Shown: piece after piece, positions 1 through 64,000 of the stretch | Layout of the letters: the number at the start of each line of letters is the position of its first letter | Numbering within the stretch: the first letter of the stretch is position 1 | Source: a virus | Length of the DNA: 64,000 nt | Virus record (IMG/VR): IMGVR_UViG_3300011113_000642 | Coordinates: 30,855 to 94,854 of that record | Reading direction: 5' to 3' (one strand) | Notes under the pieces: generated by a model | Seen by the model: only the letters and a program-made list of their open reading frames with translations | Told to the model about the DNA's origin: nothing | Databases searched by the model: none | Position numbers and translations under genes: made by a program

Positions 1-514
1 GTATCGTCCCAGCGATCAGGCTGGAGATTATATGTTTGATTTGCGTTATCAAATGACCTTATTTGATTTCTTTGGTCTGTATTTTAATCAAGGTGGCTTG
101 TCTCAAGGACCCATGGCATCTTATATGGAAGCCATGCAATACATTTCGTTGATTAACGATGTATTTAATTATCCTTGCTCTTATACCTATACTAAATCTA
201 CAAATCGCTTATTTTTAGAACTTGAAACAAGTAAACTACAACTGGGAAATTATTTAATGGTTGAAGCTTATGTTCAAGTTAATCCGGATTATTATACAAG
301 AGTTTGGGGAGACCGTATTTTTCAAAGACATTATGCAGCAGTATTAAAGAAGCAATGGGCACAAAATCTTCTTAAATTTTCTGGAATGCCTTTACCCGGT
401 GGAGCACAGCTAAACGCCCCAGCAATGATGCAAGAGGCGGCACGGGAATTAGAAGCCATAGAAATATTATTAACCAAGACACAAGAACTTCCACCAGATC
501 CGCTAATAGGCTAA
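1..514 (+). CDS. gp13: T4-like neck protein gp13 (5'-truncated; frame open from window start)
   Basis: C-terminal KKQWAQNLLKFSGMPLPGG..LN..E.P.P.IG signature; directly upstream of gp14. Confidence 0.9.
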   Translation, partial: YRPSDQAGDYMFDLRYQMTLFDFFGLYFNQGGLSQGPMASYMEAMQYISLINDVFNYPCSYTYTKSTNRLFLELETSKLQLGNYLMVEAYVQVNPDYYTRVWGDRIFQRHYAAVLKKQWAQNLLKFSGMPLPGGAQLNAPAMMQEAARELEAIEILLTKTQELPPDPLIG

Positions 515-515
515 A

Positions 516-1193
516 ATGGCTACAAACCCTTATATTAACTTAACTTCTTATGGTCCAGAACAAAAACTGATCGAAGATATTACAGTTGAATTGATTCAAG
601 GAGTTGGCCAAGATTGTTATTATGTTCCAAGAAAGTATTTTAATATAGACAAAATATTTGGAGAAGATCCAGCATCTTCTTTTGAAAAAGCCTATCAGGT
701 TGAAATGTATATTCAATCATATAAAGGATTTGAAGGTACTGATGTAATTACACAATTTGGTTTAGAAATTAAAGACAAAATATCTTTGCTTCTTGCACGA
801 AGAAGATTTAAGGAAGAAGTTACCGATTTAGATAGCACAATAATAAGACCCAGAGAAGGTGATTTAATTTACTTTCCCCTTTCAAAGTCTTTATTTGAGA
901 TTAACTTTGTTGAACACGAAAATCCAATGTATCCACTTGGAAAATTGTATTCGTATCAAATAACTGCAGAACTTTTCACCTACAGTTACGAAACAATTGC
1001 AACAAACAATACGGCAATCAATTCTCCTTACACAAGCACAACAGCAGGTCTTTCTGGGTCTACTATCATTCCATTGGCCAACAATCTTGGTACTACTTAT
1101 GGAATTAATGATGTGTTACATACTGAAGGTAATTCTTATGGCTTTGATCCCAATGACCCCTTTAATGAAGGAGGATGCTCTGGGGGAGCATAA
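516..1193 (+). CDS. gp14: T4-like neck protein gp14
   Basis: YYVPR, FGED, RPREGDLIYFP, FEINFVEHE..YPLGK motifs; synteny. Confidence 0.93.
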   Translation: MATNPYINLTSYGPEQKLIEDITVELIQGVGQDCYYVPRKYFNIDKIFGEDPASSFEKAYQVEMYIQSYKGFEGTDVITQFGLEIKDKISLLLARRRFKEEVTDLDSTIIRPREGDLIYFPLSKSLFEINFVEHENPMYPLGKLYSYQITAELFTYSYETIATNNTAINSPYTSTTAGLSGSTIIPLANNLGTTYGINDVLHTEGNSYGFDPNDPFNEGGCSGGA

Positions 1194-1198
1194 CAATT

Positions 1199-1858
1199 AT
1201 GTTTGGTTATTTTTACAATCAAAATTTACGTAAATTGGTGGTAGCCTTTGGTTCTCTATTTTCTAATATAGAGATTGCTCACAAAGATCCCAATACTGGA
1301 ACAAATAAAAATATTCGGGTTCCAATTCACTATTCTCCCCAAGAAAAGTTTATTCAAAGACTTTTGCAGCCTTCTTCTATTACTACAGGAACTAGAGTTG
1401 AAATACAAGTTCCAATTATTAGCTTCAATATAAACAATATTATTGTTGATAATGGGAGAAAGTTTAATCGATTTGCAAGAAACGATAGCGTAGGTGCCGG
1501 CTGTCCAGATGGTTCTGCAATAGAATCACAAATTCCGGTAAACGTTTCATTTAATTTATTTGTCTATACAAGGCACACAGACGATATGTTACAAATTGTG
1601 GAACAAATTATGCCATACTTTGTTCCAGATCACACCATCACAATGGATTTAAACTCTGTACAGCAAAATGTAAATATTCCAATTATATTGGTTAATAATA
1701 ATTTATCTGAAAGATATGATGGAGACTTTTCAAGTCGTAGATTAAATATTGCGTCGTTTCAATTTTTGGCTAAGTCTTGGATTTTTGGAAAAGTACAAAG
1801 CGCAACAGGAATTACAGGCTTTGTAAGTGGAGCAACAACAGGCATTGTTTTTGACTAA
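1199..1858 (+). CDS. gp15: tail terminator/sheath stabiliser gp15
   Basis: MFGYFYN..LRKLVVAFGSLF, RVPIHYSPQEKF, LQIVEQIMPYF.P; start moved to ATG 1199. Confidence 0.92.
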   Translation: MFGYFYNQNLRKLVVAFGSLFSNIEIAHKDPNTGTNKNIRVPIHYSPQEKFIQRLLQPSSITTGTRVEIQVPIISFNINNIIVDNGRKFNRFARNDSVGAGCPDGSAIESQIPVNVSFNLFVYTRHTDDMLQIVEQIMPYFVPDHTITMDLNSVQQNVNIPIILVNNNLSERYDGDFSSRRLNIASFQFLAKSWIFGKVQSATGITGFVSGATTGIVFD

Positions 1859-1860
1859 TT

Positions 1861-2310
1861 ATGAGTATTAATAAAAATTTAAGCAAACTCTTTAATGTTG
1901 GTGAGTTAAAAAACGAACCAACAAATAAAAATCTTGTTGGTGGTACTTTTGATTCAGAATCCTTTCAAAAAGATTATGAATTAGTAAGATCCAATTTAAA
2001 AGACTTAATAGGAAATGGAAACACAGCATTAGAATCTGCTTTAAAAGTAGCTACTGAATCCGATAGCCCAAGGGCTTATGAAGTTGTGGCTATTCTTTTA
2101 AAGACAATGGCCGATTTAAACAATAATGTTCTGGATGTTCATAAAAAAGCAAAAGATACAACGGCGGCACCAGCTACAAAAATCACACAAACAAACAATT
2201 CAGTATTTGTGGGATCAACCAAAGATTTACAAAATCTTTTAAATAAAGAAAGAAGCACCGAAAAAATTATCGATGCAGAGGTTGTGAATGATGAACCAAA
2301 ACAAAAATAA
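1861..2310 (+). CDS. gp16: terminase small subunit gp16
   Basis: DYELVRSNL, SPRAYEV, NNSVFVGSTKDLQ motifs. Confidence 0.92.
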   Translation: MSINKNLSKLFNVGELKNEPTNKNLVGGTFDSESFQKDYELVRSNLKDLIGNGNTALESALKVATESDSPRAYEVVAILLKTMADLNNNVLDVHKKAKDTTAAPATKITQTNNSVFVGSTKDLQNLLNKERSTEKIIDAEVVNDEPKQK

Positions 2311-3946
2311 TCAGGGTTATCGGAATAATCCTAAACTTAAGCCCCCCGGCGTAGAGTTACAATATTCAAAAGAAGAGTTGAACGAGTACATTAAGTGTGC
2401 CAAGGATCCTGTTTATTTTTGTAGTAAATATGTAAAGGTAAAAACTCTTGATAAAGGTGTTATGCCATTTAAATTGTATGATTATCAAGAAACATTTGTT
2501 CGTAAAATTCATGAAAATAGATTTGTAATTTCTAAATGGCCCAGGCAATCGGGTAAATCTACCTCCGTAATTGGTTATATTTGTCATTATGTTACATTTA
2601 ATCAAAGCGTAAATGTCGCCATTCTCGCAAATAAATTAAAAACCGCAAAGGATGAGTTGTTTGCAAAATTACAATTAGCTTATGAAAACTTACCACAATT
2701 TTTACAGCAGGGTGTTGTAGAGTGGAATAAAACAAGTTTTAAGCTAGAAAATGGTTCAAGAGTTGTCTGCGATGCAACATCTTCGTCTGCTATTCGTGGT
2801 GGTTCTTATAACCTTTTGCTATTGGATGAATATGCCTTCTTGCCATCTCATATAGCAGAAGAATTTTATTCGTCAACTTATCCCACCATTTCTGCTGGTA
2901 CTACGACAAAACTTATTATTGTATCTACGCCAAATGGCATGAATCACTTTCATAAACTTTGGGTGGACGCAAATCGTCCTGCGGGCCACAAACTTAAAAA
3001 TAAATTCGTCCCCGTGGAAGTAAGTTGGCGTGACGTACCAATTACACCAGGCGGTCCAAAACGAAATGATGAATGGGCAGCAGAACAAATCGCCAATACT
3101 AGCCCCGAACAATTTGAACAGGAATATGGTTGTAGTTTTTTGGGATCTTCAAATACATTAATTTCATCAACTAAATTAAATGTTTTGGCCCCAGAAGAAC
3201 CAATTAGCGAAAATTCTGATGGTTACAGAGTTTATGAAACTCCACAAAAAGAAAAAACTTACTTTTTGCAGGCAGATGTATCTCGGGGGCAAGGGTCAGA
3301 TTATTCGGCATTTACTATTATAGAAGCAAATAGTACTCCGTATAAAGTAGTAGCCACTTACAGAAATAATACAATTAGCCCTTTTAATTTTCCAACAGTA
3401 ATATTAAATGCTGCCAAATCTTATAATAATGCCTATGTATTAATTGAAACAAATGATTTGGGTGGTCAAGTGTCAAACATTTTGCATGCAGACTTGGAAT
3501 ATGAAAATGTTCTTATGACAAAAGTTTTGGGTAGAAAGGGTCAAATTTTATCTCAAGGGTTTGGTGGTATAGGAAAAAATGAAATGGGTATACGCACTAC
3601 TGCCCAAACTAAAAAAATTGGTTGTGCCATTTTAAAAAGACTAATAGAAGAAGACAAAATTCTTTTAAATGATGAGCGTATAATTGCCGAGTTAATGGCT
3701 TTCGTTTCTAGATCTAATACATATAAGGCAGAAGAAGGACAAACAGACGATTTGGTTATGAGTTTGGTGTTTTTTGCATGGTTAACGAGACAAGATTATT
3801 TTGCAGATCTTTTAGAGCAAGCAAAGTTTAATTATGAGGAAGCAATGAAGCCGGAAGATGATAATATTTTGTTTATTCCTAACCAAAAAAATGATGATGA
3901 TGAAAATGAATTTGTTCAGGGTGGTGTTGTTTGGTATCCCACATAA
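2288..3946 (+). CDS. gp17: terminase large subunit gp17
   Basis: Walker A PRQSGKST, Walker B LLLDEYAF, STPNG, nuclease DVSRGQGSDYS and DDLVM. Confidence 0.97.
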   Translation: MMNQNKNNQGYRNNPKLKPPGVELQYSKEELNEYIKCAKDPVYFCSKYVKVKTLDKGVMPFKLYDYQETFVRKIHENRFVISKWPRQSGKSTSVIGYICHYVTFNQSVNVAILANKLKTAKDELFAKLQLAYENLPQFLQQGVVEWNKTSFKLENGSRVVCDATSSSAIRGGSYNLLLLDEYAFLPSHIAEEFYSSTYPTISAGTTTKLIIVSTPNGMNHFHKLWVDANRPAGHKLKNKFVPVEVSWRDVPITPGGPKRNDEWAAEQIANTSPEQFEQEYGCSFLGSSNTLISSTKLNVLAPEEPISENSDGYRVYETPQKEKTYFLQADVSRGQGSDYSAFTIIEANSTPYKVVATYRNNTISPFNFPTVILNAAKSYNNAYVLIETNDLGGQVSNILHADLEYENVLMTKVLGRKGQILSQGFGGIGKNEMGIRTTAQTKKIGCAILKRLIEEDKILLNDERIIAELMAFVSRSNTYKAEEGQTDDLVMSLVFFAWLTRQDYFADLLEQAKFNYEEAMKPEDDNILFIPNQKNDDDENEFVQGGVVWYPT

Positions 3947-3949
3947 ATT

Positions 3950-3957
3950 ACTAAATA
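3950..3957 (+). promoter_or_regulatory. T4-type late promoter (xTAAATA)
   Basis: ACTAAATA in the gp17-gp18 gap followed by GAGGA SD; gp55 is encoded in the window. Confidence 0.6.
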
Positions 3958-3981
3958 TTTAAACGGTAGAGGAATACTTAA

Positions 3982-5292
3982 ATGGCCAACGACAAACTTA
4001 GCTCTTTTAATAGTAGCAATCAATTTTTTGTAGAAACCGCAATCAATCCTTTAATCTGCGGTGTTCTAATGGGCAACACCTACAATGCAGGTTTTACTTT
4101 TAATGGAGTTTGTGGTCCCACTATGGATCCGGGTGGTATTTTTGGTTGGCTAATTTATAGCAGAACATCCAGAACCAATCCAGTTGGAACTACCGCAGAT
4201 TCTTACATTACATATACAAATTCCCAAGATTTGGTTTATGATTTAAATCAGTTGAGTGGGATAACAAATGCTCTATTGACCGGTTCTTCTGGTGGAAATA
4301 CTCACGCATTTTTTACAAATAGAGGGACAGATCCGGCAAATTCAATTACAAATATCGGAACATTGAATAACGGTATTGATTTCTTATTTGCTCTTAATTA
4401 TTTGGCATACGGTGGTAATTTAGTTATTGCACCAAAAACACAAGGGCTGGATCAATATATTGCCGACAGTGATACTTATTTTGATGCAGTTGTTGCAAGA
4501 GAAGCTGGTGCCTCATTATGCCAATGGTTGGAAACACAACCCTATACAATGGGAATTTTTCCAAGTATAGCAGTGGACGGTGTCACCGGACTTGGTATTA
4601 CGATGGCAAATTACGCTTCGCTGTTCAGCAGTTCATCTTTGGTAACAGGAACAACCGTTGCAAATAGAATTTTTAATGTTCGTGGCATAAAAACTGTTGC
4701 AGATCTAGACACAACAACCCTATATCCAAACAGCCGTTTGACTTATGACTTGCCCGCATCAGTAGATGTAGCCGGTTTCTTTAACAGATCAAAAAATCAA
4801 AATAAGTTATATTTAACCGTGGCTGGTTTAGATTTATCTACCATTTTAAATGGAAAAATTTCAAACGGCTCTATTGATTGGTCCAACGCCATTAAAACAA
4901 CACTAAGAACCAATAGGGTAAATTTCTTTGTAAATTATACTCAAAACAATTTCTTAGGATCTGATTTAACTGGTGCAACTGCAAATGCAACAATTTTATC
5001 AGAAAATAGAATCGGCCCGGCAAATCTTAAAGTTGCTTTAAATAAACTCTTAAATGATATTGGTTTGAAGTATTTGTACAAAATTAATAATGCTCAAACA
5101 AGAGCACAAATTACCGCAGAAATTCAAACTGGTTTAGATCCATTTGCTCCATTCATCGATACTACCAAGACACAAATTGTTTGCAACAATTCCAACAATA
5201 CTGATAATGGTAGCTCTTTGACTATGCAAGTAGTAATTCAACCAATCCTTTCAATTGAATCCTTCGGAGTCACTGTAACACTCACACAATAA
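3982..5292 (+). CDS. gp18: divergent, short tail sheath protein (gp18-like)
   Basis: Position between gp17 and gp19; ALNYLAYGGNLV motif; C-terminal sheath domain (N..TRAQI...IVCNNSNNT...VIQP..SIE). Confidence 0.75.
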   Translation: MANDKLSSFNSSNQFFVETAINPLICGVLMGNTYNAGFTFNGVCGPTMDPGGIFGWLIYSRTSRTNPVGTTADSYITYTNSQDLVYDLNQLSGITNALLTGSSGGNTHAFFTNRGTDPANSITNIGTLNNGIDFLFALNYLAYGGNLVIAPKTQGLDQYIADSDTYFDAVVAREAGASLCQWLETQPYTMGIFPSIAVDGVTGLGITMANYASLFSSSSLVTGTTVANRIFNVRGIKTVADLDTTTLYPNSRLTYDLPASVDVAGFFNRSKNQNKLYLTVAGLDLSTILNGKISNGSIDWSNAIKTTLRTNRVNFFVNYTQNNFLGSDLTGATANATILSENRIGPANLKVALNKLLNDIGLKYLYKINNAQTRAQITAEIQTGLDPFAPFIDTTKTQIVCNNSNNTDNGSSLTMQVVIQPILSIESFGVTVTLTQ

Positions 5293-5840
5293 TGGCAAGC
5301 AACAATTCCATAATCAATTTTAAAACTGGTTTTAATGGCGGTACTCGCGCCAATAGATTTCGCGTTTATCCAACATGGCCAAATTTAGGTTCATTGGTCC
5401 CAGAACAAGAAGAGGCATCTTTTAAAATTGTTTCAGCTTCATTGCCGGCAACTCAGATTAATACCATAGTCGTGCCATACCGAGGTCGCCAAATTACATT
5501 TCCCGGTGACAGAATGTATAGTACCTGGGCAATTGGAATATATGACGATGGAAACACCAAAACTCTTTGGAAAGGACTACATAAGTGGGCCGAAGAGATG
5601 GATGGTCACCTTACACACACCGTGGCTAATAATGATTATAGCTATAAAACATGGCAGACAACTTGGAGAGTCGAACAATTGAATCCAAACGGCGGTGTTT
5701 TAAAAACAATTTTTCTTGAAAAGTGTTGGCCATCTGTTATTGGTGAAATTAATCTAAACATGGCCGAAGTTGGATTTGTTGGCTTTAGTGCTACTTTAAC
5801 CTTTGATTTTCTTAGAATTAAAGACAATTATAATTCATAA
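5292..5840 (+). CDS. gp19: tail tube protein gp19 (copy 1)
   Basis: GGTRANRF, VPYRGRQITFPGDRMYSTW, CWPS..GEI.L motifs. Confidence 0.9.
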   Translation: MASNNSIINFKTGFNGGTRANRFRVYPTWPNLGSLVPEQEEASFKIVSASLPATQINTIVVPYRGRQITFPGDRMYSTWAIGIYDDGNTKTLWKGLHKWAEEMDGHLTHTVANNDYSYKTWQTTWRVEQLNPNGGVLKTIFLEKCWPSVIGEINLNMAEVGFVGFSATLTFDFLRIKDNYNS

Positions 5841-5851
5841 TAAGGAAAATT

Positions 5852-6376
5852 ATGCTTATAAATTTTAAAGAAAACTTCAATGGTGGTACAAGATCAAATA
5901 GATTTCGTATAACTGGTAATTTTCCTTTTGGTGGCCAATTTACAGATTATCATGTTAGGGCTACAACAATTCCCACAGTTTCTACTAAAAATTTAAGTTA
6001 CGATTATTTTGGAAGAAAGTATTATTATCCGGGTGAAAAAGAATACGGAACTTGGTCTTTTCAATCATGGGATGATATTGATGATAATAATATGTGGGGA
6101 AAATTGCAGCGCTGGCAGGATAGAATAAACAATCACGATACAAATAAAACAACAGATCTAAAAACTCAAAATGTTTATAAAGCCTACGATTGGTTTGTTG
6201 ATCATCTAGATTTAAATGATAGAAGAGAGCCATTAAAAAGATTTATTCTTCATGGTTGCTGGCCAGCAGCAATTCAGCCAGTTACTTTAAATATGGGCAG
6301 TCCAAACGTGTTAAATAGTTTTAACGTTATTATTGTTTTTGATTATCTTGAAATTTTAGGTGTGACCAGAAGGTGA
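5852..6376 (+). CDS. gp19: tail tube protein gp19-like (copy 2)
   Basis: Paralogue of the previous gene: INFK..FNGGTR.NRFR, YFGRKYYYPGEKEYGTW, GCWP. Confidence 0.85.
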   Translation: MLINFKENFNGGTRSNRFRITGNFPFGGQFTDYHVRATTIPTVSTKNLSYDYFGRKYYYPGEKEYGTWSFQSWDDIDDNNMWGKLQRWQDRINNHDTNKTTDLKTQNVYKAYDWFVDHLDLNDRREPLKRFILHGCWPAAIQPVTLNMGSPNVLNSFNVIIVFDYLEILGVTRR

Positions 6377-7941
6377 AAAAAATGGAAGTAGATATTTTTG
6401 GATTTCAATTTGGAAAAAAACCTGCTACAAAAGTAGAAAAAGAATCGCAGTCAATTCAATCATTTACCGCTCCAGAAGTATATGACGGAACTGTAACTGT
6501 TGAAGCTGGTGGGTTTTTTGGTACGGTATTAGATTATGCAACAACAATGCGCGATGAACAGCAATCGGTCATCCAATACCGAAATATGTCTGTTTATCCA
6601 GAATTGGATAATGCCATTGATGAAATTGTAAACGCCGCTATTGTTCCCGGAACAGACGGAAAGCCAGTAAAACTTGATCTTTCAAATTGTCCAGTTTCAG
6701 ACAATATAAAAAATAAAATTTATAAAGAATTTGAAACAGTTTTACATTTATTAGATTTTAATCATAAATCGTATGAAGTTTTTCGTAGATGGTACATAGA
6801 TTCAAAAATTTATTATAACATCATAATAGACAAAGAACTTCCTATGGAAGGTATTCAGGAAATTATTCCAATTGATCCTTTAAAGATTAAAAAAGTTCGT
6901 AAACTTAAAAAAGAAATGGATAAAGGTACAAATGGTACCCCAGTCCAATTAGTTAAAGATATTGAAGAATTTTACGTTTATACAAATACCGATAAAGAAT
7001 CATATATTATGACCGGTCCACAAGGATTGCATTTATCCTTGGACAGCGTAGTATACGTTCCTTCCGGTTTAATTGATTTGAATACCAAGAGAGTATTGGG
7101 TTACTTACACAAAGCAATTCGCCCATTGAATATGTTACGACAAATGGAAGATGCTTTGTTGGTTTACCGTATTGCCCGTGCTCCAGAGCGCCGTGTATTT
7201 TATGTCGATGTTGGACAACTTCCAAAACAAAAAGCAGAACAATACATGAGAGACATGATGAGTCGTTTCCGCACAAGACTCATCTATAATCAAGATACCG
7301 GTGAAATCAGAGATGAACGGAAGTTTATGTCTGTATTGGAAGATTACTGGTTGCCTCGCCGCGAAGGATCTCGGGGCACCGAAATCAGCACGCTTCCTGG
7401 TGCACAATCACTTTCACAAATTGAAGATGCCGAATACTTTAAGAAGAAACTATACGGTTCACTTAACGTTCCACTTAGCCGCCTAACACCGGAAAGCACC
7501 GGATTTAATATGGGTCGCTCAAGTGAAATTACTAGAGAAGAAATTAAGTTTTACAAATTTATTGAGCGTTTAAGATTCCAGTTTTCAAAACTTTTTATGG
7601 ATACTTTAAGAGTTCAACTTCTTTTAAAGGGAGTTATGACAGATGAAGACTGGAGACAATTAAAGTCTGATATTAAGTTTGTCTTTAATACCGACAATTA
7701 TTTTTGGGATTTAAAGGAAGCAGAAATTTTAGCAGAACGGTTAAAAATGCTTTCGTTTGTTGAACCTTATATTGGTAAATACTTCTCTACCGAATATGTA
7801 AAGAAAAATATTTTGAAATATTTACCAGAAGAATTGGTTGAACTTGAAAAACAAATGGCAACCGACAGACAACGAATTGCACAGGAACAAGCAGCAATGG
7901 CAGCACAACAAGCTGCGCAGGCAGGAACTGTAGAGGGATAA
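6373..7941 (+). CDS. gp20: portal vertex protein gp20
   Basis: YRIARAPERRVFYVDVGQLPK, EDYWLPRREGSRGTEISTLPG, ITREEIKF. Confidence 0.98.
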   Translation: MKKMEVDIFGFQFGKKPATKVEKESQSIQSFTAPEVYDGTVTVEAGGFFGTVLDYATTMRDEQQSVIQYRNMSVYPELDNAIDEIVNAAIVPGTDGKPVKLDLSNCPVSDNIKNKIYKEFETVLHLLDFNHKSYEVFRRWYIDSKIYYNIIIDKELPMEGIQEIIPIDPLKIKKVRKLKKEMDKGTNGTPVQLVKDIEEFYVYTNTDKESYIMTGPQGLHLSLDSVVYVPSGLIDLNTKRVLGYLHKAIRPLNMLRQMEDALLVYRIARAPERRVFYVDVGQLPKQKAEQYMRDMMSRFRTRLIYNQDTGEIRDERKFMSVLEDYWLPRREGSRGTEISTLPGAQSLSQIEDAEYFKKKLYGSLNVPLSRLTPESTGFNMGRSSEITREEIKFYKFIERLRFQFSKLFMDTLRVQLLLKGVMTDEDWRQLKSDIKFVFNTDNYFWDLKEAEILAERLKMLSFVEPYIGKYFSTEYVKKNILKYLPEELVELEKQMATDRQRIAQEQAAMAAQQAAQAGTVEG

Positions 7942-7942
7942 A

Positions 7943-8356
7943 ATGCAAAATACCACACATTTATTGCTAAAGCATGGATTAAAATACTTGGTTTTAGAAA
8001 ACCAAGATTTATTTAAGCAAAATATTACACAAGCCTTAGCAATAAAATTGCATGAAAGTTTTGGTGAAATTAAAAAAGATGTTTGCCAAAATTTGCTTCT
8101 TTCTACGGAAAATACCGAAGCTTCTGAAGATTTAAATGAATTTGTAAGTTTTATTGAAAAATTTACTCCAGGAACTTATAAATTTAAAAATGGTTCTAGT
8201 ATAAATATTTCTGAATCTGATGTGAAATACTTAAAGTGTCTTTTTGAAAATCTAAGCCCCAAAAATAGAAGTAAAATGGTTTCAGAAATTTTAAATGATG
8301 GAGCAGCATTCAAACAACACGTAATGTTTTCACAGAAAGTAAAAAACCTATTATGA
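7943..8356 (+). CDS. hypothetical protein in prohead-core position (gp67/gp68-like locus)
   Basis: ORF tightly coupled between gp20 and gp21. Confidence 0.6.
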   Translation: MQNTTHLLLKHGLKYLVLENQDLFKQNITQALAIKLHESFGEIKKDVCQNLLLSTENTEASEDLNEFVSFIEKFTPGTYKFKNGSSINISESDVKYLKCLFENLSPKNRSKMVSEILNDGAAFKQHVMFSQKVKNLL

Positions 8357-8517
8357 AAAATAACATCCGCCAAATGATCAAAAATGTAATTGAAGAAAAT
8401 GCCGTAACCTTTAAGGAGCAAACTGGCAAAGTTCTTTATACTAAAGTTGGTCAAAAACTACAAGAACAATATAAGGCCGTAGCCAAACAAGTTTTTTCTA
8501 AGAAAGAACAAGAATGA
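8353..8517 (+). CDS. small prohead core protein (gp67-like), 54 aa, not in ORF track
   Basis: MKNNIRQMIKNVIEENAVTFKEQTGKVLYTKVGQKLQEQYKAVAKQVFSKKEQE; ATGA overlaps with both neighbours. Confidence 0.7.
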   Translation: MKNNIRQMIKNVIEENAVTFKEQTGKVLYTKVGQKLQEQYKAVAKQVFSKKEQE

Positions 8518-9161
8518 AACTAATCACTGAACTTACTGAAGATATTAAGTACGTTAAAGAAAATGTTGGTAACGGTGAAAAGACCTACTTCATTGAGGGT
8601 GTTTTTATGCAATCAGGTGTAAAAAACCGCAATGGTCGTGTTTATCCACAAGGTACTCTTTTAAAAGAATGCAACAGATACATTAATGAATATGTTAACA
8701 AAGGTCGTGCTCTCGGTGAATTGAATCACCCAACTGGGCCAACCGTAAATCTGGATCGTGTATCTCACATTGTAAAAGAACTTCATGAAGATGGCCATAA
8801 TGTTTATGGTAAAGCCAAAGTTCTTGACACCCCAATGGGTAGAATTGTTAAAAATCTTATTGAAGAGGGTGCTCAACTAGGCGTATCAACCCGTGGTATG
8901 GGTTCATTAAAATCGAAGGGTGGATATCAAGAAGTTCAAGAAGATTTTATGTTGGCTGCAATTGATATTGTTGCCGATCCTTCTGCACCAAATGCATTTG
9001 TAAATGGTATTATGGAAGGTCGTGAATGGATGTTTATCGATGGTATTTGGCAAGAAAGACAAGCAGCCGAAGCCAAAAAATTAATCCGCGAATCTTCCAA
9101 AAAAGACTTAAATAAAAATATTGTAAAGGTTTTCCAAGATTACTTTAAGAAACTAGGATGA
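8514..9161 (+). CDS. gp21: prohead protease gp21
   Basis: MKLITE, NRNGRVYP, ALGELNHP, GVSTRGMGSL, DIVADPSAPNAFV. Confidence 0.97.
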   Translation: MKLITELTEDIKYVKENVGNGEKTYFIEGVFMQSGVKNRNGRVYPQGTLLKECNRYINEYVNKGRALGELNHPTGPTVNLDRVSHIVKELHEDGHNVYGKAKVLDTPMGRIVKNLIEEGAQLGVSTRGMGSLKSKGGYQEVQEDFMLAAIDIVADPSAPNAFVNGIMEGREWMFIDGIWQERQAAEAKKLIRESSKKDLNKNIVKVFQDYFKKLG

Positions 9162-9868
9162 GTAATATTCTTCCACAACATGCCACCAAATATTTGGTAG
9201 AGTCTTTAAATAAAAGAACTACTCAAAATATTAAATTGGAACTAGCTGAGGCGTTGGGTGCAACTAAAACCCCCAAAGCAGCAACAGGCAATAGAAGTTC
9301 TGAAAGTTCTAGTGGTGGGTATGGCGTAGGTGTTGGAGAACAAGAAACCGATACTTCTAAAAATTTTACAAACGTTTTATTTGGTTCTAAGGAAAAAGCA
9401 GTAGATCCATTAGTTGGTGCTGGATTGGCTTATGGTATTGGAAAAACAGCAACAATTGGAGCCGATATTTTAGATAAATTCGGAGTACAGTGGTTGGGTG
9501 ACGTAGCACTTAAGGGGGCTGGTGTAAAACTTCCTAGCGGAAAGGGGCCTATTGGCGATATTGGTAGGGCTTTAGCCGGCAAAGCTTTGGTGGGTATTCC
9601 GGGTGCTGTTTCAAGTTTATTGCGGCAAGTTGGTGATATTAGTGGTGCTGGTTGGGCAGAAGCTCAATTGGGAAATATTGGCCGAAGTGAAATGCAATTA
9701 GCCGCACAGGGGGCCGGATCACCGTGGACTCCCTTTGTTTTACCTGGTCAAGCTAAAGGTAAACAGCAGGGGTATGACCCAAATAAAGAAGCTGACGAAG
9801 CGATGGCAGCTGCCGAAAGAGCAGAAAAAATTAAACGATATAGAAGGCGCGGATATAATATTCCATAA
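9158..9868 (+). CDS. Gly/Ala-rich hypothetical protein inserted between gp21 and gp22, possibly head-internal
   Basis: ATGA-coupled to gp21; N-terminal LVE/LAE motifs resembling gp21 cleavage sites. Confidence 0.6.
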   Translation: MSNILPQHATKYLVESLNKRTTQNIKLELAEALGATKTPKAATGNRSSESSSGGYGVGVGEQETDTSKNFTNVLFGSKEKAVDPLVGAGLAYGIGKTATIGADILDKFGVQWLGDVALKGAGVKLPSGKGPIGDIGRALAGKALVGIPGAVSSLLRQVGDISGAGWAEAQLGNIGRSEMQLAAQGAGSPWTPFVLPGQAKGKQQGYDPNKEADEAMAAAERAEKIKRYRRRGYNIP

Positions 9869-9879
9869 TTTTGTAAACT

Positions 9880-9887
9880 TATAAATA
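9880..9887 (+). promoter_or_regulatory. T4 late promoter TATAAATA
   Basis: Exact T4 late consensus upstream of gp22 with AAGGA SD. Confidence 0.8.
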
Positions 9888-9908
9888 ATTAACAAGGATT
9901 CCTTTCAC

Positions 9909-10940
9909 ATGAAAAATAGAAAAAATACCCAAATTAACGAAGAACAAGTTGCCATGACCGGATACCCAATGTCCGCTGGCGGCTCTGATAGAGATATGTC
10001 TGGTCGTGGCTCAATGATTCCACAACCAGTAGTTACTGGCACTCCAGTCACAATGACTCCTCAAATTCCAACCACCATGGCCAAAAAAACAATGGCTCCA
10101 GTTGCAGCACCAGTTGCAACTTCAAAGGAATCAGAGGAAAATGAGGAGGCCGAGGAAATAGAAAACGAGTCTGAGTCCGAAGAAACCGAAGAGGCCATCG
10201 AAACTAACGAAGAGTTGAACGCCCAATTCCGCGATTCTTTGATTTCTCTTCTTGGTGAAGACGTTGATCCATCCGTTGTCACCAAACTTGAAGCTGTTTT
10301 TGAAGCTGCTGTAACAGATCGTGTTGAGCGCACTGTTGCTCAAATTGTTGAAAGTGTAGATGGCAACGTTAAAACTTATCTTGATGAAGTCACCGAATCT
10401 CTAGTAGAAAAGGTTGATGATTATCTTGATTATGTTGTTGAAGAATGGATGACCGAAAATGCAGTAGCTGTTGAGCAAGGTATCAAGACTCAAATTGCTG
10501 AAAACTTTATCAGTGGTCTAAAAAATCTCTTTGAAAATCACTACATTGATGTTCCAGCAGAGAAGTACAATGTTCTTGATGAACTCTATGCACAAAATCG
10601 TGAACTAGAGACCAAACTAAATGAATCCGTCAAGAATAACATGAATCTTAAGAAGGAAATTTCACTAACTGAATGCGCAGGCATATTTGTTGCTGAAACC
10701 CGCGATCTCGCTGATACTCAAGTAGCTAAACTTCAAGGTTTAATGGAAAACGTTTCCTTTGAAACCCCCGAAGAATATCGCGAAAAGCTCGTTGCTATTC
10801 GTGAAAATTACTTAACTCGCCCACGCCCAGCTGCCAAGGTAGCTGAGCCAGAACAAACTTTTGCTCCAGTAAAGCAAGTCCCCTCAACTCTTGTTGAGAG
10901 CTATGTTGGTGCACTAGGTAGACTTAATAAAAAAGTCTAA
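9909..10940 (+). CDS. gp22: prohead core scaffold gp22
   Basis: Acidic coiled coil; FEAAV, VDDYLDYVVEEWM.EN.VAVE.G, LKNLFENHYIDVP. Confidence 0.95.
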   Translation: MKNRKNTQINEEQVAMTGYPMSAGGSDRDMSGRGSMIPQPVVTGTPVTMTPQIPTTMAKKTMAPVAAPVATSKESEENEEAEEIENESESEETEEAIETNEELNAQFRDSLISLLGEDVDPSVVTKLEAVFEAAVTDRVERTVAQIVESVDGNVKTYLDEVTESLVEKVDDYLDYVVEEWMTENAVAVEQGIKTQIAENFISGLKNLFENHYIDVPAEKYNVLDELYAQNRELETKLNESVKNNMNLKKEISLTECAGIFVAETRDLADTQVAKLQGLMENVSFETPEEYREKLVAIRENYLTRPRPAAKVAEPEQTFAPVKQVPSTLVESYVGALGRLNKKV

Positions 10941-10951
10941 TTTTAAATTTT

Positions 10952-10959
10952 ACTAAATA
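10952..10959 (+). promoter_or_regulatory. late promoter upstream of major capsid gene
   Basis: ACTAAATA followed by AGGAG SD. Confidence 0.65.
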
Positions 10960-10989
10960 ATTTCAACTCACTAGGAGATAATAACTACA

Positions 10990-12399
10990 ATGCAATTTCA
11001 AGAAAACACACCATATGATATTCTCACCGAGAAGTGGGACCCTGTCATTAATCACGAAGCTCTTCCCAAGATTCAAGACGATTACCGCAAGAAGGTAACC
11101 GCCGTTCTCTTGGAGAACCAAGAACAAGCTCTTCGCCAACAACACCTCATTGAGGATATGGGTGGCAATGCTAATCTTGGTGGTCCAGCAACTTCTACTG
11201 GATACAATAACGGTCAAGTTTCTGGTTACGACCCAGTTCTAATCAGCTTGATTCGTCGTTCTATGCCAAACCTAATGGCATATGATATCTGCGGCGTTCA
11301 ACCAATGACCGCCCCAACCGGCCTTATCTTTGCTATGCGTGCCAACTACCAATACGGTGGTACAGGCTACACCTATGGCAATGCTGGTTATGTCGAAGCC
11401 ATGTTCCAAGAGCCACAACCATCTTACGGTGGTTCTGGTTGGACTCTAAACGCAACCTTTGCTGCTTCTAAAGGTCTTTCCGCTGGTTGGAACTATGCTT
11501 CCGGTGTAACTTCAACCGCTGCACAACTTGCTGCTCTTCGTGGTATTCTAACCGCTGATGGTGAAGGTATCGGTAAGAGTGGTAATTATGCTAACTGGAA
11601 TCAAATGGCCTTCTCAATCGACCGTGTTGCTGTCCAAGCTCGTACACGCGCTCTAAGCAGCAACTATACTGTCGAATTGGCTCAAGACCTCAAGGCTGTT
11701 CACGGTCTCGATGCTGAAGCCGAACTCGCAAATCTTCTCAGCACCGAAATTCTTGCTGAAATTAATCGCGAGATCGTCAAGACCATCTACTACGTTGCTA
11801 AGACAGGTACTCAACAACCTGATATTCAACAAAGGGGTGTTTACGATCTTGATATTGATTCTGATGGTCGTTGGTCTGCTGAACGCTTCCGTGGTCTCAG
11901 TTTCCAAATTGAGCGCGAATGCAATCAAATTGCCAAGGAAACCCGTCGTGGTAAGGGTAACTTCATTATCTGCGATAGCGATACCGCAGCTGCCCTCGCC
12001 ATGTCTGGCTTCATGAGCCTCAGCCCAGCAATTGCTCCTCAACTAAACGTTGATGATACTCAAAGCACATTTGCTGGTATTTTGAGTGGTAAGATCCGCG
12101 TCTACATCGATCCATATAGCCCAGCAGGATTTAACTTCTTCGTTACTGGCTATAAGGGCGAATCGCCATATGACGCTGGTCTCTTCTACTGCCCATACGT
12201 TCCTCTCCAAATGGTTCGTGCAGTAGATCCAAATACTTTCCAACCACGTATTGCCTTCAAGACCCGTTATGGTGTAGTTGCTAACCCATTCGTTATCAAC
12301 ACCACCACCGGCCAACCAGATGGTGAAACTCTCACCGCCGGCTTGAACCACTATTACCGCTTAACTAGCGTTACCAACCTCCACGGTAACACTATCTAA
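10990..12399 (+). CDS. gp23: major capsid protein gp23
   Basis: GVQPMTAPTGLIFAMR, ELAQDLKAVHGLDAEAELANLLSTEI, YCPYVPL, FQPRIAFKTRYG. Confidence 0.99.
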   Translation: MQFQENTPYDILTEKWDPVINHEALPKIQDDYRKKVTAVLLENQEQALRQQHLIEDMGGNANLGGPATSTGYNNGQVSGYDPVLISLIRRSMPNLMAYDICGVQPMTAPTGLIFAMRANYQYGGTGYTYGNAGYVEAMFQEPQPSYGGSGWTLNATFAASKGLSAGWNYASGVTSTAAQLAALRGILTADGEGIGKSGNYANWNQMAFSIDRVAVQARTRALSSNYTVELAQDLKAVHGLDAEAELANLLSTEILAEINREIVKTIYYVAKTGTQQPDIQQRGVYDLDIDSDGRWSAERFRGLSFQIERECNQIAKETRRGKGNFIICDSDTAAALAMSGFMSLSPAIAPQLNVDDTQSTFAGILSGKIRVYIDPYSPAGFNFFVTGYKGESPYDAGLFYCPYVPLQMVRAVDPNTFQPRIAFKTRYGVVANPFVINTTTGQPDGETLTAGLNHYYRLTSVTNLHGNTI

Positions 12400-12429
12400 T
12401 AGGTAACTAGAAGAAAGTAAGTAATAACG

Positions 12430-12464
12430 AAGACCTCCCCAGAAATGGGGAGGTCTTTCTTTTT
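12430..12464 (+). terminator. Rho-independent terminator after gp23
   Basis: AAGACCTCCCCA-GAAA-TGGGGAGGTCTT followed by T-tract. Confidence 0.9.
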
Positions 12465-12478
12465 GGATAAATAATAGT

Positions 12479-12997
12479 ATGAGTTGTATTCAAAACATCA
12501 ACCCACTTTATAACAGTTATTTTACATTAATTTTTGGAAGAGGTACAGATCAATTTGAACTGACTTGCCAAAAAGCAAACTTACCTGGATGCACTGTACC
12601 AGATACAGCACAACCAACAATTTTTGGTACAACTGTACCAATTCCAACAATGCAGTTTAACTATGAAACTTTAAATGTAGAATTTATTGTTGATTCGGAA
12701 TTAGAAAATTGGAAAAGTTTATATTCTTGGATGAGAAATATGGCAAATATTGAAACAGATGAAGAATATAATTTAACTTATCAAAGCTGGCACCACGAAG
12801 CAACTTTAACAATTTTTGATCCGGCCACCAAATGTTCAAATTTAGTAGTTACCTTTAAATACATTATTCCAACAAATTTGAGTGGTTTAATTTTTCAAAG
12901 TGATAGCGCAGATGCAATTTTACAAAAAGCTACCTGCCGTTTTAAATTTTCCTATTATACACTTTCTCCAGACGCTCCCAATAAATTAAAATCTTAA
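12479..12997 (+). CDS. gp3: tail completion protein gp3
   Basis: CQKANLPG, YETLNVEFIVDSELENW..LYSWM; GATAAATA late promoter at 12466. Confidence 0.88.
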   Translation: MSCIQNINPLYNSYFTLIFGRGTDQFELTCQKANLPGCTVPDTAQPTIFGTTVPIPTMQFNYETLNVEFIVDSELENWKSLYSWMRNMANIETDEEYNLTYQSWHHEATLTIFDPATKCSNLVVTFKYIIPTNLSGLIFQSDSADAILQKATCRFKFSYYTLSPDAPNKLKS

Positions 12998-13671
12998 ATA
13001 TAATCTTCTGGGTTATCTGACCAGCTTTCAGCTGAATTGGGGTTTCCCTCTGGATTAAATGGTATTTCATTCGTTGTAGGTTTAACTCTGCTGCGTTTTT
13101 TCTTCTTGGGTGGGGTCTTGGGCTGTTCTTGAAGTGGTTCGCTTATAGAGGATTCTGGCAATAATGGAGGTAATTCTTCAGAATTTTCCTCCTCTAACAT
13201 TTCTTCAAATGCCCCCTCTGCCTCAAAAGTTTCAATTAAATCATTTACAAAATTTACAAAATCTTCATTATTAAAAAGTTCATTTAATAATTGCAAGCCA
13301 TGTTCTGGATTTAAAAATTCATCCCCATTTCCATTTGTTATTATGGAAGAAGGATCAGTTTTCATAGTAATAAAAAACATATCATACATTTTTTTTAGTT
13401 CCCCTATGGGGGAAGCAATGTACATAATACTATTTCTGTTTATTGTAATTTCAAAATTTTCAACATTAACAGCGTAATTAGTCAGTTTTACAAGTTCAAC
13501 AATATTTCCATTTTCATCTTTACTGTAACCATTTTCAATTTTTGCTGGTAAGGTTAAAACTATTTTATCAACGGTTGCATCACGAATTATTCCTAATAAC
13601 TCGTCACCATTAATAAGCTTTACGACTCTTACAATCCCATCGAAATGAGATGCGGGTACTAGGTCAGACAT
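12994..13671 (-). CDS. conserved T4-like hypothetical protein (VKL.NGDEL, Sm-like N-terminus, acidic tail) that normally follows uvsW
   Basis: VRVVKLINGDELLG motif; AGGAGG SD; synteny. Confidence 0.65.
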   Translation of the reverse strand: MSDLVPASHFDGIVRVVKLINGDELLGIIRDATVDKIVLTLPAKIENGYSKDENGNIVELVKLTNYAVNVENFEITINRNSIMYIASPIGELKKMYDMFFITMKTDPSSIITNGNGDEFLNPEHGLQLLNELFNNEDFVNFVNDLIETFEAEGAFEEMLEEENSEELPPLLPESSISEPLQEQPKTPPKKKKRSRVKPTTNEIPFNPEGNPNSAESWSDNPEDYI

Positions 13672-13686
13672 AGCAGCCCTCCTAAT

Positions 13687-15195
13687 TTATTTATCTTTAG
13701 GGTGATCTGCAATACCTATAGAAATAATTTTATGATCAAACTTTTCTCTTGTGTATATTTTTACACGCTCTTCAAAATGTTTGAGTACATGATTTTTATG
13801 CGACTTCCAAGATAAGTCGTCAACAATATCATATACTTTGAGAGATTTTTTTCTATCAGATACTCTTAAACCTCTACCGATGCTCTGTAGCAATCTAATT
13901 ACAGATTTAGTAGGAGAGGCAAAGATGATATTATCAAGATTAACAATGTTGATACCAGCACTAGTAGTGCCATAGCTAGCCACAAGGATGGCGTCTTTTT
14001 CTTTATCAATGACTCTGCGGATATATTCTCTTGCTTCTGCGTCTGTTTTGCCTGATATGAAATAAACTTTTCTATCGCCTGCAGCTGCTTCAATGAGAGA
14101 CGCGAGGGGTCTTCCATGGATCTCGACATAGTTGAAGAGAATAAGGGTGTTACCTTTGGTTCGGAGGGCAAGTTCTTTGATAAATTGGTTTCTTTGCTCA
14201 TGGGTTACCACCCATTTTATTTCATCTGCATAACGCTGTTTTTTGACTAGTTGTTTTTCTTCGTCCTTATATTTAAGGATTATACAATCTACATCAAGCT
14301 TTGCAAGCAATCCCTTATTCATTAAGTTTTTGGTTTGAATAAACTGAATTGCTGGACCAAGAATACCTTCAATACTAAGTCTGTGCGCTTGAGTTTGTTG
14401 AAGGGTTCCAGTTGTTCCTATTCTAAACCAAGCTTTAGAAAGTTTTTGACCAATAAAGTTTATAGATTCTGCTTTTGCTTGGTGGCATTCGTCAAAAAAT
14501 ATCGCATCAAATTGATCAAACCAAACTTTCGGTAATTTATAAATTGATTGCCAAGTAGATATTACTATCTGTTTATTTGTATCTTTTTCTTGGCCAGCCG
14601 ATATTTTGTGAATGTATTTTTTACATGACCAGGATTTGTCTTGACTGGAATAATCAAAAAAATCGGCCTCCATCTGATTGACGAGGCCAACGGTCGGAAC
14701 TAGAATTAAAATTTTGCGGTCTGTATTTAAAACCTTTTGCAGATATCGAACCAATACGTATATAATAAGACTTTTGCCTGAGCCAGTCGGTGATATTATT
14801 ACTGATCGATGATTGTTCAATGCATGCAAGATAGCCTGTTGCTGGTGAGCATGCATACGTACAGCCTGCTTGCGGACGGAGACCTTCAGTGATTCGTAAA
14901 AATGAGCAAGTTGTTCCTCGGTAGCACATAGAGGATTTTTACTCTCTTTAATATTTAGTGAGTATCCACGATCTTTGGAAAACTTTTCAAGGTAAGTTTT
15001 TAAACCTCTTGGTAGGGTGGAAGACAAAATATCATATAACCGTATTTTACCATCCCATAACCTACGTTTAAACATAGGCATATACTGAGCCCCCGGAACC
15101 ATAAATGAAAAATAGTCCCGCAGTTCTTGTTTTAGTCCTTTTTCTGTCTTTACATAATAACGGACTTCATCAATAGATTCAACATCAATATCCAC
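13687..15195 (-). CDS. uvsW: UvsW DNA helicase
   Basis: WDGKIRL, SPTGSGKS, DECH, LQSIGRGLR. Confidence 0.96.
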   Translation of the reverse strand: MDIDVESIDEVRYYVKTEKGLKQELRDYFSFMVPGAQYMPMFKRRLWDGKIRLYDILSSTLPRGLKTYLEKFSKDRGYSLNIKESKNPLCATEEQLAHFYESLKVSVRKQAVRMHAHQQQAILHALNNHRSVIISPTGSGKSLIIYVLVRYLQKVLNTDRKILILVPTVGLVNQMEADFFDYSSQDKSWSCKKYIHKISAGQEKDTNKQIVISTWQSIYKLPKVWFDQFDAIFFDECHQAKAESINFIGQKLSKAWFRIGTTGTLQQTQAHRLSIEGILGPAIQFIQTKNLMNKGLLAKLDVDCIILKYKDEEKQLVKKQRYADEIKWVVTHEQRNQFIKELALRTKGNTLILFNYVEIHGRPLASLIEAAAGDRKVYFISGKTDAEAREYIRRVIDKEKDAILVASYGTTSAGINIVNLDNIIFASPTKSVIRLLQSIGRGLRVSDRKKSLKVYDIVDDLSWKSHKNHVLKHFEERVKIYTREKFDHKIISIGIADHPKDK

Positions 15196-15202
15196 ATAAT
15201 AT

Positions 15203-15640
15203 TTAGACGATACCGTTCATCATTTTTTGCCAGTCAATTGCTGACTTGATGGTAAAATTCCTATTATTCAAAGCTTTTAAAAATTCTTCAACCATTTTAA
15301 CTTTAACTTCTAGTACAGCAATTTTAGATTTCATCTTGATAAGTTTTTCATCACCTTCGATAAACTTTTCAACATCTGTTTTTAAAATATCAAGATCAAA
15401 TGGCTCTTCGTTCCACGCCTCAAGTTCTTCTTTGGATGCCTTACCAGTTAAAATTTTCCATTTACGTAATTTTTGAATTGCATAATCATTTTGATTTTTA
15501 GTCAAAAGCAATTTAAAATCTGACAATAAATTGAGGTACTTTCCATGAATCTGTGGTATCTTTAAAGCTTCGTTTCCAAGTTCTGTAGAATCCACTTGAG
15601 AGTCTTTAGTTATATTGTTTTTTAGATCTTCTAAATCCAT
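15203..15640 (-). CDS. uvsY: UvsY recombination mediator
   Basis: IPQIHGKY, PFDLDILKTD, NRNFTIKSAIDW. Confidence 0.9.
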   Translation of the reverse strand: MDLEDLKNNITKDSQVDSTELGNEALKIPQIHGKYLNLLSDFKLLLTKNQNDYAIQKLRKWKILTGKASKEELEAWNEEPFDLDILKTDVEKFIEGDEKLIKMKSKIAVLEVKVKMVEEFLKALNNRNFTIKSAIDWQKMMNGIV

Positions 15641-15674
15641 ATTACCAGTGTACTTTGAAGGTAAATAAAGTCAA
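15641..15674 (-). promoter_or_regulatory. sigma70-type promoter, leaderless, for uvsY
   Basis: Minus strand TTGACT-N16-TACACT-N6-ATG. Confidence 0.7.
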
Positions 15675-15683
15675 CTAAATATC

Positions 15684-15722
15684 TTGACTATCTTATTCAA
15701 TGTATTATATTATTTGTGAGGT
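15684..15722 (+). promoter_or_regulatory. sigma70-type promoter and SD for the glycan island (divergent from uvsY)
   Basis: TTGACT-N16-TATATT then GAGGT before ATG 15726. Confidence 0.65.
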
Positions 15723-15725
15723 TAT

Positions 15726-16361
15726 ATGATTATAGATCTTCGCGAAATACCAGTAGTCTGGATTAATTTAGATTCTGCAACAGAAAATGCTAAAGTTATG
15801 CAGGATCGTTTAAATCAACGTGGATTTAAAAATACTTACAGAAAATCTGCTAGAATTATTGTTGCTCCACCCGGAACAATTCCAAGCAATGCTCATTATG
15901 TTGGTTGTGCACAATCACATATTGATATTTTAGATGATTCAAATTATGGTACGCCTCTTTTAATTTTAGAAGATGATGCTGAATTTTCTGAAGCATTTAA
16001 TCCTATAATTAATATTCCAGATAATGCAGATGGTATTTATTTAGGAGTTTCTACTGGAAATAGAGGATACAAAACAAAAAGATATAATCAAGATTACTTA
16101 AGAATTGGTGGTATTTTGGCCACACACGCAATTTTATATGTAAAACCAGATTTTAAAACTATAATGTCACAGGCCGCTAAACATTGCATATACGATTTAC
16201 AACAACCATGGGATGTAGGTGCAGCTTCTGTGCAGTTTCATACTAAAGTTTATACTCCAAATAAGCCTTATTTTTATCAAGCAGATTCTCGACAATCTGC
16301 AAATAAATGGCAATTTTTTACTGATCAAGAATTGGAAGATAGAAATTCGGAATATTTATGA
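15726..16361 (+). CDS. glycosyltransferase, GT25-like
   Basis: VWINLD, GCAQSH, LILEDDA, LATHAILY. Confidence 0.8.
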   Translation: MIIDLREIPVVWINLDSATENAKVMQDRLNQRGFKNTYRKSARIIVAPPGTIPSNAHYVGCAQSHIDILDDSNYGTPLLILEDDAEFSEAFNPIINIPDNADGIYLGVSTGNRGYKTKRYNQDYLRIGGILATHAILYVKPDFKTIMSQAAKHCIYDLQQPWDVGAASVQFHTKVYTPNKPYFYQADSRQSANKWQFFTDQELEDRNSEYL

Positions 16362-17146
16362 TTACATTTAAATCTTTAGGCAATTATGGTAGATTTGGAA
16401 ATCAAATGTTTCAATACGCTACGCTTTTTGCAATAGCCAAAAAAAGAAAATATCAATTTGGTGTACCGTATAAAAATCGCCACCAAAACGATTACACGGA
16501 TTTTTGTTTACCAGATTGTTTTCCAAATTTAACAGCAAAAAATTCATCTGACGCAAATATTAAATTTGTAGCACAACAATTTATTTTTGAATACAATCCG
16601 GGTATTTTTGGTATTCTAGACGACACCGATATACGTGGTTATTTTCAAAGTGAAAAATATTTTGTTGATTACCGTGAACAACTTTTAAAAGAATATGAAT
16701 TTAGTAAGCAAATAAAAGATAAAGCTTTAGATATAAGGTCACTGACACAAAAACAAGCTATATCGATTCACATTCGTTTGGGTGATTATGTCAACCAACA
16801 ACAAAATCATCCTGTTTGTTCGATTGATTATTACGCTGAAGCATTGGAACAACTTCCAGATGACTTGCTGATTTATGTTTTTAGTGATGAAAATAAAAAA
16901 GCCGAACAAATTTTTAAATCATTGAATAAAAAAATAGTGTTCACAGAATCATCGGACAAATATGTTGATATGTGTACTATGGCATTATGTGATTATCATA
17001 TCATAGCTAATAGTTCTTTTAGCTGGTGGGGGGCATGGTTGTCTAATTCCAAGAAAGTAATAGCCCCATCTAAATGGTTTGGTAATGCTGAACACATGCC
17101 AAAGAATTGGTCAGATGTTTATTGTGAAGGATGGGTTGTAATATGA
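16358..17146 (+). CDS. alpha-1,2-fucosyltransferase family (GT11)
   Basis: GRFGNQMFQYA, GYFQSEKYF, HIRLGDY, IIANSSFSWWGAWL. Confidence 0.92.
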   Translation: MITFKSLGNYGRFGNQMFQYATLFAIAKKRKYQFGVPYKNRHQNDYTDFCLPDCFPNLTAKNSSDANIKFVAQQFIFEYNPGIFGILDDTDIRGYFQSEKYFVDYREQLLKEYEFSKQIKDKALDIRSLTQKQAISIHIRLGDYVNQQQNHPVCSIDYYAEALEQLPDDLLIYVFSDENKKAEQIFKSLNKKIVFTESSDKYVDMCTMALCDYHIIANSSFSWWGAWLSNSKKVIAPSKWFGNAEHMPKNWSDVYCEGWVVI

Positions 17147-17982
17147 ATACAGAAAATGTTACAGCCATAATTCCAATAAGAATTGATTCACCAGAACGAT
17201 TAAAAAATATTAATACAACAATTTCCTTTTTATTAAAATTTTATAACTGTAAAATTATAGTAAAAGAAGTTGATGCAAATCAAAAAGTTTTTTTAAAAAA
17301 TAATCCAAGACTTACTTACATTTTTGAACAAACAAATGATTTATCTTATTTTCACAGAACCAAAATATTAAATGATATGTTATTTCTTGTTGAAACAAAA
17401 TACACAATCAATTATGATTGTGATATATTGATTCCACAAGAAAATATGTACAAAACATTAAAAATGTTAGAAGAGGGATATGATTTTGTTTTTCCTTATG
17501 CAAAAGGAACTTTTTTAACATATTGGAATTTTAATGATCAGCAAATAGAAAAAATTTTATCTGACACCGATACATCTTGGTTGTCTTATTTGTTAAAAAA
17601 ATACCCCATATCAACGATTCATCCAGGCTTAGAAGTATTTAAAAAATTAAATTTAGGCAAAATAATTACAGCTGGGGGAATTCAATTTATTAAAACAGAT
17701 TCATATAAAAAAGCATTTGGAGAAAACGAATCTTTTATAGATTGGGGTCCAGAAGATCAGGAAAGGTTATATAGATTTTTTATTTTAGGATATAAGATAG
17801 GCTGGATTGATTTTAACTGTGTAATTCATATGAATCACCCAAAATCAGCAGCGACTGACGCCAATAATATGTACAATCAAAAAAACCACGAATTGTGGGA
17901 TTACATTACAAGTACATTTAAAACTAAAGAACAGTTAACAGATTATTTAAAATTGTTACCTTATACAAATAGGTTTTTATGA
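17143..17982 (+). CDS. GT-A glycosyltransferase (GT2/GT7C galactosyltransferase-like)
   Basis: IIPIRID..ERL.N, YDCD (DxD), ENESFIDWGPED. Confidence 0.8.
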   Translation: MNTENVTAIIPIRIDSPERLKNINTTISFLLKFYNCKIIVKEVDANQKVFLKNNPRLTYIFEQTNDLSYFHRTKILNDMLFLVETKYTINYDCDILIPQENMYKTLKMLEEGYDFVFPYAKGTFLTYWNFNDQQIEKILSDTDTSWLSYLLKKYPISTIHPGLEVFKKLNLGKIITAGGIQFIKTDSYKKAFGENESFIDWGPEDQERLYRFFILGYKIGWIDFNCVIHMNHPKSAATDANNMYNQKNHELWDYITSTFKTKEQLTDYLKLLPYTNRFL

Positions 17983-18911
17983 AAAACACAAAGTATAAAA
18001 TTATTTTTTGGGGTTATCCACTACACACCGACACATTAAGTTATGTGTGGCATGCTCTGAAGAGAGCATTTGAATATCTTGGTTATGAATGTTATTGGTT
18101 TGATGACAATACATGTCCAGATAACTTTAATTATGAAAACTGTGTGTTTGTTACTGAAGGTAAGGCATGCAATAAGATGCCTATCCTAAAGGACAATACT
18201 TATATTGTGCATTATCTACATCAACCAGAACGGTTTCTCGGTAATGTCAATAGATTGATAGACATGAGGTATATGATAGATCGCCATTTTGGTGATCCGT
18301 TGTATACATGGGAATTTGATAAAAACAATTGCATTAAATTAGATGACGGGATTTATTATGATAATAATGCAGTACCTTATGAAAAAATTTACATAGCTTG
18401 GGCTACAAATTTATTACCACATGAAATAAATTTTGAAAATCGTTTTATCGAAAGAAAACCAGTTTTTAATTTTATAGGATCCATAAGCCCGAGCCATCAA
18501 TGGGGGCAGCATGATCAAATTCAAGAATTTATGGATGAATGTAGTAAAAACAACATTGTTTGTAACCATTACAATCCTTGGGTCAACCCACAAACGGAAG
18601 AAAATTTAATAAAATTAACACAGGAGTCTATTATTGCTCCAGACTTTCGTGGTCCAAAACATTTAGAAATAGGTCTTATGCCTTGTAGGTTATTTAAAAA
18701 CATATCCTATGGCCAATTAGGATTAACAAATTCGCCAAGAGCACATTATTATTTAGAAGAGACCACCGTTTTTTCTAACTCACCGTCTGAAATATTTTAT
18801 TTAGGGATGAATAATAAGACCAACTATGATTTGATAAAAAAACAAATGGAGTTAGTCAAAGCAAAACATACTTACATAAATAGAATACGTGGGCTGATTA
18901 AATTATTATAA
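17979..18911 (+). CDS. GT-B glycosyltransferase (CgeB/Glyco_trans_1_2-like)
   Basis: PCRLFKNISYG and C-terminal VKAKHTYINR motifs; island context. Confidence 0.65.
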   Translation: MKNTKYKIIFWGYPLHTDTLSYVWHALKRAFEYLGYECYWFDDNTCPDNFNYENCVFVTEGKACNKMPILKDNTYIVHYLHQPERFLGNVNRLIDMRYMIDRHFGDPLYTWEFDKNNCIKLDDGIYYDNNAVPYEKIYIAWATNLLPHEINFENRFIERKPVFNFIGSISPSHQWGQHDQIQEFMDECSKNNIVCNHYNPWVNPQTEENLIKLTQESIIAPDFRGPKHLEIGLMPCRLFKNISYGQLGLTNSPRAHYYLEETTVFSNSPSEIFYLGMNNKTNYDLIKKQMELVKAKHTYINRIRGLIKLL

Positions 18912-18927
18912 CAAAGTGAGTATTTAA

Positions 18928-19536
18928 ATGTTTTATAGTGATGCAAAACAAGATGAATTTATAGCTAGATTATTAAATTTTTCTAAAAAAGGTTTTTATG
19001 TTGATATTGGAAGCTGTGGTGCGATAGAATCGAACAATACTTATTTTTTTGAAAGTTTAATGTGGAATGGAATATGCATAGAACTTGAAGCTAGGTATAA
19101 CCATACTTATTCCGCTCGTAATTGCAAATATCTAAATGCAGACGCATTGAAGATAAATTATAAAAAATTATTTGAAGAAGTATCTGCTCCAGACAATATT
19201 GATTATTTGTCTTTAGACATTGACACACAGAGTGTTAATGTTTTAAAATTGTTACCCTTTGACACTTACATTTTTAAAATTATAACAATCGAACACGATG
19301 CATATCTATATGGTGACATCTATAAGTCAGAACAAACTAATATTTTGGCTTCTTTTGGATATATAAAACTGTTTGAAAATGTTTTTGTCCAACAAGTTGG
19401 TTTTAATAAATTAAATTGCCCCTTTGAAGACTGGTGGGTTCATCCTAGTTTTTTTGATTTAAACAAGTTAACTAATTTAAAATCCTGCAACGTATATCCA
19501 TCCGAAATAATAGAAAAGTTAAAAAACTATGATTAA
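18928..19536 (+). CDS. FkbM-like (Methyltransf_21) SAM methyltransferase
   Basis: QD, GFYVDIGS, SNNTYFFE, WNGICIE, IDYLSLDID, FEDWW. Confidence 0.8.
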   Translation: MFYSDAKQDEFIARLLNFSKKGFYVDIGSCGAIESNNTYFFESLMWNGICIELEARYNHTYSARNCKYLNADALKINYKKLFEEVSAPDNIDYLSLDIDTQSVNVLKLLPFDTYIFKIITIEHDAYLYGDIYKSEQTNILASFGYIKLFENVFVQQVGFNKLNCPFEDWWVHPSFFDLNKLTNLKSCNVYPSEIIEKLKNYD

Positions 19537-20158
19537 AAAATTTTTTGCTGAACACAATTTTGACGAATATATCAGAAATAAATTTTTTTCAGATTATTCA
19601 AAACCCGGGACAATAGTTGAAGTTGGCGCAGCTACTCCGGATTTTATTTCAATGTCCAGACATTTTAAATTAAATAACTGGCGGACAATCGTTGTGGAAC
19701 CAAATCCCCATTTTGTTGAACTACACAAGCAATTAAATAATGAAATATATCCTTATGCTTGTTCATTTGAAAATAAAGATGATGTAGATTTTACATTAGT
19801 TCACGTCAATAATGGTCAAATTACAAATCATTCATTTTCTTCTTTTTATATAAAAGAAGAATATATTGCAAAAAATCACAACTGGCCCACTACATTACCA
19901 AAAACTACAATCAAAGTTAAACAGCGAACTTTAGATTTTATTTTACAAGAAGCAAACGTTAATGAAATTGACTTGCTTGTGGTTGATGTAGAGGGTTGGG
20001 AAATTGAAGTAATAAAAGGATTAACAAGAATAAAACCAAAACTTATAATATTGGAAAATATATTTAATAATATGGATTATAGAAGATATATGGTCTCCAT
20101 TGGTTATAGTTTTTTAGAACATCGTTACAACGATGATGTATACACCTTAGTATCTTAA
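19529..20158 (+). CDS. FkbM family methyltransferase
   Basis: VEVGA, VEPNP, IDLLVVDVEGWEIEV. Confidence 0.85.
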   Translation: MIKKFFAEHNFDEYIRNKFFSDYSKPGTIVEVGAATPDFISMSRHFKLNNWRTIVVEPNPHFVELHKQLNNEIYPYACSFENKDDVDFTLVHVNNGQITNHSFSSFYIKEEYIAKNHNWPTTLPKTTIKVKQRTLDFILQEANVNEIDLLVVDVEGWEIEVIKGLTRIKPKLIILENIFNNMDYRRYMVSIGYSFLEHRYNDDVYTLVS

Positions 20159-20160
20159 AT

Positions 20161-21075
20161 ATGAATAATTCATTAGTTATTGTGACGGGAATTTTAGGTC
20201 AAGATGGTCATTACTTAAATCATATTCTTTTAGAAAAAGGATTTGACATTATTGGTATTGACAAAGTTAAAAATCAAACACATAAAAATAAAAATTATAA
20301 TTTATTATTTGAGAATCTTACAAATTTAAATGTAGTAAACAATATTGTAAAAAAGTATAAACCTTATGCGGTTTTTAATTTAGCAGGATTTTCAAATGTT
20401 TTTGACCCGTGGGCAGACCATGATACTGTAGTAGAATCAACGAGCAGAATTCCAGAAAATTTTATTAGTGCAATACGCCATCACTCCCCAGAAACAAGAT
20501 TTTGTCAGGCATCATCTTGTTTAGTATTCGGAAATACTGACACGATAGTTCAAACAGAAAAAACCGCAAGAGCCCCATCATATCTTTATGGTGTATGTAA
20601 AAATTACATAGATACCCTAATACAAGAATCTAGAAAAGATTTAGGACTTCATTTTACTTCGGCTATATTTTATAATCACGAATCACCGTATAGAGGTGAT
20701 CAATTTTTTACAAAAAAAATAATAAATTTTGCAAAAACTTACAATAAACAAAATATATTACAATTAAAAAATTTAAATGTTCAAAAAGATATTGGTTTTG
20801 CGGGCGAGTATATGGAAGCTATGTTTAAAATAGCAACATCGTCAAAACCTGATGACTATATTGTTTCCACAAATAAACTTGTAGATTTAAATTTTATTAT
20901 TGATAAAATTTGTCAGCTATCTGGTCACAATCTTTGGGACAATATTACCGTAGATGATCGACATGGTAATAACAAAATATTATGTGGCGACAATTCTAAA
21001 ATTAAAACAGAACTAAACTGGTCACCGAAATATGACTGGGAATCGACAATAGAATTAATTTGGAACAATATATAA
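20161..21075 (+). CDS. Gmd-like SDR, probably an NDP-4-keto-sugar reductase
   Basis: GILGQDG, YGVCK, NHESPYRG; ASSCL in place of the dehydratase AS(T/S)SE motif. Confidence 0.7.
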   Translation: MNNSLVIVTGILGQDGHYLNHILLEKGFDIIGIDKVKNQTHKNKNYNLLFENLTNLNVVNNIVKKYKPYAVFNLAGFSNVFDPWADHDTVVESTSRIPENFISAIRHHSPETRFCQASSCLVFGNTDTIVQTEKTARAPSYLYGVCKNYIDTLIQESRKDLGLHFTSAIFYNHESPYRGDQFFTKKIINFAKTYNKQNILQLKNLNVQKDIGFAGEYMEAMFKIATSSKPDDYIVSTNKLVDLNFIIDKICQLSGHNLWDNITVDDRHGNNKILCGDNSKIKTELNWSPKYDWESTIELIWNNI

Positions 21076-21095
21076 TTTGTTTTTGATAAAATACG

Positions 21096-21104
21096 TGGTA
21101 TAAT
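21096..21104 (+). promoter_or_regulatory. extended -10 promoter inside the island
   Basis: TGG-TATAAT then AAGGA SD before ATG 21123. Confidence 0.55.
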
Positions 21105-21122
21105 TTAAACTTAAGGAAAAAT

Positions 21123-22352
21123 ATGAATAAAGAATTTAATTTACTCAGTCTTGATAGTCTTTATGTATCTGATTTTTTAAATGACAACGAAAAGCCGAGA
21201 GGTGGAAAATACTCATTAGACATTGTGCTAGATACCACAATTAATGCACCACGTTTAAAAACAGTGGCACCATCGGGTGTAATGTATGGCAAGTATTGGT
21301 ATCGTTCTGGTATCAATTCATCAATGAAAACCGAACTACAAAATATCGTAGAAACGATTAAATCACGATTTAAACTTGTAGAAAATGACATTTGGTTGGA
21401 TATTGCGTGCAATGACGGCACGCTTCTTTCTTTTGTCCCAAAGACTTGCATTCGTGTTGGTATCGATCCAGCTGACAATTCTTATGTCCAAGAATCAAAG
21501 CAATTTGCCAATGCAATTGTTCAAGATTATTTTTCTTTAAATGCTTGGCAAAAAACTCCTTTTGCAAAGCAAAAGGCAAAAGTCATCACTTCTATCGCGG
21601 TTTTTTATGATTTAGATGACCCAATGTCATTTGTAAATGACATAAAAAACGTCTTAGCAAAAGATGGTTTGTGGGTGTTACAACTAAGTTATACCCCACT
21701 TATGTTAAAGCAACTTGCTTTTGACAATATTTGCCATGAACACGTTTACTATTATTCAGTAGAAAATTTAAAAATTTTGTTTGAAAAATGTGGAATGAAA
21801 ATAGTAGACGTTGAATTAAATGATGTCAACGGAGGTTCATTTCGTGTCTTTGTTATGAACAAGGAAGGAAATAAATCAAAGTACGGGACAGCTCCTCTAA
21901 GAGACGTTGCTTCATATAGAATTGATTCACTTCTTCAATACGAAAAAACTTTAAATCTTTCTTCTATTAAAACATGGAATGATTTTAAACAAAAAATCGA
22001 TAATTTAAAAGATGAAGTAGTATCCTTTATCAAGGAAGCCAAAAAAAATGGCAAAACTGTTTGGGGATATGGCGCTTCTACCAAAGGAAACACATTATTG
22101 CAGTATTTTGGTTTAGATCATACTATGATTGATGCCATAGCCGAAAGAAGTCCCTATAAGTGGGGATTGAAGACCGTAGGAACAGGAATTCCAATCAAAT
22201 CTGAGGCAGATATGCGTCAAGCACACCCAGATTATCTACTTGTACTACCGTGGCACTTTATATCTGAATTTATTGAAAGAGAAAAAGACTACTTGGGCAA
22301 AGGTGGAAAGTTTATTGTTCCATGCCCTTCATTTAAAGTTATTGGACTATAA
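21123..22352 (+). CDS. NDP-hexose C-methyltransferase (TylCIII/TcaB9-like)
   Basis: YWYRSG, LDIACNDGTLL, FDNICHEHVYYYS, NGGSFR, GYGASTKGNTLLQY, PDYLLVLPWHF. Confidence 0.88.
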   Translation: MNKEFNLLSLDSLYVSDFLNDNEKPRGGKYSLDIVLDTTINAPRLKTVAPSGVMYGKYWYRSGINSSMKTELQNIVETIKSRFKLVENDIWLDIACNDGTLLSFVPKTCIRVGIDPADNSYVQESKQFANAIVQDYFSLNAWQKTPFAKQKAKVITSIAVFYDLDDPMSFVNDIKNVLAKDGLWVLQLSYTPLMLKQLAFDNICHEHVYYYSVENLKILFEKCGMKIVDVELNDVNGGSFRVFVMNKEGNKSKYGTAPLRDVASYRIDSLLQYEKTLNLSSIKTWNDFKQKIDNLKDEVVSFIKEAKKNGKTVWGYGASTKGNTLLQYFGLDHTMIDAIAERSPYKWGLKTVGTGIPIKSEADMRQAHPDYLLVLPWHFISEFIEREKDYLGKGGKFIVPCPSFKVIGL

Positions 22353-22354
22353 TT

Positions 22355-23344
22355 ATGACACAAAAAATTGCTTTAATTGCTGGTGTAAACGGACAAGACG
22401 GTTCCTATTTGAGCAAATTGCTTCTTGATAAGGGATATAGGGTTATCGGTTTGAAGAGAAGAACAAGCTCAATAACAACAGATCGCATAGATGATATTAT
22501 TTCTAATCCAAATTTTGTATTAAGATACTATGATCTTTTGGATGCGGCTTCTGCTTATAGTTTAATCTCTGAGTACAAACCAGATGAAGTATATAATCTA
22601 GCAGCACAGTCTCACGTAAAAGTATCTTATGAGTTACCTCACTATACAGTGGATACTATTGTGACTGGTACTTTAAACCTTTTAGAGGCTATCAAATTAC
22701 TAAAACCAAATACAAAATTTTATCAGGCATCTTCCTCCGAAATGTTTGGAGACAACCCAGTTATTCCTGACAAGGGATATAATGAAGATTCACAGTTGAT
22801 ACCAGTATCGCCTTATGCAGCAGCTAAGGTGTGTGCCCATCATCTTGTTCAAATTTATAGAAAATCATATAATTTACATGCATCATGTGGAATTCTTTTT
22901 AATCATGAATCACCTTATAGGGGTGAAACATTTGTAACTAAAAAAATTACCATGGCTGCCGCCAAGATAAAGCTAGGAATGCAAAAAAAACTTTATCTAG
23001 GAAATCTCTATAGCAAAAGAGATTGGGGGTTTACTGGTGACTACGTAAAAGCAATGTGGCTAATGCTACAGCAAGAAATTCCAGACGATTATGTTATAGC
23101 CTCTGGGACAACCCACACGATTGAAGAATTTTTAGTTCAAGTTTTTGATTATGCCGAGTTGGGCGATTATAAACAGTTTGTAGAAATTGATTTAAAATTA
23201 TTTAGACCTTCGGAAGTGCCCTACCTATTGGGCGATTCAACAAAGGCTAAAACCAAATTAAACTGGAACACCGATACGAATATGATTAAACTTGCACATA
23301 TGATGTATGACTTTGATTATAAAAGTTTTAGTCTTAAACAATGA
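22355..23344 (+). CDS. gmd: GDP-mannose 4,6-dehydratase
   Basis: GVNGQDGSYL, YNLAAQSHV, YQASSSEMFG, YAAAK, GILFNHESP.RGETFVT, RDWG. Confidence 0.95.
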   Translation: MTQKIALIAGVNGQDGSYLSKLLLDKGYRVIGLKRRTSSITTDRIDDIISNPNFVLRYYDLLDAASAYSLISEYKPDEVYNLAAQSHVKVSYELPHYTVDTIVTGTLNLLEAIKLLKPNTKFYQASSSEMFGDNPVIPDKGYNEDSQLIPVSPYAAAKVCAHHLVQIYRKSYNLHASCGILFNHESPYRGETFVTKKITMAAAKIKLGMQKKLYLGNLYSKRDWGFTGDYVKAMWLMLQQEIPDDYVIASGTTHTIEEFLVQVFDYAELGDYKQFVEIDLKLFRPSEVPYLLGDSTKAKTKLNWNTDTNMIKLAHMMYDFDYKSFSLKQ

Positions 23345-24303
23345 AAATTGCACTTATTGGCCCCGGAATAATGGAAATACCTCCCCCTAAATGGGGAGCT
23401 GTAGAAATGGTTATATGGGATAACTACAATATTTTAATGGAAGCTGGGTATCAAGTAGACATTATAAATACACCAAACCATCAAGCCATTGTAGATACGG
23501 TAAATAGAAATAACTATGATGTAATTCATTTACATTATGATGTTTTTTCTTATTTGATACCGTATTTTAAAGCTAAAGTAAAAATTTTGTCAAGCCATTA
23601 TCCTTTTATAGAAAAAAAGGAGCAATACCCCGCAGATGGTTATGATAAAATCGTAAATCATATTATCAACAATAAAGATTTTTATATTTTTGCTTCGTCA
23701 CAAAAAGACATAAACACATTTGTTTCGTATGGTGCAAATGAAGAAAAAACTTTTTTGTGTCGTTTAGGTGTAAAGCATGATTCTTATGATTACAATTTTA
23801 ATGCTTTATATGATAAAACTCTTTGTTTTTCTCAGATTGTAGATAGAAAAAGACAGTTTAAAATTCAAGATATAAATGGTATTGATTTTGTTGGGCGATT
23901 AGATGATTCAAAATTTGTAAATAAAAAAACTTATTTGGGTGAATTCGACAGAACCATTTTAAACAAAGAAATAACCAAATATACAAATTTTATTTTGTTA
24001 AGTAAAACAGAAAATACAACGCCTTTAGTTGTGAAAGAAGCGCTAATATGTGGACTTGGTTTAGTAGTTACTGAACCAGTTGCATACGAGCTCGATTTAT
24101 CCAAACCATTTATCTCAATAATACCAGAAGATAAAATTGATGATAAACAATATATTGCAAATACTGTAAATCAAAATAAAAACATCTCTATGAACATGAG
24201 AGATGAGATAAGAAATTATGGTATTACAAAGTTTGACATAAAAAATATTTTATTAAATGAATATATTCCAAAAATAAAAAAGTTAATGGAGACAGCTAAA
24301 TGA
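23341..24303 (+). CDS. GT4-like glycosyltransferase
   Basis: IPPPKWGAVE; E..PLVVKEAL (Ex7E). Confidence 0.82.
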   Translation: MKIALIGPGIMEIPPPKWGAVEMVIWDNYNILMEAGYQVDIINTPNHQAIVDTVNRNNYDVIHLHYDVFSYLIPYFKAKVKILSSHYPFIEKKEQYPADGYDKIVNHIINNKDFYIFASSQKDINTFVSYGANEEKTFLCRLGVKHDSYDYNFNALYDKTLCFSQIVDRKRQFKIQDINGIDFVGRLDDSKFVNKKTYLGEFDRTILNKEITKYTNFILLSKTENTTPLVVKEALICGLGLVVTEPVAYELDLSKPFISIIPEDKIDDKQYIANTVNQNKNISMNMRDEIRNYGITKFDIKNILLNEYIPKIKKLMETAK

Positions 24304-25100
24304 AATGCAAATATACATTTTTTTATGTAGTTGGGGGAAAAGATTTATATTATGAACAACTTCAAACATCAATAAAAAGTTTGCAAAGAATTAATTCACC
24401 ATTTAAAATTAAAATTTTAGATATTGGTAAAAAACTCAAGTCAGAAAACAACATGGAAGTTATACACACCGATGTCGATATAAAAGATAAACACGTGTTT
24501 TGGCAATACAAATATAACATATGCCAAACATTAGATACTGACCATGGTATCTATCTTGATTGTGATACTGTTGTGTGTTATAATATGTTGGAAAATTTAT
24601 TCAACAAAATAGGTTCTTCTTTTGGAGCAATTCCACATTTTTATGTTAAAAATTTTGAAAACTATTTAAATATTTTTAATACAACAAAAACAAAAGAGTA
24701 TTGCGAGCAACACAACCTATCTAAGGAACATGTCTTTAATACTGCTGGTGTTTTTTTATTTTCAAATAATAAAGCCTGCAAAAATATTTTAAAAGAAACG
24801 TTTGATTTGCACAACACAGTTTATTCTGAAAAAACATCATACCAAGAAGGTTTATATGATGAAACCTTTTTGTCTACAGTTTTAAAAAATTACCACTATA
24901 CCAAATTGAATGGATCTGCAAACCATTGTTCTGCCAATCTGATGCCTATTGAAATTCAAAATAATATATTGGTTGGAAAAAATCCATTTGATGATAATTA
25001 CGAGCCAATTTTTGTTTTACACGGTTCTTCTAAAAGACAAAAAGAGGCTCAAGATTTTACTGGAAATATAAAAGAAAAAATTATAGAGTTTTGGAGTTAA
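24300..25100 (+). CDS. GT8-like glycosyltransferase
   Basis: IYLDCD (DxD), FNTAGVFLF, DE motif. Confidence 0.65.
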   Translation: MKCKYTFFYVVGGKDLYYEQLQTSIKSLQRINSPFKIKILDIGKKLKSENNMEVIHTDVDIKDKHVFWQYKYNICQTLDTDHGIYLDCDTVVCYNMLENLFNKIGSSFGAIPHFYVKNFENYLNIFNTTKTKEYCEQHNLSKEHVFNTAGVFLFSNNKACKNILKETFDLHNTVYSEKTSYQEGLYDETFLSTVLKNYHYTKLNGSANHCSANLMPIEIQNNILVGKNPFDDNYEPIFVLHGSSKRQKEAQDFTGNIKEKIIEFWS

Positions 25101-25101
25101 T

Positions 25102-26070
25102 ATGAAAATTGCAATTGTTGGTCCTGGCTTAATGGAAATACCCCCTAAAAATTGGGGGGCGGTAGAATCATTAATATGGGATTATTATGAATATTTAAAA
25201 CAAAAAAATGTTTTGGTAGATATCATAAATCATCCAAACATGAATGAAGTCGCCAATCATCTCAATAATACAGAATATGATTTCATTCATGTTCAATATG
25301 ACGATCATGCTGGACCTTTAAGCCATCTATTAAAAAAGCCTTTTTGTACAACAATGCATTATGGTTATATAAAAGAACACTATCCAACCTATGGAGGTTG
25401 GAAACCAATTTTTGATGGTATTTTAAAAAGTCCGGGAATTTTTTCTTTATCACCAGAAATTACTAAATTAGTAAAAAGCTCTGGCTATTCTAGTTTTATT
25501 AGAACGTTGCGTAATGGAGCTAGAACTAAAGATTTTGCGTTTAAACACGAAGGAACAAAGAGCGCAGTCTGCCTTGGAAAAATTGAAAACAGAAAACAAC
25601 AAAGTTTTTTAGCAAGTAGATGTAAAAATAAATGTAACATAGATTTTGTGGGACCGATTGTAGACTCTTCCTTTAAAGAAAACAATACCTGCAAATATGG
25701 TGGTGTATGGAGCAAGCCAGATCTGTATCAAAAGATGACAGATTATAAATGTTTGGTTTTACTCAGTGATGGTGAAGCTGCACCTCTGGTTGTACCCGAA
25801 GCCCTTTCAGCTGGTTTAAGCATAGTTGTTTCGAAAACAGCAGCAGCTAATTTAGACACCTCCCTCCCCTTTATACATGTTATCGATAACCCGAAGCAAG
25901 AAAACATTGAACATATTATAAATGAAACTATAGAAAACAACTCTAAATATAGAAAACAAATAAGGCAGTATGCACTTGATGTTTTTGATTGGAATGTAGT
26001 GTGTAACGATTATATCAAATATGTGAAAGAATTTATAAATGAAACTAGCCTTTGCCACAATAGCAACTAA
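25102..26070 (+). CDS. GT4-like glycosyltransferase (paralogue of 23341..24303)
   Basis: IPPKNWGAVE; EAAPLVVPEALSAG. Confidence 0.82.
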   Translation: MKIAIVGPGLMEIPPKNWGAVESLIWDYYEYLKQKNVLVDIINHPNMNEVANHLNNTEYDFIHVQYDDHAGPLSHLLKKPFCTTMHYGYIKEHYPTYGGWKPIFDGILKSPGIFSLSPEITKLVKSSGYSSFIRTLRNGARTKDFAFKHEGTKSAVCLGKIENRKQQSFLASRCKNKCNIDFVGPIVDSSFKENNTCKYGGVWSKPDLYQKMTDYKCLVLLSDGEAAPLVVPEALSAGLSIVVSKTAAANLDTSLPFIHVIDNPKQENIEHIINETIENNSKYRKQIRQYALDVFDWNVVCNDYIKYVKEFINETSLCHNSN

Positions 26071-26749
26071 CAAGTACGCAGCGTATGCAAAAAATTTAAT
26101 TGAAACAATAGATCGGTATGCGTTTACAGGATCTAATGTTGAAGTTTGTGTAGTTATTTATACAAACAATGAAAAAAATTTTTTAAATTATACGCCAACA
26201 AACATAAAAATAAAAACGGTAAATATAACACATGTTCCGTTTCCTTTGATTTCTTTATTAAGGTATCACTACTACACCTCCGATGATTCTTTAAAAAATT
26301 ATGATTATGTTTATCACATTGATTGTGATATGTTGTTGCAAGACAATGTTGGTGAAGAAATTGTTGGAGATCGAGTTTGTGTGGAACACCCGGGTTTTTT
26401 CCAACAATTTAATAATTTAAATTTTCCATATGATAGAAATCCTGTTGCAAATGCCTATGTTAAAATGGGTTTAGGTACAAAGTATTATCAAAATTGTTTG
26501 CAGGGTGGTTCTGTTAATGAATTTTTTAACATGAGCGTAGAACTGCGAAATCGAATAGAAGAAGATTTAAGAAAAAACTATATTGCGCTGTGGCACGATG
26601 AGAGTTATATGAATAAGTATATGGTGGACAATCCTCCAACCTTAATTTTGCCAACAACATATGCTCAACCACAAGGCTGGCCATCATACGGGCCAACTAA
26701 AATTTTACATGTAGACAAAAATCATTTAGAGGTTAGAAAAACAAAATGA
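26039..26749 (+). CDS. GT6 (ABO/alpha-1,3-Gal(NAc) transferase family) glycosyltransferase
   Basis: IATNKY, DCD, HPG, YDRNP, WHDESYMNKY. Confidence 0.9.
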   Translation: MKLAFATIATNKYAAYAKNLIETIDRYAFTGSNVEVCVVIYTNNEKNFLNYTPTNIKIKTVNITHVPFPLISLLRYHYYTSDDSLKNYDYVYHIDCDMLLQDNVGEEIVGDRVCVEHPGFFQQFNNLNFPYDRNPVANAYVKMGLGTKYYQNCLQGGSVNEFFNMSVELRNRIEEDLRKNYIALWHDESYMNKYMVDNPPTLILPTTYAQPQGWPSYGPTKILHVDKNHLEVRKTK

Positions 26750-27642
26750 ATTATTTAATAACAGGTGGTGCCGGATTTATTGGATCAAATTTGGTCAATA
26801 AGTTGGTTGATGATGGACACATCGTGTCTGTCATAGACAATCTTTCTTCTGACGCACACGACTCATTTTATTTCAATAACAGTGCATCATATTATCTTTA
26901 CGATGTAAATGATCATGTAATGTGTTCTGATGTCTTTAACAGACATAATCCCGATTACGTCCTTCATCTCGCAGCTGAAGCAAGAATACAAAACTGTGTT
27001 GAAGACCCCACAAAGGCATACGAAACAAATCTAATTGGAACATTAAATATTTTGTCTTTGTGTAAAAAATATAATGTTAAAAGACTTGTTTTGTCTACAA
27101 CATCGGCAATATATGGATTAAAAAATACGGGCCCTTTAAACGAGGATATGCCCCCAGATTGTTTAAATGCATACTCACTGAGTAAGTACAATGCCGAACA
27201 AGCATGTAAACTTTATAGTTCTATGTATGGAGTAGATACTGTTGGATTGCGATATTTTAATGTCTATGGTCCAAACCAACCAAAAAAAGGACCTTATGCT
27301 CCAGTAATAGGGGTATTTACCAGACAAAAAAAAGCGAATCAAAACCTAACGGTTGTAGGTGATGGTGAACAAACTAGAGATTATGTCCACGTGTCTGATG
27401 TAGTCAAAGCTAATTTGTTGGCCGCAACACATAAAAAAAATTTATTTGGTGAAATTTTTAACGTTGGAACTGGTAAAAATTATTCTGTAAATTGGATTGC
27501 ATCAAAAATAGAGCCAAATTCAACCAAAATTACTCGCATACCACCAAGACAGGGCGAAGCGCGGGATACAATAGCAAATACCTCCAAGATTGAAAATATT
27601 TTAGGCTGGAAAGCAGATATCTCATTAGAAAACTGCATTTAA
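26746..27642 (+). CDS. NAD-dependent nucleotide-sugar 4-epimerase (GalE/WbpP-like)
   Basis: GGAGFIGS, YSLSK, LRYFNVYGP, GDGEQTRDYVHV. Confidence 0.88.
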   Translation: MNYLITGGAGFIGSNLVNKLVDDGHIVSVIDNLSSDAHDSFYFNNSASYYLYDVNDHVMCSDVFNRHNPDYVLHLAAEARIQNCVEDPTKAYETNLIGTLNILSLCKKYNVKRLVLSTTSAIYGLKNTGPLNEDMPPDCLNAYSLSKYNAEQACKLYSSMYGVDTVGLRYFNVYGPNQPKKGPYAPVIGVFTRQKKANQNLTVVGDGEQTRDYVHVSDVVKANLLAATHKKNLFGEIFNVGTGKNYSVNWIASKIEPNSTKITRIPPRQGEARDTIANTSKIENILGWKADISLENCI

Positions 27643-27647
27643 GCTAC

Positions 27648-27682
27648 TTGACAATATCTTTTTATTAGATTATAATAGCATT
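27648..27682 (+). promoter_or_regulatory. consensus sigma70 promoter, leaderless, for gp55
   Basis: TTGACA-N17-TATAAT-N6-GTG. Confidence 0.85.
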
Positions 27683-28258
27683 GTGAAAAAACCAAAGAAA
27701 AAGAAAAAGCCATCTGATGCAGATTATGTAAGTAATCAAGAGCTTTATGATGCTTTAGTAGAATATCGTAAAAAATGTGACGAAGCTGAAAATGCTGGGC
27801 GCAAACAACCAAAGTTACCAGATTTTATAGGCGAATGCATTTTAAAAATAGCAAGCAGGCTTTCATATAGACCCAACTTTGCCAATTATCCCTATAGAGA
27901 AGAAATGGTGTCAGATGCCGTTTTAAATTGCATAACATATATTGATAACTTTGATCCCAGCAAGTCTACAAGCCCATTTGGGTACTTAACGCAGATTTGC
28001 TGGTTTTCTTTTGTACGTATAATAAACAGAGAAAAGAAAGAAAAGTATACACAATATAGATTTGCAGAACAGCAAAATGATAAAGACTTTCATAATTGGT
28101 TTAATGAAACATATGCGGGCATTGATACAGGTAGACGAGATTTTTTTGGTTTAACAGATTCAGATATGGAAAGATTTGATACTCTGTTTAGCCCAAAGCC
28201 TAAAATTAAAGGCAAAAAGAAAAAGAAGAAAACTCGCAAAGACGTATTAGATATATGA
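27683..28258 (+). CDS. gp55: late-transcription sigma factor gp55
   Basis: YVSNQEL, IGECILKIA..LSYRPNFANY.YREEMVSDA, PFGYLTQI. Confidence 0.95.
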   Translation: MKKPKKKKKPSDADYVSNQELYDALVEYRKKCDEAENAGRKQPKLPDFIGECILKIASRLSYRPNFANYPYREEMVSDAVLNCITYIDNFDPSKSTSPFGYLTQICWFSFVRIINREKKEKYTQYRFAEQQNDKDFHNWFNETYAGIDTGRRDFFGLTDSDMERFDTLFSPKPKIKGKKKKKKTRKDVLDI

Positions 28259-29301
28259 AAGCAGTAATTTTAAACGATACCCACTTTGGGTATAAAGCCG
28301 ATTCTCCAATTGTATTGGAATATTTTTTATCGTTTTTTGAAGATCAGTTATTTCCATACTTACAAAAAAACGATATCAAAACTATATTTCATTTAGGAGA
28401 TATTTTTGATCGTAGAAAATACATAAACTTTAAAACTCTTTCCCAAGTACGTAAGAGATTTTTTGAGCCATTGCGAGATATGAATATTAAGTGTATTGCT
28501 ATTTGTGGAAATCACGATACATATTACAAAAACAATAATAAGGTAAACTCATTAGATGAATTGGTCTCACAATACTCTAATTGGGAAATTTATTCAGAAC
28601 CCACAGAAATCAAATTAAAAGACTGCTGTGTTGCTCTCGTTCCTTGGATTAATCCAGAAAATGAAGAAACCACGGCAAAATTTATATCAGAAACAACTTG
28701 CTCTTTACTTTTGGGGCATTTAGAATTATACGGCTTTCAAAGTATTAGAGGAATATTTGTGGAGCAGGGATATGAACCAAAACACTTTGATAAATTTGAA
28801 TATGTTCTTACTGGGCATTATCACATCAAGTCTAGTCGCGATAATATACATTACCTGGGAACGCAGTATGAGATGGCTTTCTCGGATGTCGAGGAAGAGA
28901 AGGGATTTCATGTATTCGACTTCAGTGAACGTACATTATCGTTTGTTACAAATACAAAAAAGCTTTTCTACACGTTTGATTATAACGAAGACGACCCGCA
29001 ATCCTTGGATTATACAGCATTTAAAGACTGTTATGTTAAAATATTTGTCAAGAAGCGTACTAAGGCTGCAGCTTTTGAAAAGTACCTTGACAAATTTTAT
29101 GAAGCGGGAGTGGCAGAGTTGGCAGTAACAGAAGAAGTAAATACAAATCCAGAACTAATCGCAGTCGATGTGCATAAAGATACACTTCAACTTTTACATG
29201 AAGAGTTGAGTCTAATTGAGGACAAGTCAATTAACAAAAATAAACTTGCCAAGATAGTGGATGAAGCGTATAATATGGCATTATCCAAGGATGAAGAGTG
29301 A
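28255..29301 (+). CDS. gp47: recombination endonuclease subunit gp47 (Mre11/SbcD-like)
   Basis: DTHFG, LGDIFDRRK, GNHD, GHYH. Confidence 0.95.
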   Translation: MKAVILNDTHFGYKADSPIVLEYFLSFFEDQLFPYLQKNDIKTIFHLGDIFDRRKYINFKTLSQVRKRFFEPLRDMNIKCIAICGNHDTYYKNNNKVNSLDELVSQYSNWEIYSEPTEIKLKDCCVALVPWINPENEETTAKFISETTCSLLLGHLELYGFQSIRGIFVEQGYEPKHFDKFEYVLTGHYHIKSSRDNIHYLGTQYEMAFSDVEEEKGFHVFDFSERTLSFVTNTKKLFYTFDYNEDDPQSLDYTAFKDCYVKIFVKKRTKAAAFEKYLDKFYEAGVAELAVTEEVNTNPELIAVDVHKDTLQLLHEELSLIEDKSINKNKLAKIVDEAYNMALSKDEE

Positions 29302-31019
29302 TTGAATTTTTATCTGTTCGTTTTAAAAACTTTGGTTCATTCGGGGCTAACTTTTCTGAAATTAATTTAAATAGCCGTAATACCACATTAGTGACTGGTA
29401 CAAATGGCCACGGAAAGTCCTTTGCTTTATTGGACTCTTTGTGCTTTGGATTGTTTGGAAAGCCCTTTAGGCCCATTAACATACCTCAATTAGTAAATAC
29501 TGTAAATGGTAAGAACTGTGTCGTTGAAATAGAGTTTAATAAGGGTAATAGTCATTATTTAATTCGTCGTGGTTTATCCCCAAAAATTTTTGAAATTTAT
29601 AAGGATAAAGAACTTATAGATCAAAATGCCAAATCCAAAGATTATCAAGAAATGTTTGAAGAACAAATTCTTGGATTTGATTATTCTGCATTCAAACAAG
29701 TAGTCATTCTTGGTAAGTCTAACTTTATACCTTTCATGCAGCTAACGCCTGCAGAGCGCAGAAAGATTATTGAAGGTTTACTGGAATTAGATATTCTTGC
29801 TGATATGAATGTCTATGTTAGAGGACAACTAGGTTCTTTAAAAGTTTCTATTGCAGAGCATGACAGTTTACTTAAAATTGCACATGAAAAAATAAAGTCT
29901 CAAAAAGAATTTATTGATCAGGTAAAAACAAGTAATGCTGATGATATTAAACTTTTAGAAGATAGAATTAAAGAATATCGCGACCAAATAAAAGAAGACA
30001 CCAAACAAAAAACCATTTTACTAAGTAAGCATACCGCTTTACAAGATACTGCAAAAAGTATTAAGAAAAAAATTGACGCTTTAAAAGATGTTCCTGGTAT
30101 GTTATTAAAAGCAGAAACACTTAAAGAAACAATCTTAGATGAGATTAAAACTTTAGAGCAAAATGCTATATGCAAGTGCTGTGGCCAATCTTTACCAGAA
30201 GAACAAAGAAAAAAACATATAGCAGAAAAAAGAGAAAAAGCAGAAAACTGCTTTGAGGCTTTAAAGGTTGCTACAAGAAAAACTAAAGAACTGGATGAAT
30301 TAAACAAATCTTATAATGAACTTTTGCCAGAAATAGAAACTTTGGCAAATGATATAAATGGTTACAGTTATAGAATTGGCAATAGTGAATCCAATATAAA
30401 AGTTTTGGAAAAAGATAAAAAGGATAAAGAAGCAGCAAACAACCTGACTAATTTACTAGTCAGTTTGAAAGATTCCGAGGATAAAAAGAATGAACTTGCA
30501 CAAAAATTGGAAGGCTATATTCAAGAACAAATTCATCATGATGTTGTATATGATATTCTCAAAGATAGTGGACTTAAGAGCAGGATTATTAAACACTATG
30601 TTCCCATCATCAATGGACTCGTCAACAAGTTCCTCGGAAAACTTAATCTCTATGTTGACTTCACCATCGATGAGGAGTTCAAGGAAACAATCAAGTCACG
30701 ATACAGAGATGCATTCTCATATTCCTCTTTCTCTGAGGGAGAGAAACAACGCATCGACCTTGCCATACTGTTAACTTGGCGAGAAATTGCAAAGATGAAA
30801 AACAGTTTAAACTGCAATCTTTTAATTTTTGATGAAATTTTAGATTCATCTTTGGATGCTGCTGGTACAGAGGCTTTCTTAAAAATTCTTAATAAAATGA
30901 AAAATAAGTGTTCTATTTTCATCATTAGCCACAAAGCAGATCAACTTATTGATAAATTTGATCAATCATTGCAGTTTGAAAAGAAAAATAATTTTTCTAA
31001 GATTAAAACACAGATATAA
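29298..31019 (+). CDS. gp46: recombination ATPase gp46 (Rad50/SbcC-like)
   Basis: GTNGHGKS, CxxC hook, FSEGEKQRIDLA, DEILDSSLD. Confidence 0.96.
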   Translation: MIEFLSVRFKNFGSFGANFSEINLNSRNTTLVTGTNGHGKSFALLDSLCFGLFGKPFRPINIPQLVNTVNGKNCVVEIEFNKGNSHYLIRRGLSPKIFEIYKDKELIDQNAKSKDYQEMFEEQILGFDYSAFKQVVILGKSNFIPFMQLTPAERRKIIEGLLELDILADMNVYVRGQLGSLKVSIAEHDSLLKIAHEKIKSQKEFIDQVKTSNADDIKLLEDRIKEYRDQIKEDTKQKTILLSKHTALQDTAKSIKKKIDALKDVPGMLLKAETLKETILDEIKTLEQNAICKCCGQSLPEEQRKKHIAEKREKAENCFEALKVATRKTKELDELNKSYNELLPEIETLANDINGYSYRIGNSESNIKVLEKDKKDKEAANNLTNLLVSLKDSEDKKNELAQKLEGYIQEQIHHDVVYDILKDSGLKSRIIKHYVPIINGLVNKFLGKLNLYVDFTIDEEFKETIKSRYRDAFSYSSFSEGEKQRIDLAILLTWREIAKMKNSLNCNLLIFDEILDSSLDAAGTEAFLKILNKMKNKCSIFIISHKADQLIDKFDQSLQFEKKNNFSKIKTQI

Positions 31020-31024
31020 ATATA

Positions 31025-31059
31025 TTGGACAAACAGTTTTTTGGAGATATAATAGCAAC
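31025..31059 (+). promoter_or_regulatory. sigma70-type promoter, leaderless
   Basis: TGGACA-N16-TATAAT-N6-ATG(31060). Confidence 0.75.
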
Positions 31060-31212
31060 ATGAATAATGAGAGTTTTGAGAAGTTTACCAATCGCCGTAA
31101 GAACAAGCAATCTAACTTCGGAAAAAAGCAACAGAATAGAAATAAGCGTGGTAACAGACACGCACAAAAGCAGCAACTAAACGACTCTGTATATCGTAAA
31201 GATTTTGATTAA
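31060..31212 (+). CDS. small basic hypothetical protein (50 aa)
   Basis: MNNESFEKFTNRRKNKQSNFGKKQQNRNKRGNRH...; start moved to the ATG after the promoter. Confidence 0.65.
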   Translation: MNNESFEKFTNRRKNKQSNFGKKQQNRNKRGNRHAQKQQLNDSVYRKDFD

Positions 31213-31229
31213 TTTATATAAGGATTTAT

Positions 31230-31901
31230 ATGACAACTGTGACTAAAATGCGTTTATCTAAAGAAACCTATACCATTCTTAAAAATTTTGCTTCTATTAA
31301 TTCGAATATTTATATTCGTCCGGGAAATACTCTCAAGACAATGTCTTTGGGAAAGAATATGTTTGTTCAAGCCAAAGTTGCAGAAGAATTTGATGTTGAT
31401 GTGCTTATTTGGGATCTAAATCAGTTTCTAGGAATTGTAAGCATGTTTGGCAACCCGGACCTAGAGTTCCATGATAAGTATGTAATTATATCTAATGGCC
31501 GTTCTAGTGTTACATACTATTACGCAGAGGAGTCAACACTTACTTATCCATCAAAAGATGTAAAACTTCCTCCAGTAACTACAAGTTTTGATCTTGATGA
31601 ACACGATTTAGCAGAAATACTAAAAGCCTCTAGTATTCTTCAGGTTAACAAGCTTAGGATTGTTTGCGGTGATGGTGTAATTAAGGTAGTTGTTGATGAT
31701 GATTCAAAGGCTATTAAAAATAATTTTGAAATTGTTATCTCTGAAAACTACAGTGGTGGAGAGTTTGATGGAGTTATTGATGTTTCTGAGATCAAGTTTA
31801 TTCCAGGATCATATGCGGTTCATCTAACAGACTCATATATCTCTAAGTTTACACACAAGTCTCTAGATCTTTCATATTATTTGGCTATTAAAAAGGACTG
31901 A
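31230..31901 (+). CDS. gp45: sliding clamp gp45
   Basis: LSKET..ILKNFASINSNI, WDLNQFLG, YYLAI. Confidence 0.92.
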   Translation: MTTVTKMRLSKETYTILKNFASINSNIYIRPGNTLKTMSLGKNMFVQAKVAEEFDVDVLIWDLNQFLGIVSMFGNPDLEFHDKYVIISNGRSSVTYYYAEESTLTYPSKDVKLPPVTTSFDLDEHDLAEILKASSILQVNKLRIVCGDGVIKVVVDDDSKAIKNNFEIVISENYSGGEFDGVIDVSEIKFIPGSYAVHLTDSYISKFTHKSLDLSYYLAIKKD

Positions 31902-31903
31902 TT

Positions 31904-32848
31904 GTGTCTGATATAAATAACCTTCTTTGGGTAGAAAAATATCGCCCAAAGACTCTATCTGATTGCATTCTACCTATTGACCTTAATACTGTTTTGAATG
32001 GTATGGTTAAAGAAGGTAGTATACCAAATATGATGCTTTATGGTAAAGCTGGTACGGGCAAAACTACAGTTGCACGTGCAATTGCGCATGATATTGATGC
32101 AGATAGCATTATAATTAACTGCTCAGAAGAAAACGGAATTGACACACTAAGAACAAAAATTCGTAGTTATTGTTCTACCGTTTCTCTTAATGGTGGTCTT
32201 AAGGTTGTAATACTTGATGAGTTTGATTATGCTAATGCGCAGTCAATACAGCCAGCATTGCGCGGAGCAATAGAAGAGTTTGCTAAAAATTGCAGATTTA
32301 TCATGACCTGCAATTATAAAAGTCGTATTATTGACCCCCTGCACTCTCGGTGTACGGGTCTTGATTTTACAATTCCTAGTTCAGAAAAAGCTCAAATTGC
32401 TACAAATATTCTTAAGCGTATTGAGCATATCTTAACTGCAGAAAACATTCCTTATGAAAAGCCTGTACTCGTAAACCTTATTAAAAAACACTTTCCTGAT
32501 ATTCGTAGAATTATCAATGAACTTCAGAGATATGCTGCCTCTGGTAGGATTGATGTTGGAATTCTTGCGCAAGGAAGCACAGAGTCTTATAAAGAACTTA
32601 TTGGCTACATGAAGCAAAAAGACTTTGCTGCTTGCAGAAAATGGGTTGTTCAAAATTTAGATTTAAACACGGCTGACTTTTTTAAGAGGCTTTATAATGA
32701 GCTCTACACGGCTTTAAAGCACAATTCTATTCCGCAGGCAATTCTCATCATTGCAAACTACCAATATAAGTCAGCATTTGCAGCAGACCAAGAAATTAAT
32801 ACTATGGCATTAATTGTTGAAATTATGATGGAATGTGAGTTTAACTAA
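31904..32848 (+). CDS. gp44: clamp loader large subunit gp44
   Basis: WVEKYRP, GKAGTGKTT, ILDEFD, PLHSRC. Confidence 0.96.
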   Translation: MSDINNLLWVEKYRPKTLSDCILPIDLNTVLNGMVKEGSIPNMMLYGKAGTGKTTVARAIAHDIDADSIIINCSEENGIDTLRTKIRSYCSTVSLNGGLKVVILDEFDYANAQSIQPALRGAIEEFAKNCRFIMTCNYKSRIIDPLHSRCTGLDFTIPSSEKAQIATNILKRIEHILTAENIPYEKPVLVNLIKKHFPDIRRIINELQRYAASGRIDVGILAQGSTESYKELIGYMKQKDFAACRKWVVQNLDLNTADFFKRLYNELYTALKHNSIPQAILIIANYQYKSAFAADQEINTMALIVEIMMECEFN

Positions 32849-33228
32849 TGGAATTGAAGGACTATTTATCCAGCATAAACCACACCAAAACACCTATTAT
32901 GGATACCGACGAACTTGCTATAAAGTCTTATCCATCGTATGTTGTAAATAAATGCATGTCTTATTTTTCGGATACTATTTTTTATGCAAATGAAATGAAC
33001 TGTGCTCCATGGTTAAATTCCAAAAGCCAGTTTGATTTTTATCGACTTGGAATCCGCAAAAAGAAGCGATTTTCTCCTTGGCTTCGTAAAGAAACTGAAG
33101 AAAATATAAACTTAATAAAACAAGCTTTTGGCTATACAGATCAGAAAGCAAGGGAAGTGCTAAATATATTGGGTTCAGAAGACCTTCAAAAGATTAAAAA
33201 ATCTTTGGACACAGGTGGAACTCGATAA
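32848..33228 (+). CDS. gp62: clamp loader small subunit gp62
   Basis: LKDYLSSIN, DTIFYANEMN, RKKKRFSPW, C-terminal GG. Confidence 0.93.
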   Translation: MELKDYLSSINHTKTPIMDTDELAIKSYPSYVVNKCMSYFSDTIFYANEMNCAPWLNSKSQFDFYRLGIRKKKRFSPWLRKETEENINLIKQAFGYTDQKAREVLNILGSEDLQKIKKSLDTGGTR

Positions 33229-33243
33229 TTTAAGGAATGTGAT

Positions 33244-33669
33244 ATGTCTGATCTATCTAAGAATGTATTTAAAGGTGTAGGAGTACAAGTAAAACTTTTT
33301 GATGAAGAAGACTTCATGGTAGTACGCGAAACTTTATCGCGAATTGGAGTCTCGCCAAAAGGTAAAAAGGTTTTATACCAATCGTGTCATTTAGTACACA
33401 AAGATGGTGTTTACGCTATTGCCCATTTTAAAGAATTATTTGCTTTGGATGATCTTCCTGCAAATGTCTCGGAAGAAGATATTCAACGTAGAAATGCTAT
33501 TATAAAACTTTTAGAGGAATGGGAATTAATTGAAGTTGTAAATAAGGATAGCATAAAAAATGCTATGCCTATAAGTGGTTTAAAAATTATTAAACACAGT
33601 GAAAAAAACAATTGGGAACTTGTACCAAAATTTAATACTGGTTCTCTTCGTAAATTTTTTAATTCATAA
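33244..33669 (+). CDS. regA: translational repressor RegA
   Basis: DFMVVRETLSRIGV, LYQSCHL.HK, HFKELFALD, W.LVPK. Confidence 0.93.
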   Translation: MSDLSKNVFKGVGVQVKLFDEEDFMVVRETLSRIGVSPKGKKVLYQSCHLVHKDGVYAIAHFKELFALDDLPANVSEEDIQRRNAIIKLLEEWELIEVVNKDSIKNAMPISGLKIIKHSEKNNWELVPKFNTGSLRKFFNS

Positions 33670-33671
33670 GG

Positions 33672-34895
33672 ATGCACATGTATAATTTAACTCTTGCAAT
33701 GATCGTAAAAAACGAGGCACCAAACATCGAAAGATGCTTAACCTCAGTCGCACCATTTATTAATTATTATGTAATCTGTGATACAGGTTCTACTGATAAC
33801 ACCAAAGAAATTATTAAAAAGTTCTTTGATGAAAAAGGAATTCCAGGAGAAATTCACGATCATGAATGGTCTGACTTTGGTACAAATCGTTCCAAAGCTC
33901 TTGAACTTTGCTATGGAAAGACTAAATGGGCTATCATGATTGATGCCGACGATTTTATTACCGGTACTCTTCCAGTTGATAAATTTGATGATTCTTTAGA
34001 TGGTTATGTGGTACAAATTCAAAGAGGTGAGTTCCGTTGGTTGCGTGCTCAGCTTTTTAATCTTGGTAAAAAGAAGTGGTGGTATGAAGAGCCACTACAC
34101 GAATATGCAATTTGTGAACAGCCCATGAATGTTAAAAAACTAGATGGTGATTATGCCTGGGAAGTAAGAACCGAGGGTTGCCGCGCAAGATCTTTTGCAA
34201 ATGATATTGAAAAGTATAAAAAAGATTATGAAACTTTAAAGGGTTATTTAGAAAAAGATCCAAACCAACCACGAAAACAATTCTATGCTGCTCAGTCTGC
34301 ATTTGATTCAAGGATGTTTGATATTGCAGAGCAAGAATACCTAAAAAGAATTGCTTTGGGTTCTTGGCCAGAAGAAGTATTTTTCTCTTGGATGCGTGTT
34401 GGTATGTGCCGAGAATTTTTAAATAAACCTGTTGAACAAATTGCTGATGCATTTATGATGGCCTTTGAAGTCGCTCCACACCGAGTAGAGCCATTATATC
34501 ATCTTTCTTGCATCTATCGTAAGTATGATCGTCCAAGAAACGCATTTTTAGTTGCATCTCTGGGCCTTACTATTCCGATTCCTGAAAATGATATTTTGTT
34601 TGTTGATCGTGCTAATTACCTTTGGGGTATTTACGATGAAATTGGTACAACAGCATTTTATGCTGGAAGAGCACAAATTGGCCTTTTAGCTTGTGAAAAG
34701 CTTCTAAAGGAAACACATATGCCGGAGGAGCATCGGGGGCGTATAGCCAATAATCATAAAATTTATGTTGAACATATGAAAAAAATGCAAGAAGAGTATT
34801 TAAAACAGCAAGAGGCTTTGTCGCAAAAAATACAAAAAGAGGCCAATAAAACTACATTGGTAATTAATCCAGAAGCGGCTACAGTAAAGCTTTGA
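33672..34895 (+). CDS. GT2 glycosyltransferase with C-terminal TPR-like repeats (probable protein glycosyltransferase)
   Basis: MIVKNE, DTGSTD, DFGTNR..AL, IDADD, LHEY; helical TPR-like FYAAQS...P.RVEPLY. Confidence 0.85.
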   Translation: MHMYNLTLAMIVKNEAPNIERCLTSVAPFINYYVICDTGSTDNTKEIIKKFFDEKGIPGEIHDHEWSDFGTNRSKALELCYGKTKWAIMIDADDFITGTLPVDKFDDSLDGYVVQIQRGEFRWLRAQLFNLGKKKWWYEEPLHEYAICEQPMNVKKLDGDYAWEVRTEGCRARSFANDIEKYKKDYETLKGYLEKDPNQPRKQFYAAQSAFDSRMFDIAEQEYLKRIALGSWPEEVFFSWMRVGMCREFLNKPVEQIADAFMMAFEVAPHRVEPLYHLSCIYRKYDRPRNAFLVASLGLTIPIPENDILFVDRANYLWGIYDEIGTTAFYAGRAQIGLLACEKLLKETHMPEEHRGRIANNHKIYVEHMKKMQEEYLKQQEALSQKIQKEANKTTLVINPEAATVKL

Positions 34896-34926
34896 TAAAA
34901 TCTTAGTGTCCTAAATATAGATGAAC

Positions 34927-34959
34927 AAATAATGGCCTTTTTATAAGGCCATTATTTTT
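34927..34959 (+). terminator. 13-bp hairpin (terminator or 5' stem) between GT2-TPR and the fibre cluster
   Basis: AAATAATGGCCTT-TTTAT-AAGGCCATTATTT; CTAAATA late-promoter-like site at 34911. Confidence 0.55.
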
Positions 34960-34969
34960 GGAGAACTAA

Positions 34970-35365
34970 ATGGCAGATAGTTTTGATCCTACTGTAATTA
35001 GAGGCGACACCCTACGCTGGCAAATGGCACTTCAGGATAGCACTGGAGCCACTTATAACTTAACGGGCGTTACCCTTAGTTTGCAGGTTCGTAAATCTTA
35101 TTTTCCAGGTGCAACCCTATTTTCTACATCTTTGTATGTGACTTCTGGAAGTACTCTTTATACTTTAGATGGAATTACTGGGGGCCTTTCAGCAACAGGA
35201 ACTGGTGGAATATGCAATATTTGCATTGGATCAGCGTATACTGTTAATTTTCCGCAATATTCTGGTGGTTTTTATGATATACAAGCAGTTAAACCAAATA
35301 ATGCTGGTGTAGATACACTATTGCGTGGAAAAATTAATGTTCTTCCAGATGTAACGGAGGCATAA
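34970..35365 (+). CDS. virion structural protein (BppU/baseplate-adaptor-like)
   Basis: RGDT..W, YNLTG....QVRKS, YDIQ, LLRG.I.V.P.VT pattern typical of fibre-associated Ig-like proteins. Confidence 0.6.
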   Translation: MADSFDPTVIRGDTLRWQMALQDSTGATYNLTGVTLSLQVRKSYFPGATLFSTSLYVTSGSTLYTLDGITGGLSATGTGGICNICIGSAYTVNFPQYSGGFYDIQAVKPNNAGVDTLLRGKINVLPDVTEA

Positions 35366-35367
35366 TT

Positions 35368-37512
35368 GTGACAGATATTATTTCTTCCAGTAATGAAATA
35401 CCTGTTGTTAATGTAACAGTTAATACAAATTCGCTGGCTAGAGTTGAAGTTACTCCTGGCGGTGGGATTGGTGGAGGAGGAGGGGGTCCGGGTTCTACGG
35501 GGGCGACTGGCCCAATGGGGCCAACCGGTCCAACCGGACCAACTGGTTCTCAGGGAATAACTGGTAATACTGGCCCGACTGGACCAATAGGACCACAAGG
35601 AAATACTGGAGCAACAGGACCGACAGGATCTACTGGTTTACCTGGAGATATATTTGCTACTTCTTCTACTACTTCGGTTAATCTTTCATCAATAACTATA
35701 GGTTCCGAAGTATCTCTCAGCACAGAAACTGGTTTAGCATATACCAAAGTGCAAGACATTTTAATAGCAAGTGGACTTACAAACTATTTTAATGCACAAA
35801 TCATATCATATATTGGAGCGACACTAAATGTTTCTGTTACCGGGATAACTGGCTCGGGAACTTGGAATAATTGGGACATAAATTTGGCTGGCCCCATAGG
35901 TCAAGCTGGTCCTCAAGGCCCACAAGGTATTCAAGGAAACACGGGGGCTACTGGTGCTATACCAACAGAATATGTTGCTAACTTTAATGGACTTACAGGA
36001 AATGTATTAACTTCATTTGTTTCTGGATTGAATGGAAGCACTGGAATACAACTTATAACATTTTCAAATCCAAATCCTCCATATGGAGATTCTTTAACTA
36101 TTAGAAATACGGGTGTTTTGTCATATAATGGCACTGGTGGAAATGTTGTTGGCGTTTCTTCTCTCGCAGTTAGTTCTGGGCTTCTTCGACTTAGTGGGGC
36201 AACCGGGGATGTAACTATCAGCAACAATGGTGTTTTGTCATTTAATGAGCAAAATGGTCATATTCAAGGTGTTAATTCTGTAAATGGAGCAACAGGTTCC
36301 GTTCAAGCAGTTAACCGAATCAATGGTATTACTGGAAATATCGGTTTAACATCTGGTTCGGGAATAGCAATTTCTTCATCTGGAAATACTTTTACTGTTT
36401 CTAATAGTGGTGTTTTATCTGTTAGTATAGTGTCTCCTGGTGGAATTAATTTGGGTGGTTCATCATCAAATATAACTCTTTCAAATGGTGGTGTTTTAAG
36501 TTTTAATAATTCTAGTGGAAATGTTGTCGGTGTTTCTTCGGTTTCTGGTTTAACTGGTTCTATTGGAATTTCAGCAGGAAATAATATTATAATTTCTTTA
36601 AGTGGAAATACTTTAATAATTGGTGCTACTGGAACAATAGGAAATACAGGTAATACGGGACCAACAGGACCTGAAGGACCACAGGGTATTCAAGGCATAC
36701 AAGGTATTCGGGGAAATACAGGTAATACGGGACCAACAGGACCTGAAGGACCACAGGGTATTCAAGGCATACAAGGTATTCAAGGCATACAAGGTATTCA
36801 GGGAAATACAGGTAATACGGGACCAACAGGACCATTACCAACAAATTTTATTTCTTTCTTTAATGGGTATACGGGTATAGTAGGTATTAGTGCCGGCAGT
36901 AATATTACAATAACTCCATCTACTTCAGCTAGTGGAACAACGTTTACTATTGCTTCTACTGCTTCTGGAAGCGGTGGTTCCACATTTATTCCAGACCTTA
37001 GACCTTTGGGTGTTACTGCTGACATTATTGCAATGCGTAATGGTGGCTGGACTTTGGCAAAACCAAATAGTATTTCTTTCCCTCAAGTAAATTTGGGAGC
37101 AATAGCCGTTACAATTGGTGGTTTAACATCATGGAGTGCTGCAAAATTTCGATCTACAGTATATGCGGGCTCTACATTATGGTTAACATTAGGTGATGGA
37201 ACATTTTTATGTTTTAACAGAGCAGAAATAGATCCTTTTCTTATTGCTAATGGTGGTTTTTCTGCAGGTCCAGCAACACAGATGACTATTTTACAAGGCT
37301 TAGGAGTGACTTGGCCATCGGGAACAATAACAAATCATACAAATGTTCAAGGTGGAGCGCCCAACGGTCAAAATCAAACATTGTGGGTTAATTGGATGGA
37401 CGGTGGAAATTATATAATCCATTCGGGCTGGGCAATTAAATTAAGTGGAATTACTTCTGGTGGTGTTGGTAGTGGAGGAATTGGTGGTGGTGGAGGCATC
37501 CAGCCATTATAA
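35368..37512 (+). CDS. collagen-like tail fibre/spike (Gly-X-Thr repeats plus V.SFNG.TG.V repeats)
   Basis: GATGPMGPTGPT..., repeated GVLSFNG.TG.V motifs. Confidence 0.8.
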   Translation: MTDIISSSNEIPVVNVTVNTNSLARVEVTPGGGIGGGGGGPGSTGATGPMGPTGPTGPTGSQGITGNTGPTGPIGPQGNTGATGPTGSTGLPGDIFATSSTTSVNLSSITIGSEVSLSTETGLAYTKVQDILIASGLTNYFNAQIISYIGATLNVSVTGITGSGTWNNWDINLAGPIGQAGPQGPQGIQGNTGATGAIPTEYVANFNGLTGNVLTSFVSGLNGSTGIQLITFSNPNPPYGDSLTIRNTGVLSYNGTGGNVVGVSSLAVSSGLLRLSGATGDVTISNNGVLSFNEQNGHIQGVNSVNGATGSVQAVNRINGITGNIGLTSGSGIAISSSGNTFTVSNSGVLSVSIVSPGGINLGGSSSNITLSNGGVLSFNNSSGNVVGVSSVSGLTGSIGISAGNNIIISLSGNTLIIGATGTIGNTGNTGPTGPEGPQGIQGIQGIRGNTGNTGPTGPEGPQGIQGIQGIQGIQGIQGNTGNTGPTGPLPTNFISFFNGYTGIVGISAGSNITITPSTSASGTTFTIASTASGSGGSTFIPDLRPLGVTADIIAMRNGGWTLAKPNSISFPQVNLGAIAVTIGGLTSWSAAKFRSTVYAGSTLWLTLGDGTFLCFNRAEIDPFLIANGGFSAGPATQMTILQGLGVTWPSGTITNHTNVQGGAPNGQNQTLWVNWMDGGNYIIHSGWAIKLSGITSGGVGSGGIGGGGGIQPL
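36640..36833 (+). repeat. near-perfect ~72-nt tandem repeat with nested 18-nt units, encoding GNTGNTGPTGPEGPQGIQGIQ
   Basis: Copies start at 36640, 36712 and 36802. Confidence 0.9.
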
Positions 37513-37515
37513 ATA
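37508..37515 (+). promoter_or_regulatory. T4 late promoter TATAAATA
   Basis: Exact consensus overlapping the previous stop codon. Confidence 0.7.
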
Positions 37516-37525
37516 ATTTAAACTA

Positions 37526-39535
37526 ATGTTCTTTGGAAAGAACAAAACATCTCTAAAATTGGCTAAACAGCACCCAGAATTGCTGATGGGGTGTGAGTAT
37601 TATATAATAGAATCTTCAAATAACCCAAAGAAGATTAAAGTTGGTTCTGGTATTTCTCAATTATATTTGCGTAACTCTGATGGTGAAGAATATCTTATAG
37701 AAGGTAATAGCACAAAAATCAAAGAACTTTTTACTCCTTCCAAAACTTATGAAAGTATGGAAGGAAAACTTTTTAAAACAACAAAGCCATTTGGTAATTT
37801 TTTTCAATTCCAAATGCTTAAAGAAATTGCTCCTTGCCAGTACGATGAAAAAATTCAATTAGGTAATGGTATCTCGGAGCATTACTTCATTGTTAAGGGT
37901 TCAAATAAAATTGTAAAAGTTTATGGCAACTCTAGCCAGATTAAAAATCTTTTAGAAGAAGTCAATATACCAAAGCCAGCGGTGGTTCCTGCGCCAAAAT
38001 TACAAACTAAAATTGAAGTAGTAGAAAAAGTTATTATAAAAGAAACAACTCCAGTTATTGGTGCACAAGGACTTCAAGGAGAAAAAGGTCTAAAAGGAGA
38101 ACGGGGAGACCGTGGAGAACGCGGTGAAATTGGTCCACGTGGTCCAGAAGGCAAAGAAGGCCCGCAAGGAATACCGGGCCCACCGGGACCAGAAGGACCC
38201 AGAGGCCCACAAGGACAAAAAGGTGATCCTGGTATTCCAGGTGAAAGGGGCGAAAAAGGCGAGCGTGGAGATATTGGTCCCATTGGCCCACAAGGTGAAA
38301 AAGGTGAACCCGGTAATGATGGTTTACAAGGACCTATAGGTGAACGGGGGCCACAGGGAGAGAAAGGTGATATTGGTGAAACTGGTCCTCAAGGAGAACA
38401 AGGTATTCCCGGTCCAATTGGTCCCGTGGGACCACGGGGACCTGCTGGTATTCAAGGACCAAAAGGCGAACAAGGTGAACAAGGTATACCTGGTCCTCCC
38501 GGAGAAAGTTCAATTGTAAATGTTGAATATCCTTTAGTTCTTGAAGATAATACTATATCTCTTGATAAAAATCATATCACCAAGATACTTGAAAAATTTA
38601 AAGGCACATCTTCTGATGAGTTAGCCCAACAACTCAGCAGACTTGCGACTCCCGGTGGTGGAGCGGTGGGAATTATAAGAAGAGTTGGCAATCAAGACAC
38701 ACGAATAATAAAATCTGTAAATGATTTAATTTTTACTGGTTCGGGTGTTACGATTACTAAAAAAAGAAAAAACGTAGAAATTAATATTGCTGGTGTTGAG
38801 GGGGCAGTTACAAAATTAACAGCAGGGGCGGGAATTACATTATCACCAGAAACGGGAATTGGTGATGTGACTATTACAAATCTTATTTCGTTAAAGGCAC
38901 TTCCCGGTTCAATACAATTTGCCAATTCCGGTGTTGATGATTTAGATGCAAGCGCAAGATTTAAATTTATCAAAACAACCTCAACTTTAGAAGTTCCCGG
39001 TGCACTTGAACTAAATTCTACCGCTGGTTACGCTTCATATATTCAATTTCCTAATGGCACAACACAGGGTACAGCTCCTAATAGATTTTATTATCAAACT
39101 ACATCTCCCTCTGGTGTAACGCAAGGTGACCGTTGGATGGACTCTGACAATGGTATTGAATATGTTTATATCTACGATGGTAACACAAATCAATGGGTGC
39201 AGCCCACAAACACGGGCGGCTCCAGTACCACAACAATTTCTGTTCTTACAACTACTTCAGTAACGGGAGCAACGTATGCAGCTCTTCCAACGGATTATTA
39301 TATTGGTGTAAGTTATGCTGGACCAGTAACAGTTACACTTCCAACTAACCCAGAAACCGGAAGAGAAATTGTAGTAAAAGATGAATCCGGAAACGCAGGC
39401 AACGGAGTCAATCGTCAAATCACGGTTGTCGGAGCCACTACATCACATAAGATTGATAATCAAAGTTCTGCAATAATTAACCTAGACAATGCTGGTCTGC
39501 ATTTTATCTACAGATCCGGCTGGAGAATAATATAA
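37526..39535 (+). CDS. collagen triple-helix fibre protein
   Basis: About 50 continuous GXY triplets (GPQGEKGER type); GDRW.D.D.G module; C-terminal TVTLP...GREIVVKDESG domain. Confidence 0.8.
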   Translation: MFFGKNKTSLKLAKQHPELLMGCEYYIIESSNNPKKIKVGSGISQLYLRNSDGEEYLIEGNSTKIKELFTPSKTYESMEGKLFKTTKPFGNFFQFQMLKEIAPCQYDEKIQLGNGISEHYFIVKGSNKIVKVYGNSSQIKNLLEEVNIPKPAVVPAPKLQTKIEVVEKVIIKETTPVIGAQGLQGEKGLKGERGDRGERGEIGPRGPEGKEGPQGIPGPPGPEGPRGPQGQKGDPGIPGERGEKGERGDIGPIGPQGEKGEPGNDGLQGPIGERGPQGEKGDIGETGPQGEQGIPGPIGPVGPRGPAGIQGPKGEQGEQGIPGPPGESSIVNVEYPLVLEDNTISLDKNHITKILEKFKGTSSDELAQQLSRLATPGGGAVGIIRRVGNQDTRIIKSVNDLIFTGSGVTITKKRKNVEINIAGVEGAVTKLTAGAGITLSPETGIGDVTITNLISLKALPGSIQFANSGVDDLDASARFKFIKTTSTLEVPGALELNSTAGYASYIQFPNGTTQGTAPNRFYYQTTSPSGVTQGDRWMDSDNGIEYVYIYDGNTNQWVQPTNTGGSSTTTISVLTTTSVTGATYAALPTDYYIGVSYAGPVTVTLPTNPETGREIVVKDESGNAGNGVNRQITVVGATTSHKIDNQSSAIINLDNAGLHFIYRSGWRII

Positions 39536-40770
39536 TGTCATACCTATTCAATGATCTCGTTGGGTTCAAGGATAATGCAATAGATGCATTTAATCGTCTT
39601 AAAGTTGCAAATCCATTTACAGTATTTGACAGCCAAAACAGATATCAACCAAATGACAAGTGGGATATATTTGGAGTAACTGGAGGAACATATTCGTATT
39701 CCTTAAATGAAAGTGCCGTTAATTTAATAGTTGGTACAACTGCAGGCTCTAAAGTTACAAGAGAAACCAAAAGAGTGTTCCCTTATCAGCCCGGTAAATC
39801 TCTTTTAGTATTAAGCACATTTGCATTCAATCAGCCAAAAACTGGATTGAGACAAAGAATTGGATACTTTGGAATTACTGGTGGCGCTACAGCTGGAATT
39901 CCATACAATGGAGTTTATCTAGAACAAAATGGATTAACTCTAAGCATGAATTTGGTCTCTGCTTCTTTGGGCACAACCATAACAGCCAACCAATCGGATT
40001 GGAATGGAGATGTTTTTGATGGAACTGGTTCTTCTGGCAGAGATTTGGATATAACAAAGGCAAACATTTTTTGGATGGATATTGAATGGCTTGGAGTTGG
40101 TGATGTAAGAACTGGATTCTTTGTAGATGGAAGACCAGTTATTGCACACACATTTCACAATGATAATATAAATTCTACAGCCTACATGACTACGGCATGT
40201 CTTCCAATTAGATATGAACTTGAAAATTTGACAGGGCAGACAGGAGGCAGCCAATCAAAACAAATTTGTTCGTCAGTAGTTTCTGAAGGTGGTTATGAAG
40301 GATTCAGCAGACGATATAATATTTCTACAGATGCCACCACACTTACTTTGGTATCTGCTGGAACATATTATCCCGTTTTGTCAATTAGATTGAATTCAAA
40401 CAGATTGGATTCAATCATAGTCCCATCAAATATTAGTGCTATCGTAGAATCTGCTGGCGCAGCATGGGTGCATTACCGAATTGTTTTGGGTGGAACTTTT
40501 ACTGGCACCGCACCAACCTGGCACACCCATTATAATGGAAATGTAGATTACGTTGTACATGTAAACACTACTGGTTTGACCGGGGCAACGGATGTTGTTG
40601 GTGGTTACATAAATGCAGGTGGAGTGTCAGATATCAGTTCTCAGAATGATTTTAATTTCCAATTGGGAAGAACTCAAACTGGTGTGAGTGATATCATAAC
40701 ATTGGTTGCTGCTGGGGCATCACCAAATGTAAAATTTGCAGCAGACCTTTCTTGGTTCGAAATAGTATAA
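39535..40770 (+). CDS. conserved phage virion protein (lectin-like beta fold)
   Basis: DAFNRL.V..P.T.FD, YQPGKS, EWLGVGDVR.GF, LPIRYE, SEGG motifs seen in aquatic-phage structural proteins. Confidence 0.65.
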   Translation: MSYLFNDLVGFKDNAIDAFNRLKVANPFTVFDSQNRYQPNDKWDIFGVTGGTYSYSLNESAVNLIVGTTAGSKVTRETKRVFPYQPGKSLLVLSTFAFNQPKTGLRQRIGYFGITGGATAGIPYNGVYLEQNGLTLSMNLVSASLGTTITANQSDWNGDVFDGTGSSGRDLDITKANIFWMDIEWLGVGDVRTGFFVDGRPVIAHTFHNDNINSTAYMTTACLPIRYELENLTGQTGGSQSKQICSSVVSEGGYEGFSRRYNISTDATTLTLVSAGTYYPVLSIRLNSNRLDSIIVPSNISAIVESAGAAWVHYRIVLGGTFTGTAPTWHTHYNGNVDYVVHVNTTGLTGATDVVGGYINAGGVSDISSQNDFNFQLGRTQTGVSDIITLVAAGASPNVKFAADLSWFEIV

Positions 40771-40773
40771 ATA
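40766..40773 (+). promoter_or_regulatory. T4 late promoter TATAAATA
   Basis: TATAAATA-N7-ATG, no SD. Confidence 0.7.
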
Positions 40774-40780
40774 TTAAGAC

Positions 40781-41650
40781 ATGCCATTAGATTTTCCCAC
40801 ATCTCCAGCACTGAATGAAATTTACACTTTTGGTGGACGTTCTTGGCAATGGAACGGAACCGCTTGGGATGTTTATAGTACCGTCAGCGGAACTGTAGTT
40901 ACAACTTTAAATGGTTTGTCCGGTGGCGTAACTTTGGCTGCAGGGTCAAATATTACTTTGTCGCCAGTGGGCAATACTATAACCATTGCATCAAGTGGAG
41001 GTGGAGGAGGAGGAACTGGAAATAATTTTACGGAATCCACATCTGCACCAACTCCGTTATTTGCTGGAGATCGGTGGTTTGACACAGACGAAGGAAATTT
41101 ATATACAGCTGTTACCGATGATAGCGGATTAATTTGGGTTCAACTGAACGCTGGAATTGTAGGAGCATCTGGACCAGCGGGCAACACTGGAGCCACAGGA
41201 GCCACAGGACCACAAGGAAACACTGGAGCCACAGGAGCCACGGGACCACAAGGAAACACTGGTGCTACTGGACCACAAGGAAACACTGGAGCCACAGGAG
41301 CCACGGGACCACAAGGAAACACTGGAGCCACAGGACCACAAGGAAACACTGGTGCTACTGGACCAGTTGGAGATTATGTAATTTCTTTGAGGGGTCTAAC
41401 TGGAGCAGTAGGACTCACTAACAACAGCGGAATCGGTTTAAGTGTTTCTGGTCAGACCCTTACTTTTAGCAACACAGGAGTTTTGAGTGTTAATGGTTTA
41501 ACCGGAGTAGTCACTTTTGCAGCAGGATCTGGAATAACTCTTTCTACATTGGGAAATACCATCACAATAGGAAATGGATATAACATTACTTCTGGTACAG
41601 CTGCACCAACAGGTGGAGTCAGCGGCGATATTTACATTCAGTACACATAA
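40781..41650 (+). CDS. short collagen-like fibre protein
   Basis: [18 protein letters not shown]-terminus; (GNTGATGPQ)n; ends [19 protein letters not shown]. Confidence 0.75.
41180..41365 (+). repeat. 27/36-nt tandem repeats encoding GNTGAT(GAT)GPQ
   Basis: Repeated GGAAACACTGG(A/T)GC(C/T)AC.GGACCACAA. Confidence 0.9.
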
Positions 41651-41661
41651 AGGAAAAATAA

Positions 41662-42102
41662 ATGTCCACATTACAAACGCGATTATCACAAGACGATGTA
41701 AAAGACTTACCAGATTGGCAAGTCGCAAATATTTTAAATTTACCAGATCCATCTTTACCTATAATAACAGAATGGGAAAAGACATCAATTGGAATAGGAA
41801 CGATATTGGATATATTGGGACCAACCGAAGGATCAATATTTCTTGACACTGTATCTTCAGCAGCAAATAGCAACTCTATTCTTAAATGGGGAATGAAGAT
41901 ATTGGAAAATTCGAACTTAGACATATCATTGCAAAGCACAAGAGATTCATTGACTATACTCAAGAACAATGGCATGATAACAGACTCACAACTTGATGCT
42001 CTTTTCTCCGTTTCTCGCAGACAGAGATACCCGTCATGGTCAGAGTATCATGGAATTGAAGTAACGGCGAGAACAGTTGGATTGGCAAGAGGAGGAATAT
42101 AA
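41662..42102 (+). CDS. hypothetical protein (fibre-associated module)
   Basis: AAGGA SD, coupled to neighbours. Confidence 0.7.
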   Translation: MSTLQTRLSQDDVKDLPDWQVANILNLPDPSLPIITEWEKTSIGIGTILDILGPTEGSIFLDTVSSAANSNSILKWGMKILENSNLDISLQSTRDSLTILKNNGMITDSQLDALFSVSRRQRYPSWSEYHGIEVTARTVGLARGGI

Positions 42103-42103
42103 T

Positions 42104-42517
42104 ATGGCAATCGCAAAATGGGCAACACCTTCGGCGCGTTCAAGCAACTTTGCGGGAACAACACTCAATTCTCTCGCCAACGCCGGAGAATCTGCGGTAG
42201 TGACATATGACAACAGCACCAATCGTGATTTATATGGAGTGGTCACCATTAAGTTGGGAAGCATCACTCCGAGTACAGGTGGTTCGATAACATTGCGTGT
42301 CACTCTCAACGATGGAACTGACACGGCAGACCGCATCGGTGGCGATCTGTATGTTGTGCCGCTGACAAGTGGTGCATCGGCCAAGGTAGCTGTCATCAAC
42401 ATGGTGAGACTGTATCCTTACTCTATGCGTTTTTCTGTAATTAACAACAGCGGAGTTGCTTTCAATGCTGGTAGCAATGAAATGTATGTCCGTCCTTGGA
42501 ACGAGGATGTGACCTGA
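42104..42517 (+). CDS. hypothetical virion protein (beta-sandwich)
   Basis: Start MAIAKWATPS after GAGGAGG SD. Confidence 0.7.
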   Translation: MAIAKWATPSARSSNFAGTTLNSLANAGESAVVTYDNSTNRDLYGVVTIKLGSITPSTGGSITLRVTLNDGTDTADRIGGDLYVVPLTSGASAKVAVINMVRLYPYSMRFSVINNSGVAFNAGSNEMYVRPWNEDVT

Positions 42518-43338
42518 TGCCGCGAGGTGTCAGCCGTATTGATGAGGCGATGCTACAGAGGCGGCTTTGGTCACCTAATCTGCTGCGGCCTGCGCTGTGG
42601 TTGGACGCTGCTGATGCTTCTACAGTTTCAGTAGCAACAGGCGTAAGTGAGTGGCGAGATAAAAGCGGCAACAATCGGCACTTTACACAGTCAACACCCG
42701 CAAGCCAGCCAGCGTATAATCTCAACGGCATCAACGGTCTCGGAAGCATCTCCTACGACCCGACAAATGATGCGCTGCAGCGCACACCCGAGGCTTGGGC
42801 ATTTCAGTACCCAATAACTGCATTCATCGTATTCAGAGCGGCAGCATTTACTAACGCCTACAACTCATTATTTGAGTTTTATACTACCAATGGCCCTGGA
42901 AATGCGGGGTGGAGTGACCTCATCAAAAGCAATGGAAGGTCTGCGATTTATGCAACAACTACCGCAGGAACGCAGCCGAATTATGATGGAGCGGGAGTGG
43001 CTACTTACGTTACAAATCGAACCTACATTTTCACAGGTGTACATCAAAACAATTCATTGATTGGGCTTCAGAACGGAAACACAGACGGTAGCAACGCAGG
43101 CTCCTATACCTTACGGACGAATTTAGGGGTATCTCCCTTATACATCGGCTCATCGCCTCTGTTCAGCCGATACACTAACTGGCAAATAGGTGAAGTTATT
43201 ATCACAAATAATGCGGCGCTATCGACATCTGACCGATTGAAGGTTGAAGGGTATCTTGCGTGGAAATGGGGCATCGCTGCTGACGTGGTGGTGAGCAGCC
43301 CCTTCGCTAACCGCCCTCCGCTGATCGGAGATTCATGA
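42517..43338 (+). CDS. LamG/concanavalin-like receptor-binding domain protein
   Basis: LWLDAAD, VSEWRDKSGN.RH, IGEVII, VEGYLAWKWG; start MPRGVSR after GAGG SD. Confidence 0.75.
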   Translation: MPRGVSRIDEAMLQRRLWSPNLLRPALWLDAADASTVSVATGVSEWRDKSGNNRHFTQSTPASQPAYNLNGINGLGSISYDPTNDALQRTPEAWAFQYPITAFIVFRAAAFTNAYNSLFEFYTTNGPGNAGWSDLIKSNGRSAIYATTTAGTQPNYDGAGVATYVTNRTYIFTGVHQNNSLIGLQNGNTDGSNAGSYTLRTNLGVSPLYIGSSPLFSRYTNWQIGEVIITNNAALSTSDRLKVEGYLAWKWGIAADVVVSSPFANRPPLIGDS

Positions 43339-43339
43339 C

Positions 43340-43507
43340 ATGCCACTAAGAATACGAACACCGTCCATTAGTTCACCCTCCACCAATTCCATATGGTGGC
43401 TTAATGTTGGTGGAGTGTGGAAGCAGGGAACCGTGTGGATCAATGTGAGTGGGGTCTGGAAACAGGCTACGAGGATCTGGTTCAATGTTTCGGGGACTTG
43501 GAAGTAA
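43340..43507 (+). CDS. 55-aa protein with three W.NV.G.WK repeats (fibre-tip-type motif), not in ORF track
   Basis: MPLRIRTPSISSPSTNSIWWLNVGGVWKQGTVWINVSGVWKQATRIWFNVSGTWK; GGAG SD. Confidence 0.75.
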   Translation: MPLRIRTPSISSPSTNSIWWLNVGGVWKQGTVWINVSGVWKQATRIWFNVSGTWK

Positions 43508-43530
43508 ATAATAGGGATAAATATTAAGTA

Positions 43531-45129
43531 ATGGCAATCAATTTTCCCAATAGTCCCGCACCAAATGAAATATACACCTTCAATGGATTATCTTGGAGGT
43601 GGACTGGTTCATCGTGGACAAGTTTGGGAACGGCTGTTATAGGTGCAACAGGAGCCACTGGACCACAAGGAAACACTGGTGCAACTGGGCCCCAAGGAAA
43701 CACTGGTGCAACTGGACCTGTTGGCGATTATGTCATTTCTATCCGTGGTCTTACAGGTGCGGTAGGAATCACCAACGGCAGCGGAATCGGTCTGAGTGTT
43801 TCTGGTCAGACAATGACCTTCAGCAATACTGGAGTTTTGAGCATTGACGGTGGTACTGGTGCCATTACGAATGTTGCTAGAACTAATGTTGATAATAATT
43901 TTAGTGCAAGTCAAACTATTAGTTTAATTAATCCATTCTTAAATCTTGAAGATACGAATACATCAAATATGATTACATTTGATGTGTCTTCAAAAAGTAT
44001 AACTTTTATTGATAATACAGTAGATGATGGTGTTGAAACAACACTTTATTTTAATCCTGTGGGTGCTATCGGTTTTGTAAATACTGGAATTACTTTTCCA
44101 AGTTATAGTACCGTTTTAGCTGGTCTTGCTGGAACTCAAACTTTTACTGGAATTAATACATTTACATCTAGAACAAACTTTAATAGTGGTATAAGTGCTT
44201 CTGGTGGAATAACATTTGCAAATGATATTCGTGTTAATAGTCTTACGGTTGGAAGAGGTGCTGGAAATGTAGATAGTAATGTTGCAATAGGTTTTAATTC
44301 TTTTGATGCCAATGTAAGTGGTAGTAATAATATTGCTATTGGTTATGATGCACTAGGTTCAAATACTATAGGTAATAACAATGCAGCAATTGGACGTTCT
44401 GCTTTGGGTGCTAATACTACAGGAACTGATAATGTTGCTATAGGAAATTCATCATTACAAAATATAACTACAAGCTCCAAAAATATTGCAATAGGTTCTG
44501 ATGCCGGTCGATTACGAGCAAATGGTAATGTTTTAACAAGTGCAACTGGCGGTATTTACATTGGATATAATTCAAGAGGATTTACTTTAGCACAAACTAA
44601 CGAAATTGTAATAGGAACAGATGCACTTGGTTTGGGTTCCAATACAGCAGTCATCGGGGCAACTTCACAAACAGCCGCGACAATTTATGGATTGTTGAAT
44701 ACTCCGGGTGGTTTGAGTGCTGCCGGTGCAACTTTCAGTTCACTTGTAATATTTAATGCCGGAATTTCTGCGGCTGGTGGAGTAACCTTTAGCGGAACAA
44801 TTGCTTCTGATACTGGTTACAGAATTACATCAAACGCAATAAATGCACAGACCGGAACCACATACACGTTCTTGGCTTCAGATAATGGTAAAATTGTTAC
44901 ATTTAACAATGGTTCTGCAATAACTGTAACTATACCCACAGGACTTCCTGTTGGCTTCAACTGCACAGGAATCCAGCTAGGTGCAGGACAAGTAGGATTT
45001 ACCACAGAATCAGGAGTTACACTTCAAAGTTATGGAAATCAATACAAAATGATAGGTCAGCATGCTTCTGCTACTATTATTGAATATTCAAATAACATTG
45101 TGAATCTTTCAGGAAATTTAATTGTATGA
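43531..45129 (+). CDS. tail fibre/adhesin with short collagen segment and YadA-head-like N.AIG..AL..N repeats
   Basis: N-terminus paralogous to 40781..41650; NVAIG/NIAIG repeats; C-terminal TYT...DNGK...TVTIP domain; GATAAATA at 43516. Confidence 0.78.
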   Translation: MAINFPNSPAPNEIYTFNGLSWRWTGSSWTSLGTAVIGATGATGPQGNTGATGPQGNTGATGPVGDYVISIRGLTGAVGITNGSGIGLSVSGQTMTFSNTGVLSIDGGTGAITNVARTNVDNNFSASQTISLINPFLNLEDTNTSNMITFDVSSKSITFIDNTVDDGVETTLYFNPVGAIGFVNTGITFPSYSTVLAGLAGTQTFTGINTFTSRTNFNSGISASGGITFANDIRVNSLTVGRGAGNVDSNVAIGFNSFDANVSGSNNIAIGYDALGSNTIGNNNAAIGRSALGANTTGTDNVAIGNSSLQNITTSSKNIAIGSDAGRLRANGNVLTSATGGIYIGYNSRGFTLAQTNEIVIGTDALGLGSNTAVIGATSQTAATIYGLLNTPGGLSAAGATFSSLVIFNAGISAAGGVTFSGTIASDTGYRITSNAINAQTGTTYTFLASDNGKIVTFNNGSAITVTIPTGLPVGFNCTGIQLGAGQVGFTTESGVTLQSYGNQYKMIGQHASATIIEYSNNIVNLSGNLIV

Positions 45130-45896
45130 TTACACCAAGCGGTAAAATTGGAATAATCGACAGTCTTCGAAATTACTCTACTGATGGATTGATTTTGAAT
45201 GTGGATTTTTCCAACGACTATGGATTTGCAGGCAATACTGCAAACGATTTGTCAAACAGCACAGTAAAATATTCAACTCCGGGTGGTTATGTTGCTCTTG
45301 TATCGGGTTCAACTGCTATGCCCGGTTACATTGATTTAGATGGGTCAACAGACTACTTAATCGCAGGCTCAACTCTATCTGCATTTGCAGGACTCACCGC
45401 ATTCACGATTGACGCTTGGGTTAAGTTAGATACTTCGCTAACACGGGCAATAGTATCAAACAACGCCGCCGCAGCCGGGTCAGCAAACAAAGGGTTTGCT
45501 CTTATTATCCTTTCTGATAGAACTCCAAGAATAAACCTGAATACAGGATCAGTAAGTTATATCGGCACACTCTCTGGTTTGACTATGGGTACGGGTGAAT
45601 GGACAAATTGGTTCATAACCGTAGAGGAAACGGTTGTTGGTACAACATCCGTAATGAAAGGAAAAGTATTCAGACCCGCAGGACGGTCTGCATCTGATTT
45701 TACGGGAGTATCCATCAGTATAGGAGCACAAGGAATCACAAGCAGCAATCTCATAGCAATCGGAAGACGCTCCACAGCAGCCCTTCAGTATTGGGATGGA
45801 ATGATTGGTGCTGTAAAGGTATACAACAGAGTACTGCCCGAGTCCGAAATGGATTTCAACTACAACGCAGCAAAAACACGCTATGGTCATACATAA
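45126..45896 (+). CDS. LamG-like domain virion protein
   Basis: DGL.L..D, LDGSTDY, FTIDAWVK, IG.VKVYNRVL, YNA.KTRYG. Confidence 0.78.
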   Translation: MITPSGKIGIIDSLRNYSTDGLILNVDFSNDYGFAGNTANDLSNSTVKYSTPGGYVALVSGSTAMPGYIDLDGSTDYLIAGSTLSAFAGLTAFTIDAWVKLDTSLTRAIVSNNAAAAGSANKGFALIILSDRTPRINLNTGSVSYIGTLSGLTMGTGEWTNWFITVEETVVGTTSVMKGKVFRPAGRSASDFTGVSISIGAQGITSSNLIAIGRRSTAALQYWDGMIGAVKVYNRVLPESEMDFNYNAAKTRYGHT

Positions 45897-46134
45897 TACA
45901 CCACTATATTATGCAATTGTAAATTTTACAGATGTAAATTTACTAAATTTTGAAGAATTTATAACTTCTTTAGAAGGTATTAGATATTCCCTAGATGGAA
46001 CGAAAGCATTAGTAAAGTGGAAAGAAATGCAGATACCACAAAGTATTCAAAATTTAAATTTTGAAGGACCATATAATCAAACTCAAATTTTACAAATTAC
46101 ACAATCATTAAATTGGACAGAATCTGAAACGTAA
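45883..46134 (+). CDS. small hypothetical protein
   Basis: RYSLDGTKALVKW motif, commonly found next to LamG fibre genes. Confidence 0.65.
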   Translation: MVIHNTPLYYAIVNFTDVNLLNFEEFITSLEGIRYSLDGTKALVKWKEMQIPQSIQNLNFEGPYNQTQILQITQSLNWTESET

Positions 46135-46147
46135 GTATAATATACCC
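46114..46147 (+). promoter_or_regulatory. sigma70-type promoter, leaderless, for dUTPase
   Basis: TGGACA-N16-TATAAT-N6-ATG. Confidence 0.78.
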
Positions 46148-46666
46148 ATGATCCTCCAATACTTTAAACACTCCCCAGACATTGTAGACCCAAATTTTCA
46201 AACTCGTATGGCAGCTTGTTTTGATTTAGCTGCCTATATTCCCAAAAACGAGAAGATTAAAATTTACAAAGGCAAAAGTTTTACTGAAATTTTACCAGAA
46301 TACGACTCGTCCAACGACAAGACCTTCATCGCCCTGATGCCCGGAGAAAGGGCTCTAATTCGTACTGGATTGACTTTTAACGTGCCCGAGCAGTATTCTA
46401 TCCGTCTACACCCCCGTTCAGGGATGGCCCTTAAATACGGTTTAACGCTGGCCAATTGTGAGGGTATTGTGGACGAAGATTACACACATGAGACCAAAAT
46501 TATTGTCTTGAACACCAATACCGAAGAATCTATCAAAATTTATGATAGGGATAGAATTGCTCAGGCTGAGGTAGTTGAATACGAGCAATGCTACTTCCAA
46601 GAGGTATATAAAGAACCCGACCAGAAATCTGATCGGGTTGGTGGGTTCGGAAGTACTGGAACGTAA
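46148..46666 (+). CDS. dut: trimeric dUTPase
   Basis: AACFDL, PRSG.ALK.G, GIVDEDY, DRIAQ, RVGGFGSTG. Confidence 0.95.
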   Translation: MILQYFKHSPDIVDPNFQTRMAACFDLAAYIPKNEKIKIYKGKSFTEILPEYDSSNDKTFIALMPGERALIRTGLTFNVPEQYSIRLHPRSGMALKYGLTLANCEGIVDEDYTHETKIIVLNTNTEESIKIYDRDRIAQAEVVEYEQCYFQEVYKEPDQKSDRVGGFGSTGT

Positions 46667-46679
46667 TATTTATTCAATA

Positions 46680-47342
46680 TTATTGTCGATATTTTCTTTT
46701 ATTTTTTGCAATAAAAAAACAACTCAATCCAATAAAACTTACTGGTTCTGGAACCAAAATTGGTTGATTACATATATCTAAATCTTCTGTTGGCAAATAT
46801 AATCCAGAATTATATGCATTTAAAGGCAAAAAATTGTAAGTAAAGTTATTCGGAATTGCAATATTAGGTAAAACTTTTGGATTGCTAATAGAGTCATCTG
46901 ATAGAGACTTTATTTTAGGAAAAAAAGTATTTTCTTCGTTATTTACATAACTAGTTTCTATTTGTTGTATAGAATTTATATTTTTTTTATTTTCTTCTTT
47001 ATTGTGTTCCGAACTGATTGAAAGCTCATCTACTAGTTCGTATGGTTTAATATTATTTTTTGATATTTTTTTGTCAAAATTTAATGGCTGTTCTTTATTT
47101 TCAATATTTGAATTATTTTCTTTAATTTTAGTTTTTTCTGGACTTTCTACAGAAGATATAGCCGTTTTTGTGGTATCTAATACAGCTATTAAAGCTTTAG
47201 CACCTTGCTCACCCAAAAGAGTAATTGCTGCAGTGCAAACTATAGTCATTACATAAACTTTTTTTTGTAATTTTTTAACGTTTTGTTTTGCTTCTTCACA
47301 AAGTTTTGCACAGGGTTCGCATACTTGTGGTTTATTTGCCAT
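46680..47342 (-). CDS. membrane protein with PEP-CTERM-like sorting signal
   Basis: N-terminal hydrophobic segment; low-complexity N/S/E/K middle; C-terminus VPEP-VSFIGLSCFFIA-KNKRKYRQ. Confidence 0.65.
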   Translation of the reverse strand: MANKPQVCEPCAKLCEEAKQNVKKLQKKVYVMTIVCTAAITLLGEQGAKALIAVLDTTKTAISSVESPEKTKIKENNSNIENKEQPLNFDKKISKNNIKPYELVDELSISSEHNKEENKKNINSIQQIETSYVNNEENTFFPKIKSLSDDSISNPKVLPNIAIPNNFTYNFLPLNAYNSGLYLPTEDLDICNQPILVPEPVSFIGLSCFFIAKNKRKYRQ

Positions 47343-47398
47343 AATAGTCTTTCTGCTCTAATAGAGACTAATATAAATAATCCACTTTAAAATTTTTT

Positions 47399-47710
47399 TT
47401 ATTTGGATGTATCGGGGTCAATAGAAACTTTTTTGACTTTAGTACTAATTGTTGTGCTTTGTGGTTCTTCCTCAAGGCAGTTTATTGGTTTTTTAATCAA
47501 ATTTCTATAGCCCCACATTAAACCAAGAAGTGCAACAGGACCATACCAAAACAACCATCCATAAGACATTTCTGTTGGTCCGGGTTGTGCAATGTGATCT
47601 TTTAATTGCATCATAACAACATTATCAGATGTGTTATCTGGAACAATTTCTGGATTGGTGCTGCAGGCTACAAGAAAAGTTAGTGTTAAAATAGATAAAA
47701 TATATTTCAT
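47399..47710 (-). CDS. lipoprotein with additional TM segment (spanin-like)
   Basis: Signal peptide with LVAC lipobox; second hydrophobic helix WLFWYGPVALLGLMWGY. Confidence 0.6.
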   Translation of the reverse strand: MKYILSILTLTFLVACSTNPEIVPDNTSDNVVMMQLKDHIAQPGPTEMSYGWLFWYGPVALLGLMWGYRNLIKKPINCLEEEPQSTTISTKVKKVSIDPDTSK

Positions 47711-47719
47711 GGTTGCTCC

Positions 47720-48157
47720 TTATGATTTTCTGTTTGCTGCTGCCGAACCAAAATAGAATCCAACAATACTTAATAAAATTTCTCTATTTTCAGAAGACCA
47801 GAAGAATCCATTAATTTCTACAAATACCTTCTTGCTAGTTTCTGGAATTAAGCCAAATAAACCCTCGGGATTCTTTACATCTACCTCAATAAAAGTTGGT
47901 ACACCAAAGAATGGTAAAATAAAGGGTGCTGCAAAAGCTCCAAATAGAACTGTAAGGACGATAATTTGCCGTACAACTCTACCCGCATCAAGTGGTACTC
48001 GTTCTGCAGCTTTATTTTGATTTTCTGTAGTTTGTTTGTTTGCCTGAATAAGTCTCTCAAATATTTCTTTTTGATCTTGGCTTTTTTGAGCCATGTAACG
48101 AAAAAGAAACCCAGTTGCTCCACCAGCTACCATACTTATTAATTCTGTCGAAAACAT
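47720..48157 (-). CDS. multi-TM membrane protein, holin candidate
   Basis: Two to three hydrophobic segments; ends IVGFYFGS plus basic tail. Confidence 0.55.
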   Translation of the reverse strand: MFSTELISMVAGGATGFLFRYMAQKSQDQKEIFERLIQANKQTTENQNKAAERVPLDAGRVVRQIIVLTVLFGAFAAPFILPFFGVPTFIEVDVKNPEGLFGLIPETSKKVFVEINGFFWSSENREILLSIVGFYFGSAAANRKS

Positions 48158-48165
48158 AATTTACC

Positions 48166-48756
48166 TCAGTTCTTTTGATAGGAAAGTTGAATTTCTATTG
48201 AATCTCTTGTAGTTTCTGCGTAATCCATTATTGAATTTTGATTTTCCATGTCTGGTGCAAAATCAAAATGCCACTGTAATAAAATAAAACCTATATTTAA
48301 ATTTTTAGATCGCAATGGTAAACAGGCGTAATGTGAAATATTTTCATCTTCAAAAAAGTGTTTTGCGTAAGAATTTGGCATTGCTTCTACGTGGTGTATG
48401 GTTGGTTTATTTTCAAGAATTTTATGAAGCAAAGGAATAAAAAGAGAACAAAGAACATTTTTAAATTTTAATGATTGAGAAATATAGCCTCTATGGGAAG
48501 ATTCATGGGTGATTGAAAATTTTCTCATTGATATACCATCCATAAAGTATTCGCCATTGTGGAATTGTAAAATGCTTACCCTCATCGCTTTACTGTTAAC
48601 ACGAAGTTCTGTTAAGAGTTCATGAATTTCTGTGTGTATTGCAATAAAATTATCTGTTTTTTTACTAGATGACCAAAATTTTTTAATTCCGTAGCCCAAA
48701 CCTAAAATTCCAGCTACAGAATATGCTACTATTTCAAATACTTTTGGTAAATCCAT
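48166..48756 (-). CDS. T4 holin T-like protein (single N-terminal TM plus GAF-like soluble domain)
   Basis: TM IVAYSVAGILGLGYGI; RVSILQFHNG...FSITHE; CTAAATA late promoter on the minus strand near 48780. Confidence 0.55.
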   Translation of the reverse strand: MDLPKVFEIVAYSVAGILGLGYGIKKFWSSSKKTDNFIAIHTEIHELLTELRVNSKAMRVSILQFHNGEYFMDGISMRKFSITHESSHRGYISQSLKFKNVLCSLFIPLLHKILENKPTIHHVEAMPNSYAKHFFEDENISHYACLPLRSKNLNIGFILLQWHFDFAPDMENQNSIMDYAETTRDSIEIQLSYQKN

Positions 48757-48785
48757 AAAAAAACTCCGTGTCTTAATATTTAGAC

Positions 48786-48821
48786 TTGACGAGCCCCCAA
48801 TATGGGGTATATTATTAGCCT
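48786..48821 (+). promoter_or_regulatory. sigma70-type promoter for the DUF1599-gp43 operon (near-leaderless)
   Basis: TTGACG-N16-TATATT-N8-ATG; CCCCA-ATA-TGGGG palindrome in the spacer. Confidence 0.6.
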
Positions 48822-49148
48822 ATGACTACAAGAGAAGACTTATTTAAACTACACGAATCAATCTCCAAAGAAGCCCTAGAATTGATGAAAAAGAAGAACA
48901 ATGACTATGCTTCTGGTTCTGACCCTTTTATGAATTTTCGTAGAGCAGAATATCTGGGTTTTGCTACCGCAGAACTGGGAGTTCTTATTCGTATGACAGA
49001 CAAGATGTCCAGAATTTCTACCTATCTCAATCAAGGTAAACTTTCATTGTCTAATGAGAGCGTTTATGACGCTATTGTTGACATTGTTAACTATAGTGTT
49101 ATACTTGCTGGTCTTCTTAAAGACAAGGAATCAAAGAACGCTAAATGA
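48822..49148 (+). CDS. DUF1599 / nucleotide-modification-associated domain protein
   Basis: KKNNDYA..DPF.NF, GVLIRMTDKMSRI, D..NY. Confidence 0.75.
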   Translation: MTTREDLFKLHESISKEALELMKKKNNDYASGSDPFMNFRRAEYLGFATAELGVLIRMTDKMSRISTYLNQGKLSLSNESVYDAIVDIVNYSVILAGLLKDKESKNAK

Positions 49149-51646
49149 AATTTTATACTGCATGTGCTCTTAAAGGGAACAAGGTTCTTGTTCGTGGCTA
49201 TCGCAATGGAGAACGATTCAGCGAATCGGTTGCATTTAAGCCATCTCTTTTTATTCGTTCTGAAAAGGAGAGCAAGTATCGTACCCTTAAGCAGGTCAAA
49301 GTAAAACGAATGATCTTTGATACCTTGTATGATTGCAGAGAATTTCTTGATCAATATAGAGAACTCGATGACTGTCCGATTTATGGAAACACTGATTTTG
49401 TCACTCAGTATATCATGGAGACTTATCAGGGTGAGATGGTTTACGATCTTTCCAAGATCAAGATAGCCTATCTAGATCTTGAGTGTGAATCTGAGGGTGG
49501 ATTCCCAGATTTGGATAACCCAAATGAAAAAGTAAATCTTATGAGTATACGTATATCAGGCGTTACTCATGTGATTAGTTTTACTCCAATCACATTGCCA
49601 GATTGCAAAGTTTATATGGTTAGTAATGAGAAAGAACTTCTCAAAAAAACTTTTGAAATACTAGCAAAGGAAGATGTTGATGTCCTTACTGGATGGAATA
49701 TCAAGCTGTTCGATATTCCCTACATAATTGGTAGGGCATTACTTTATTTTGAGGAGAAGGAAATCCAGAGTTGGTTGCCATTTGGTTTGATGAAGGTTCG
49801 TCAAACTGATATAGGCGGTAAGATGTATAAACTCTATGAACTTCCTGGATACACAATCCTGGATTACATGGATCTATACAAGAAGTTCTCTGGTACGAGT
49901 CAGGAAAGTTATGCCTTGCAAAACATAGCAAAGGTGGAACTGGATGCTCAAAAATTGGATTATAGCGAATACGGTTCACTTCGGGAGTTTTATCGTCAAA
50001 ACTTTCAAAAGTTTGCGGAATATAACGTCCAAGATGCTATCCTGGTTGAACGACTTGACGATAAACTAAAGCTTATTGATCTGGCAGTTTCTATTGCATA
50101 TGAAGCAAAAATAACTTTTGATACAGTATTTTTTGCCACTCGTATTTGGGAAACCATTTGCTGTGATTATTTGATGCAAAGAGATATTATTCCTCCACTG
50201 AAGCGGAGTTATGCAAAAGATGAACAGTTTGTTGGTGCCTATGTCAAAGATGTTACGCCTGGATTGTACAAAAATGTTGTAAGCTTTGATGCCACCAGCC
50301 TATATCCTTCCATTATTATGCAATGGAATATTTCACCTGATACATGTACAAAAGTCGATACATCAATGAATGCTGATGATTTTTTGCATGGGATTAGAAA
50401 AGATATACCAGATTTGTTGGAGGATGCAGAAAACAAATCTTCATGTATGGCTTGCAATGGATCTATGTTTACAAGAGATGTTCAAGGCTTTATTCCAATC
50501 TTGATTGAACGTACATTCAATCAAAGAAAAGAGGCAAAGTCAAGGATGATTGAACTGGAAAAAGAATATGAACAAACGAAGAACAAAGAGTTACTACCCA
50601 GAATTGCCGCCCTCAAGATACGCCAATCTGTTAAGAAGATTTTGGCAAACAGCCTTTATGGTTGTCTTGGCAATCCTGCCTTTGTGTATTCATCTCCTGA
50701 GTTGGCTACTGCCGTCACAGTCACAGGACAAGTCATTATCCGCAAAGCGGAAATGGCAATGAATTCTTATATTCAAAGCCTCGCTAAAGATAAAAAAGAT
50801 TATGTTCTTGCAGTTGACACAGATTCTGTATACTTAAATCTTGATGCTATAGTACAAAAAATTTCTGAGAAAACTAAAATACCAAATGTAACAGAATTTA
50901 TCAATCAAATCTGTGAACAAAAGATTCAGCCAGAGCTAACAAAAGAGATGAAAATTTTATCTCATTCTCTTGGTTGCGCTGAAAATAAAATTATATTTAA
51001 GCGTGAAGCAATTGCATCTGCTGGAATGTTTATTGCCAAAAAACGATATGCACTTCTCGTTCAAGATCTTGAAGGCGTTCGTTTTGCTGAGCCAAAACTT
51101 AAAATCATGGGCTTGGAAACTGCAAGAAGCAGCACCCCACTTGTAGTGCGTAACAAACTAAAAGATTGTATTAAGATTATCCTTACAAAAACTCCCGAGG
51201 AGCTGCGAAAGTATGTGGATGAATTTTATGATGAATTTATGAAATTACCTATTGAGGATGTCGCATCTCCTCGGGGTGTTAAGGGTATGAACAAATATGC
51301 AGATGTTAGTAATATTTACAAACTTGGAACGCCGATTGCAACGAAAGCAGCATTGTTGCATAATGCTTATGTTAAAAAACTAAATCTTACAAAAGATGTT
51401 CCTGCAATCAAGGAAAATGATAAAATCAAGTTTGTATTTGTTAATGTTCCAAACCCATATGGTAAAGCAAATCGTGATGCTGTTATGGGCTTTGTTGGTA
51501 AGCCACCAAAAGAGTTTCAACTAGAAAAGTATATTGATACCAAGAAACAATTTGATAAAACATTTGGCGAGCCTTTAGAAAATATTTTAACTGCAATTGG
51601 TTGGTCTATAAGTAATAAACTTACACTTGAAGAATTTTTTGTGTGA
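49145..51646 (+). CDS. gp43: family B DNA polymerase gp43
   Basis: Exo DLECE, GWNI..FDIPY; SFDATSLYPS, KILANSLYG, DTDS, KKRY. Confidence 0.97.
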   Translation: MKFYTACALKGNKVLVRGYRNGERFSESVAFKPSLFIRSEKESKYRTLKQVKVKRMIFDTLYDCREFLDQYRELDDCPIYGNTDFVTQYIMETYQGEMVYDLSKIKIAYLDLECESEGGFPDLDNPNEKVNLMSIRISGVTHVISFTPITLPDCKVYMVSNEKELLKKTFEILAKEDVDVLTGWNIKLFDIPYIIGRALLYFEEKEIQSWLPFGLMKVRQTDIGGKMYKLYELPGYTILDYMDLYKKFSGTSQESYALQNIAKVELDAQKLDYSEYGSLREFYRQNFQKFAEYNVQDAILVERLDDKLKLIDLAVSIAYEAKITFDTVFFATRIWETICCDYLMQRDIIPPLKRSYAKDEQFVGAYVKDVTPGLYKNVVSFDATSLYPSIIMQWNISPDTCTKVDTSMNADDFLHGIRKDIPDLLEDAENKSSCMACNGSMFTRDVQGFIPILIERTFNQRKEAKSRMIELEKEYEQTKNKELLPRIAALKIRQSVKKILANSLYGCLGNPAFVYSSPELATAVTVTGQVIIRKAEMAMNSYIQSLAKDKKDYVLAVDTDSVYLNLDAIVQKISEKTKIPNVTEFINQICEQKIQPELTKEMKILSHSLGCAENKIIFKREAIASAGMFIAKKRYALLVQDLEGVRFAEPKLKIMGLETARSSTPLVVRNKLKDCIKIILTKTPEELRKYVDEFYDEFMKLPIEDVASPRGVKGMNKYADVSNIYKLGTPIATKAALLHNAYVKKLNLTKDVPAIKENDKIKFVFVNVPNPYGKANRDAVMGFVGKPPKEFQLEKYIDTKKQFDKTFGEPLENILTAIGWSISNKLTLEEFFV

Positions 51647-51662
51647 GGGAGAATATTAAGAA

Positions 51663-51926
51663 ATGGTAAAGAGGATTAAATCTAGATATGGTGATGAAAG
51701 AATTATCACATCTCTTAAAAATGGACGTTACAAAATCGAAGGCAGGACTTTGTATACTCGTCATGGGGACGGCTTATTTGACTTTGAAGGTGGTCCATGT
51801 TATATCGTTGGCGATAGACTTCTTGATGTTAAAAGCAACCCTATAATTGAAAAAATTGAAATTGATCAAAATGTAGTTGACAAAGACTACGCAGCTGTTA
51901 TACTGCATACTAGAAAGGCACAATAA
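51663..51926 (+). CDS. hypothetical protein
   Basis: GAGGGAG SD; coupled to the next ORF. Confidence 0.65.
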   Translation: MVKRIKSRYGDERIITSLKNGRYKIEGRTLYTRHGDGLFDFEGGPCYIVGDRLLDVKSNPIIEKIEIDQNVVDKDYAAVILHTRKAQ

Positions 51927-52126
51927 TGATTAAGGAAGTGCGTAAACTTATTGCTTATTTTTATGCTACCGTGAAGCGTAATTTTTTACTCCAAGATTGG
52001 ATGGAAAGATTGCAGGCAATTTTTATGGGTCTTGTTGCCGGAATTACCTTAAATATTGGTGAACCGGTGCTAACTGGACTTGTGCTTTTGGCTGCACTTG
52101 TAGATCCAAAGTGGTTTAAAGAATAA
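51926..52126 (+). CDS. small membrane protein
   Basis: Two hydrophobic segments; fills the gap before uvsX. Confidence 0.55.
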   Translation: MIKEVRKLIAYFYATVKRNFLLQDWMERLQAIFMGLVAGITLNIGEPVLTGLVLLAALVDPKWFKE

Positions 52127-52128
52127 TT

Positions 52129-53151
52129 ATGTCAAAGTATCTAAAAAATTTAATAAGCAAAGTAAATAACCCAGACGCAGCAATCGTATCAGAAGGACTT
52201 GAGGGCGCAGATGTAACCGGTTTTATTGATACCGGTTCTTATGCACTTAATGCACTTCTTTCTGGTTCTCTGTTTGGGGGGCTACCAAACAATAAGATTT
52301 CTTGCCTAGCAGGAGATCCAGCAACAGGAAAAACCTTCTATGCCATTGGCATCGCAGGCCAGTTCCTAAAGGATCATAAAGACGGAGTTGTGATTTATTT
52401 TGATACCGAGCAAGCCGTCACTTCAGATATGTTTACTGCAAGGGGCGTTGATCCTGAGCGTGTAGCGGTTATTCCTGTTGCTACAATCGAAGAGTTCAAG
52501 ACACAAGCACTCAAAATTGTGAATGATATTCTTGAACAACCAGAGGATGACCGCAAACCAGTGTTTATGATTCTTGACTCACTCGGAATGTTGTCTACTG
52601 AAAAGGAAATGAATGATTCTGCTGAGGGCAAAAATGTTCGCGATATGACCAAAGCCCAACAGACAAAAGCAACATTCCGTGTGCTTACGCTTAAACTTGG
52701 TAAGGCAAAGATTCCAATGCTTCTTACTAATCACACATATCAAGTTATTGGCGCTTATGTTCCAACTAAAGAATTGGGTGGTGGTATTGGGCTTAAGTAT
52801 GCTGCCAGTAATATTCTTACTCTTTCAAAGAGCAAGGACAAGACTGATGAAGGAGTTGTTGGAAACTTTATCAAGTGCACAAATTATAAAAATAGATTTG
52901 TTAAAGAAAACATGCAAGTTGAAACTCGTTTAAATTATACTTCAGGTCTTAGTCGGTATTATGGACTAACTGATCTTGCAATCAAGTATAACATCTTCAA
53001 GAAAGTTTCTACTCGGATTGAACTTCCTGATGGTTCAAAAGTATTTGAAAAAAATATTGACGATGAACCAGAAAAGTATTTTACAAAAGATATTCTAGAT
53101 AAGCTAGATACTGAAGTACAAAAGGATTTTAAGTATGGCCAAGGTTCCTGA
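52129..53151 (+). CDS. uvsX: RecA-like recombinase UvsX
   Basis: DTGSYALNALLSGS, AGDPATGKTF, LDSLGML, GGG.GLKYAAS. Confidence 0.95.
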   Translation: MSKYLKNLISKVNNPDAAIVSEGLEGADVTGFIDTGSYALNALLSGSLFGGLPNNKISCLAGDPATGKTFYAIGIAGQFLKDHKDGVVIYFDTEQAVTSDMFTARGVDPERVAVIPVATIEEFKTQALKIVNDILEQPEDDRKPVFMILDSLGMLSTEKEMNDSAEGKNVRDMTKAQQTKATFRVLTLKLGKAKIPMLLTNHTYQVIGAYVPTKELGGGIGLKYAASNILTLSKSKDKTDEGVVGNFIKCTNYKNRFVKENMQVETRLNYTSGLSRYYGLTDLAIKYNIFKKVSTRIELPDGSKVFEKNIDDEPEKYFTKDILDKLDTEVQKDFKYGQGS

Positions 53152-53446
53152 ATATAAGTTTAAAGATGAAGAAATAGTTGGACATGATACATGTCCAATT
53201 GAAATTATGGAGGGGCCCTATATCGGCATCATCTATAAATATGGAAAAATTTCTATGTCAGAAACCGATAATGGCGAACTAAGTGTCAACATGGATATTA
53301 CAATTGTTAAAGCACCCGAAGGATTTGATCAGCAGACTAAAGACTTTACACAGACTGTTGGTGAAATTTTTGTAGACATTGTTGAAAAAAATGTTGTAGC
53401 AGATCAACAGCCCGTGGATCTTGAAGATGATGTTCACCAAGATTAA
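53135..53446 (+). CDS. conserved hypothetical protein in the gp40 position
   Basis: I.I.EGPY.GIIYKYG; lies between uvsX and gp41. Confidence 0.65.
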   Translation: MAKVPEYKFKDEEIVGHDTCPIEIMEGPYIGIIYKYGKISMSETDNGELSVNMDITIVKAPEGFDQQTKDFTQTVGEIFVDIVEKNVVADQQPVDLEDDVHQD

Positions 53447-53449
53447 TGG

Positions 53450-53483
53450 TGGACAAGCCTTTTAATAGAAGTATAATCAATAC
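53450..53483 (+). promoter_or_regulatory. sigma70-type promoter, leaderless, for gp41
   Basis: TGGACA-N16-TATAAT-N6-ATG. Confidence 0.78.
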
Positions 53484-54899
53484 ATGGAAACAGTAATCCT
53501 TAAGAACTTGGTACTCAATGAAGAGTACGCAAGAAAAGTCGTACCATTCCTTCAGGAAGAATATTTTCACGACAAATGTGAACGTTCTATCTTTGGTATA
53601 GTTAGTAAATTTATACTTAAGTATAACAATCTTCCTACCAAAGATGCTGTTCTTATCACTCTAGAAAATGATAAAAGCCTTGGTGAGGTTGAATTTAAGC
53701 GTTGTGTTTCTATTAGTGAGGAAATGTATAAAGAGGGTGAAAAGTCCGATACAATTTGGCTTGTAGAAAACACTGAAAAGTTTTGCAAGGAAAAGGCAAT
53801 CTACAATGGTATCATGGAATCTATTGGTATCATTGAAGGAAAAGATAAAGAAAAAACACAGAATGCCATTCCCGAGATTATGTCAAAAGCACTGTCTGTT
53901 TCTTTTGATACTAGAGTTGGCCACGATTTTCTTGAAGATGTTGACGACAGATATGAGTATTATCACCGAGTAGAGGAAAAGGTTCCTTTTGACTTGGAGA
54001 TGTTTAATGTAATTACCCGAGGCGGTACTAGGAAAAAGACTCTCAATGTCGTTATGGCTGCGTCAGGTGTAGGTAAGAGTGCATTTCTTTGTCATCATGC
54101 TGCAGCATGCCTCTCACAAAATTTGAATGTTCTTTATATTACTCTTGAAATGGCCGAAGAGGAGATTGCCAAAAGAATTGATGCAAACCTTCTTGATACA
54201 GATATGCATGTACTTGAAAGTATGCCACAGGTTCAGTATGAAGGTAAGGTTGAAAGCCTAAAGCGAACTTGTAAGGGCAAACTTATTATTAAAGAGTACC
54301 CAACTGCTGCGGCTAATGTAACTCATTTTCGTAATCTAATGGAAGAACTTAAAATCAAAAAAAAGTTTATTCCAGATGTAATTTTTGTAGATTACCTTAA
54401 TATTTGTTCCTGTGCCAGATTTAAACTTGGTAATGGCATGAATAGCTATACTTACGTTAAAGGCATTGCTGAAGAATTGCGTGGTTTAGCAAAACAGTTT
54501 AACATCCCTCTCTGGACTGCCACACAGGTAAATCGTGAAGGTGCTAAGAGCAGTGATATGGAAATGACCGACACATCAGAAAGCTTTGGCCTTCCACAAA
54601 CTGCTGATTTTTTCTTCGCTCTCATTGAAAATGAAGAATTGGCACAGACTGGTCAGTTGATGGTTAAGCAACTAAAGAATCGTGGCAACGACACAACTAA
54701 GAATAGAAAGTTTTTGATTGGTGTTAATAAATCTAAAATGAAATTTTATGATGTAGATAACAGCAACAATAATTTGATCAACGCCAACAATACAGATGAA
54801 GAAGGATTTGGTTCCGGTTCTGATGGTAAAGCATTTGATCCACAGTTTGGCAAGAAGAAGAACAAGATCGTAAATTGGACCTTTGAAGGCGCTAAATAA
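53484..54899 (+). CDS. gp41: replicative helicase gp41
   Basis: ASGVGKS, YITLEMAEEEIAKRIDAN, FVDYLNIC, DTSESFGLPQTAD. Confidence 0.97.
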   Translation: METVILKNLVLNEEYARKVVPFLQEEYFHDKCERSIFGIVSKFILKYNNLPTKDAVLITLENDKSLGEVEFKRCVSISEEMYKEGEKSDTIWLVENTEKFCKEKAIYNGIMESIGIIEGKDKEKTQNAIPEIMSKALSVSFDTRVGHDFLEDVDDRYEYYHRVEEKVPFDLEMFNVITRGGTRKKTLNVVMAASGVGKSAFLCHHAAACLSQNLNVLYITLEMAEEEIAKRIDANLLDTDMHVLESMPQVQYEGKVESLKRTCKGKLIIKEYPTAAANVTHFRNLMEELKIKKKFIPDVIFVDYLNICSCARFKLGNGMNSYTYVKGIAEELRGLAKQFNIPLWTATQVNREGAKSSDMEMTDTSESFGLPQTADFFFALIENEELAQTGQLMVKQLKNRGNDTTKNRKFLIGVNKSKMKFYDVDNSNNNLINANNTDEEGFGSGSDGKAFDPQFGKKKNKIVNWTFEGAK

Positions 54900-55909
54900 T
54901 GCTATACATTGATAAGAAGTATGTGAATCTTGTTTCAGGATCTTTGCAGAAGTTTAAATGGAAGAAAGATTCTCTAGCCACATGCAGATGTTTTAAGTGT
55001 GGCGACTCAAAAAAGAATAAGGCCAAGACAAGGGGTTACTTTTTTGAGCACAATGGAAATTATGTTTACAAATGTCACAATTGCGGTTTTGCTTGTAACT
55101 TATATTCTGTACTTGAAAGTGTCAGCCCGTCTCTCTGTAAAGAGTATGCGTTCGAAGTTTTTAAAGAGAAGACCCCAGAACCAATTACAAAACCCGAGCC
55201 AGTCAAGCGTCAACCAATTTTCTCTGATCTTGGAACCAGGCTTGACTTACTCAATGAAAACCATAAAGCAGTAACCTATGTTAAATCTAGACAAATACCG
55301 AAAGAAAAACTTAGCAATTTTTATTACTGCAGTGATTTTAGTAGAGTCATGCAATCTTTTGGCAAAACTGGATCTAAGGAAGCCAGACTCGTCATACCGT
55401 TCTATGACGAGGTGGGCTCGCTTATTGGGGTGCAGGGACGCATTTTCGAAGAAACAGAAATCCATAGAAAAAGTAAACAAAAAGATGAAAAAATTCGCTA
55501 CATTACTCTCAAAAAAGAAGGGCAAGAAAGGCTTTGGTACAACTTAAATAAAGTCAACCCAAGAGATACTGTATTTGTTACAGAAGGACCGATTGACTCT
55601 ATGTTTATTCCAAATGCAGTAGCAATGCAGGGTGCTGGATGGCTTGAAGAGTTGCCAGAGAAGATTAAAAAGTCAAATGTTGTGTTTATATTTGACAATG
55701 AGCCACGAAATGAAGAAATTGTTACTTTGATTGGTAAATACATTGATGCTGGTAGAAATGTAGTGATATGGCCGGAAGAGATAAATAAGAAAGACATCAA
55801 TGATATGGTTCTTGCGTATGGAGAACCAACCACACTCAAACTCATAATCAATAATGTTTATTCTGGACTAAAAGCAAAGATGAAGTACACTTACTGGAAG
55901 AAGGTTTAA
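54899..55909 (+). CDS. gp61: DNA primase gp61
   Basis: Zn finger CFKCGDS...CHNCG, TEGPIDS, FDNEPRN, KDINDM. Confidence 0.95.
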   Translation: MLYIDKKYVNLVSGSLQKFKWKKDSLATCRCFKCGDSKKNKAKTRGYFFEHNGNYVYKCHNCGFACNLYSVLESVSPSLCKEYAFEVFKEKTPEPITKPEPVKRQPIFSDLGTRLDLLNENHKAVTYVKSRQIPKEKLSNFYYCSDFSRVMQSFGKTGSKEARLVIPFYDEVGSLIGVQGRIFEETEIHRKSKQKDEKIRYITLKKEGQERLWYNLNKVNPRDTVFVTEGPIDSMFIPNAVAMQGAGWLEELPEKIKKSNVVFIFDNEPRNEEIVTLIGKYIDAGRNVVIWPEEINKKDINDMVLAYGEPTTLKLIINNVYSGLKAKMKYTYWKKV

Positions 55910-55910
55910 A

Positions 55911-56144
55911 ATGGATGATAATGATGATATGTCTGAAGAAGATATTTTAAAAGCCAGTGAAGCATATCTTACTTTTGTACACCGTTTTGGTGAATACATT
56001 AAAGAAATGGATCCCGGTCTTTGGTCTAGGGCAAGAGAGTATGCAGCAGATTTTACTCAAATCCCCGGTGTAAAAGTTGAACTTGTAGATAATGATGAGG
56101 ATGATTTAGATGACACAAACAGTGATAAGCATGGAGCAGACTAA
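55911..56144 (+). CDS. small acidic hypothetical protein
   Basis: ORF coupled between primase and thyX. Confidence 0.6.
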   Translation: MDDNDDMSEEDILKASEAYLTFVHRFGEYIKEMDPGLWSRAREYAADFTQIPGVKVELVDNDEDDLDDTNSDKHGAD

Positions 56145-56817
56145 GGTTTCAGTTTTAGATTATGGTCATGTACAACTTATTGAATACATGGGTTCTGATC
56201 TCAGCGTTGTCAACGCTGCTAGAGTCTCTTTCAATAAAAAAAGCAAGATAACAGAAGATGGAAAGCTACCTGATAGAGACTGCAAACTTATTTCATATTT
56301 GGCAAAGCACAATCACTTCACTCCGTTTTGCCACCCTCAAATCAGTTTGCGTATTAAGTGCCCGATCTTTGTTCGGGCACAACTAGGCAAGCATCAAATT
56401 GGTTTGACCATGAATGAGGTCAGCCGCCGTTATGTAACTTTTGATCCAGAAATTTATGTTCCTATGTGGCGCTCTGCACCTACTGATGGAGCCAAGCAGG
56501 GAAGCAGTGGTGCAATTGAAGATCTAGATCTCTGTATTAAACTTCGTCAAGAATATGACGGCGTTGCTAAAGAATGTTTGGATCTTTATAATCGTTTGTT
56601 GGCCGATGGCGTTGCTCCTGAGCAAGCACGTTCAATTTTGCCACAAGGAACTTATACGGAATTTGTGTGGACTGGTTCTCTCTATGCATTTGCCCGTGTT
56701 TATAAGCTGAGAATCGACAGTCACGCACAATGGGAAATTCAACAGTATGCAAAAGCAATTGATAAAATAATTGCTCCACTTTTCCCAGTTTCGTGGCATA
56801 CTTTAACAACTAAATAA
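56110..56817 (+). CDS. thyX: flavin-dependent thymidylate synthase ThyX (start may be 56131)
   Basis: GSDLSVVNAARVSF, H.TPF, KHQ...NEVSRRY, PEQAR.ILPQ, HAQWEI. Confidence 0.93.
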   Translation: MTQTVISMEQTKVSVLDYGHVQLIEYMGSDLSVVNAARVSFNKKSKITEDGKLPDRDCKLISYLAKHNHFTPFCHPQISLRIKCPIFVRAQLGKHQIGLTMNEVSRRYVTFDPEIYVPMWRSAPTDGAKQGSSGAIEDLDLCIKLRQEYDGVAKECLDLYNRLLADGVAPEQARSILPQGTYTEFVWTGSLYAFARVYKLRIDSHAQWEIQQYAKAIDKIIAPLFPVSWHTLTTK

Positions 56818-56841
56818 AGACACCAACTAGGAGTCTCAAAT

Positions 56842-58731
56842 ATGGCAGAAATTTTATCCCCGTTTCAATCGTTTATTTTTATCTCTCGCTATTCCCGTTG
56901 GCTTCCAGACTACAATCGTAGAGAAAGCTGGGAGGAATGTGTTGAGCGTTGGTGGAATTACTTTACAAACAAAGTTCCTCAACTCGCAGAACGCCCTGAT
57001 GTGAAAGAAGCAATTCTTAATCTTGAAGTTCTTCCATCTATGCGTAGTCTAATGACCGCTGGACCGGCATTGGATCACGATAATACTTGTTTGTACAATT
57101 GTTCTTATTTGCCAATTGATTCTCTTGAATCGTTTGCCGAGTTGTTTGTTATTTTGATGAACGGTACAGGCGTTGGTTATTCTGTTGAACGCCAGTATAC
57201 GGATAAACTTCCTATTGTTGCAAACAAAATTGAAAAAGAATTTAACATCGTTTATGTTGTTGAAGACTCCAAAGAAGGTTGGGGAAACTCTGTTAAATTT
57301 TTGATGGATCATTTGTATGCTGGTCGGCACGTCAAATGGGATCTGAGTAAGATTCGTCCTGCAGGCGCAAGACTTAAGACATTTGGTGGTCGTGCTAGTG
57401 GCCCAGCACCACTTGATAATTTATTTAAATTTCTTGTCAAGGTTTTTTACAATGCTCAGGGGCGCAGACTTACTGCTCTTGAGTGCCACGACATTTGCTG
57501 TGCCATTGCAAATGCTGTAATCGTTGGTGGTGTTCGTCGTTCTGCCATGATTTCTTTGAGCGATCTTGCAGATCGTGAAATGGCTCACTGCAAGAGCGGT
57601 GCATGGTGGGAGCAAGCGGGATTCCGTTCTTATGCAAACAACTCTGCTGTATACCGTGGTCGTCCGCCAATGGGCCAGTTCCTAGAAGAATGGACTTCTC
57701 TTTACAACAGTCACAGTGGTGAACGTGGAATGATTAATCGTAAGGCCCTTCAAGATCAGGCTTCTAAATGGGGCCGCGATGAAAACTGTGAGTACGGAAC
57801 AAATCCATGCTCTGAGATCATTTTAAAGCCATTTGAGTTTTGCAATCTTTCAACCGTTGTAGTTCGTCCCGATGACACGGCAGCAACTTTAAAAAAGAAG
57901 ATTGAAATAGCAACAATTATTGGAACTGTTCAGTCTACATTTGTAAACTTCCCATACCTTCGTCCTGAGTGGAAGAAAAACTGTGAAGAAGAAAGACTGC
58001 TTGGCGTAAGCATGACTGGTATTTATGACAACAAACTTACCAGCGGTCTTGAGGGTAAACCAAAGTTAATTCGTCTACTTGAAAGCCTACGGGATCAGGC
58101 AACTGCTACAAATCTCAAGTGGGCAGAGAAACTTGGAATCAATCCTAGCAAGTCTATTACTTGTGTTAAGCCAGAGGGCACAACTTCTTGCTTGGTAGAT
58201 TCTGCGTCTGGATTGCACCCAAGGTACGCTGATTATTATTATCGTCGTATTCGCATTGACAAAAAGGATCCAATCTATAATCTTATGAAGGATCAAGGTG
58301 TACCCTGTGAAGACGATGTAATTAATCCAGGTAACACTGCTGTCTTCACCTTTGCTATGAAGGCCCCAAGAGGAACAGTTACAACTGAAGATCTTCGTGC
58401 TCTAGATCATTTGGATCTTTGGAAGACTTACCAAGAGCATTACTGCCACCATAAGCCATCTATCACTGTAAACTACCGTGATTCAGAATTCCTTGAGGTT
58501 GGTCAGTGGCTTTGGGAAAACTTTGATGTTGCAACCGGCATTTCATTCTTGCCCGGTGGTGATAGCCACACCTATGCTCAAGCCCCCTTTGAGCAGATTG
58601 ATTCTGCCACTTATGCTGCACATCCAAAGGTTAAAGTTAACTTTAAAGATCTCTCTAAATATGAGGCCGAAGATAACACCGAGGCTGCAAAAGAATTTGC
58701 ATGCAGCGCAGGAGGTTGTCAGATAGTGTGA
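56842..58731 (+). CDS. nrdJ: class II (adenosylcobalamin-dependent) ribonucleotide reductase
   Basis: YNCSY, GTGVG, GGVRRSA, TNPCSE, VKPEGT, C-terminal CSAGGC; no beta-subunit gene adjacent. Confidence 0.92.
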   Translation: MAEILSPFQSFIFISRYSRWLPDYNRRESWEECVERWWNYFTNKVPQLAERPDVKEAILNLEVLPSMRSLMTAGPALDHDNTCLYNCSYLPIDSLESFAELFVILMNGTGVGYSVERQYTDKLPIVANKIEKEFNIVYVVEDSKEGWGNSVKFLMDHLYAGRHVKWDLSKIRPAGARLKTFGGRASGPAPLDNLFKFLVKVFYNAQGRRLTALECHDICCAIANAVIVGGVRRSAMISLSDLADREMAHCKSGAWWEQAGFRSYANNSAVYRGRPPMGQFLEEWTSLYNSHSGERGMINRKALQDQASKWGRDENCEYGTNPCSEIILKPFEFCNLSTVVVRPDDTAATLKKKIEIATIIGTVQSTFVNFPYLRPEWKKNCEEERLLGVSMTGIYDNKLTSGLEGKPKLIRLLESLRDQATATNLKWAEKLGINPSKSITCVKPEGTTSCLVDSASGLHPRYADYYYRRIRIDKKDPIYNLMKDQGVPCEDDVINPGNTAVFTFAMKAPRGTVTTEDLRALDHLDLWKTYQEHYCHHKPSITVNYRDSEFLEVGQWLWENFDVATGISFLPGGDSHTYAQAPFEQIDSATYAAHPKVKVNFKDLSKYEAEDNTEAAKEFACSAGGCQIV

Positions 58732-58738
58732 CATAAAT

Positions 58739-58811
58739 TCCTCTGTAGCTCAGTAGGTAGAGCGGGAAGCTGTTAACTTCCATGTCACTGGTTCGATTCC
58801 AGTCGGAGGAG
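58739..58811 (+). tRNA. tRNA-Asn (GTT), no encoded CCA
   Basis: Acceptor TCCTCTG/CGGAGGA, anticodon arm GGAAG-CTGTTAA-CTTCC, T-loop GGTTCGATTCC. Confidence 0.95.
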
Positions 58812-58818
58812 TATAAAT

Positions 58819-58851
58819 AAAAAATTTCACCCAAAAGGTGAAATTTTTTTT
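58819..58851 (+). terminator. hairpin/terminator after the tRNA
   Basis: AAAAATTTCACC-CAAAA-GGTGAAATTTTT followed by T-tract. Confidence 0.75.
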
Positions 58852-58862
58852 CATAAATATTT

Positions 58863-58955
58863 TTGTCAGGGATGGTGGGTTAGTTCCACGTAATCTTTTT
58901 GGAGTTCTTCGAAGTAGTCTCCATCGTATTACTAAGGAACGACCATCTCTGGCAA
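58863..58955 (+). ncRNA. candidate structured ncRNA (rod-like, ~93 nt)
   Basis: 14-bp closing stem with 2 G-U pairs plus three nested 5-bp helices; CATAAATA immediately upstream. Confidence 0.6.
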
Positions 58956-58969
58956 CGGTATAAATAATT

Positions 58970-59518
58970 ATGTTCACCATGTTAGTCGGCATTGATTATT
59001 CTATAACCAGCCCAGCAATCTGTCTTTTTGATGAAAAGCGAGAATTTTCTTTCTCCAATTGCTCTTTTTACTTTTTAACGAATACTAAAAAGTATGCCAC
59101 AAAAATTGCTCCAAATATTAATGGAGAGGGTTTTGAGGAGTATGCCTACGATACTGAAAGATTTGATACAATTTCAGAGTGGGCTGCAAATTTGTGTATT
59201 GGAGCTGCAGACGTAGCAATTGAGGGCTACGCATACGGGGCACATGGCAAAATTTTTAATTTAGCCGAGAACTGTGGAATTTTGAAATACAAGCTCCATA
59301 AGCTCGCCGTTCCCGTGACGGTCGTGGAGCCCTCCCGCGTCAAGAAACTCGCCACAGGCAAAGGTAACGCTGATAAACAGGCAATGTATGAAGCCTTCAA
59401 GACCGAGACGGGAATAGATTTAGTTCAAATTTTTGAGCAAAAATCTTTAAATAATCCGGTCACGGATATTATCGACAGTTACTATATTTTAAAACATTTG
59501 GTCCAAGCAAAAATTTAA
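58970..59518 (+). CDS. RuvC-like Holliday junction resolvase/nuclease
   Basis: GIDYSITSPA, AIEGYAYG, KKLATGKGNADK, DIIDSY; TATAAATA at 58959. Confidence 0.8.
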   Translation: MFTMLVGIDYSITSPAICLFDEKREFSFSNCSFYFLTNTKKYATKIAPNINGEGFEEYAYDTERFDTISEWAANLCIGAADVAIEGYAYGAHGKIFNLAENCGILKYKLHKLAVPVTVVEPSRVKKLATGKGNADKQAMYEAFKTETGIDLVQIFEQKSLNNPVTDIIDSYYILKHLVQAKI

Positions 59519-59820
59519 CGGACAACTCTTCCAGCATTCATTCTGGCACTGTGATCCAATTTTTCATGGAATCGCTTTGGTACTTGACCACTGCTTTTAA
59601 TTTTGTCAATAACCTCTTTAAATTGGCTACCTACAACTTTTTGAGGAGTCAAAGTTGCATCCATTGCAAGAGATGGGGTGCTAGCACCCCAATCACGAAT
59701 AATCTTTTTCTTTTTGCACTTGGGGCAAGGCTTTTTTAAAGGCTCATCTCTATTTGAGAGGCTTAACATTTCATCAAATGTATGTTCACATTTTTCACAT
59801 TTAAAAGCATAATTAGGCAT
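59515..59820 (-). CDS. FmdB-family zinc-ribbon protein
   Basis: MPNYAFKCEKCEHTF...CPKC. Confidence 0.82.
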   Translation of the reverse strand: MPNYAFKCEKCEHTFDEMLSLSNRDEPLKKPCPKCKKKKIIRDWGASTPSLAMDATLTPQKVVGSQFKEVIDKIKSSGQVPKRFHEKLDHSARMNAGRVVR

Positions 59821-60310
59821 TTTTGTTTCTCTTAAAAGTAATTAGCATGTGATCAAACAAGAATCCATAAGAAGGCTCTTTTGGTTTATTTTTAATTTCC
59901 ATTTTGGCTTCTTTGGGAGTCCTATTGCCTTTAGACAAATTGCAAGGTTTACATGCAGCAACCATGTTTGTCCATGTCGATCCACCACCACGACAACGAG
60001 GTACAATATGATCTATTGTGGCAGTTTTATCGCAAAGATCTTTGCCACAATATTGGCAAACATATTGATCCCGGTGAAATACATTTCTACGGGTCGGAGG
60101 AACCTTTTTAAAAGGTAGTTTGACGTAATATTTAAGAATTAAAATTTTAGGAATTTTAACAATTTTTGATACTGAAATCAATTCATAAAATTCTGGACTT
60201 GTTTCATCAATCCAAACTTTATCATTTGACATTAACTTAAAAGCTTTGCCGACAGTGATAATATTCAGGGGGGTATTGTCTTGGTTGAGCAAGAGTACTT
60301 GCTTTTTCAT
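59813..60310 (-). CDS. HNH endonuclease (McrA-like)
   Basis: VLLLN, RD...CQYCG, TIDHIVP..RGG..TW.N.VAAC..CN..KG; start moved to ATG 60310. Confidence 0.9.
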   Translation of the reverse strand: MKKQVLLLNQDNTPLNIITVGKAFKLMSNDKVWIDETSPEFYELISVSKIVKIPKILILKYYVKLPFKKVPPTRRNVFHRDQYVCQYCGKDLCDKTATIDHIVPRCRGGGSTWTNMVAACKPCNLSKGNRTPKEAKMEIKNKPKEPSYGFLFDHMLITFKRNKNA

Positions 60311-60320
60311 ACCTTTTAAG

Positions 60321-60340
60321 TATTTATGAAAATCTAAATA
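60321..60340. promoter_or_regulatory. back-to-back late promoters
   Basis: CATAAATA on the minus strand (60321-60328) and TCTAAATA on the plus strand (60333-60340). Confidence 0.55.
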
Positions 60341-60350
60341 TTTTACAGCC

Positions 60351-62018
60351 ATGGATAATAAAAACGATAGAAAATTTTATTGGGAAGTTAAAGATTTTAT
60401 GACTTCACGGAATACACATAACCCTATTCCGTCATACACACCAAAACCAAGTATTGCTGACCAAGCAAAAATAATTTTGGAAAAGAAACAGAATCTTCCA
60501 TCAAAGCCTTTGGAAGTTAATAATACCATAATGAATGCTGCTTGTCAAGTAATTGGTAGGCACCAAAAACAAGAATCCGGCTACGACCCTAAATCTCAGG
60601 CTTTTAGTAAAAATAGTGATGTTAATAGTTTTAGAGGAATGAATGAGGGATATTGGGAAGATTTTAAAGCAGGGTTAGCAGAAGTGGGTAACTTTAAAAC
60701 AAATATTATTGGAAAAGGTCAAGGAGCTGGGAGTTATAATGCAATGCTTCCAATGACAGCAGACGAGTCTAGACAAAAAGCTTCTTTAAGGCGAGCAGGG
60801 CAAGCATTAAATTTAAATGCACGACAATTAAATTTACAACAAGTGGCAAATCCGGGATTGGTAAAACAATCTGATGTTACTAATTTACTTTCTCAAAAAA
60901 CATCTTCTGGTGTAAATTTGCTTGGTGATGCTGATCGCCAAAAAGCAAATGATTTATTTGGTAACTTAGTTGCACAAGAGTTTGAAGATAAAAAGAGTAC
61001 TTCGACAGCAATTGCCGGTGTTGATACAGAAGGGCCACCCTCCAGTTTAAGTGGCTCTCCAACAACTACTGGAGCTTTTGGTATGTCAACACCATCTTTT
61101 GGTGGTGATGTCAGCGATAAAACAAAAGGTTTACTTGCATCTATGGATGCCAAAAAAGTCAGCACAGCTTCTCCTACACCAACAAATGCTGGAGATATTG
61201 ATAAATCGCAAAATTTGAAAAAAGAAAAACGCCGACAACAAACAGCAGAAAGATTGGGAAGAGATCTTGAAAGATTGAGAGGTAAAGATGTTTCTCAATT
61301 AACCGATCTCGAAAAAGTAAAGTTAAGACTTGCACAAGAGCGATTATCTTCTGATTCAGAAATGGCAGAAAGAGTAAAAAAATTAACTGCTCGCGGTGGG
61401 CCTGTACCTCAAGGGCCGACTCCCAGCGGTGGTAATTTAGGTGATGACGAAGATTTAGTTGGCAGAACTTTAAATTTAACGAAAGATCAAACACAAATAG
61501 CCAGAGCAAGAAGAGTGGATGCTGCAGACAGTGATGAACGTATTTCTGGCTCATCTATGTCTTATGGACAATTTCACAATTTAACTGGTCGTAAATATGA
61601 TGCTTTTAGTGATTTGGATCGTAAAATTGTCATTAATATGGCTGGCGGGGGAAAATTAACTCCAGGAAATTATAATCCAAATCAAATGAGTCAAGGTGAA
61701 GCAGGATTTATGACTGGAGCAAATTATGCGTTTAGAGCAAATGAAAGAGAACGTACAGCTAATGCGGCAGCATTTAGACAACAAGATGCAGCAGCAAAAC
61801 AACAGGAACTAGAAAATACACCAGAATATAAAGAAGCTCAAAGAAAACAAGCAGCCCAAAATAGAGCTAATTTAGAAGCAGAAGTTGAGGGAGATCTTGC
61901 TAAAGAATATGGTGTAGACACTGAAACAATAAGAAGAGCTAGAACTGCGGGTGTAAATCCAAGAGATTTAGCAAATCAATCACAACAATCAAGACCAAGC
62001 CCAATGCAACAAACTTAA
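60351..62018 (+). CDS. large low-complexity hypothetical protein, possibly head-internal
   Basis: 555-aa ORF rich in Q/A/S/G behind a late-promoter-like site. Confidence 0.7.
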   Translation: MDNKNDRKFYWEVKDFMTSRNTHNPIPSYTPKPSIADQAKIILEKKQNLPSKPLEVNNTIMNAACQVIGRHQKQESGYDPKSQAFSKNSDVNSFRGMNEGYWEDFKAGLAEVGNFKTNIIGKGQGAGSYNAMLPMTADESRQKASLRRAGQALNLNARQLNLQQVANPGLVKQSDVTNLLSQKTSSGVNLLGDADRQKANDLFGNLVAQEFEDKKSTSTAIAGVDTEGPPSSLSGSPTTTGAFGMSTPSFGGDVSDKTKGLLASMDAKKVSTASPTPTNAGDIDKSQNLKKEKRRQQTAERLGRDLERLRGKDVSQLTDLEKVKLRLAQERLSSDSEMAERVKKLTARGGPVPQGPTPSGGNLGDDEDLVGRTLNLTKDQTQIARARRVDAADSDERISGSSMSYGQFHNLTGRKYDAFSDLDRKIVINMAGGGKLTPGNYNPNQMSQGEAGFMTGANYAFRANERERTANAAAFRQQDAAAKQQELENTPEYKEAQRKQAAQNRANLEAEVEGDLAKEYGVDTETIRRARTAGVNPRDLANQSQQSRPSPMQQT

Positions 62019-62086
62019 TCTGTTGTAAACAGGCTACTCGGTAAATAATTTATAATTTTTGGATAAATAACTAAAGAGCAATAATT

Positions 62087-64000
62087 ATGGCAAGATCTTT
62101 ACATCCACTAGTTCATAGTTTACTAGAACAAAGATATCAACAAAATTTAGTAAATGAAAATATTGCTTCTGATGCCTGGGAAGGTGTAAAAAGTGGATGG
62201 GGTAAGTTTAGAGGTGCGTGGGAAAAGAAACGAGAAGAATTGGGACAACAATTACAAGATGTAGCCACAGAAACAGGGTTTGCAGATTTTGCTGCAGAAT
62301 ATATTCCTGGTGTTGCTGGAATGGCCGTAGTAGAAGTTCCCCTCGCAAAACAAGATCCAAAAGCATATGATAAAGCCAGATCAGAATTGGCAATGGAATT
62401 GGTTAAAGCAAAAAAACAAGCATTTGATAATAAAGAAACCGGTGTTTCTGAAACTGATATTTTAAGTAGAGCTGTTGCAAATAAACCGGAACTTGCAAAA
62501 ATATTAACCAAAGACGAATATGAAAGTTTGTCTGGTGGGAGCATATCAAATCCTTTACAAATAAATGTAAAGAAAGTAGATGAAAAAGGTAAAGAATCTG
62601 AAACTCCTGCTGTTGTTATGCAAAAATGGTCTGGAATGGATCCAGGAGCAGAAATTCTTTATAGAACTCTTCGTGGAGCCGAAGAAAGCTTATTAACACC
62701 AGAAGGAATAGCAACCGGAGCAGCGTTTGGTGCTGCATTTAAAACTGCCGGTGCAGCCGCTGCTGCTGCTGGTAAAGCAATAGCACCAAAATTAGCACCA
62801 AAAGCGGTTGCTGCTGCTGCTGAAATATTGCCAGGTGCTGCTCGCGCAAGAGGAGCTGAAGAACTAGGTGCTGCTGTTGGTCAACGGGCCGTAGATATTG
62901 CAGGATTGGGTTTGCTAGGATATTCTGGAATAAAAGCCGGTTCTGAAGGTAAACTACCAGAATTTGTTGGTGGTGTTGCAGGTGGTGTCTTACCATTCTC
63001 GGTAGGCGCAAAGGGAGTAGAGTTGGGTGGCAAAGGAGTAAAGGCCGCAACTGCCCCAGAATTAAATGTTATGGGCGAACCATTAAAGCCCGTTCAACAA
63101 CAACCAACAAAATTTCCAGAACCTGAGTGGGTTGGTAAAAAATATCCAGAATTTGTTGCACCCGAAGGAAAAGCTCAAACGTCTGCAAAACCAAGCGAGG
63201 TAAGTGTTTCTCCAAAACCAGCTGAACCATCTGCAAAACCAGAAACACCAAAAGAAACTATTGGTTATGGTGAATTTAAAGCGGTCCCAGAAACTTTACG
63301 TGATTTGGCAACAGCGAGACAAGAGGGGCGCGGAACATGGACTCCCGGTTCCAAGCCTCAAACATTGTATAAATTACAGCCTTCTATATGGAAATTTGGT
63401 GAACAACCAACTGGTCCAAAAATGGGTGAATATTTTGAAGTGCAACCAACTTCTAAACAAGCCCAATCAATTTATGGTTTAGAAACACCAGAAGTATCCG
63501 ATTTTGATGCAAAATTTTTTCCTTATGGTAAACCGGCTGGTTTTGGTAAAGTAGTTGTAAAACCAGTTGGACTACCAAGACCACAAACCAGTGGAATGCC
63601 ACAAACAACAAAAGCAACAACAGCAGAAAAAGCAAAAGCAGTAGCAGCCGGTGTTGCTGGTTTGTTGGGATTAGAGGGCCCAGAGTTTGTTACAAGACAA
63701 GCTCCAGTAAAACCAGAGATTGTTGCAGTTTCAAGAGCACCTAAAGCAACCGAGGCTGCACCAGAAGTAGTTGTCGGGGAGCCCGTTGCAAAAGAAACAA
63801 CAACTGCTGAACCATCGAAAGTAAAAGTAACTCGTAAAGCACCAAAAGTAGGTAAAGAAACAAAAGTACCAGAAGCAGGTAAAGCACCTGCTCAAGCACC
63901 TGCTCAAGCACCTGCTCAAGCACCTCCTCAAGCACCTGCTCAAGCACCTGCTCAAGCACCTGCTCAAGCACCTCCTCAAGCACCTGCTCAAGCACCTGCT
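62087..64000 (+). CDS. large Ala/Pro/Gly-rich protein, 3'-truncated, not in ORF track
   Basis: ATG 62087 after GATAAATA; MARSLHPLVHSLLEQRYQQNLVNEN...; frame appears open to window end, finishing in (APAQ)n. Confidence 0.8.
   Translation, partial: MARSLHPLVHSLLEQRYQQNLVNENIASDAWEGVKSGWGKFRGAWEKKREELGQQLQDVATETGFADFAAEYIPGVAGMAVVEVPLAKQDPKAYDKARSELAMELVKAKKQAFDNKETGVSETDILSRAVANKPELAKILTKDEYESLSGGSISNPLQINVKKVDEKGKESETPAVVMQKWSGMDPGAEILYRTLRGAEESLLTPEGIATGAAFGAAFKTAGAAAAAAGKAIAPKLAPKAVAAAAEILPGAARARGAEELGAAVGQRAVDIAGLGLLGYSGIKAGSEGKLPEFVGGVAGGVLPFSVGAKGVELGGKGVKAATAPELNVMGEPLKPVQQQPTKFPEPEWVGKKYPEFVAPEGKAQTSAKPSEVSVSPKPAEPSAKPETPKETIGYGEFKAVPETLRDLATARQEGRGTWTPGSKPQTLYKLQPSIWKFGEQPTGPKMGEYFEVQPTSKQAQSIYGLETPEVSDFDAKFFPYGKPAGFGKVVVKPVGLPRPQTSGMPQTTKATTAEKAKAVAAGVAGLLGLEGPEFVTRQAPVKPEIVAVSRAPKATEAAPEVVVGEPVAKETTTAEPSKVKVTRKAPKVGKETKVPEAGKAPAQAPAQAPAQAPPQAPAQAPAQAPAQAPPQAPAQAPA
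63884..64000 (+). repeat. 12-bp tandem repeat GCACCT(G/C)CTCAA, at least 9.75 copies
   Basis: Encodes (APAQ)3-APPQ with 48-bp higher-order periodicity. Confidence 0.95.

Follow-up and report, generated by a model that had tools for sequence, protein, structure and literature searches.

An excess of Gly-x-Thr in the virion proteins of an aquatic T4-like phage and a candidate virion O-glycosylation system

Results

Structural genes, a sugar island and a GT2-TPR glycosyltransferase

The window is the whole 64,000-nucleotide stretch analysed, taken from an uncultured phage record in IMG/VR. It encodes T4-like structural proteins, collagen-like fibres, a sugar island and a glycosyltransferase with a TPR domain, GT2-TPR (Table 1). 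The sheath was assigned from its conserved C-terminal domain and from the gp17-gp18-gp19 gene order, the large terminase and tube genes flanking it. By blastp it matches the C-terminal ~190 aa of gp18 of T4 (E 1e-5) and S-PM2 (E 8e-8), and also S-PRM1 gp18. The fibres have repeat modules of the form GLTGAVGLT...GQT in common.

Table 1. Features of the window, with observed versus expected G-x-T counts; each protein was shuffled 1000 times
Feature	Position	Strand	Evidence and remarks	G-x-T
gp14-like head closure/neck protein	516..1193	+	phrog_679, E 8e-63; GST and GTT in C-terminal tail	2 vs 1.6, individually not significant
gp15-like tail sheath stabiliser	1175..1858	+	phrog_227; C-terminus GITGFVSGAT	2 vs 0.9, individually not significant
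Short divergent tail sheath, 436 aa	3982..5292	+	gp18 position; blastp to gp18; weak phrog_23 match	11 vs 4.3, z 3.7
gp23 major capsid protein	10990..12399	+	phrog_138, E 4e-149; G-x-T sites in variable 120-175 region	6 vs 3.3, individually not significant
Fourteen-gene sugar island	15726..27642	+	Pfam and PHROG matches	
GT2-TPR glycosyltransferase, candidate protein O-glycosyltransferase	33672..34895	+	PF00535, E 1.4e-12	
131-aa Ig-like virion protein (p131)	34970..35365	+	phrog_1084	6 vs 2.0
Collagen-like tail fibre	35368..37512	+	PF01391 and fibre PHROGs; GxT triplets, non-collagen GxTG repeats	45 vs 17.2, z 7.9; collagen masked 21 vs 8.2
Collagen-like fibre, Thr-poor triplets	37526..39535	+	PF01391, E 7e-26	8 vs 7.7, no excess
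Virion structural protein	39535..40770	+	phrog_1645	12 vs 4.5, z 4.1
Collagen-like fibre protein with GNTGATGAT triplets	40781..41650	+	PF01391	24 vs 10.2
Fibre/tailspike-like virion protein	43531..45129	+	phrog_6002, phrog_4636	19 vs 10.5
LamG/ConA-like virion protein	45126..45896	+	PF13385	9 vs 3.1, z 3.8

The glycosyltransferases of the sugar island comprise GT25-like, GT11, GT7C-like, GT4 and GT6 enzymes and a phrog glycosyltransferase. Alongside them are a GDP-mannose 4,6-dehydratase, two epimerase/reductases, and FkbM-type and C-methyltransferases. The initial annotation's count of about nine glycosyltransferases is approximate, as seven are backed by profile matches and three island genes lack an assignment. 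No convincing transmembrane segment was found in any island protein, which favours the virion coat proposed below. Against it, soluble transferases might just as well work on lipid-linked glycans of the host.

GT2-TPR is a soluble enzyme with an N-terminal GT-A (GT2) domain in which D91-A-D93-D94 and D37-T-G-S-x-D42 are invariant across 21 homologues. In profile searches against solved structures, residues 176-298 of its C-terminal TPR/helical domain matched consensus TPR proteins (E down to 1.7e-22), and the closest solved relatives of the protein were GmaR (22ao_A, E 3.3e-19), SunS (7msp/7msn, E 5e-16) and 7msk (E 1.3e-13). The PF00535 and TPR matches bear out the identity first given to the gene, and the profile matches place the enzyme among the protein- and peptide-modifying glycosyltransferases around GmaR and SunS, with a protein or peptide as its putative acceptor. 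We rejected GT2-TPR as a SunS orthologue because its match to TIGR04195 (SunS) scored 37 bits, far under the equivalog cut-off of 350 bits. GT2-TPR is carried by 64 syntenic IMG/VR loci. The gene always lies directly upstream of p131, which is followed by the fibres, and this order is kept even where the remaining sugar island sits elsewhere.

G-x-T is over-represented in virion proteins

A G-x-T/S motif had initially been proposed as an acceptor site throughout the particle. All of the examples quoted for it were found: GLSGST..GTT..GNS in gp14, GITGFVSGAT in gp15, GGTGYT, GWT and GVT in the capsid protein, those in the proteins starting at 34970, 39535 and 45126, and the G-x-T sites of the sheath. 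With collagen runs masked, the 28 structural proteins pooled contained 167 G-x-T against ~90 expected (z 8.8 with global and 8.1 with local 20-residue shuffles). The claimed enrichment over composition-shuffled controls therefore holds for Thr, at z of about 8. G-x-S was not enriched in the structural proteins (97 vs 88 expected), hence we take the motif to be G-x-T and not G-x-T/S. Many O-glycosyltransferases accept Ser, and the lack of Ser enrichment counts against reading the motif as a sequon.

The motif had been described as sparse outside structural proteins, and we found the same. The 90 non-structural proteins showed no excess (60 vs 56 expected), nor did the portal (0 vs 1.4) or the large terminase (2 vs 2.0). 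G-x-T is thus over-represented in the proposed substrate class and not elsewhere. Known protein glycosylation sequons include N-x-S/T and the D-S/T-hydrophobic motif of Bacteroidetes. Amongst the structural proteins, the gp23 count is not discriminating because the capsid protein of P-SSM2 has the same, and the Thr-poor collagen-like fibre serves as an internal negative example.

Structural proteins are rich in both Gly and Thr, and collagen runs supply 47 of the 214 raw G-x-T counts, as would be expected if the two residues were simply abundant together in certain stretches or in degenerate collagen repeats. Against this, the excess survived the local shuffles and remained after masking of at least two G-x-y triplets (109 vs 65.6). 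When the spacing of Gly-xn-Thr was varied an excess appeared at n=1 only, and at the DNA level GGNNNNAC was over-represented in codon frame 0 only (z 11.3). The shuffle, spacing and frame controls led us to reject a compositional or annotation artefact, which we regard as highly improbable. G-x-T ranked first of 370 gapped residue pairs in the structural proteins. It had been said to occur not only in collagen repeats, and non-fibre virion proteins alone indeed held 99 against 49.4 expected. The G-x-T excess in virion proteins is real and is not due to composition or collagen repeats.

Extended motif, conservation and structural siting

The motif extends to approximately hydrophobic-[S/T]-G-[I/L/V/A]-T-[G/F/L/A], found at about twice the chance rate in the virion proteins of the clade. 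This form recurs in clade members both near and distant, at 30% identity or less between their structural proteins, and is absent in controls. Motif Thr residues are better conserved than other Thr (0.66 vs 0.51), and likewise in the virion protein at 39535 (0.93 vs 0.64 in 10 orthologues). Conservation of the motif flanks was 0.49, below the protein average of 0.56, and in gp23 it was 0.46 against 0.75 for the whole protein. Nine of the 11 sheath sites fall in the variable N-terminal 240 residues, and several are kept at 45-52% identity.

The AlphaFold2 model of p131 is a beta-sandwich (pLDDT 83) that matches a T5/DT57C tail-tip Ig-like protein by Foldseek. In this sole confident model, five of the six motifs lie exactly at loop-to-strand transitions, which counts against the sequon reading. 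The sheath prediction had a pLDDT of 39, with the C-terminal 90 residues alone folding confidently.

Siting at strand starts is what a purely structural turn-strand motif would give, with Gly closing the loop and a beta-branched Thr opening an exposed strand position. The motif would then be frequent through the beta-rich domains and fibre repeats of the clade, and the glycosyltransferases would act elsewhere, for example on host envelope glycans in the course of infection, a role commonly suggested for cyanophage 'LPS' clusters. The hydrophobic residues that alternate around the motif at +1, +3 and +5 fit a plain turn and amphipathic strand, the preference for Thr over Ser suits beta propensity, and the BNR/Asp-box S-x-D-x-G-x-T-W is a known G-x-T beta-hairpin. 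Positional conservation of many sheath sites and the modules common to the fibres point the same way. So does a similar local excess in the T4 fibres gp36/gp37 (25 vs 13.5), which counts against the sequon reading; T4 virions are not known to be glycosylated. However, G-x-V was weakly enriched and T-x-G showed no enrichment at all, and the excess holds in non-fibre proteins. Homologues of p131 in phages lacking GT2-TPR have three, one and one G-x-T against four to nine in carriers, and so mostly lack the motif Thr despite homology retained at the sequence level. The comparison between phages below also argues against a structural origin, which we consider rather unlikely.

The excess tends to accompany the GT2-TPR gene

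Other T4-like phages likewise have beta-rich virion proteins. In 11 that lack the GT2-TPR gene, observed/expected G-x-T was 0.61-1.17, in line with the expectation that phages without the enzyme show no excess. By contrast, the seven GT2-TPR carriers of the clade gave ratios of 1.82 (this contig), 1.40, 1.34, 1.19, 1.74, 2.05 and 1.20, with G001 and G007 marginally above the null range. An unrelated AT-rich phage fragment with a GT2-TPR homologue, G003, also showed an excess (1.61). The proposed co-occurrence of motif and enzyme failed in Tunturi_5, which has a 32%-identical GT2-TPR yet no excess (1.06); this counts against the sequon reading. Carriers exceeded non-carriers (one-sided Mann-Whitney p = 0.0003), a value inflated because seven carriers share ancestry. 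The comparison spans about three independent lineages, and independent support comes from G003 alone since seven of the nine carriers form one clade. In P-SSM2, which carries large sugar clusters yet lacks a GT2-TPR homologue, the ratio was 1.12. These results support an excess that tends to follow the GT2-TPR gene and not the number of glycosyltransferases.

The enzyme might instead act narrowly, on one or a few neighbours such as the G-x-T triplets of the collagen-like fibres and/or p131, as SgtA does on BclA3 and GmaR on flagellin, and the sheath, baseplate and neck proteins would then owe their extra G-x-T to structure or coincidence. Known relatives have dedicated substrates (PMC7157674; PMC9638930), the gene tightly and persistently adjoins p131 and the fibres, and these neighbours show the strongest excesses. 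Yet proteins encoded 30-60 kb away (sheath; contig positions 17604-25199) share the extended motif and a two-fold excess. The same is true of the 1460-aa sheath homologue of far-clade relatives, and the gp15 homologue of two of these (G005 and G006; ~1350 aa) has 24-26 G-x-T against 8.9. Narrow glycosylation is improbable in our view.

Discussion

A candidate system for coating the virion

Taken together, the virion-only G-x-T excess and a protein-type glycosyltransferase beside the tail-fibre genes make a phage-made sugar coat plausible in this phage and its relatives, judging from sequence. We tentatively propose a candidate system of virion-wide O-glycosylation at G-x-T by GT2-TPR with an island-built sugar coat, to which we give somewhat less than an even chance. 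GT2-TPR would grip new or assembling virion proteins via its TPR domain and put the first sugar on the Thr following a Gly-containing turn. Acceptors would be the Y-position Thr of the fibre collagen triplets and exposed strand starts in sheath, baseplate, neck and Ig-like proteins. Soluble island enzymes (GDP-mannose dehydratase, a GDP-fucose-synthase-like reductase, methyltransferases, GT11, GT6, GT4 and other transferases) would provide activated sugars and lengthen the glycan, and the particle would exit the cell with a phage-specified coat.

The virion-wide sequon of the initial annotation is in part supported, again at somewhat under even confidence: the restriction of the excess to virion proteins, its association with the GT2-TPR gene and the conservation of motif Thr agree with one acceptor motif across the particle, and the missing Ser, the siting in p131, Tunturi_5 and T4 gp36/gp37 do not. 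A fuller version is a shade more doubtful, namely that an uncultured, abundant aquatic T4-like clade has its own general O-glycosylation, in which GT2-TPR may read an [S/T]-G-hydrophobic-T sequon in sheath, neck, baseplate, Ig-like proteins and fibres and the 14-gene island may build a fucose-containing, methylated glycan. If true, no O-glycosylation sequon would have been defined for a virus particle before, and no T4-like virion would previously have been known to bear a glycan coat. Roles for the glycan in shielding or host mimicry are speculation.

Comparison with known systems

GT2-TPR resembles GmaR, the Listeria flagellin O-GlcNAc transferase, and SunS/ThuS in its N-terminal GT2 (GT-A) domain with DxD and its helical/TPR domain. 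Enzymes of this type are soluble, cytoplasmic and glycosylate protein or peptide side chains; the likeness is at the profile level only. GmaR and SunS each have one dedicated substrate without G-x-T or a proteome-wide sequon, which counts against the sequon reading, and SunS makes S-linkages to Cys, unlike the Thr acceptor proposed here.

Glycosylated mycobacteriophages have actinobacterial hosts and are mostly siphoviruses. In Che8, Corndog and Myrna, glycosyltransferases encoded by the phage attach O-linked glycans to the subunits of capsid and tail tube, which shields the particle (Freeman et al. 2023, as cited in PMC12619734). The sites in those phages fall at the C-terminal ends of two proteins (PMC12619734), whereas the motif here is dispersed, and neither a tripeptide motif dispersed over many virion proteins nor a 14-gene sugar island is described for them.

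The cyanomyophage 'LPS'/sugar clusters, as in P-SSM2, are also found in aquatic T4-like phages and combine large sets of sugar-nucleotide and glycosyltransferase genes, including GDP-mannose dehydratase and GT2 enzymes. They contain GT6. Unlike this phage, P-SSM2 has neither GT2-TPR nor a G-x-T excess, and the usual assumption is that such clusters modify the surface of the host, as opposed to the virion coat proposed here.

In BclA3, an exosporium glycoprotein, Thr of the collagen repeats is O-glycosylated at G-x-T and the gene for the transferase SgtA adjoins the collagen-like gene (PMC7157674). Like the BclA/BclA3 and SgtA systems of Bacillus and Clostridioides, this phage has a glycosyltransferase gene, GT2-TPR, beside collagen-like fibres with GPT, GNT and GAT triplets. 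Unlike in those systems, the motif here also fills non-collagen globular proteins, and the carrier is a phage particle, known from sequence alone.

Gene content and sugar island

Genes in the window (30855-94854 of the 94.8 kb contig) follow a T4-like order, with gp13, gp14, gp15, small and large terminase, a short sheath, two tube paralogues, portal, prohead protease, scaffold and gp23, then gp3-like, UvsW and UvsY genes. Three proteins match the tail-tube family phrog_45: the two adjoining tube paralogues past the sheath and the gp3-like protein past the capsid gene. A 14-gene sugar island is followed on its 3' side by gp55, gp47/46, gp45, gp44, gp62 and regA. Past regA lie a GT2 gene encoding a candidate protein O-glycosyltransferase (GT2-TPR), a 131-residue Ig-like virion protein (p131), four collagen-like or fibre proteins and other virion proteins. 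Genes for dUTPase, DNA polymerase, UvsX, gp41, ThyX and class II ribonucleotide reductase are found farther downstream. Searched by megablast against 50,697 phage records, the window matched short capsid-gene stretches only, and its capsid protein shares 53% identity with cyanophage gp23. The contig represents an uncultured lineage.

GT11, encoded in the island, is the alpha-1,2-fucosyltransferase family, and together with GDP-mannose 4,6-dehydratase, the GDP-fucose-synthase-like reductase and GT6 it could in principle make an H/ABO-like fucosylated glycan. No convincing membrane segments were found in any island protein. As for DNA glycosylation as the role of the island, ThyX was seen and a hydroxymethylase was not found on the incomplete contig. 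Island content varies widely among relatives.

Features of the contig and of compared phages, with observed vs expected Gly-x-Thr (G-x-T) counts
Feature	Genome	Position	Strand	G-x-T	Remarks
Tail sheath	this contig	3982-5292		11 vs 4.3	436 aa
Tube paralogues (phrog_45)	this contig	5292-5840, 5852-6376			
gp3-like protein (phrog_45)	this contig	12479-12997			
Sugar island	this contig	15726-27642			GT25-like, GT11, GT7C-like, phrog_33732 glycosyltransferase, GT4, GT6; GDP-mannose 4,6-dehydratase, two epimerase/reductases, FkbM-type and C-methyltransferases
GDP-mannose 4,6-dehydratase, GDP-fucose-synthase-like reductase, GT11, GT6	this contig	16358-17146, 20161-21075, 22355-23344, 26039-26749			within the island
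GT2-TPR	this contig	33672-34895	+	4 vs 0.9	
GT2-TPR/p131 gap	this contig	34896-34969			
p131	this contig	34970-35365	+	6 vs 2.0	
Collagen-like protein	this contig	35368 (start)		45 vs 17.2	
Virion/fibre protein	this contig	39535 (start)		12 vs 4.5	
Collagen-like protein	this contig	40781 (start)		24 vs 10.2	
Virion/fibre protein	this contig	43531 (start)		19 vs 10.5	
Virion/fibre protein	this contig	45126 (start)		9 vs 3.1	
Sheath homologue	G005	40356-44738		38 vs 15	1460 aa, far clade
Sheath homologue	G006	33125-37507		38 vs 15	1460 aa, far clade
Thr-rich protein	G009	46960-54387			2475 aa, 25% Thr; no GT2-TPR
Fibre-like proteins	G003	143171-145123			poly-Thr linkers (TTTTTTTLPPTTTTTTT), mucin-like look
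gp36 and gp37	T4 (NC_000866)	155868-159622		6 vs 1.7 and 19 vs 11.8	local excess, none genome-wide

G-x-T is enriched in virion proteins

The initial annotation proposed that phage-encoded glycosyltransferases, GT2-TPR among them, O-glycosylate the whole virion at a G-x-T/S sequon, and every example it quoted was found in the sequence. Relative to 1000 composition-preserving shuffles of each protein, G-x-T was in excess in the sheath, p131 and the five collagen-like or virion/fibre proteins listed in the table, and also in the contig's upstream baseplate-region proteins (8 vs 3.4, 12 vs 5.3 and 9 vs 3.1). In 28 pooled structural proteins, with runs of at least four G-x-y triplets masked, 167 G-x-T were counted against approximately 90 expected. 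The proposed enrichment beyond composition was thus confirmed, both by global shuffles (z 8.8) and by shuffles inside 20-residue blocks (z 8.1). It applies to Thr and not to Ser (G-x-S 97 vs 88). T-x-G, G-x-A and G-x-N were likewise flat in the pooled set, as were Gly-to-Thr spacings of 0 and 2-6, and G-x-V was weakly raised. The 90 other proteins held 60 G-x-T against 56 expected. Among 370 gapped pairs G-x-T ranked first (z 7.9; next pair 3.6), and it kept that rank when any two consecutive triplets were masked (109 vs 65.6). That the excess is an artefact is exceedingly improbable.

GGNNNNAC was enriched in the codon frame (z 11.3), with z of 0.2 and 2.3 in the other frames. Enrichment in the codon frame only indicates a signal at the protein level, and a DNA-level cause was ruled out since frame 0 alone is enriched. 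A single mobile G-x-T-rich domain was also ruled out, as the p131 profile matches just one standalone gene per genome. Virion proteins other than fibre and collagen-like ones carried 99 G-x-T against 49.4 expected; we consider it unlikely that glycosylation is confined to the fibres and p131. No description of a G-x-T excess in phage virions was found in the literature searched.

Context and conservation of the motif

In near and far clades alike the motif context is hydrophobic (-2), Ser/Thr (-1), Gly, Ile/Leu/Val (+1), Thr and Gly/Phe/Leu/Ala (+3), with Lys, Asp, Glu and Pro depleted around it. This context was absent from control phages. In orthologue alignments motif Thr was more conserved than other Thr of the same proteins (0.66-0.68 vs 0.51), motif Gly was conserved like other Gly, and the flanks scored 0.49 vs a protein average of 0.56.

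The tail sheath is unusually short and very divergent. Tblastn of the sheath against the 50,697 phage records gave no match; it was identified solely by blastp to fetched genomes, and its likeness to gp18 spans the C-terminal ~190 residues only. Its sequence changes far more rapidly than that of the capsid protein: identity to the close relatives G002 and G004 is 43-51% for the sheath and 80-83% for the capsid protein. Of the 11 G-x-T in the sheath, nine fall within the first 240 residues, an N-terminal part that evolves fast, and several sites are kept at 45-52% identity. An AlphaFold2 sheath model from a 6-sequence alignment reached a pLDDT of 39.5.

For p131, AlphaFold2 predicted a confident Ig-like sandwich (pLDDT 83) resembling the Ig-like tail-tip protein of T5/DT57C, and five of its six G-x-T fall exactly at a loop-to-strand entry of this model. 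Homologues in phages without GT2-TPR remain recognisable by sequence and carry three (G009) or one (C48C1 and P-SSM2) G-x-T, against 4-9 in carriers of GT2-TPR; the aligned positions there read GSK, GSD, GED, GAS and GFS. Strand-start sites, hydrophobic alternation and Thr over Ser would all be expected of a purely structural turn-strand motif, a reading we regard as somewhat less likely than a virion-wide sequon. Also in its favour, the T4 fibres gp36 and gp37 are locally in excess (25 vs 13.5), and to our knowledge T4 virions are unglycosylated. Should the motif prove structural, one would still have to explain why a single tripeptide is two-fold over-represented in virion proteins of unrelated fold, and specifically in this clade.

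GT2-TPR and its neighbourhood

A profile built from 21 GT2-TPR homologues was searched against solved structures. GmaR, which transfers O-GlcNAc to Listeria flagellin, matched best (E 3e-19), followed by SunS (5e-16) and a related peptide glycosyltransferase (1e-13). Residues 176-298 match consensus TPR proteins, and a DADD motif is invariant in the 21 homologues. A SunS orthologue was ruled out (37 bits vs a cut-off of 350). The gene is present in 64 IMG/VR loci, and the family has approximately 1950 metagenomic relatives at E 1e-10 or better. Homologue searches with GT2-TPR returned close phage relatives only, with no cellular context. The megaphage loci of weak homologues (LR745206 and LR756501) held no Gly/Thr-rich proteins and were uninformative. 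The G-x-T of GT2-TPR itself are conserved in 67 homologues (pooled count 165 vs 58), and may reflect self-modification or be fortuitous conserved sites.

The near-clade order is regA, GT2-TPR, p131 and fibres; in the far clade the sugar island stands between regA and GT2-TPR, which is followed by a p131-like gene and fibres. In the wider clade (L167-L246, G005-G008) the island is directly past regA with GT2-TPR at its end. In this contig's clade the island lies between uvsY and gp55, and GT2-TPR alone is left past regA. GT2-TPR thus stays with virion genes when the island is elsewhere. The gap between GT2-TPR and p131 contains a CTAAATA box as well as a terminator made up of a perfect hairpin with a T-run behind it (AATAATGGCC...GGCCATTATTTTT), suggesting that the two genes, while adjacent, are probably separate transcription units. 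The scaffold gene and the fibre genes at 37526 and 40781 are each closely preceded by the canonical TATAAATA box.

Distribution of the excess among phages

Observed/expected ratios were compared over whole genomes or contigs, using Gly/Thr-rich proteins only (at least two expected G-x-T). Without a GT2-TPR homologue the ratios were T4 1.06, KVP40 1.04, HTVC008M 1.08, Syn9 1.03, S-PM2 0.98, S-PRM1 1.05, P-SSM4 1.11, P-SSM2 1.12, S-CRM01 1.17, C48C1 0.73 and G009 0.61 (0.96 once its giant 25%-Thr protein was left out). With a homologue they were 1.82 in this contig, 1.40 and 1.34 in the close relatives G002 and G004, 1.74, 2.05, 1.19 and 1.20 in far-clade G005, G006, G001 and G007, 1.61 in an unrelated AT-rich phage fragment (G003) and 1.06 in Tunturi_5. 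The G-x-T excess is not general to T4-like phages. The gp15 homologue of G005 and G006 (~1350 aa) alone holds 24-26 G-x-T against 8.9.

Carriers differed from non-carriers (Mann-Whitney p = 0.0003), with seven positives belonging to one clade. The comparison thus amounts to approximately three independent lineages, two positive and one negative. T4-like phages without GT2-TPR gave 0.61-1.17, the clade and G003 showed an excess, and the carrier Tunturi_5 showed none, a counter-example that favours the structural motif. P-SSM2 has large sugar clusters without GT2-TPR and shows no excess, indicating that the number of glycosyltransferases is not what matters. Low GC as the cause was ruled out, as T4, P-SSM2 and HTVC008M are of similar GC and show no excess.

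Interpretation and comparison with known systems

A protein O-glycosylation system is compatible with the data, and so is a structural turn-strand motif. We tentatively favour G-x-T as a virion-wide glycosylation sequon. GT2-TPR would start a glycan on the Thr following a Gly turn, and the island enzymes would extend it. If G-x-T is an acceptor site, glycosylated phage proteins would become predictable from sequence, and it would become clear, at least for this clade, what purpose the puzzling sugar islands serve in aquatic T4-like phages. A glycan coat could then influence how abundant environmental viruses are grazed, aggregate, adsorb and resist enzymes; given the ~1950 metagenomic relatives, the trait would be ecologically common.

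Giant viruses glycosylate their own particles with their own enzymes, and virion glycosylation by phage enzymes has so far been demonstrated in mycobacteriophages. We know of no phage sequon. Precedents for the favoured reading are the Thr-glycosylated collagen repeats of BclA3, with SgtA adjacent (PMC7157674), and the glycosylated capsid and tube subunits of mycobacteriophages (Freeman 2023, as cited in PMC12619734).

What the first reader, a model, noticed from the sequence alone, without database searches (positions are those of the whole stretch)
58852..58966. Candidate novel structured ncRNA with its own late promoter, downstream of tRNA-Asn
Seen: TTGTCAGGGATGGT (58863-76) pairs with ACCATCTCTGGCAA (58942-55), 14 bp with two G-U pairs that work only on the plus strand. 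Nested inside are GTTCC/GGAAC, GTAAT/ATTAC and TGGAG/CTCCA, separated by internal loops and capped by CTTCGAAG. It is insulated from the tRNA by a terminator, starts 3-4 nt after CATAAATA, ends just before the next TATAAATA, is GC-richer than other intergenic DNA, and has no T-tract. It lacks tRNA and SRP signature motifs. Inference: a discrete late ~93-nt rod RNA, possibly a protein decoy (anti-defence, RegA or sigma sponge), an antitoxin, or a partner for the adjacent RuvC-like or HNH nuclease.
Basis: partly seen in the sequence, partly recalled or inferred. Interest (0 to 1): 0.72.

Follow-up and report, generated by a model that had tools for sequence, protein, structure and literature searches.

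The report
New phage rod RNA before resolvase gene
The predicted hairpin is real: a roughly 93-base folded RNA of an uncatalogued family, kept in one copy at the head of the late transcript that carries a DNA-junction-cutting (RuvC-like) gene in a group of uncultured T4-like phages, and its job is still unknown.

Summary
Window 58863-58955 (+) folds into a four-helix rod (-34.1 kcal/mol, z -3.9). It matches no Rfam family and no tRNA.

Homologues occur in more than 60 IMG/VR phage contigs, in three subfamilies with very different stem sequences. Across 49 distinct sequences:
- 91.6% of pair cells are paired, against 35-55% in slid controls.
- 25 of 29 pairs show compensatory double changes.
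- G-U outnumbers A-C 58 to 9, so the plus strand is the working strand.
- The apical UCGAAGUA loop and a CCUUUU internal loop are nearly invariant.

There is one copy per genome. None was found in a related 94-kb contig, in 80 marine relatives or in the 120 bacterial motif matches tested.

The element tracks the RuvC-like resolvase gene, not the tRNA or the HNH gene. It lies 0, about 0.6 or about 2.4 kb upstream, always on the same strand. Two subfamilies sit between two late-promoter boxes, with an invariant G six bases after the first box, flush with the stem. The third subfamily lies in frame inside a lipoprotein peptidase gene, where compensatory changes alter amino acids.

It does not mask the ribosome site. 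My best reading (0.42) is a cis-acting, protein-binding leader of the late resolvase transcript. A free trans-acting RNA is the main rival.

The parts
58819..58849 (+). Bidirectional intrinsic terminator hairpin with flanking A and T runs. It separates tRNA-Asn (58738-58812) from the element. It is context, not part of the RNA.
   Evidence: terminators in the same position in many homologous loci
58852..58859 (+). Upstream late-type promoter box CATAAATA. TAAATA is invariant in the flanked subfamilies, followed by TTTT(T/A)G.
   Evidence: invariant columns in A1 and A2; the only promoter candidate in L011 and L017, where the upstream gene is divergent
58865..58865 (+). Invariant G, the sixth base after the box. 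Inferred transcription start, flush with the base of helix P1.
   Evidence: G14 invariant in 36 sequences; the start distance is inferred from T4 late promoters (own knowledge; mapped 5' ends are mentioned in PMC3014915)
58863..58955 (+). The rod RNA. P1 is 58863-76 with 58942-55, plus 58878 with 58940. P2 is 58884-87 with 58936-39. P3 is 58890-94 with 58928-32. P4 is 58900-04 with 58919-23.
58895..58899 (+). Conserved pyrimidine internal loop: CUUUU here, CCUUU or CUCUU in relatives.
58905..58918 (+). Apical loop with the near-invariant UCGAAGUA at 58909-58916.
   Evidence: invariant columns T58 C59 A61 A62 G63 A65 in A1; kept in all three subfamilies
58956..58959 (+). Conserved RRGGU tail directly after P1 (CGGT here).
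   Evidence: GGT invariant in A1; kept in L304 and L307 although the downstream box is displaced there
58959..58966 (+). Downstream late-type box TATAAATA, 3 nt before the first ATG of the RuvC-like gene. It belongs to the next gene rather than to the RNA.
58970..59518 (+). RuvC-like Holliday junction resolvase gene (182 aa) with catalytic D9, E85, D166 and D169. It is the constant downstream partner of the element.
   Evidence: phrog_159 E 6e-28; AF2 pLDDT 88.9; Foldseek top hits are bacterial RuvC, E 3e-10; alignment A6

Best explanation
The element is a real structured RNA of a new family, read from the plus strand. In the window, and in two of the three subfamilies, I infer this sequence of events. 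RNA polymerase starts at the late-type box 58852-59. The first base is the invariant G six bases downstream, so the RNA begins flush with a 16-bp basal helix. No terminator follows, so the rod becomes the 5'-terminal leader of the late mRNA that ends with the RuvC-like resolvase gene. That mRNA carries either the resolvase alone or the resolvase after one to three inserted genes. I take the rod to be a cis-acting leader module. The 5'-flush stable hairpin shields or marks that late transcript. The invariant loops (UCGAAGUA and CCUUUU) are a docking site for a protein that sets how much of the transcript is used. It does not work by masking the ribosome-binding site. Shown: the structure, the covariation, the working strand, the single copy, the synteny and the promoter boxes. 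Inferred: the start site, read-through into the resolvase gene, the stabilising and protein-binding role, and the identity of any partner.
For: Fold and z-score. The same architecture is recovered independently for 36 sequences and for the third subfamily. Covariation: 94.8% of cells paired within one subfamily. Across 49 sequences, 91.6% are paired, 25 of 29 pairs show double changes and the covariation score is 0.541, against 0.08-0.15 for slid partners. Strand: G-U 58 against A-C 9; as DNA the plus strand folds to only -13.8 kcal/mol. Promoter: TAAATA, TT and the G six bases downstream are invariant; in L011 and L017 a divergent gene starts about 26 nt upstream, so the box is the only promoter candidate. 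Same transcription unit as the resolvase: the element is on the same strand in every locus, at 0 nt, about 0.6 kb or about 2.4 kb through a tightly packed operon. No terminator-like site lies between the rod and the gene in the window; the one plus-strand site the scan called nearby is a 5-bp stem inside the rod. There is one copy per genome. Precedent: T4-type phages put hairpins and late promoters in front of late nuclease genes, including a hairpin that abuts but does not mask the RBS, as in seg43(25) (PMC2988022; PMC3014915).
Against: A second late box sits between the rod and the resolvase gene, so the gene can be transcribed without the leader. A related 94-kb contig and two shorter related fragments have an intact resolvase gene with only a box and no element. 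In the third subfamily the rod is about 130 nt into a translated ORF, has no adjacent box, and the resolvase gene has its own box. A simple stabiliser would not need four helices and invariant loops. No transcript data exist. No protein partner is identified.
Confidence: 0.42

Rival explanations
1. It is a stand-alone, trans-acting stable late RNA: a protein decoy or sponge, or a regulator that uses its conserved loops. It would be made from its own box and released by RNase cleavage, or by weak termination in the AU-rich stretch after the rod. In the third subfamily it would be cut out of the peptidase mRNA.
For: It has its own promoter box with a flush start. A separate box serves the downstream gene and can be displaced by 20 nt without changing the rod. 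The loops are invariant. The function appears independent of the local gene context. The element is dispensable for the resolvase gene in relatives.
Against: There is no terminator. One subfamily has no promoter of its own and is translated through. No conserved complementary target was found nearby. Position and orientation upstream of the resolvase gene are strictly conserved.
Confidence: 0.3
2. It acts at the DNA level, as a strand-specific single-stranded DNA hairpin. Possible roles are a replication or priming signal, or a structure-defined recombination site at a cassette boundary (attC-like).
For: It works in both coding and non-coding DNA. The genes on both sides vary like cassettes. 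The structure is conserved while the sequence diverges, with conserved unpaired bases. The plus-strand DNA hairpin is still better than shuffles, z -3.2.
Against: The G-U rich substitution pattern is typical of RNA. The DNA hairpin is weak, -13.8 kcal/mol. The promoter box and invariant start G have no explanation under this reading. There is a single copy per genome, and no integrase, Rep or HUH gene was noticed among the neighbouring ORFs that were annotated.
Confidence: 0.1
3. It is a T4 gene e / gene 49 / I-TevI-type translational mask. Long transcripts would fold so that the start region of the resolvase gene is hidden, and transcripts from the proximal late box would escape.
For: The gene is a late nuclease with a proximal late box (PMC3014915). 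In the window, the box and AUG can pair with codons 10-16, an extra -9 kcal/mol.
Against: The rod ends 14 nt before the AUG and leaves it free. The extra start-region hairpin is not conserved among relatives. The rod's loops pair worse with the start region than with shuffles, mean z +0.61. The rod also heads other genes.
Confidence: 0.06
4. It is a selfish palindromic insertion (MITE-like or Rickettsia-palindromic-element-like) with no function for the phage. It would have duplicated the 8-bp late box on insertion and can sit in frame inside genes.
For: The rod is an imperfect inverted repeat flanked by direct repeats of (T)ATAAATA. One subfamily is an in-frame insert in a linker-coding region. 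The comparison with RPEs is from my own knowledge.
Against: There is one copy per genome at a syntenic site. Compensatory changes run through all four helices, and the G-U over A-C asymmetry shows selection on a folded single strand. The loops are invariant. No transposase is present.
Confidence: 0.05
5. It is an RNA cofactor or guide of the RuvC-like nuclease. Known RNA genes lie just upstream of RuvC-fold enzymes: the IscB omega RNA and the IS110 bridge RNA.
For: The RNA lies immediately upstream of a RuvC-fold gene in most loci. Foldseek also lists the RuvC domains of IsrB, IscB and IS621 at E 4e-5 to 7e-4.
Against: The protein is a minimal canonical resolvase of 182 aa whose best hits are bacterial RuvC, with no extra domain. 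The loops are invariant rather than variable guide-like segments. The RNA is separated from the gene in two arrangements and absent in relatives with an intact gene. The marine homologues of the protein lack it.
Confidence: 0.04

Closest known systems
RNA hairpins combined with late promoters in front of late (often nuclease) genes of T4-type phages: e, soc, 49, I-TevI/II/III, segB, mobE, and the unusual seg43(25) hairpin of Aeromonas phage 25 (PMC3014915; PMC2988022)
   Same: Both involve a T4-like phage, a TATAAATA-type box next to the start codon of a late nuclease gene, and a very stable hairpin just upstream. As in seg43(25), the hairpin abuts the ribosome site but does not include it.
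   Different: The rod is about 93 nt with four helices and invariant loops. It has a late box of its own in front and does not mask the SD or AUG. It also heads other genes and can lie inside an ORF.
5'-terminal stabiliser hairpins of bacterial and phage mRNAs (ompA leader, T7 gene 10 leader; own knowledge)
   Same: The stem is inferred to begin at the first transcribed base and is followed by an AU-rich single-stranded stretch and the start codon.
   Different: Those hairpins are short and simple, without conserved loops. The third subfamily here is internal to an mRNA.
RNase III processing hairpins between T7 genes (own knowledge)
   Same: Both are irregular rod-like hairpins with internal loops in a polycistronic phage transcript. 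P1 plus P2 give about 20 stacked pairs.
   Different: Cleavage is untested. The conserved apical loop is not a feature of RNase III sites. The host and its RNase III are unknown.
T4 RNA C and RNA D, stable small RNAs of unknown role from the tRNA region (PMC3014915)
   Same: Both are small structured RNAs of a T4-type phage, next to a tRNA gene in this window, with unknown function.
   Different: No sequence or Rfam relationship was found. The tRNA neighbour is not conserved here.
Rickettsia palindromic elements and MITEs (own knowledge)
   Same: Both are palindromic elements of about 100 nt that can sit in frame inside a protein-coding gene. Here the element is also flanked by direct repeats of the box.
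   Different: This element is single-copy and syntenic, with covariation and strand asymmetry that show selection on the fold.
PeSL (promoter-early stem-loop) cassettes of T4-type phages (own knowledge; the paper was not retrieved)
   Same: Both are a promoter plus stem-loop module at the boundary of variable gene cassettes.
   Different: PeSLs are multi-copy, carry early promoters and have simple stem-loops. This element is single-copy, carries a late-type box and is a four-helix rod.

Membership tests
Any Rfam 15 family (including tRNA, SRP, 6S, Y RNA, T-box, hatchet, pistol and twister ribozymes, HEARO) | A covariance-model match at or near the gathering score | tested here: not met
   Only tRNA-Asn passes in the 64-kb window. 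At E<=10 on 58600-59200, no plus-strand hit spans the rod; the partial overlaps all score far below their gathering scores. ARAGORN finds only tRNA-Asn.
T4-type start-region-masking hairpin (genes e, soc, 49, I-TevI) | The SD and/or AUG of the regulated gene is paired within the helix | tested here: not met
   P1 ends at 58955, 14 nt before the AUG at 58970. The additional start-region hairpin in the window is not conserved. Loop-to-start-region complementarity is below shuffles.
T4-type start-region-masking hairpin (genes e, soc, 49, I-TevI) | A late promoter is placed so that late transcripts lack the 5' arm of the hairpin | tested here: inconclusive
   The proximal box 58959-66 lies 3' of the whole rod, so transcripts from it would lack the rod entirely. 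However, a second late-type box precedes the rod.
T4-type start-region-masking hairpin (genes e, soc, 49, I-TevI) | The regulated gene is a late, potentially harmful nuclease or lysis gene | tested here: met
   The downstream gene is a RuvC-fold resolvase with an intact catalytic tetrad.
5'-terminal mRNA stabiliser hairpin | The stem begins within 0-2 nt of the transcript's 5' end | not testable with these tools
   This is inferred only. An invariant G lies 6 nt after the box at the base of P1. It is not the case in the ORF-embedded subfamily.
MITE or palindromic repeat element | Many copies per genome at unrelated sites | tested here: not met
   There is one copy in the 94.8-kb record, one in a 135.8-kb contig, one in a 117-kb contig and none in a related 94-kb contig. 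There is one per locus in about 130 loci.
MITE or palindromic repeat element | Terminal inverted repeats flanked by a target-site duplication | tested here: inconclusive
   The P1 arms could be read as inverted repeats and the two ATAAATA boxes as a duplication. But the arms covary with a G-U bias, and the embedded subfamily has no flanking direct repeat.
IscB omega RNA / IS110 bridge RNA type RNA-guided RuvC enzymes | The RuvC-domain protein carries the extra RNA-binding or catalytic domains, and the RNA has variable guide segments | tested here: not met
   The protein is 182 aa with a RuvC core only. The RNA's unpaired segments are the most conserved parts.
PeSL cassettes of T4-type phages | Repeated near-identical copies carrying an early sigma-70 promoter | tested here: not met
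   The element is single-copy. No sigma-70-like site lies at the element. The boxes are late-type.
Protein-coding small ORF | A conserved open frame with a codon-like substitution pattern | tested here: not met
   The 41-aa (+) and 80-aa (-) ORFs have no family hit. Single-base indels among close relatives break the frames. The frame used in the embedded subfamily contains stops in the window (sequence compared).

The most novel reading that the evidence does not exclude
The rod is not a mere leader. It would be a functional RNA partner of the phage's recombination machinery: a cofactor, regulator or decoy that binds the RuvC-like resolvase or a host junction- or RNA-processing protein. It would be encoded, as with IscB omega RNAs and IS110 bridge RNAs, just upstream of a RuvC-fold enzyme, and it is robust enough to be kept even inside a translated gene.
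Probability: 0.05. Interest if true: 0.9.

Novelty: new variant of a known kind. Interest (0 to 1): 0.6.

Why it matters
No trans- or cis-acting structured RNA of this size has a defined role in T4-type phages. The T4 literature itself lists RNA C and RNA D as unexplained and notes that no regulatory RNA has been characterised (PMC3014915). This family offers a well-defined test case with three useful properties:
- About 50 distinct sequences with dense covariation.
- Precise promoter geometry.
- A natural experiment in which the same fold is kept in three settings: as a 5' leader, as the head of a longer operon, and inside a protein-coding linker, where amino-acid changes are accepted to keep base pairs.

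It also points to how the Holliday-junction resolvase, a potentially dangerous late nuclease, is embedded in late transcription in a widespread group of uncultured, probably freshwater T4-like phages.

Tried and rejected
1. Known RNA families. Rfam at gathering and at E<=10, and ARAGORN, give nothing but tRNA-Asn.
2. DNA similarity to cultured phages. Only the tRNA matches; the element gives chance hits only.
3. Coding potential of the 41-aa and 80-aa ORFs. There are no family hits, and indels break the frames.
4. A link to tRNA-Asn or to HNH genes. The upstream neighbours vary: tRNA, HNH, other genes, or a divergent gene.
5. T4-style masking of the start region. The window has a possible box/AUG hairpin, but it is not conserved.
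6. The mean z is +0.61, worse than shuffles.
7. A conserved target for the apical loop. The complement TACTTCGA occurs once in the window, at chance level, and is not conserved in relatives.
8. Multi-copy or mobile behaviour. There is a single copy everywhere.
9. A host or prophage origin.
10. Presence in marine relatives. Eighty Mosig-like RuvC loci and the Mosig locus are negative with both models.
11. The resolvase as an RNA-guided enzyme. It has a plain RuvC fold.
12. A pseudoknot between the CCUUUU loop and the AAGG tail. I judged this sterically implausible because about 25 bp separate them; this is inference only.

Full report
THE OBSERVATION

- TTGTCAGGGATGGT (58863-76) pairs with ACCATCTCTGGCAA (58942-55). 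This gives 14 bp with two G-U pairs.
- Nested inside are TTCC/GGAA, GTAAT/ATTAC and TGGAG/CTCCA.
- The cap is a 14-nt loop holding TCGAAGTA.
- RNAfold returns this structure for the plus strand at -34.1 kcal/mol. Shuffles average -21.4, z is -3.94, and 0 of 200 shuffles fold as well.
- The minus strand gives -25.7 kcal/mol and z -2.96.
- With DNA parameters the plus strand gives only -13.8 kcal/mol (z -3.2) and the minus strand -10.6 (z -1.6).

ARAGORN and Rfam find only the neighbouring tRNA-Asn at 58738-58812. At E<=10 no plus-strand Rfam hit spans the rod, and the partial overlaps all score far below their gathering scores. A terminator hairpin at 58819-58849 separates the tRNA from the element.

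WHERE THE WINDOW COMES FROM

The window is part of a 94.8-kb IMG/VR viral contig, about half of a genome. Its neighbours are:
- a class II ribonucleotide reductase, ThyX and a primase upstream;
- a 182-aa gene directly downstream;
- then a convergent Zn-ribbon gene and an HNH gene.

The 182-aa protein is a RuvC-like Holliday junction resolvase. It matches phrog_159 at E 6e-28. The catalytic residues D9, E85, D166 and D169 are invariant in homologues. The AlphaFold model (pLDDT 88.9) is closest to bacterial RuvC structures at E 3e-10 and TM 0.6-0.7. The nearest cultured phage by this protein is Pelagibacter phage Mosig (Kyanoviridae) at 48% identity.

HOMOLOGUES

I fetched 80 IMG/VR loci through the resolvase protein. 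I also scanned IMG/VR with two gene-independent patterns taken from the element itself. Together these gave more than 60 contigs with the element.

Two subfamilies share the layout of the window. Reading 5' to 3', it is:
- an upstream box nATAAATA, followed by TTTT(T/A)G;
- the rod;
- an RRGGT tail;
- a second box, TATAAATA;
- three variable bases;
- the ATG of the resolvase gene.

The stems of the two subfamilies differ at most positions, yet each sequence folds on its own into the same four-helix rod.

A covariance model built from one subfamily recovered the second subfamily at E 1e-11 to 1e-18. It also found a third, more diverged subfamily at E about 1e-5 to 1e-8, in loci that had seemed to lack the element.

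COVARIATION AND STRAND

Within the first subfamily, 94.8% of cells are paired, against 29-56% for slid partners.

Across 49 distinct sequences of all three subfamilies:
- 91.6% of cells are paired, against 35-55% for slid partners.
- 25 of 29 pairs show changes on both sides.
- The covariation score is 0.541, against 0.08-0.15 for slid partners. No shuffle of 500 reached the observed score.

That alignment is fitted to the model, which favours the structure. The independent single-sequence folds and a MAFFT/RNAalifold run on the third subfamily alone give the same helices.

In the 25 inner pairs there are 58 G-U cells and only 9 A-C cells. The plus strand is therefore the one under selection. 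The pattern is that of an RNA.

The unpaired parts are the most conserved: UC(G/U)AAG(U)A in the apical loop, CCUUU or CUCUU on the 5' side of the upper internal loop, and AGG near P2.

WHAT THE ELEMENT GOES WITH

The upstream neighbour is not constant. It can be tRNA-Asn plus terminator, an HNH gene plus terminator, other genes with or without a terminator, or a divergent gene.

The downstream partner is constant. In every locus the element is on the same strand as the RuvC-like gene and upstream of it. There are three arrangements:
(a) Directly in front of the gene, 3 nt after the second box. This is the majority.
(b) In front of a tightly packed operon of three unknown genes (about 244, 396 and 175 aa) that ends with the resolvase gene about 2.4 kb further on. 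This is seen in L087, L100, L110, L131, L156, L304 and L307.
(c) The third subfamily, about 0.6 kb upstream.

In arrangement (b) the second box is kept, but at 10-14 nt from the next ATG. In L304 and L307 it is displaced by 20 nt while RRGGT stays with the rod. So the second box is the promoter of whatever gene follows, and the tail belongs to the rod.

Copy number and range:
- One copy in the window's 94.8-kb record, one in a 135.8-kb contig and one in a 117-kb contig.
- No copy in a related 94-kb contig. There the arrangement is reductase, terminator, box, resolvase.
- No match in 80 marine Mosig-like resolvase loci.

THE EMBEDDED SUBFAMILY

In arrangement (c) the rod has no flanking boxes. 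It lies in frame inside the ORF of a roughly 280-aa protein. That protein has a lipoprotein-type signal peptide and a trypsin-like protease domain (GDSGG). The rod encodes the linker between them.

The frame is open in all members. Several members have no alternative start codon after the rod, so the protease must be translated through it.

The 3' arm of P1 encodes the conserved DRYSCVG and is invariant. The 5' arm varies by A/G changes that give G-U pairs. P3 switches between UCAU/AUGA and UGCG/CGCA, together with the amino-acid changes S to A and EHDE to KSAE. The fold is therefore selected even at the expense of the protein sequence.

A late box precedes the peptidase start about 135 nt upstream of the rod. 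The peptidase stop codon lies inside the late box of the resolvase gene. In all three arrangements, then, the rod lies in the first ~150 nt of a late transcription unit whose last gene is the resolvase.

PROMOTER GEOMETRY

In the flanked subfamilies, TAAATA, the following TT, and the G six bases after the box are invariant. T4 late promoters start about six bases after TATAAATA. This is my own knowledge; mapped ends are mentioned in PMC3014915. That G is at the base of P1, so the inferred transcript begins flush with the stem.

In L011 and L017 a divergent 372-375-aa gene starts only about 26 nt upstream of the box, which leaves no other promoter for the rod.

Elsewhere in the window, ATAAATA boxes sit 3-21 nt before start codons. 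This implies very short or absent leaders on late genes. An unchecked note on this genome makes the same suggestion for sigma-70-type promoters (e1-6075764).

For the resolvase gene the spacing is 3 nt, so a transcript from the proximal box would begin at about the G of the first ATG. Met1 and Met4 are both conserved in the freshwater clade. I did not resolve which start is used from which transcript.

WHAT IT IS NOT

- It does not mask the start region. The rod ends 14 nt before the AUG. A further hairpin that pairs the box and AUG with codons 10-16 exists in the window, but relatives form different structures or none.
- Its loops are not complementary to the start region. The mean z is +0.61 against shuffles.
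- The loop complement has no conserved partner nearby.
- It is not a peptide gene.
- It is not a multi-copy mobile repeat.

MECHANISM

The facts to explain are:
- a plus-strand fold under strong selection, with invariant loops;
- a dedicated late box with a flush start and no terminator;
- a constant position at the 5' end of the late unit that carries the resolvase;
- tolerance of being translated;
- dispensability in some relatives.

I favour, at 0.42, a cis-acting leader module of that late transcript. In this reading a 5'-flush stable rod protects or marks the mRNA, and its conserved loops bind a protein that tunes its use. This is a variation on the T4 theme of hairpins plus late promoters in front of late nuclease genes. 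That theme includes one hairpin that abuts but does not mask the ribosome site (PMC3014915; PMC2988022).

The main rival, at 0.30, is a free trans-acting stable RNA released from that transcript. Three things favour it: the separate promoter for the downstream gene, the independence from local gene context, and the invariant loops.

The lesser rivals are:
- a strand-specific single-stranded DNA signal (0.10);
- start-region masking (0.06);
- a selfish palindromic insertion whose target duplication created the two boxes (0.05);
- an RNA cofactor of the resolvase (0.04).

Only transcript mapping and mutational tests can decide between them.

NOVELTY

The family matches no Rfam family. A sequence look-up in this scan's earlier notes found no look-alike. 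Similar kinds of late-promoter RNAs in uncultured T4-like phages have been noted on other DNA, but they are different families. I rate it a new variant of a known kind: phage late-transcript structured RNAs associated with nuclease genes. Its unusual feature is that the same fold is kept as a leader, as an operon head and inside a coding region.

Noticed in passing
L024:2074-2985 (also L016, L049, L062, L070, L072, L077, L079, L080, L324): A phage lipoprotein-type trypsin-like peptidase (signal peptide with lipobox, GDSGG) whose linker-coding region is the rod RNA. Compensatory stem changes come with amino-acid changes (S to A; EHDE to KSAE).
   Followed up: partly
window 12467, 37509, 40767, 43517, 58960 (+) and 60327 (-): ATAAATA late boxes lie only 3-10 nt before start codons. 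If transcription starts about 6 nt after the box, many late mRNAs here would be leaderless or nearly so, without a Shine-Dalgarno sequence.
   Followed up: partly
window 58970-58981: The RuvC-like gene begins M-F-x-M, and both Met codons are conserved across the freshwater clade. With the proximal box 3 nt before Met1, transcripts from it could only use Met4. That would give two nested starts from two promoters, reminiscent of T4 gene 49.
   Followed up: no
L087:635-3616 (-) and the equivalent parts of L100, L110, L131, L156: Three tightly packed genes of unknown function (about 244, 396 and 175 aa; no Pfam hits and only one weak PHROG hit, to a family of unknown function) are inserted between the rod and the resolvase gene. 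They form an alternative late operon.
   Followed up: partly
window 58956-59010: The box, the AUG and codons 10-16 of the resolvase gene can form a 14-bp hairpin (an extra -9 kcal/mol). This is specific to the window's closest relatives.
   Followed up: yes
window 58877 and 58941: A G-G mismatch in P1 is specific to the window. The 100%-identical-protein relative L002 and others have C at the 3' position, giving a G-C pair.
   Followed up: no
window 59515-60352 (-): A Zn-ribbon (FmdB-like, PF09723) gene and an HNH endonuclease gene run convergently into the end of the resolvase gene. The Zn-ribbon gene is also next to the resolvase gene in L087.
   Followed up: no
L031 (contig of 94 kb), L041, L022: In these relatives with about 72% identical resolvase, the arrangement is reductase, terminator, box, resolvase with no tRNA and no rod. 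In L031 no rod exists anywhere in the 94-kb contig; L041 and L022 are short fragments (5.6 and 12.5 kb).
   Followed up: yes
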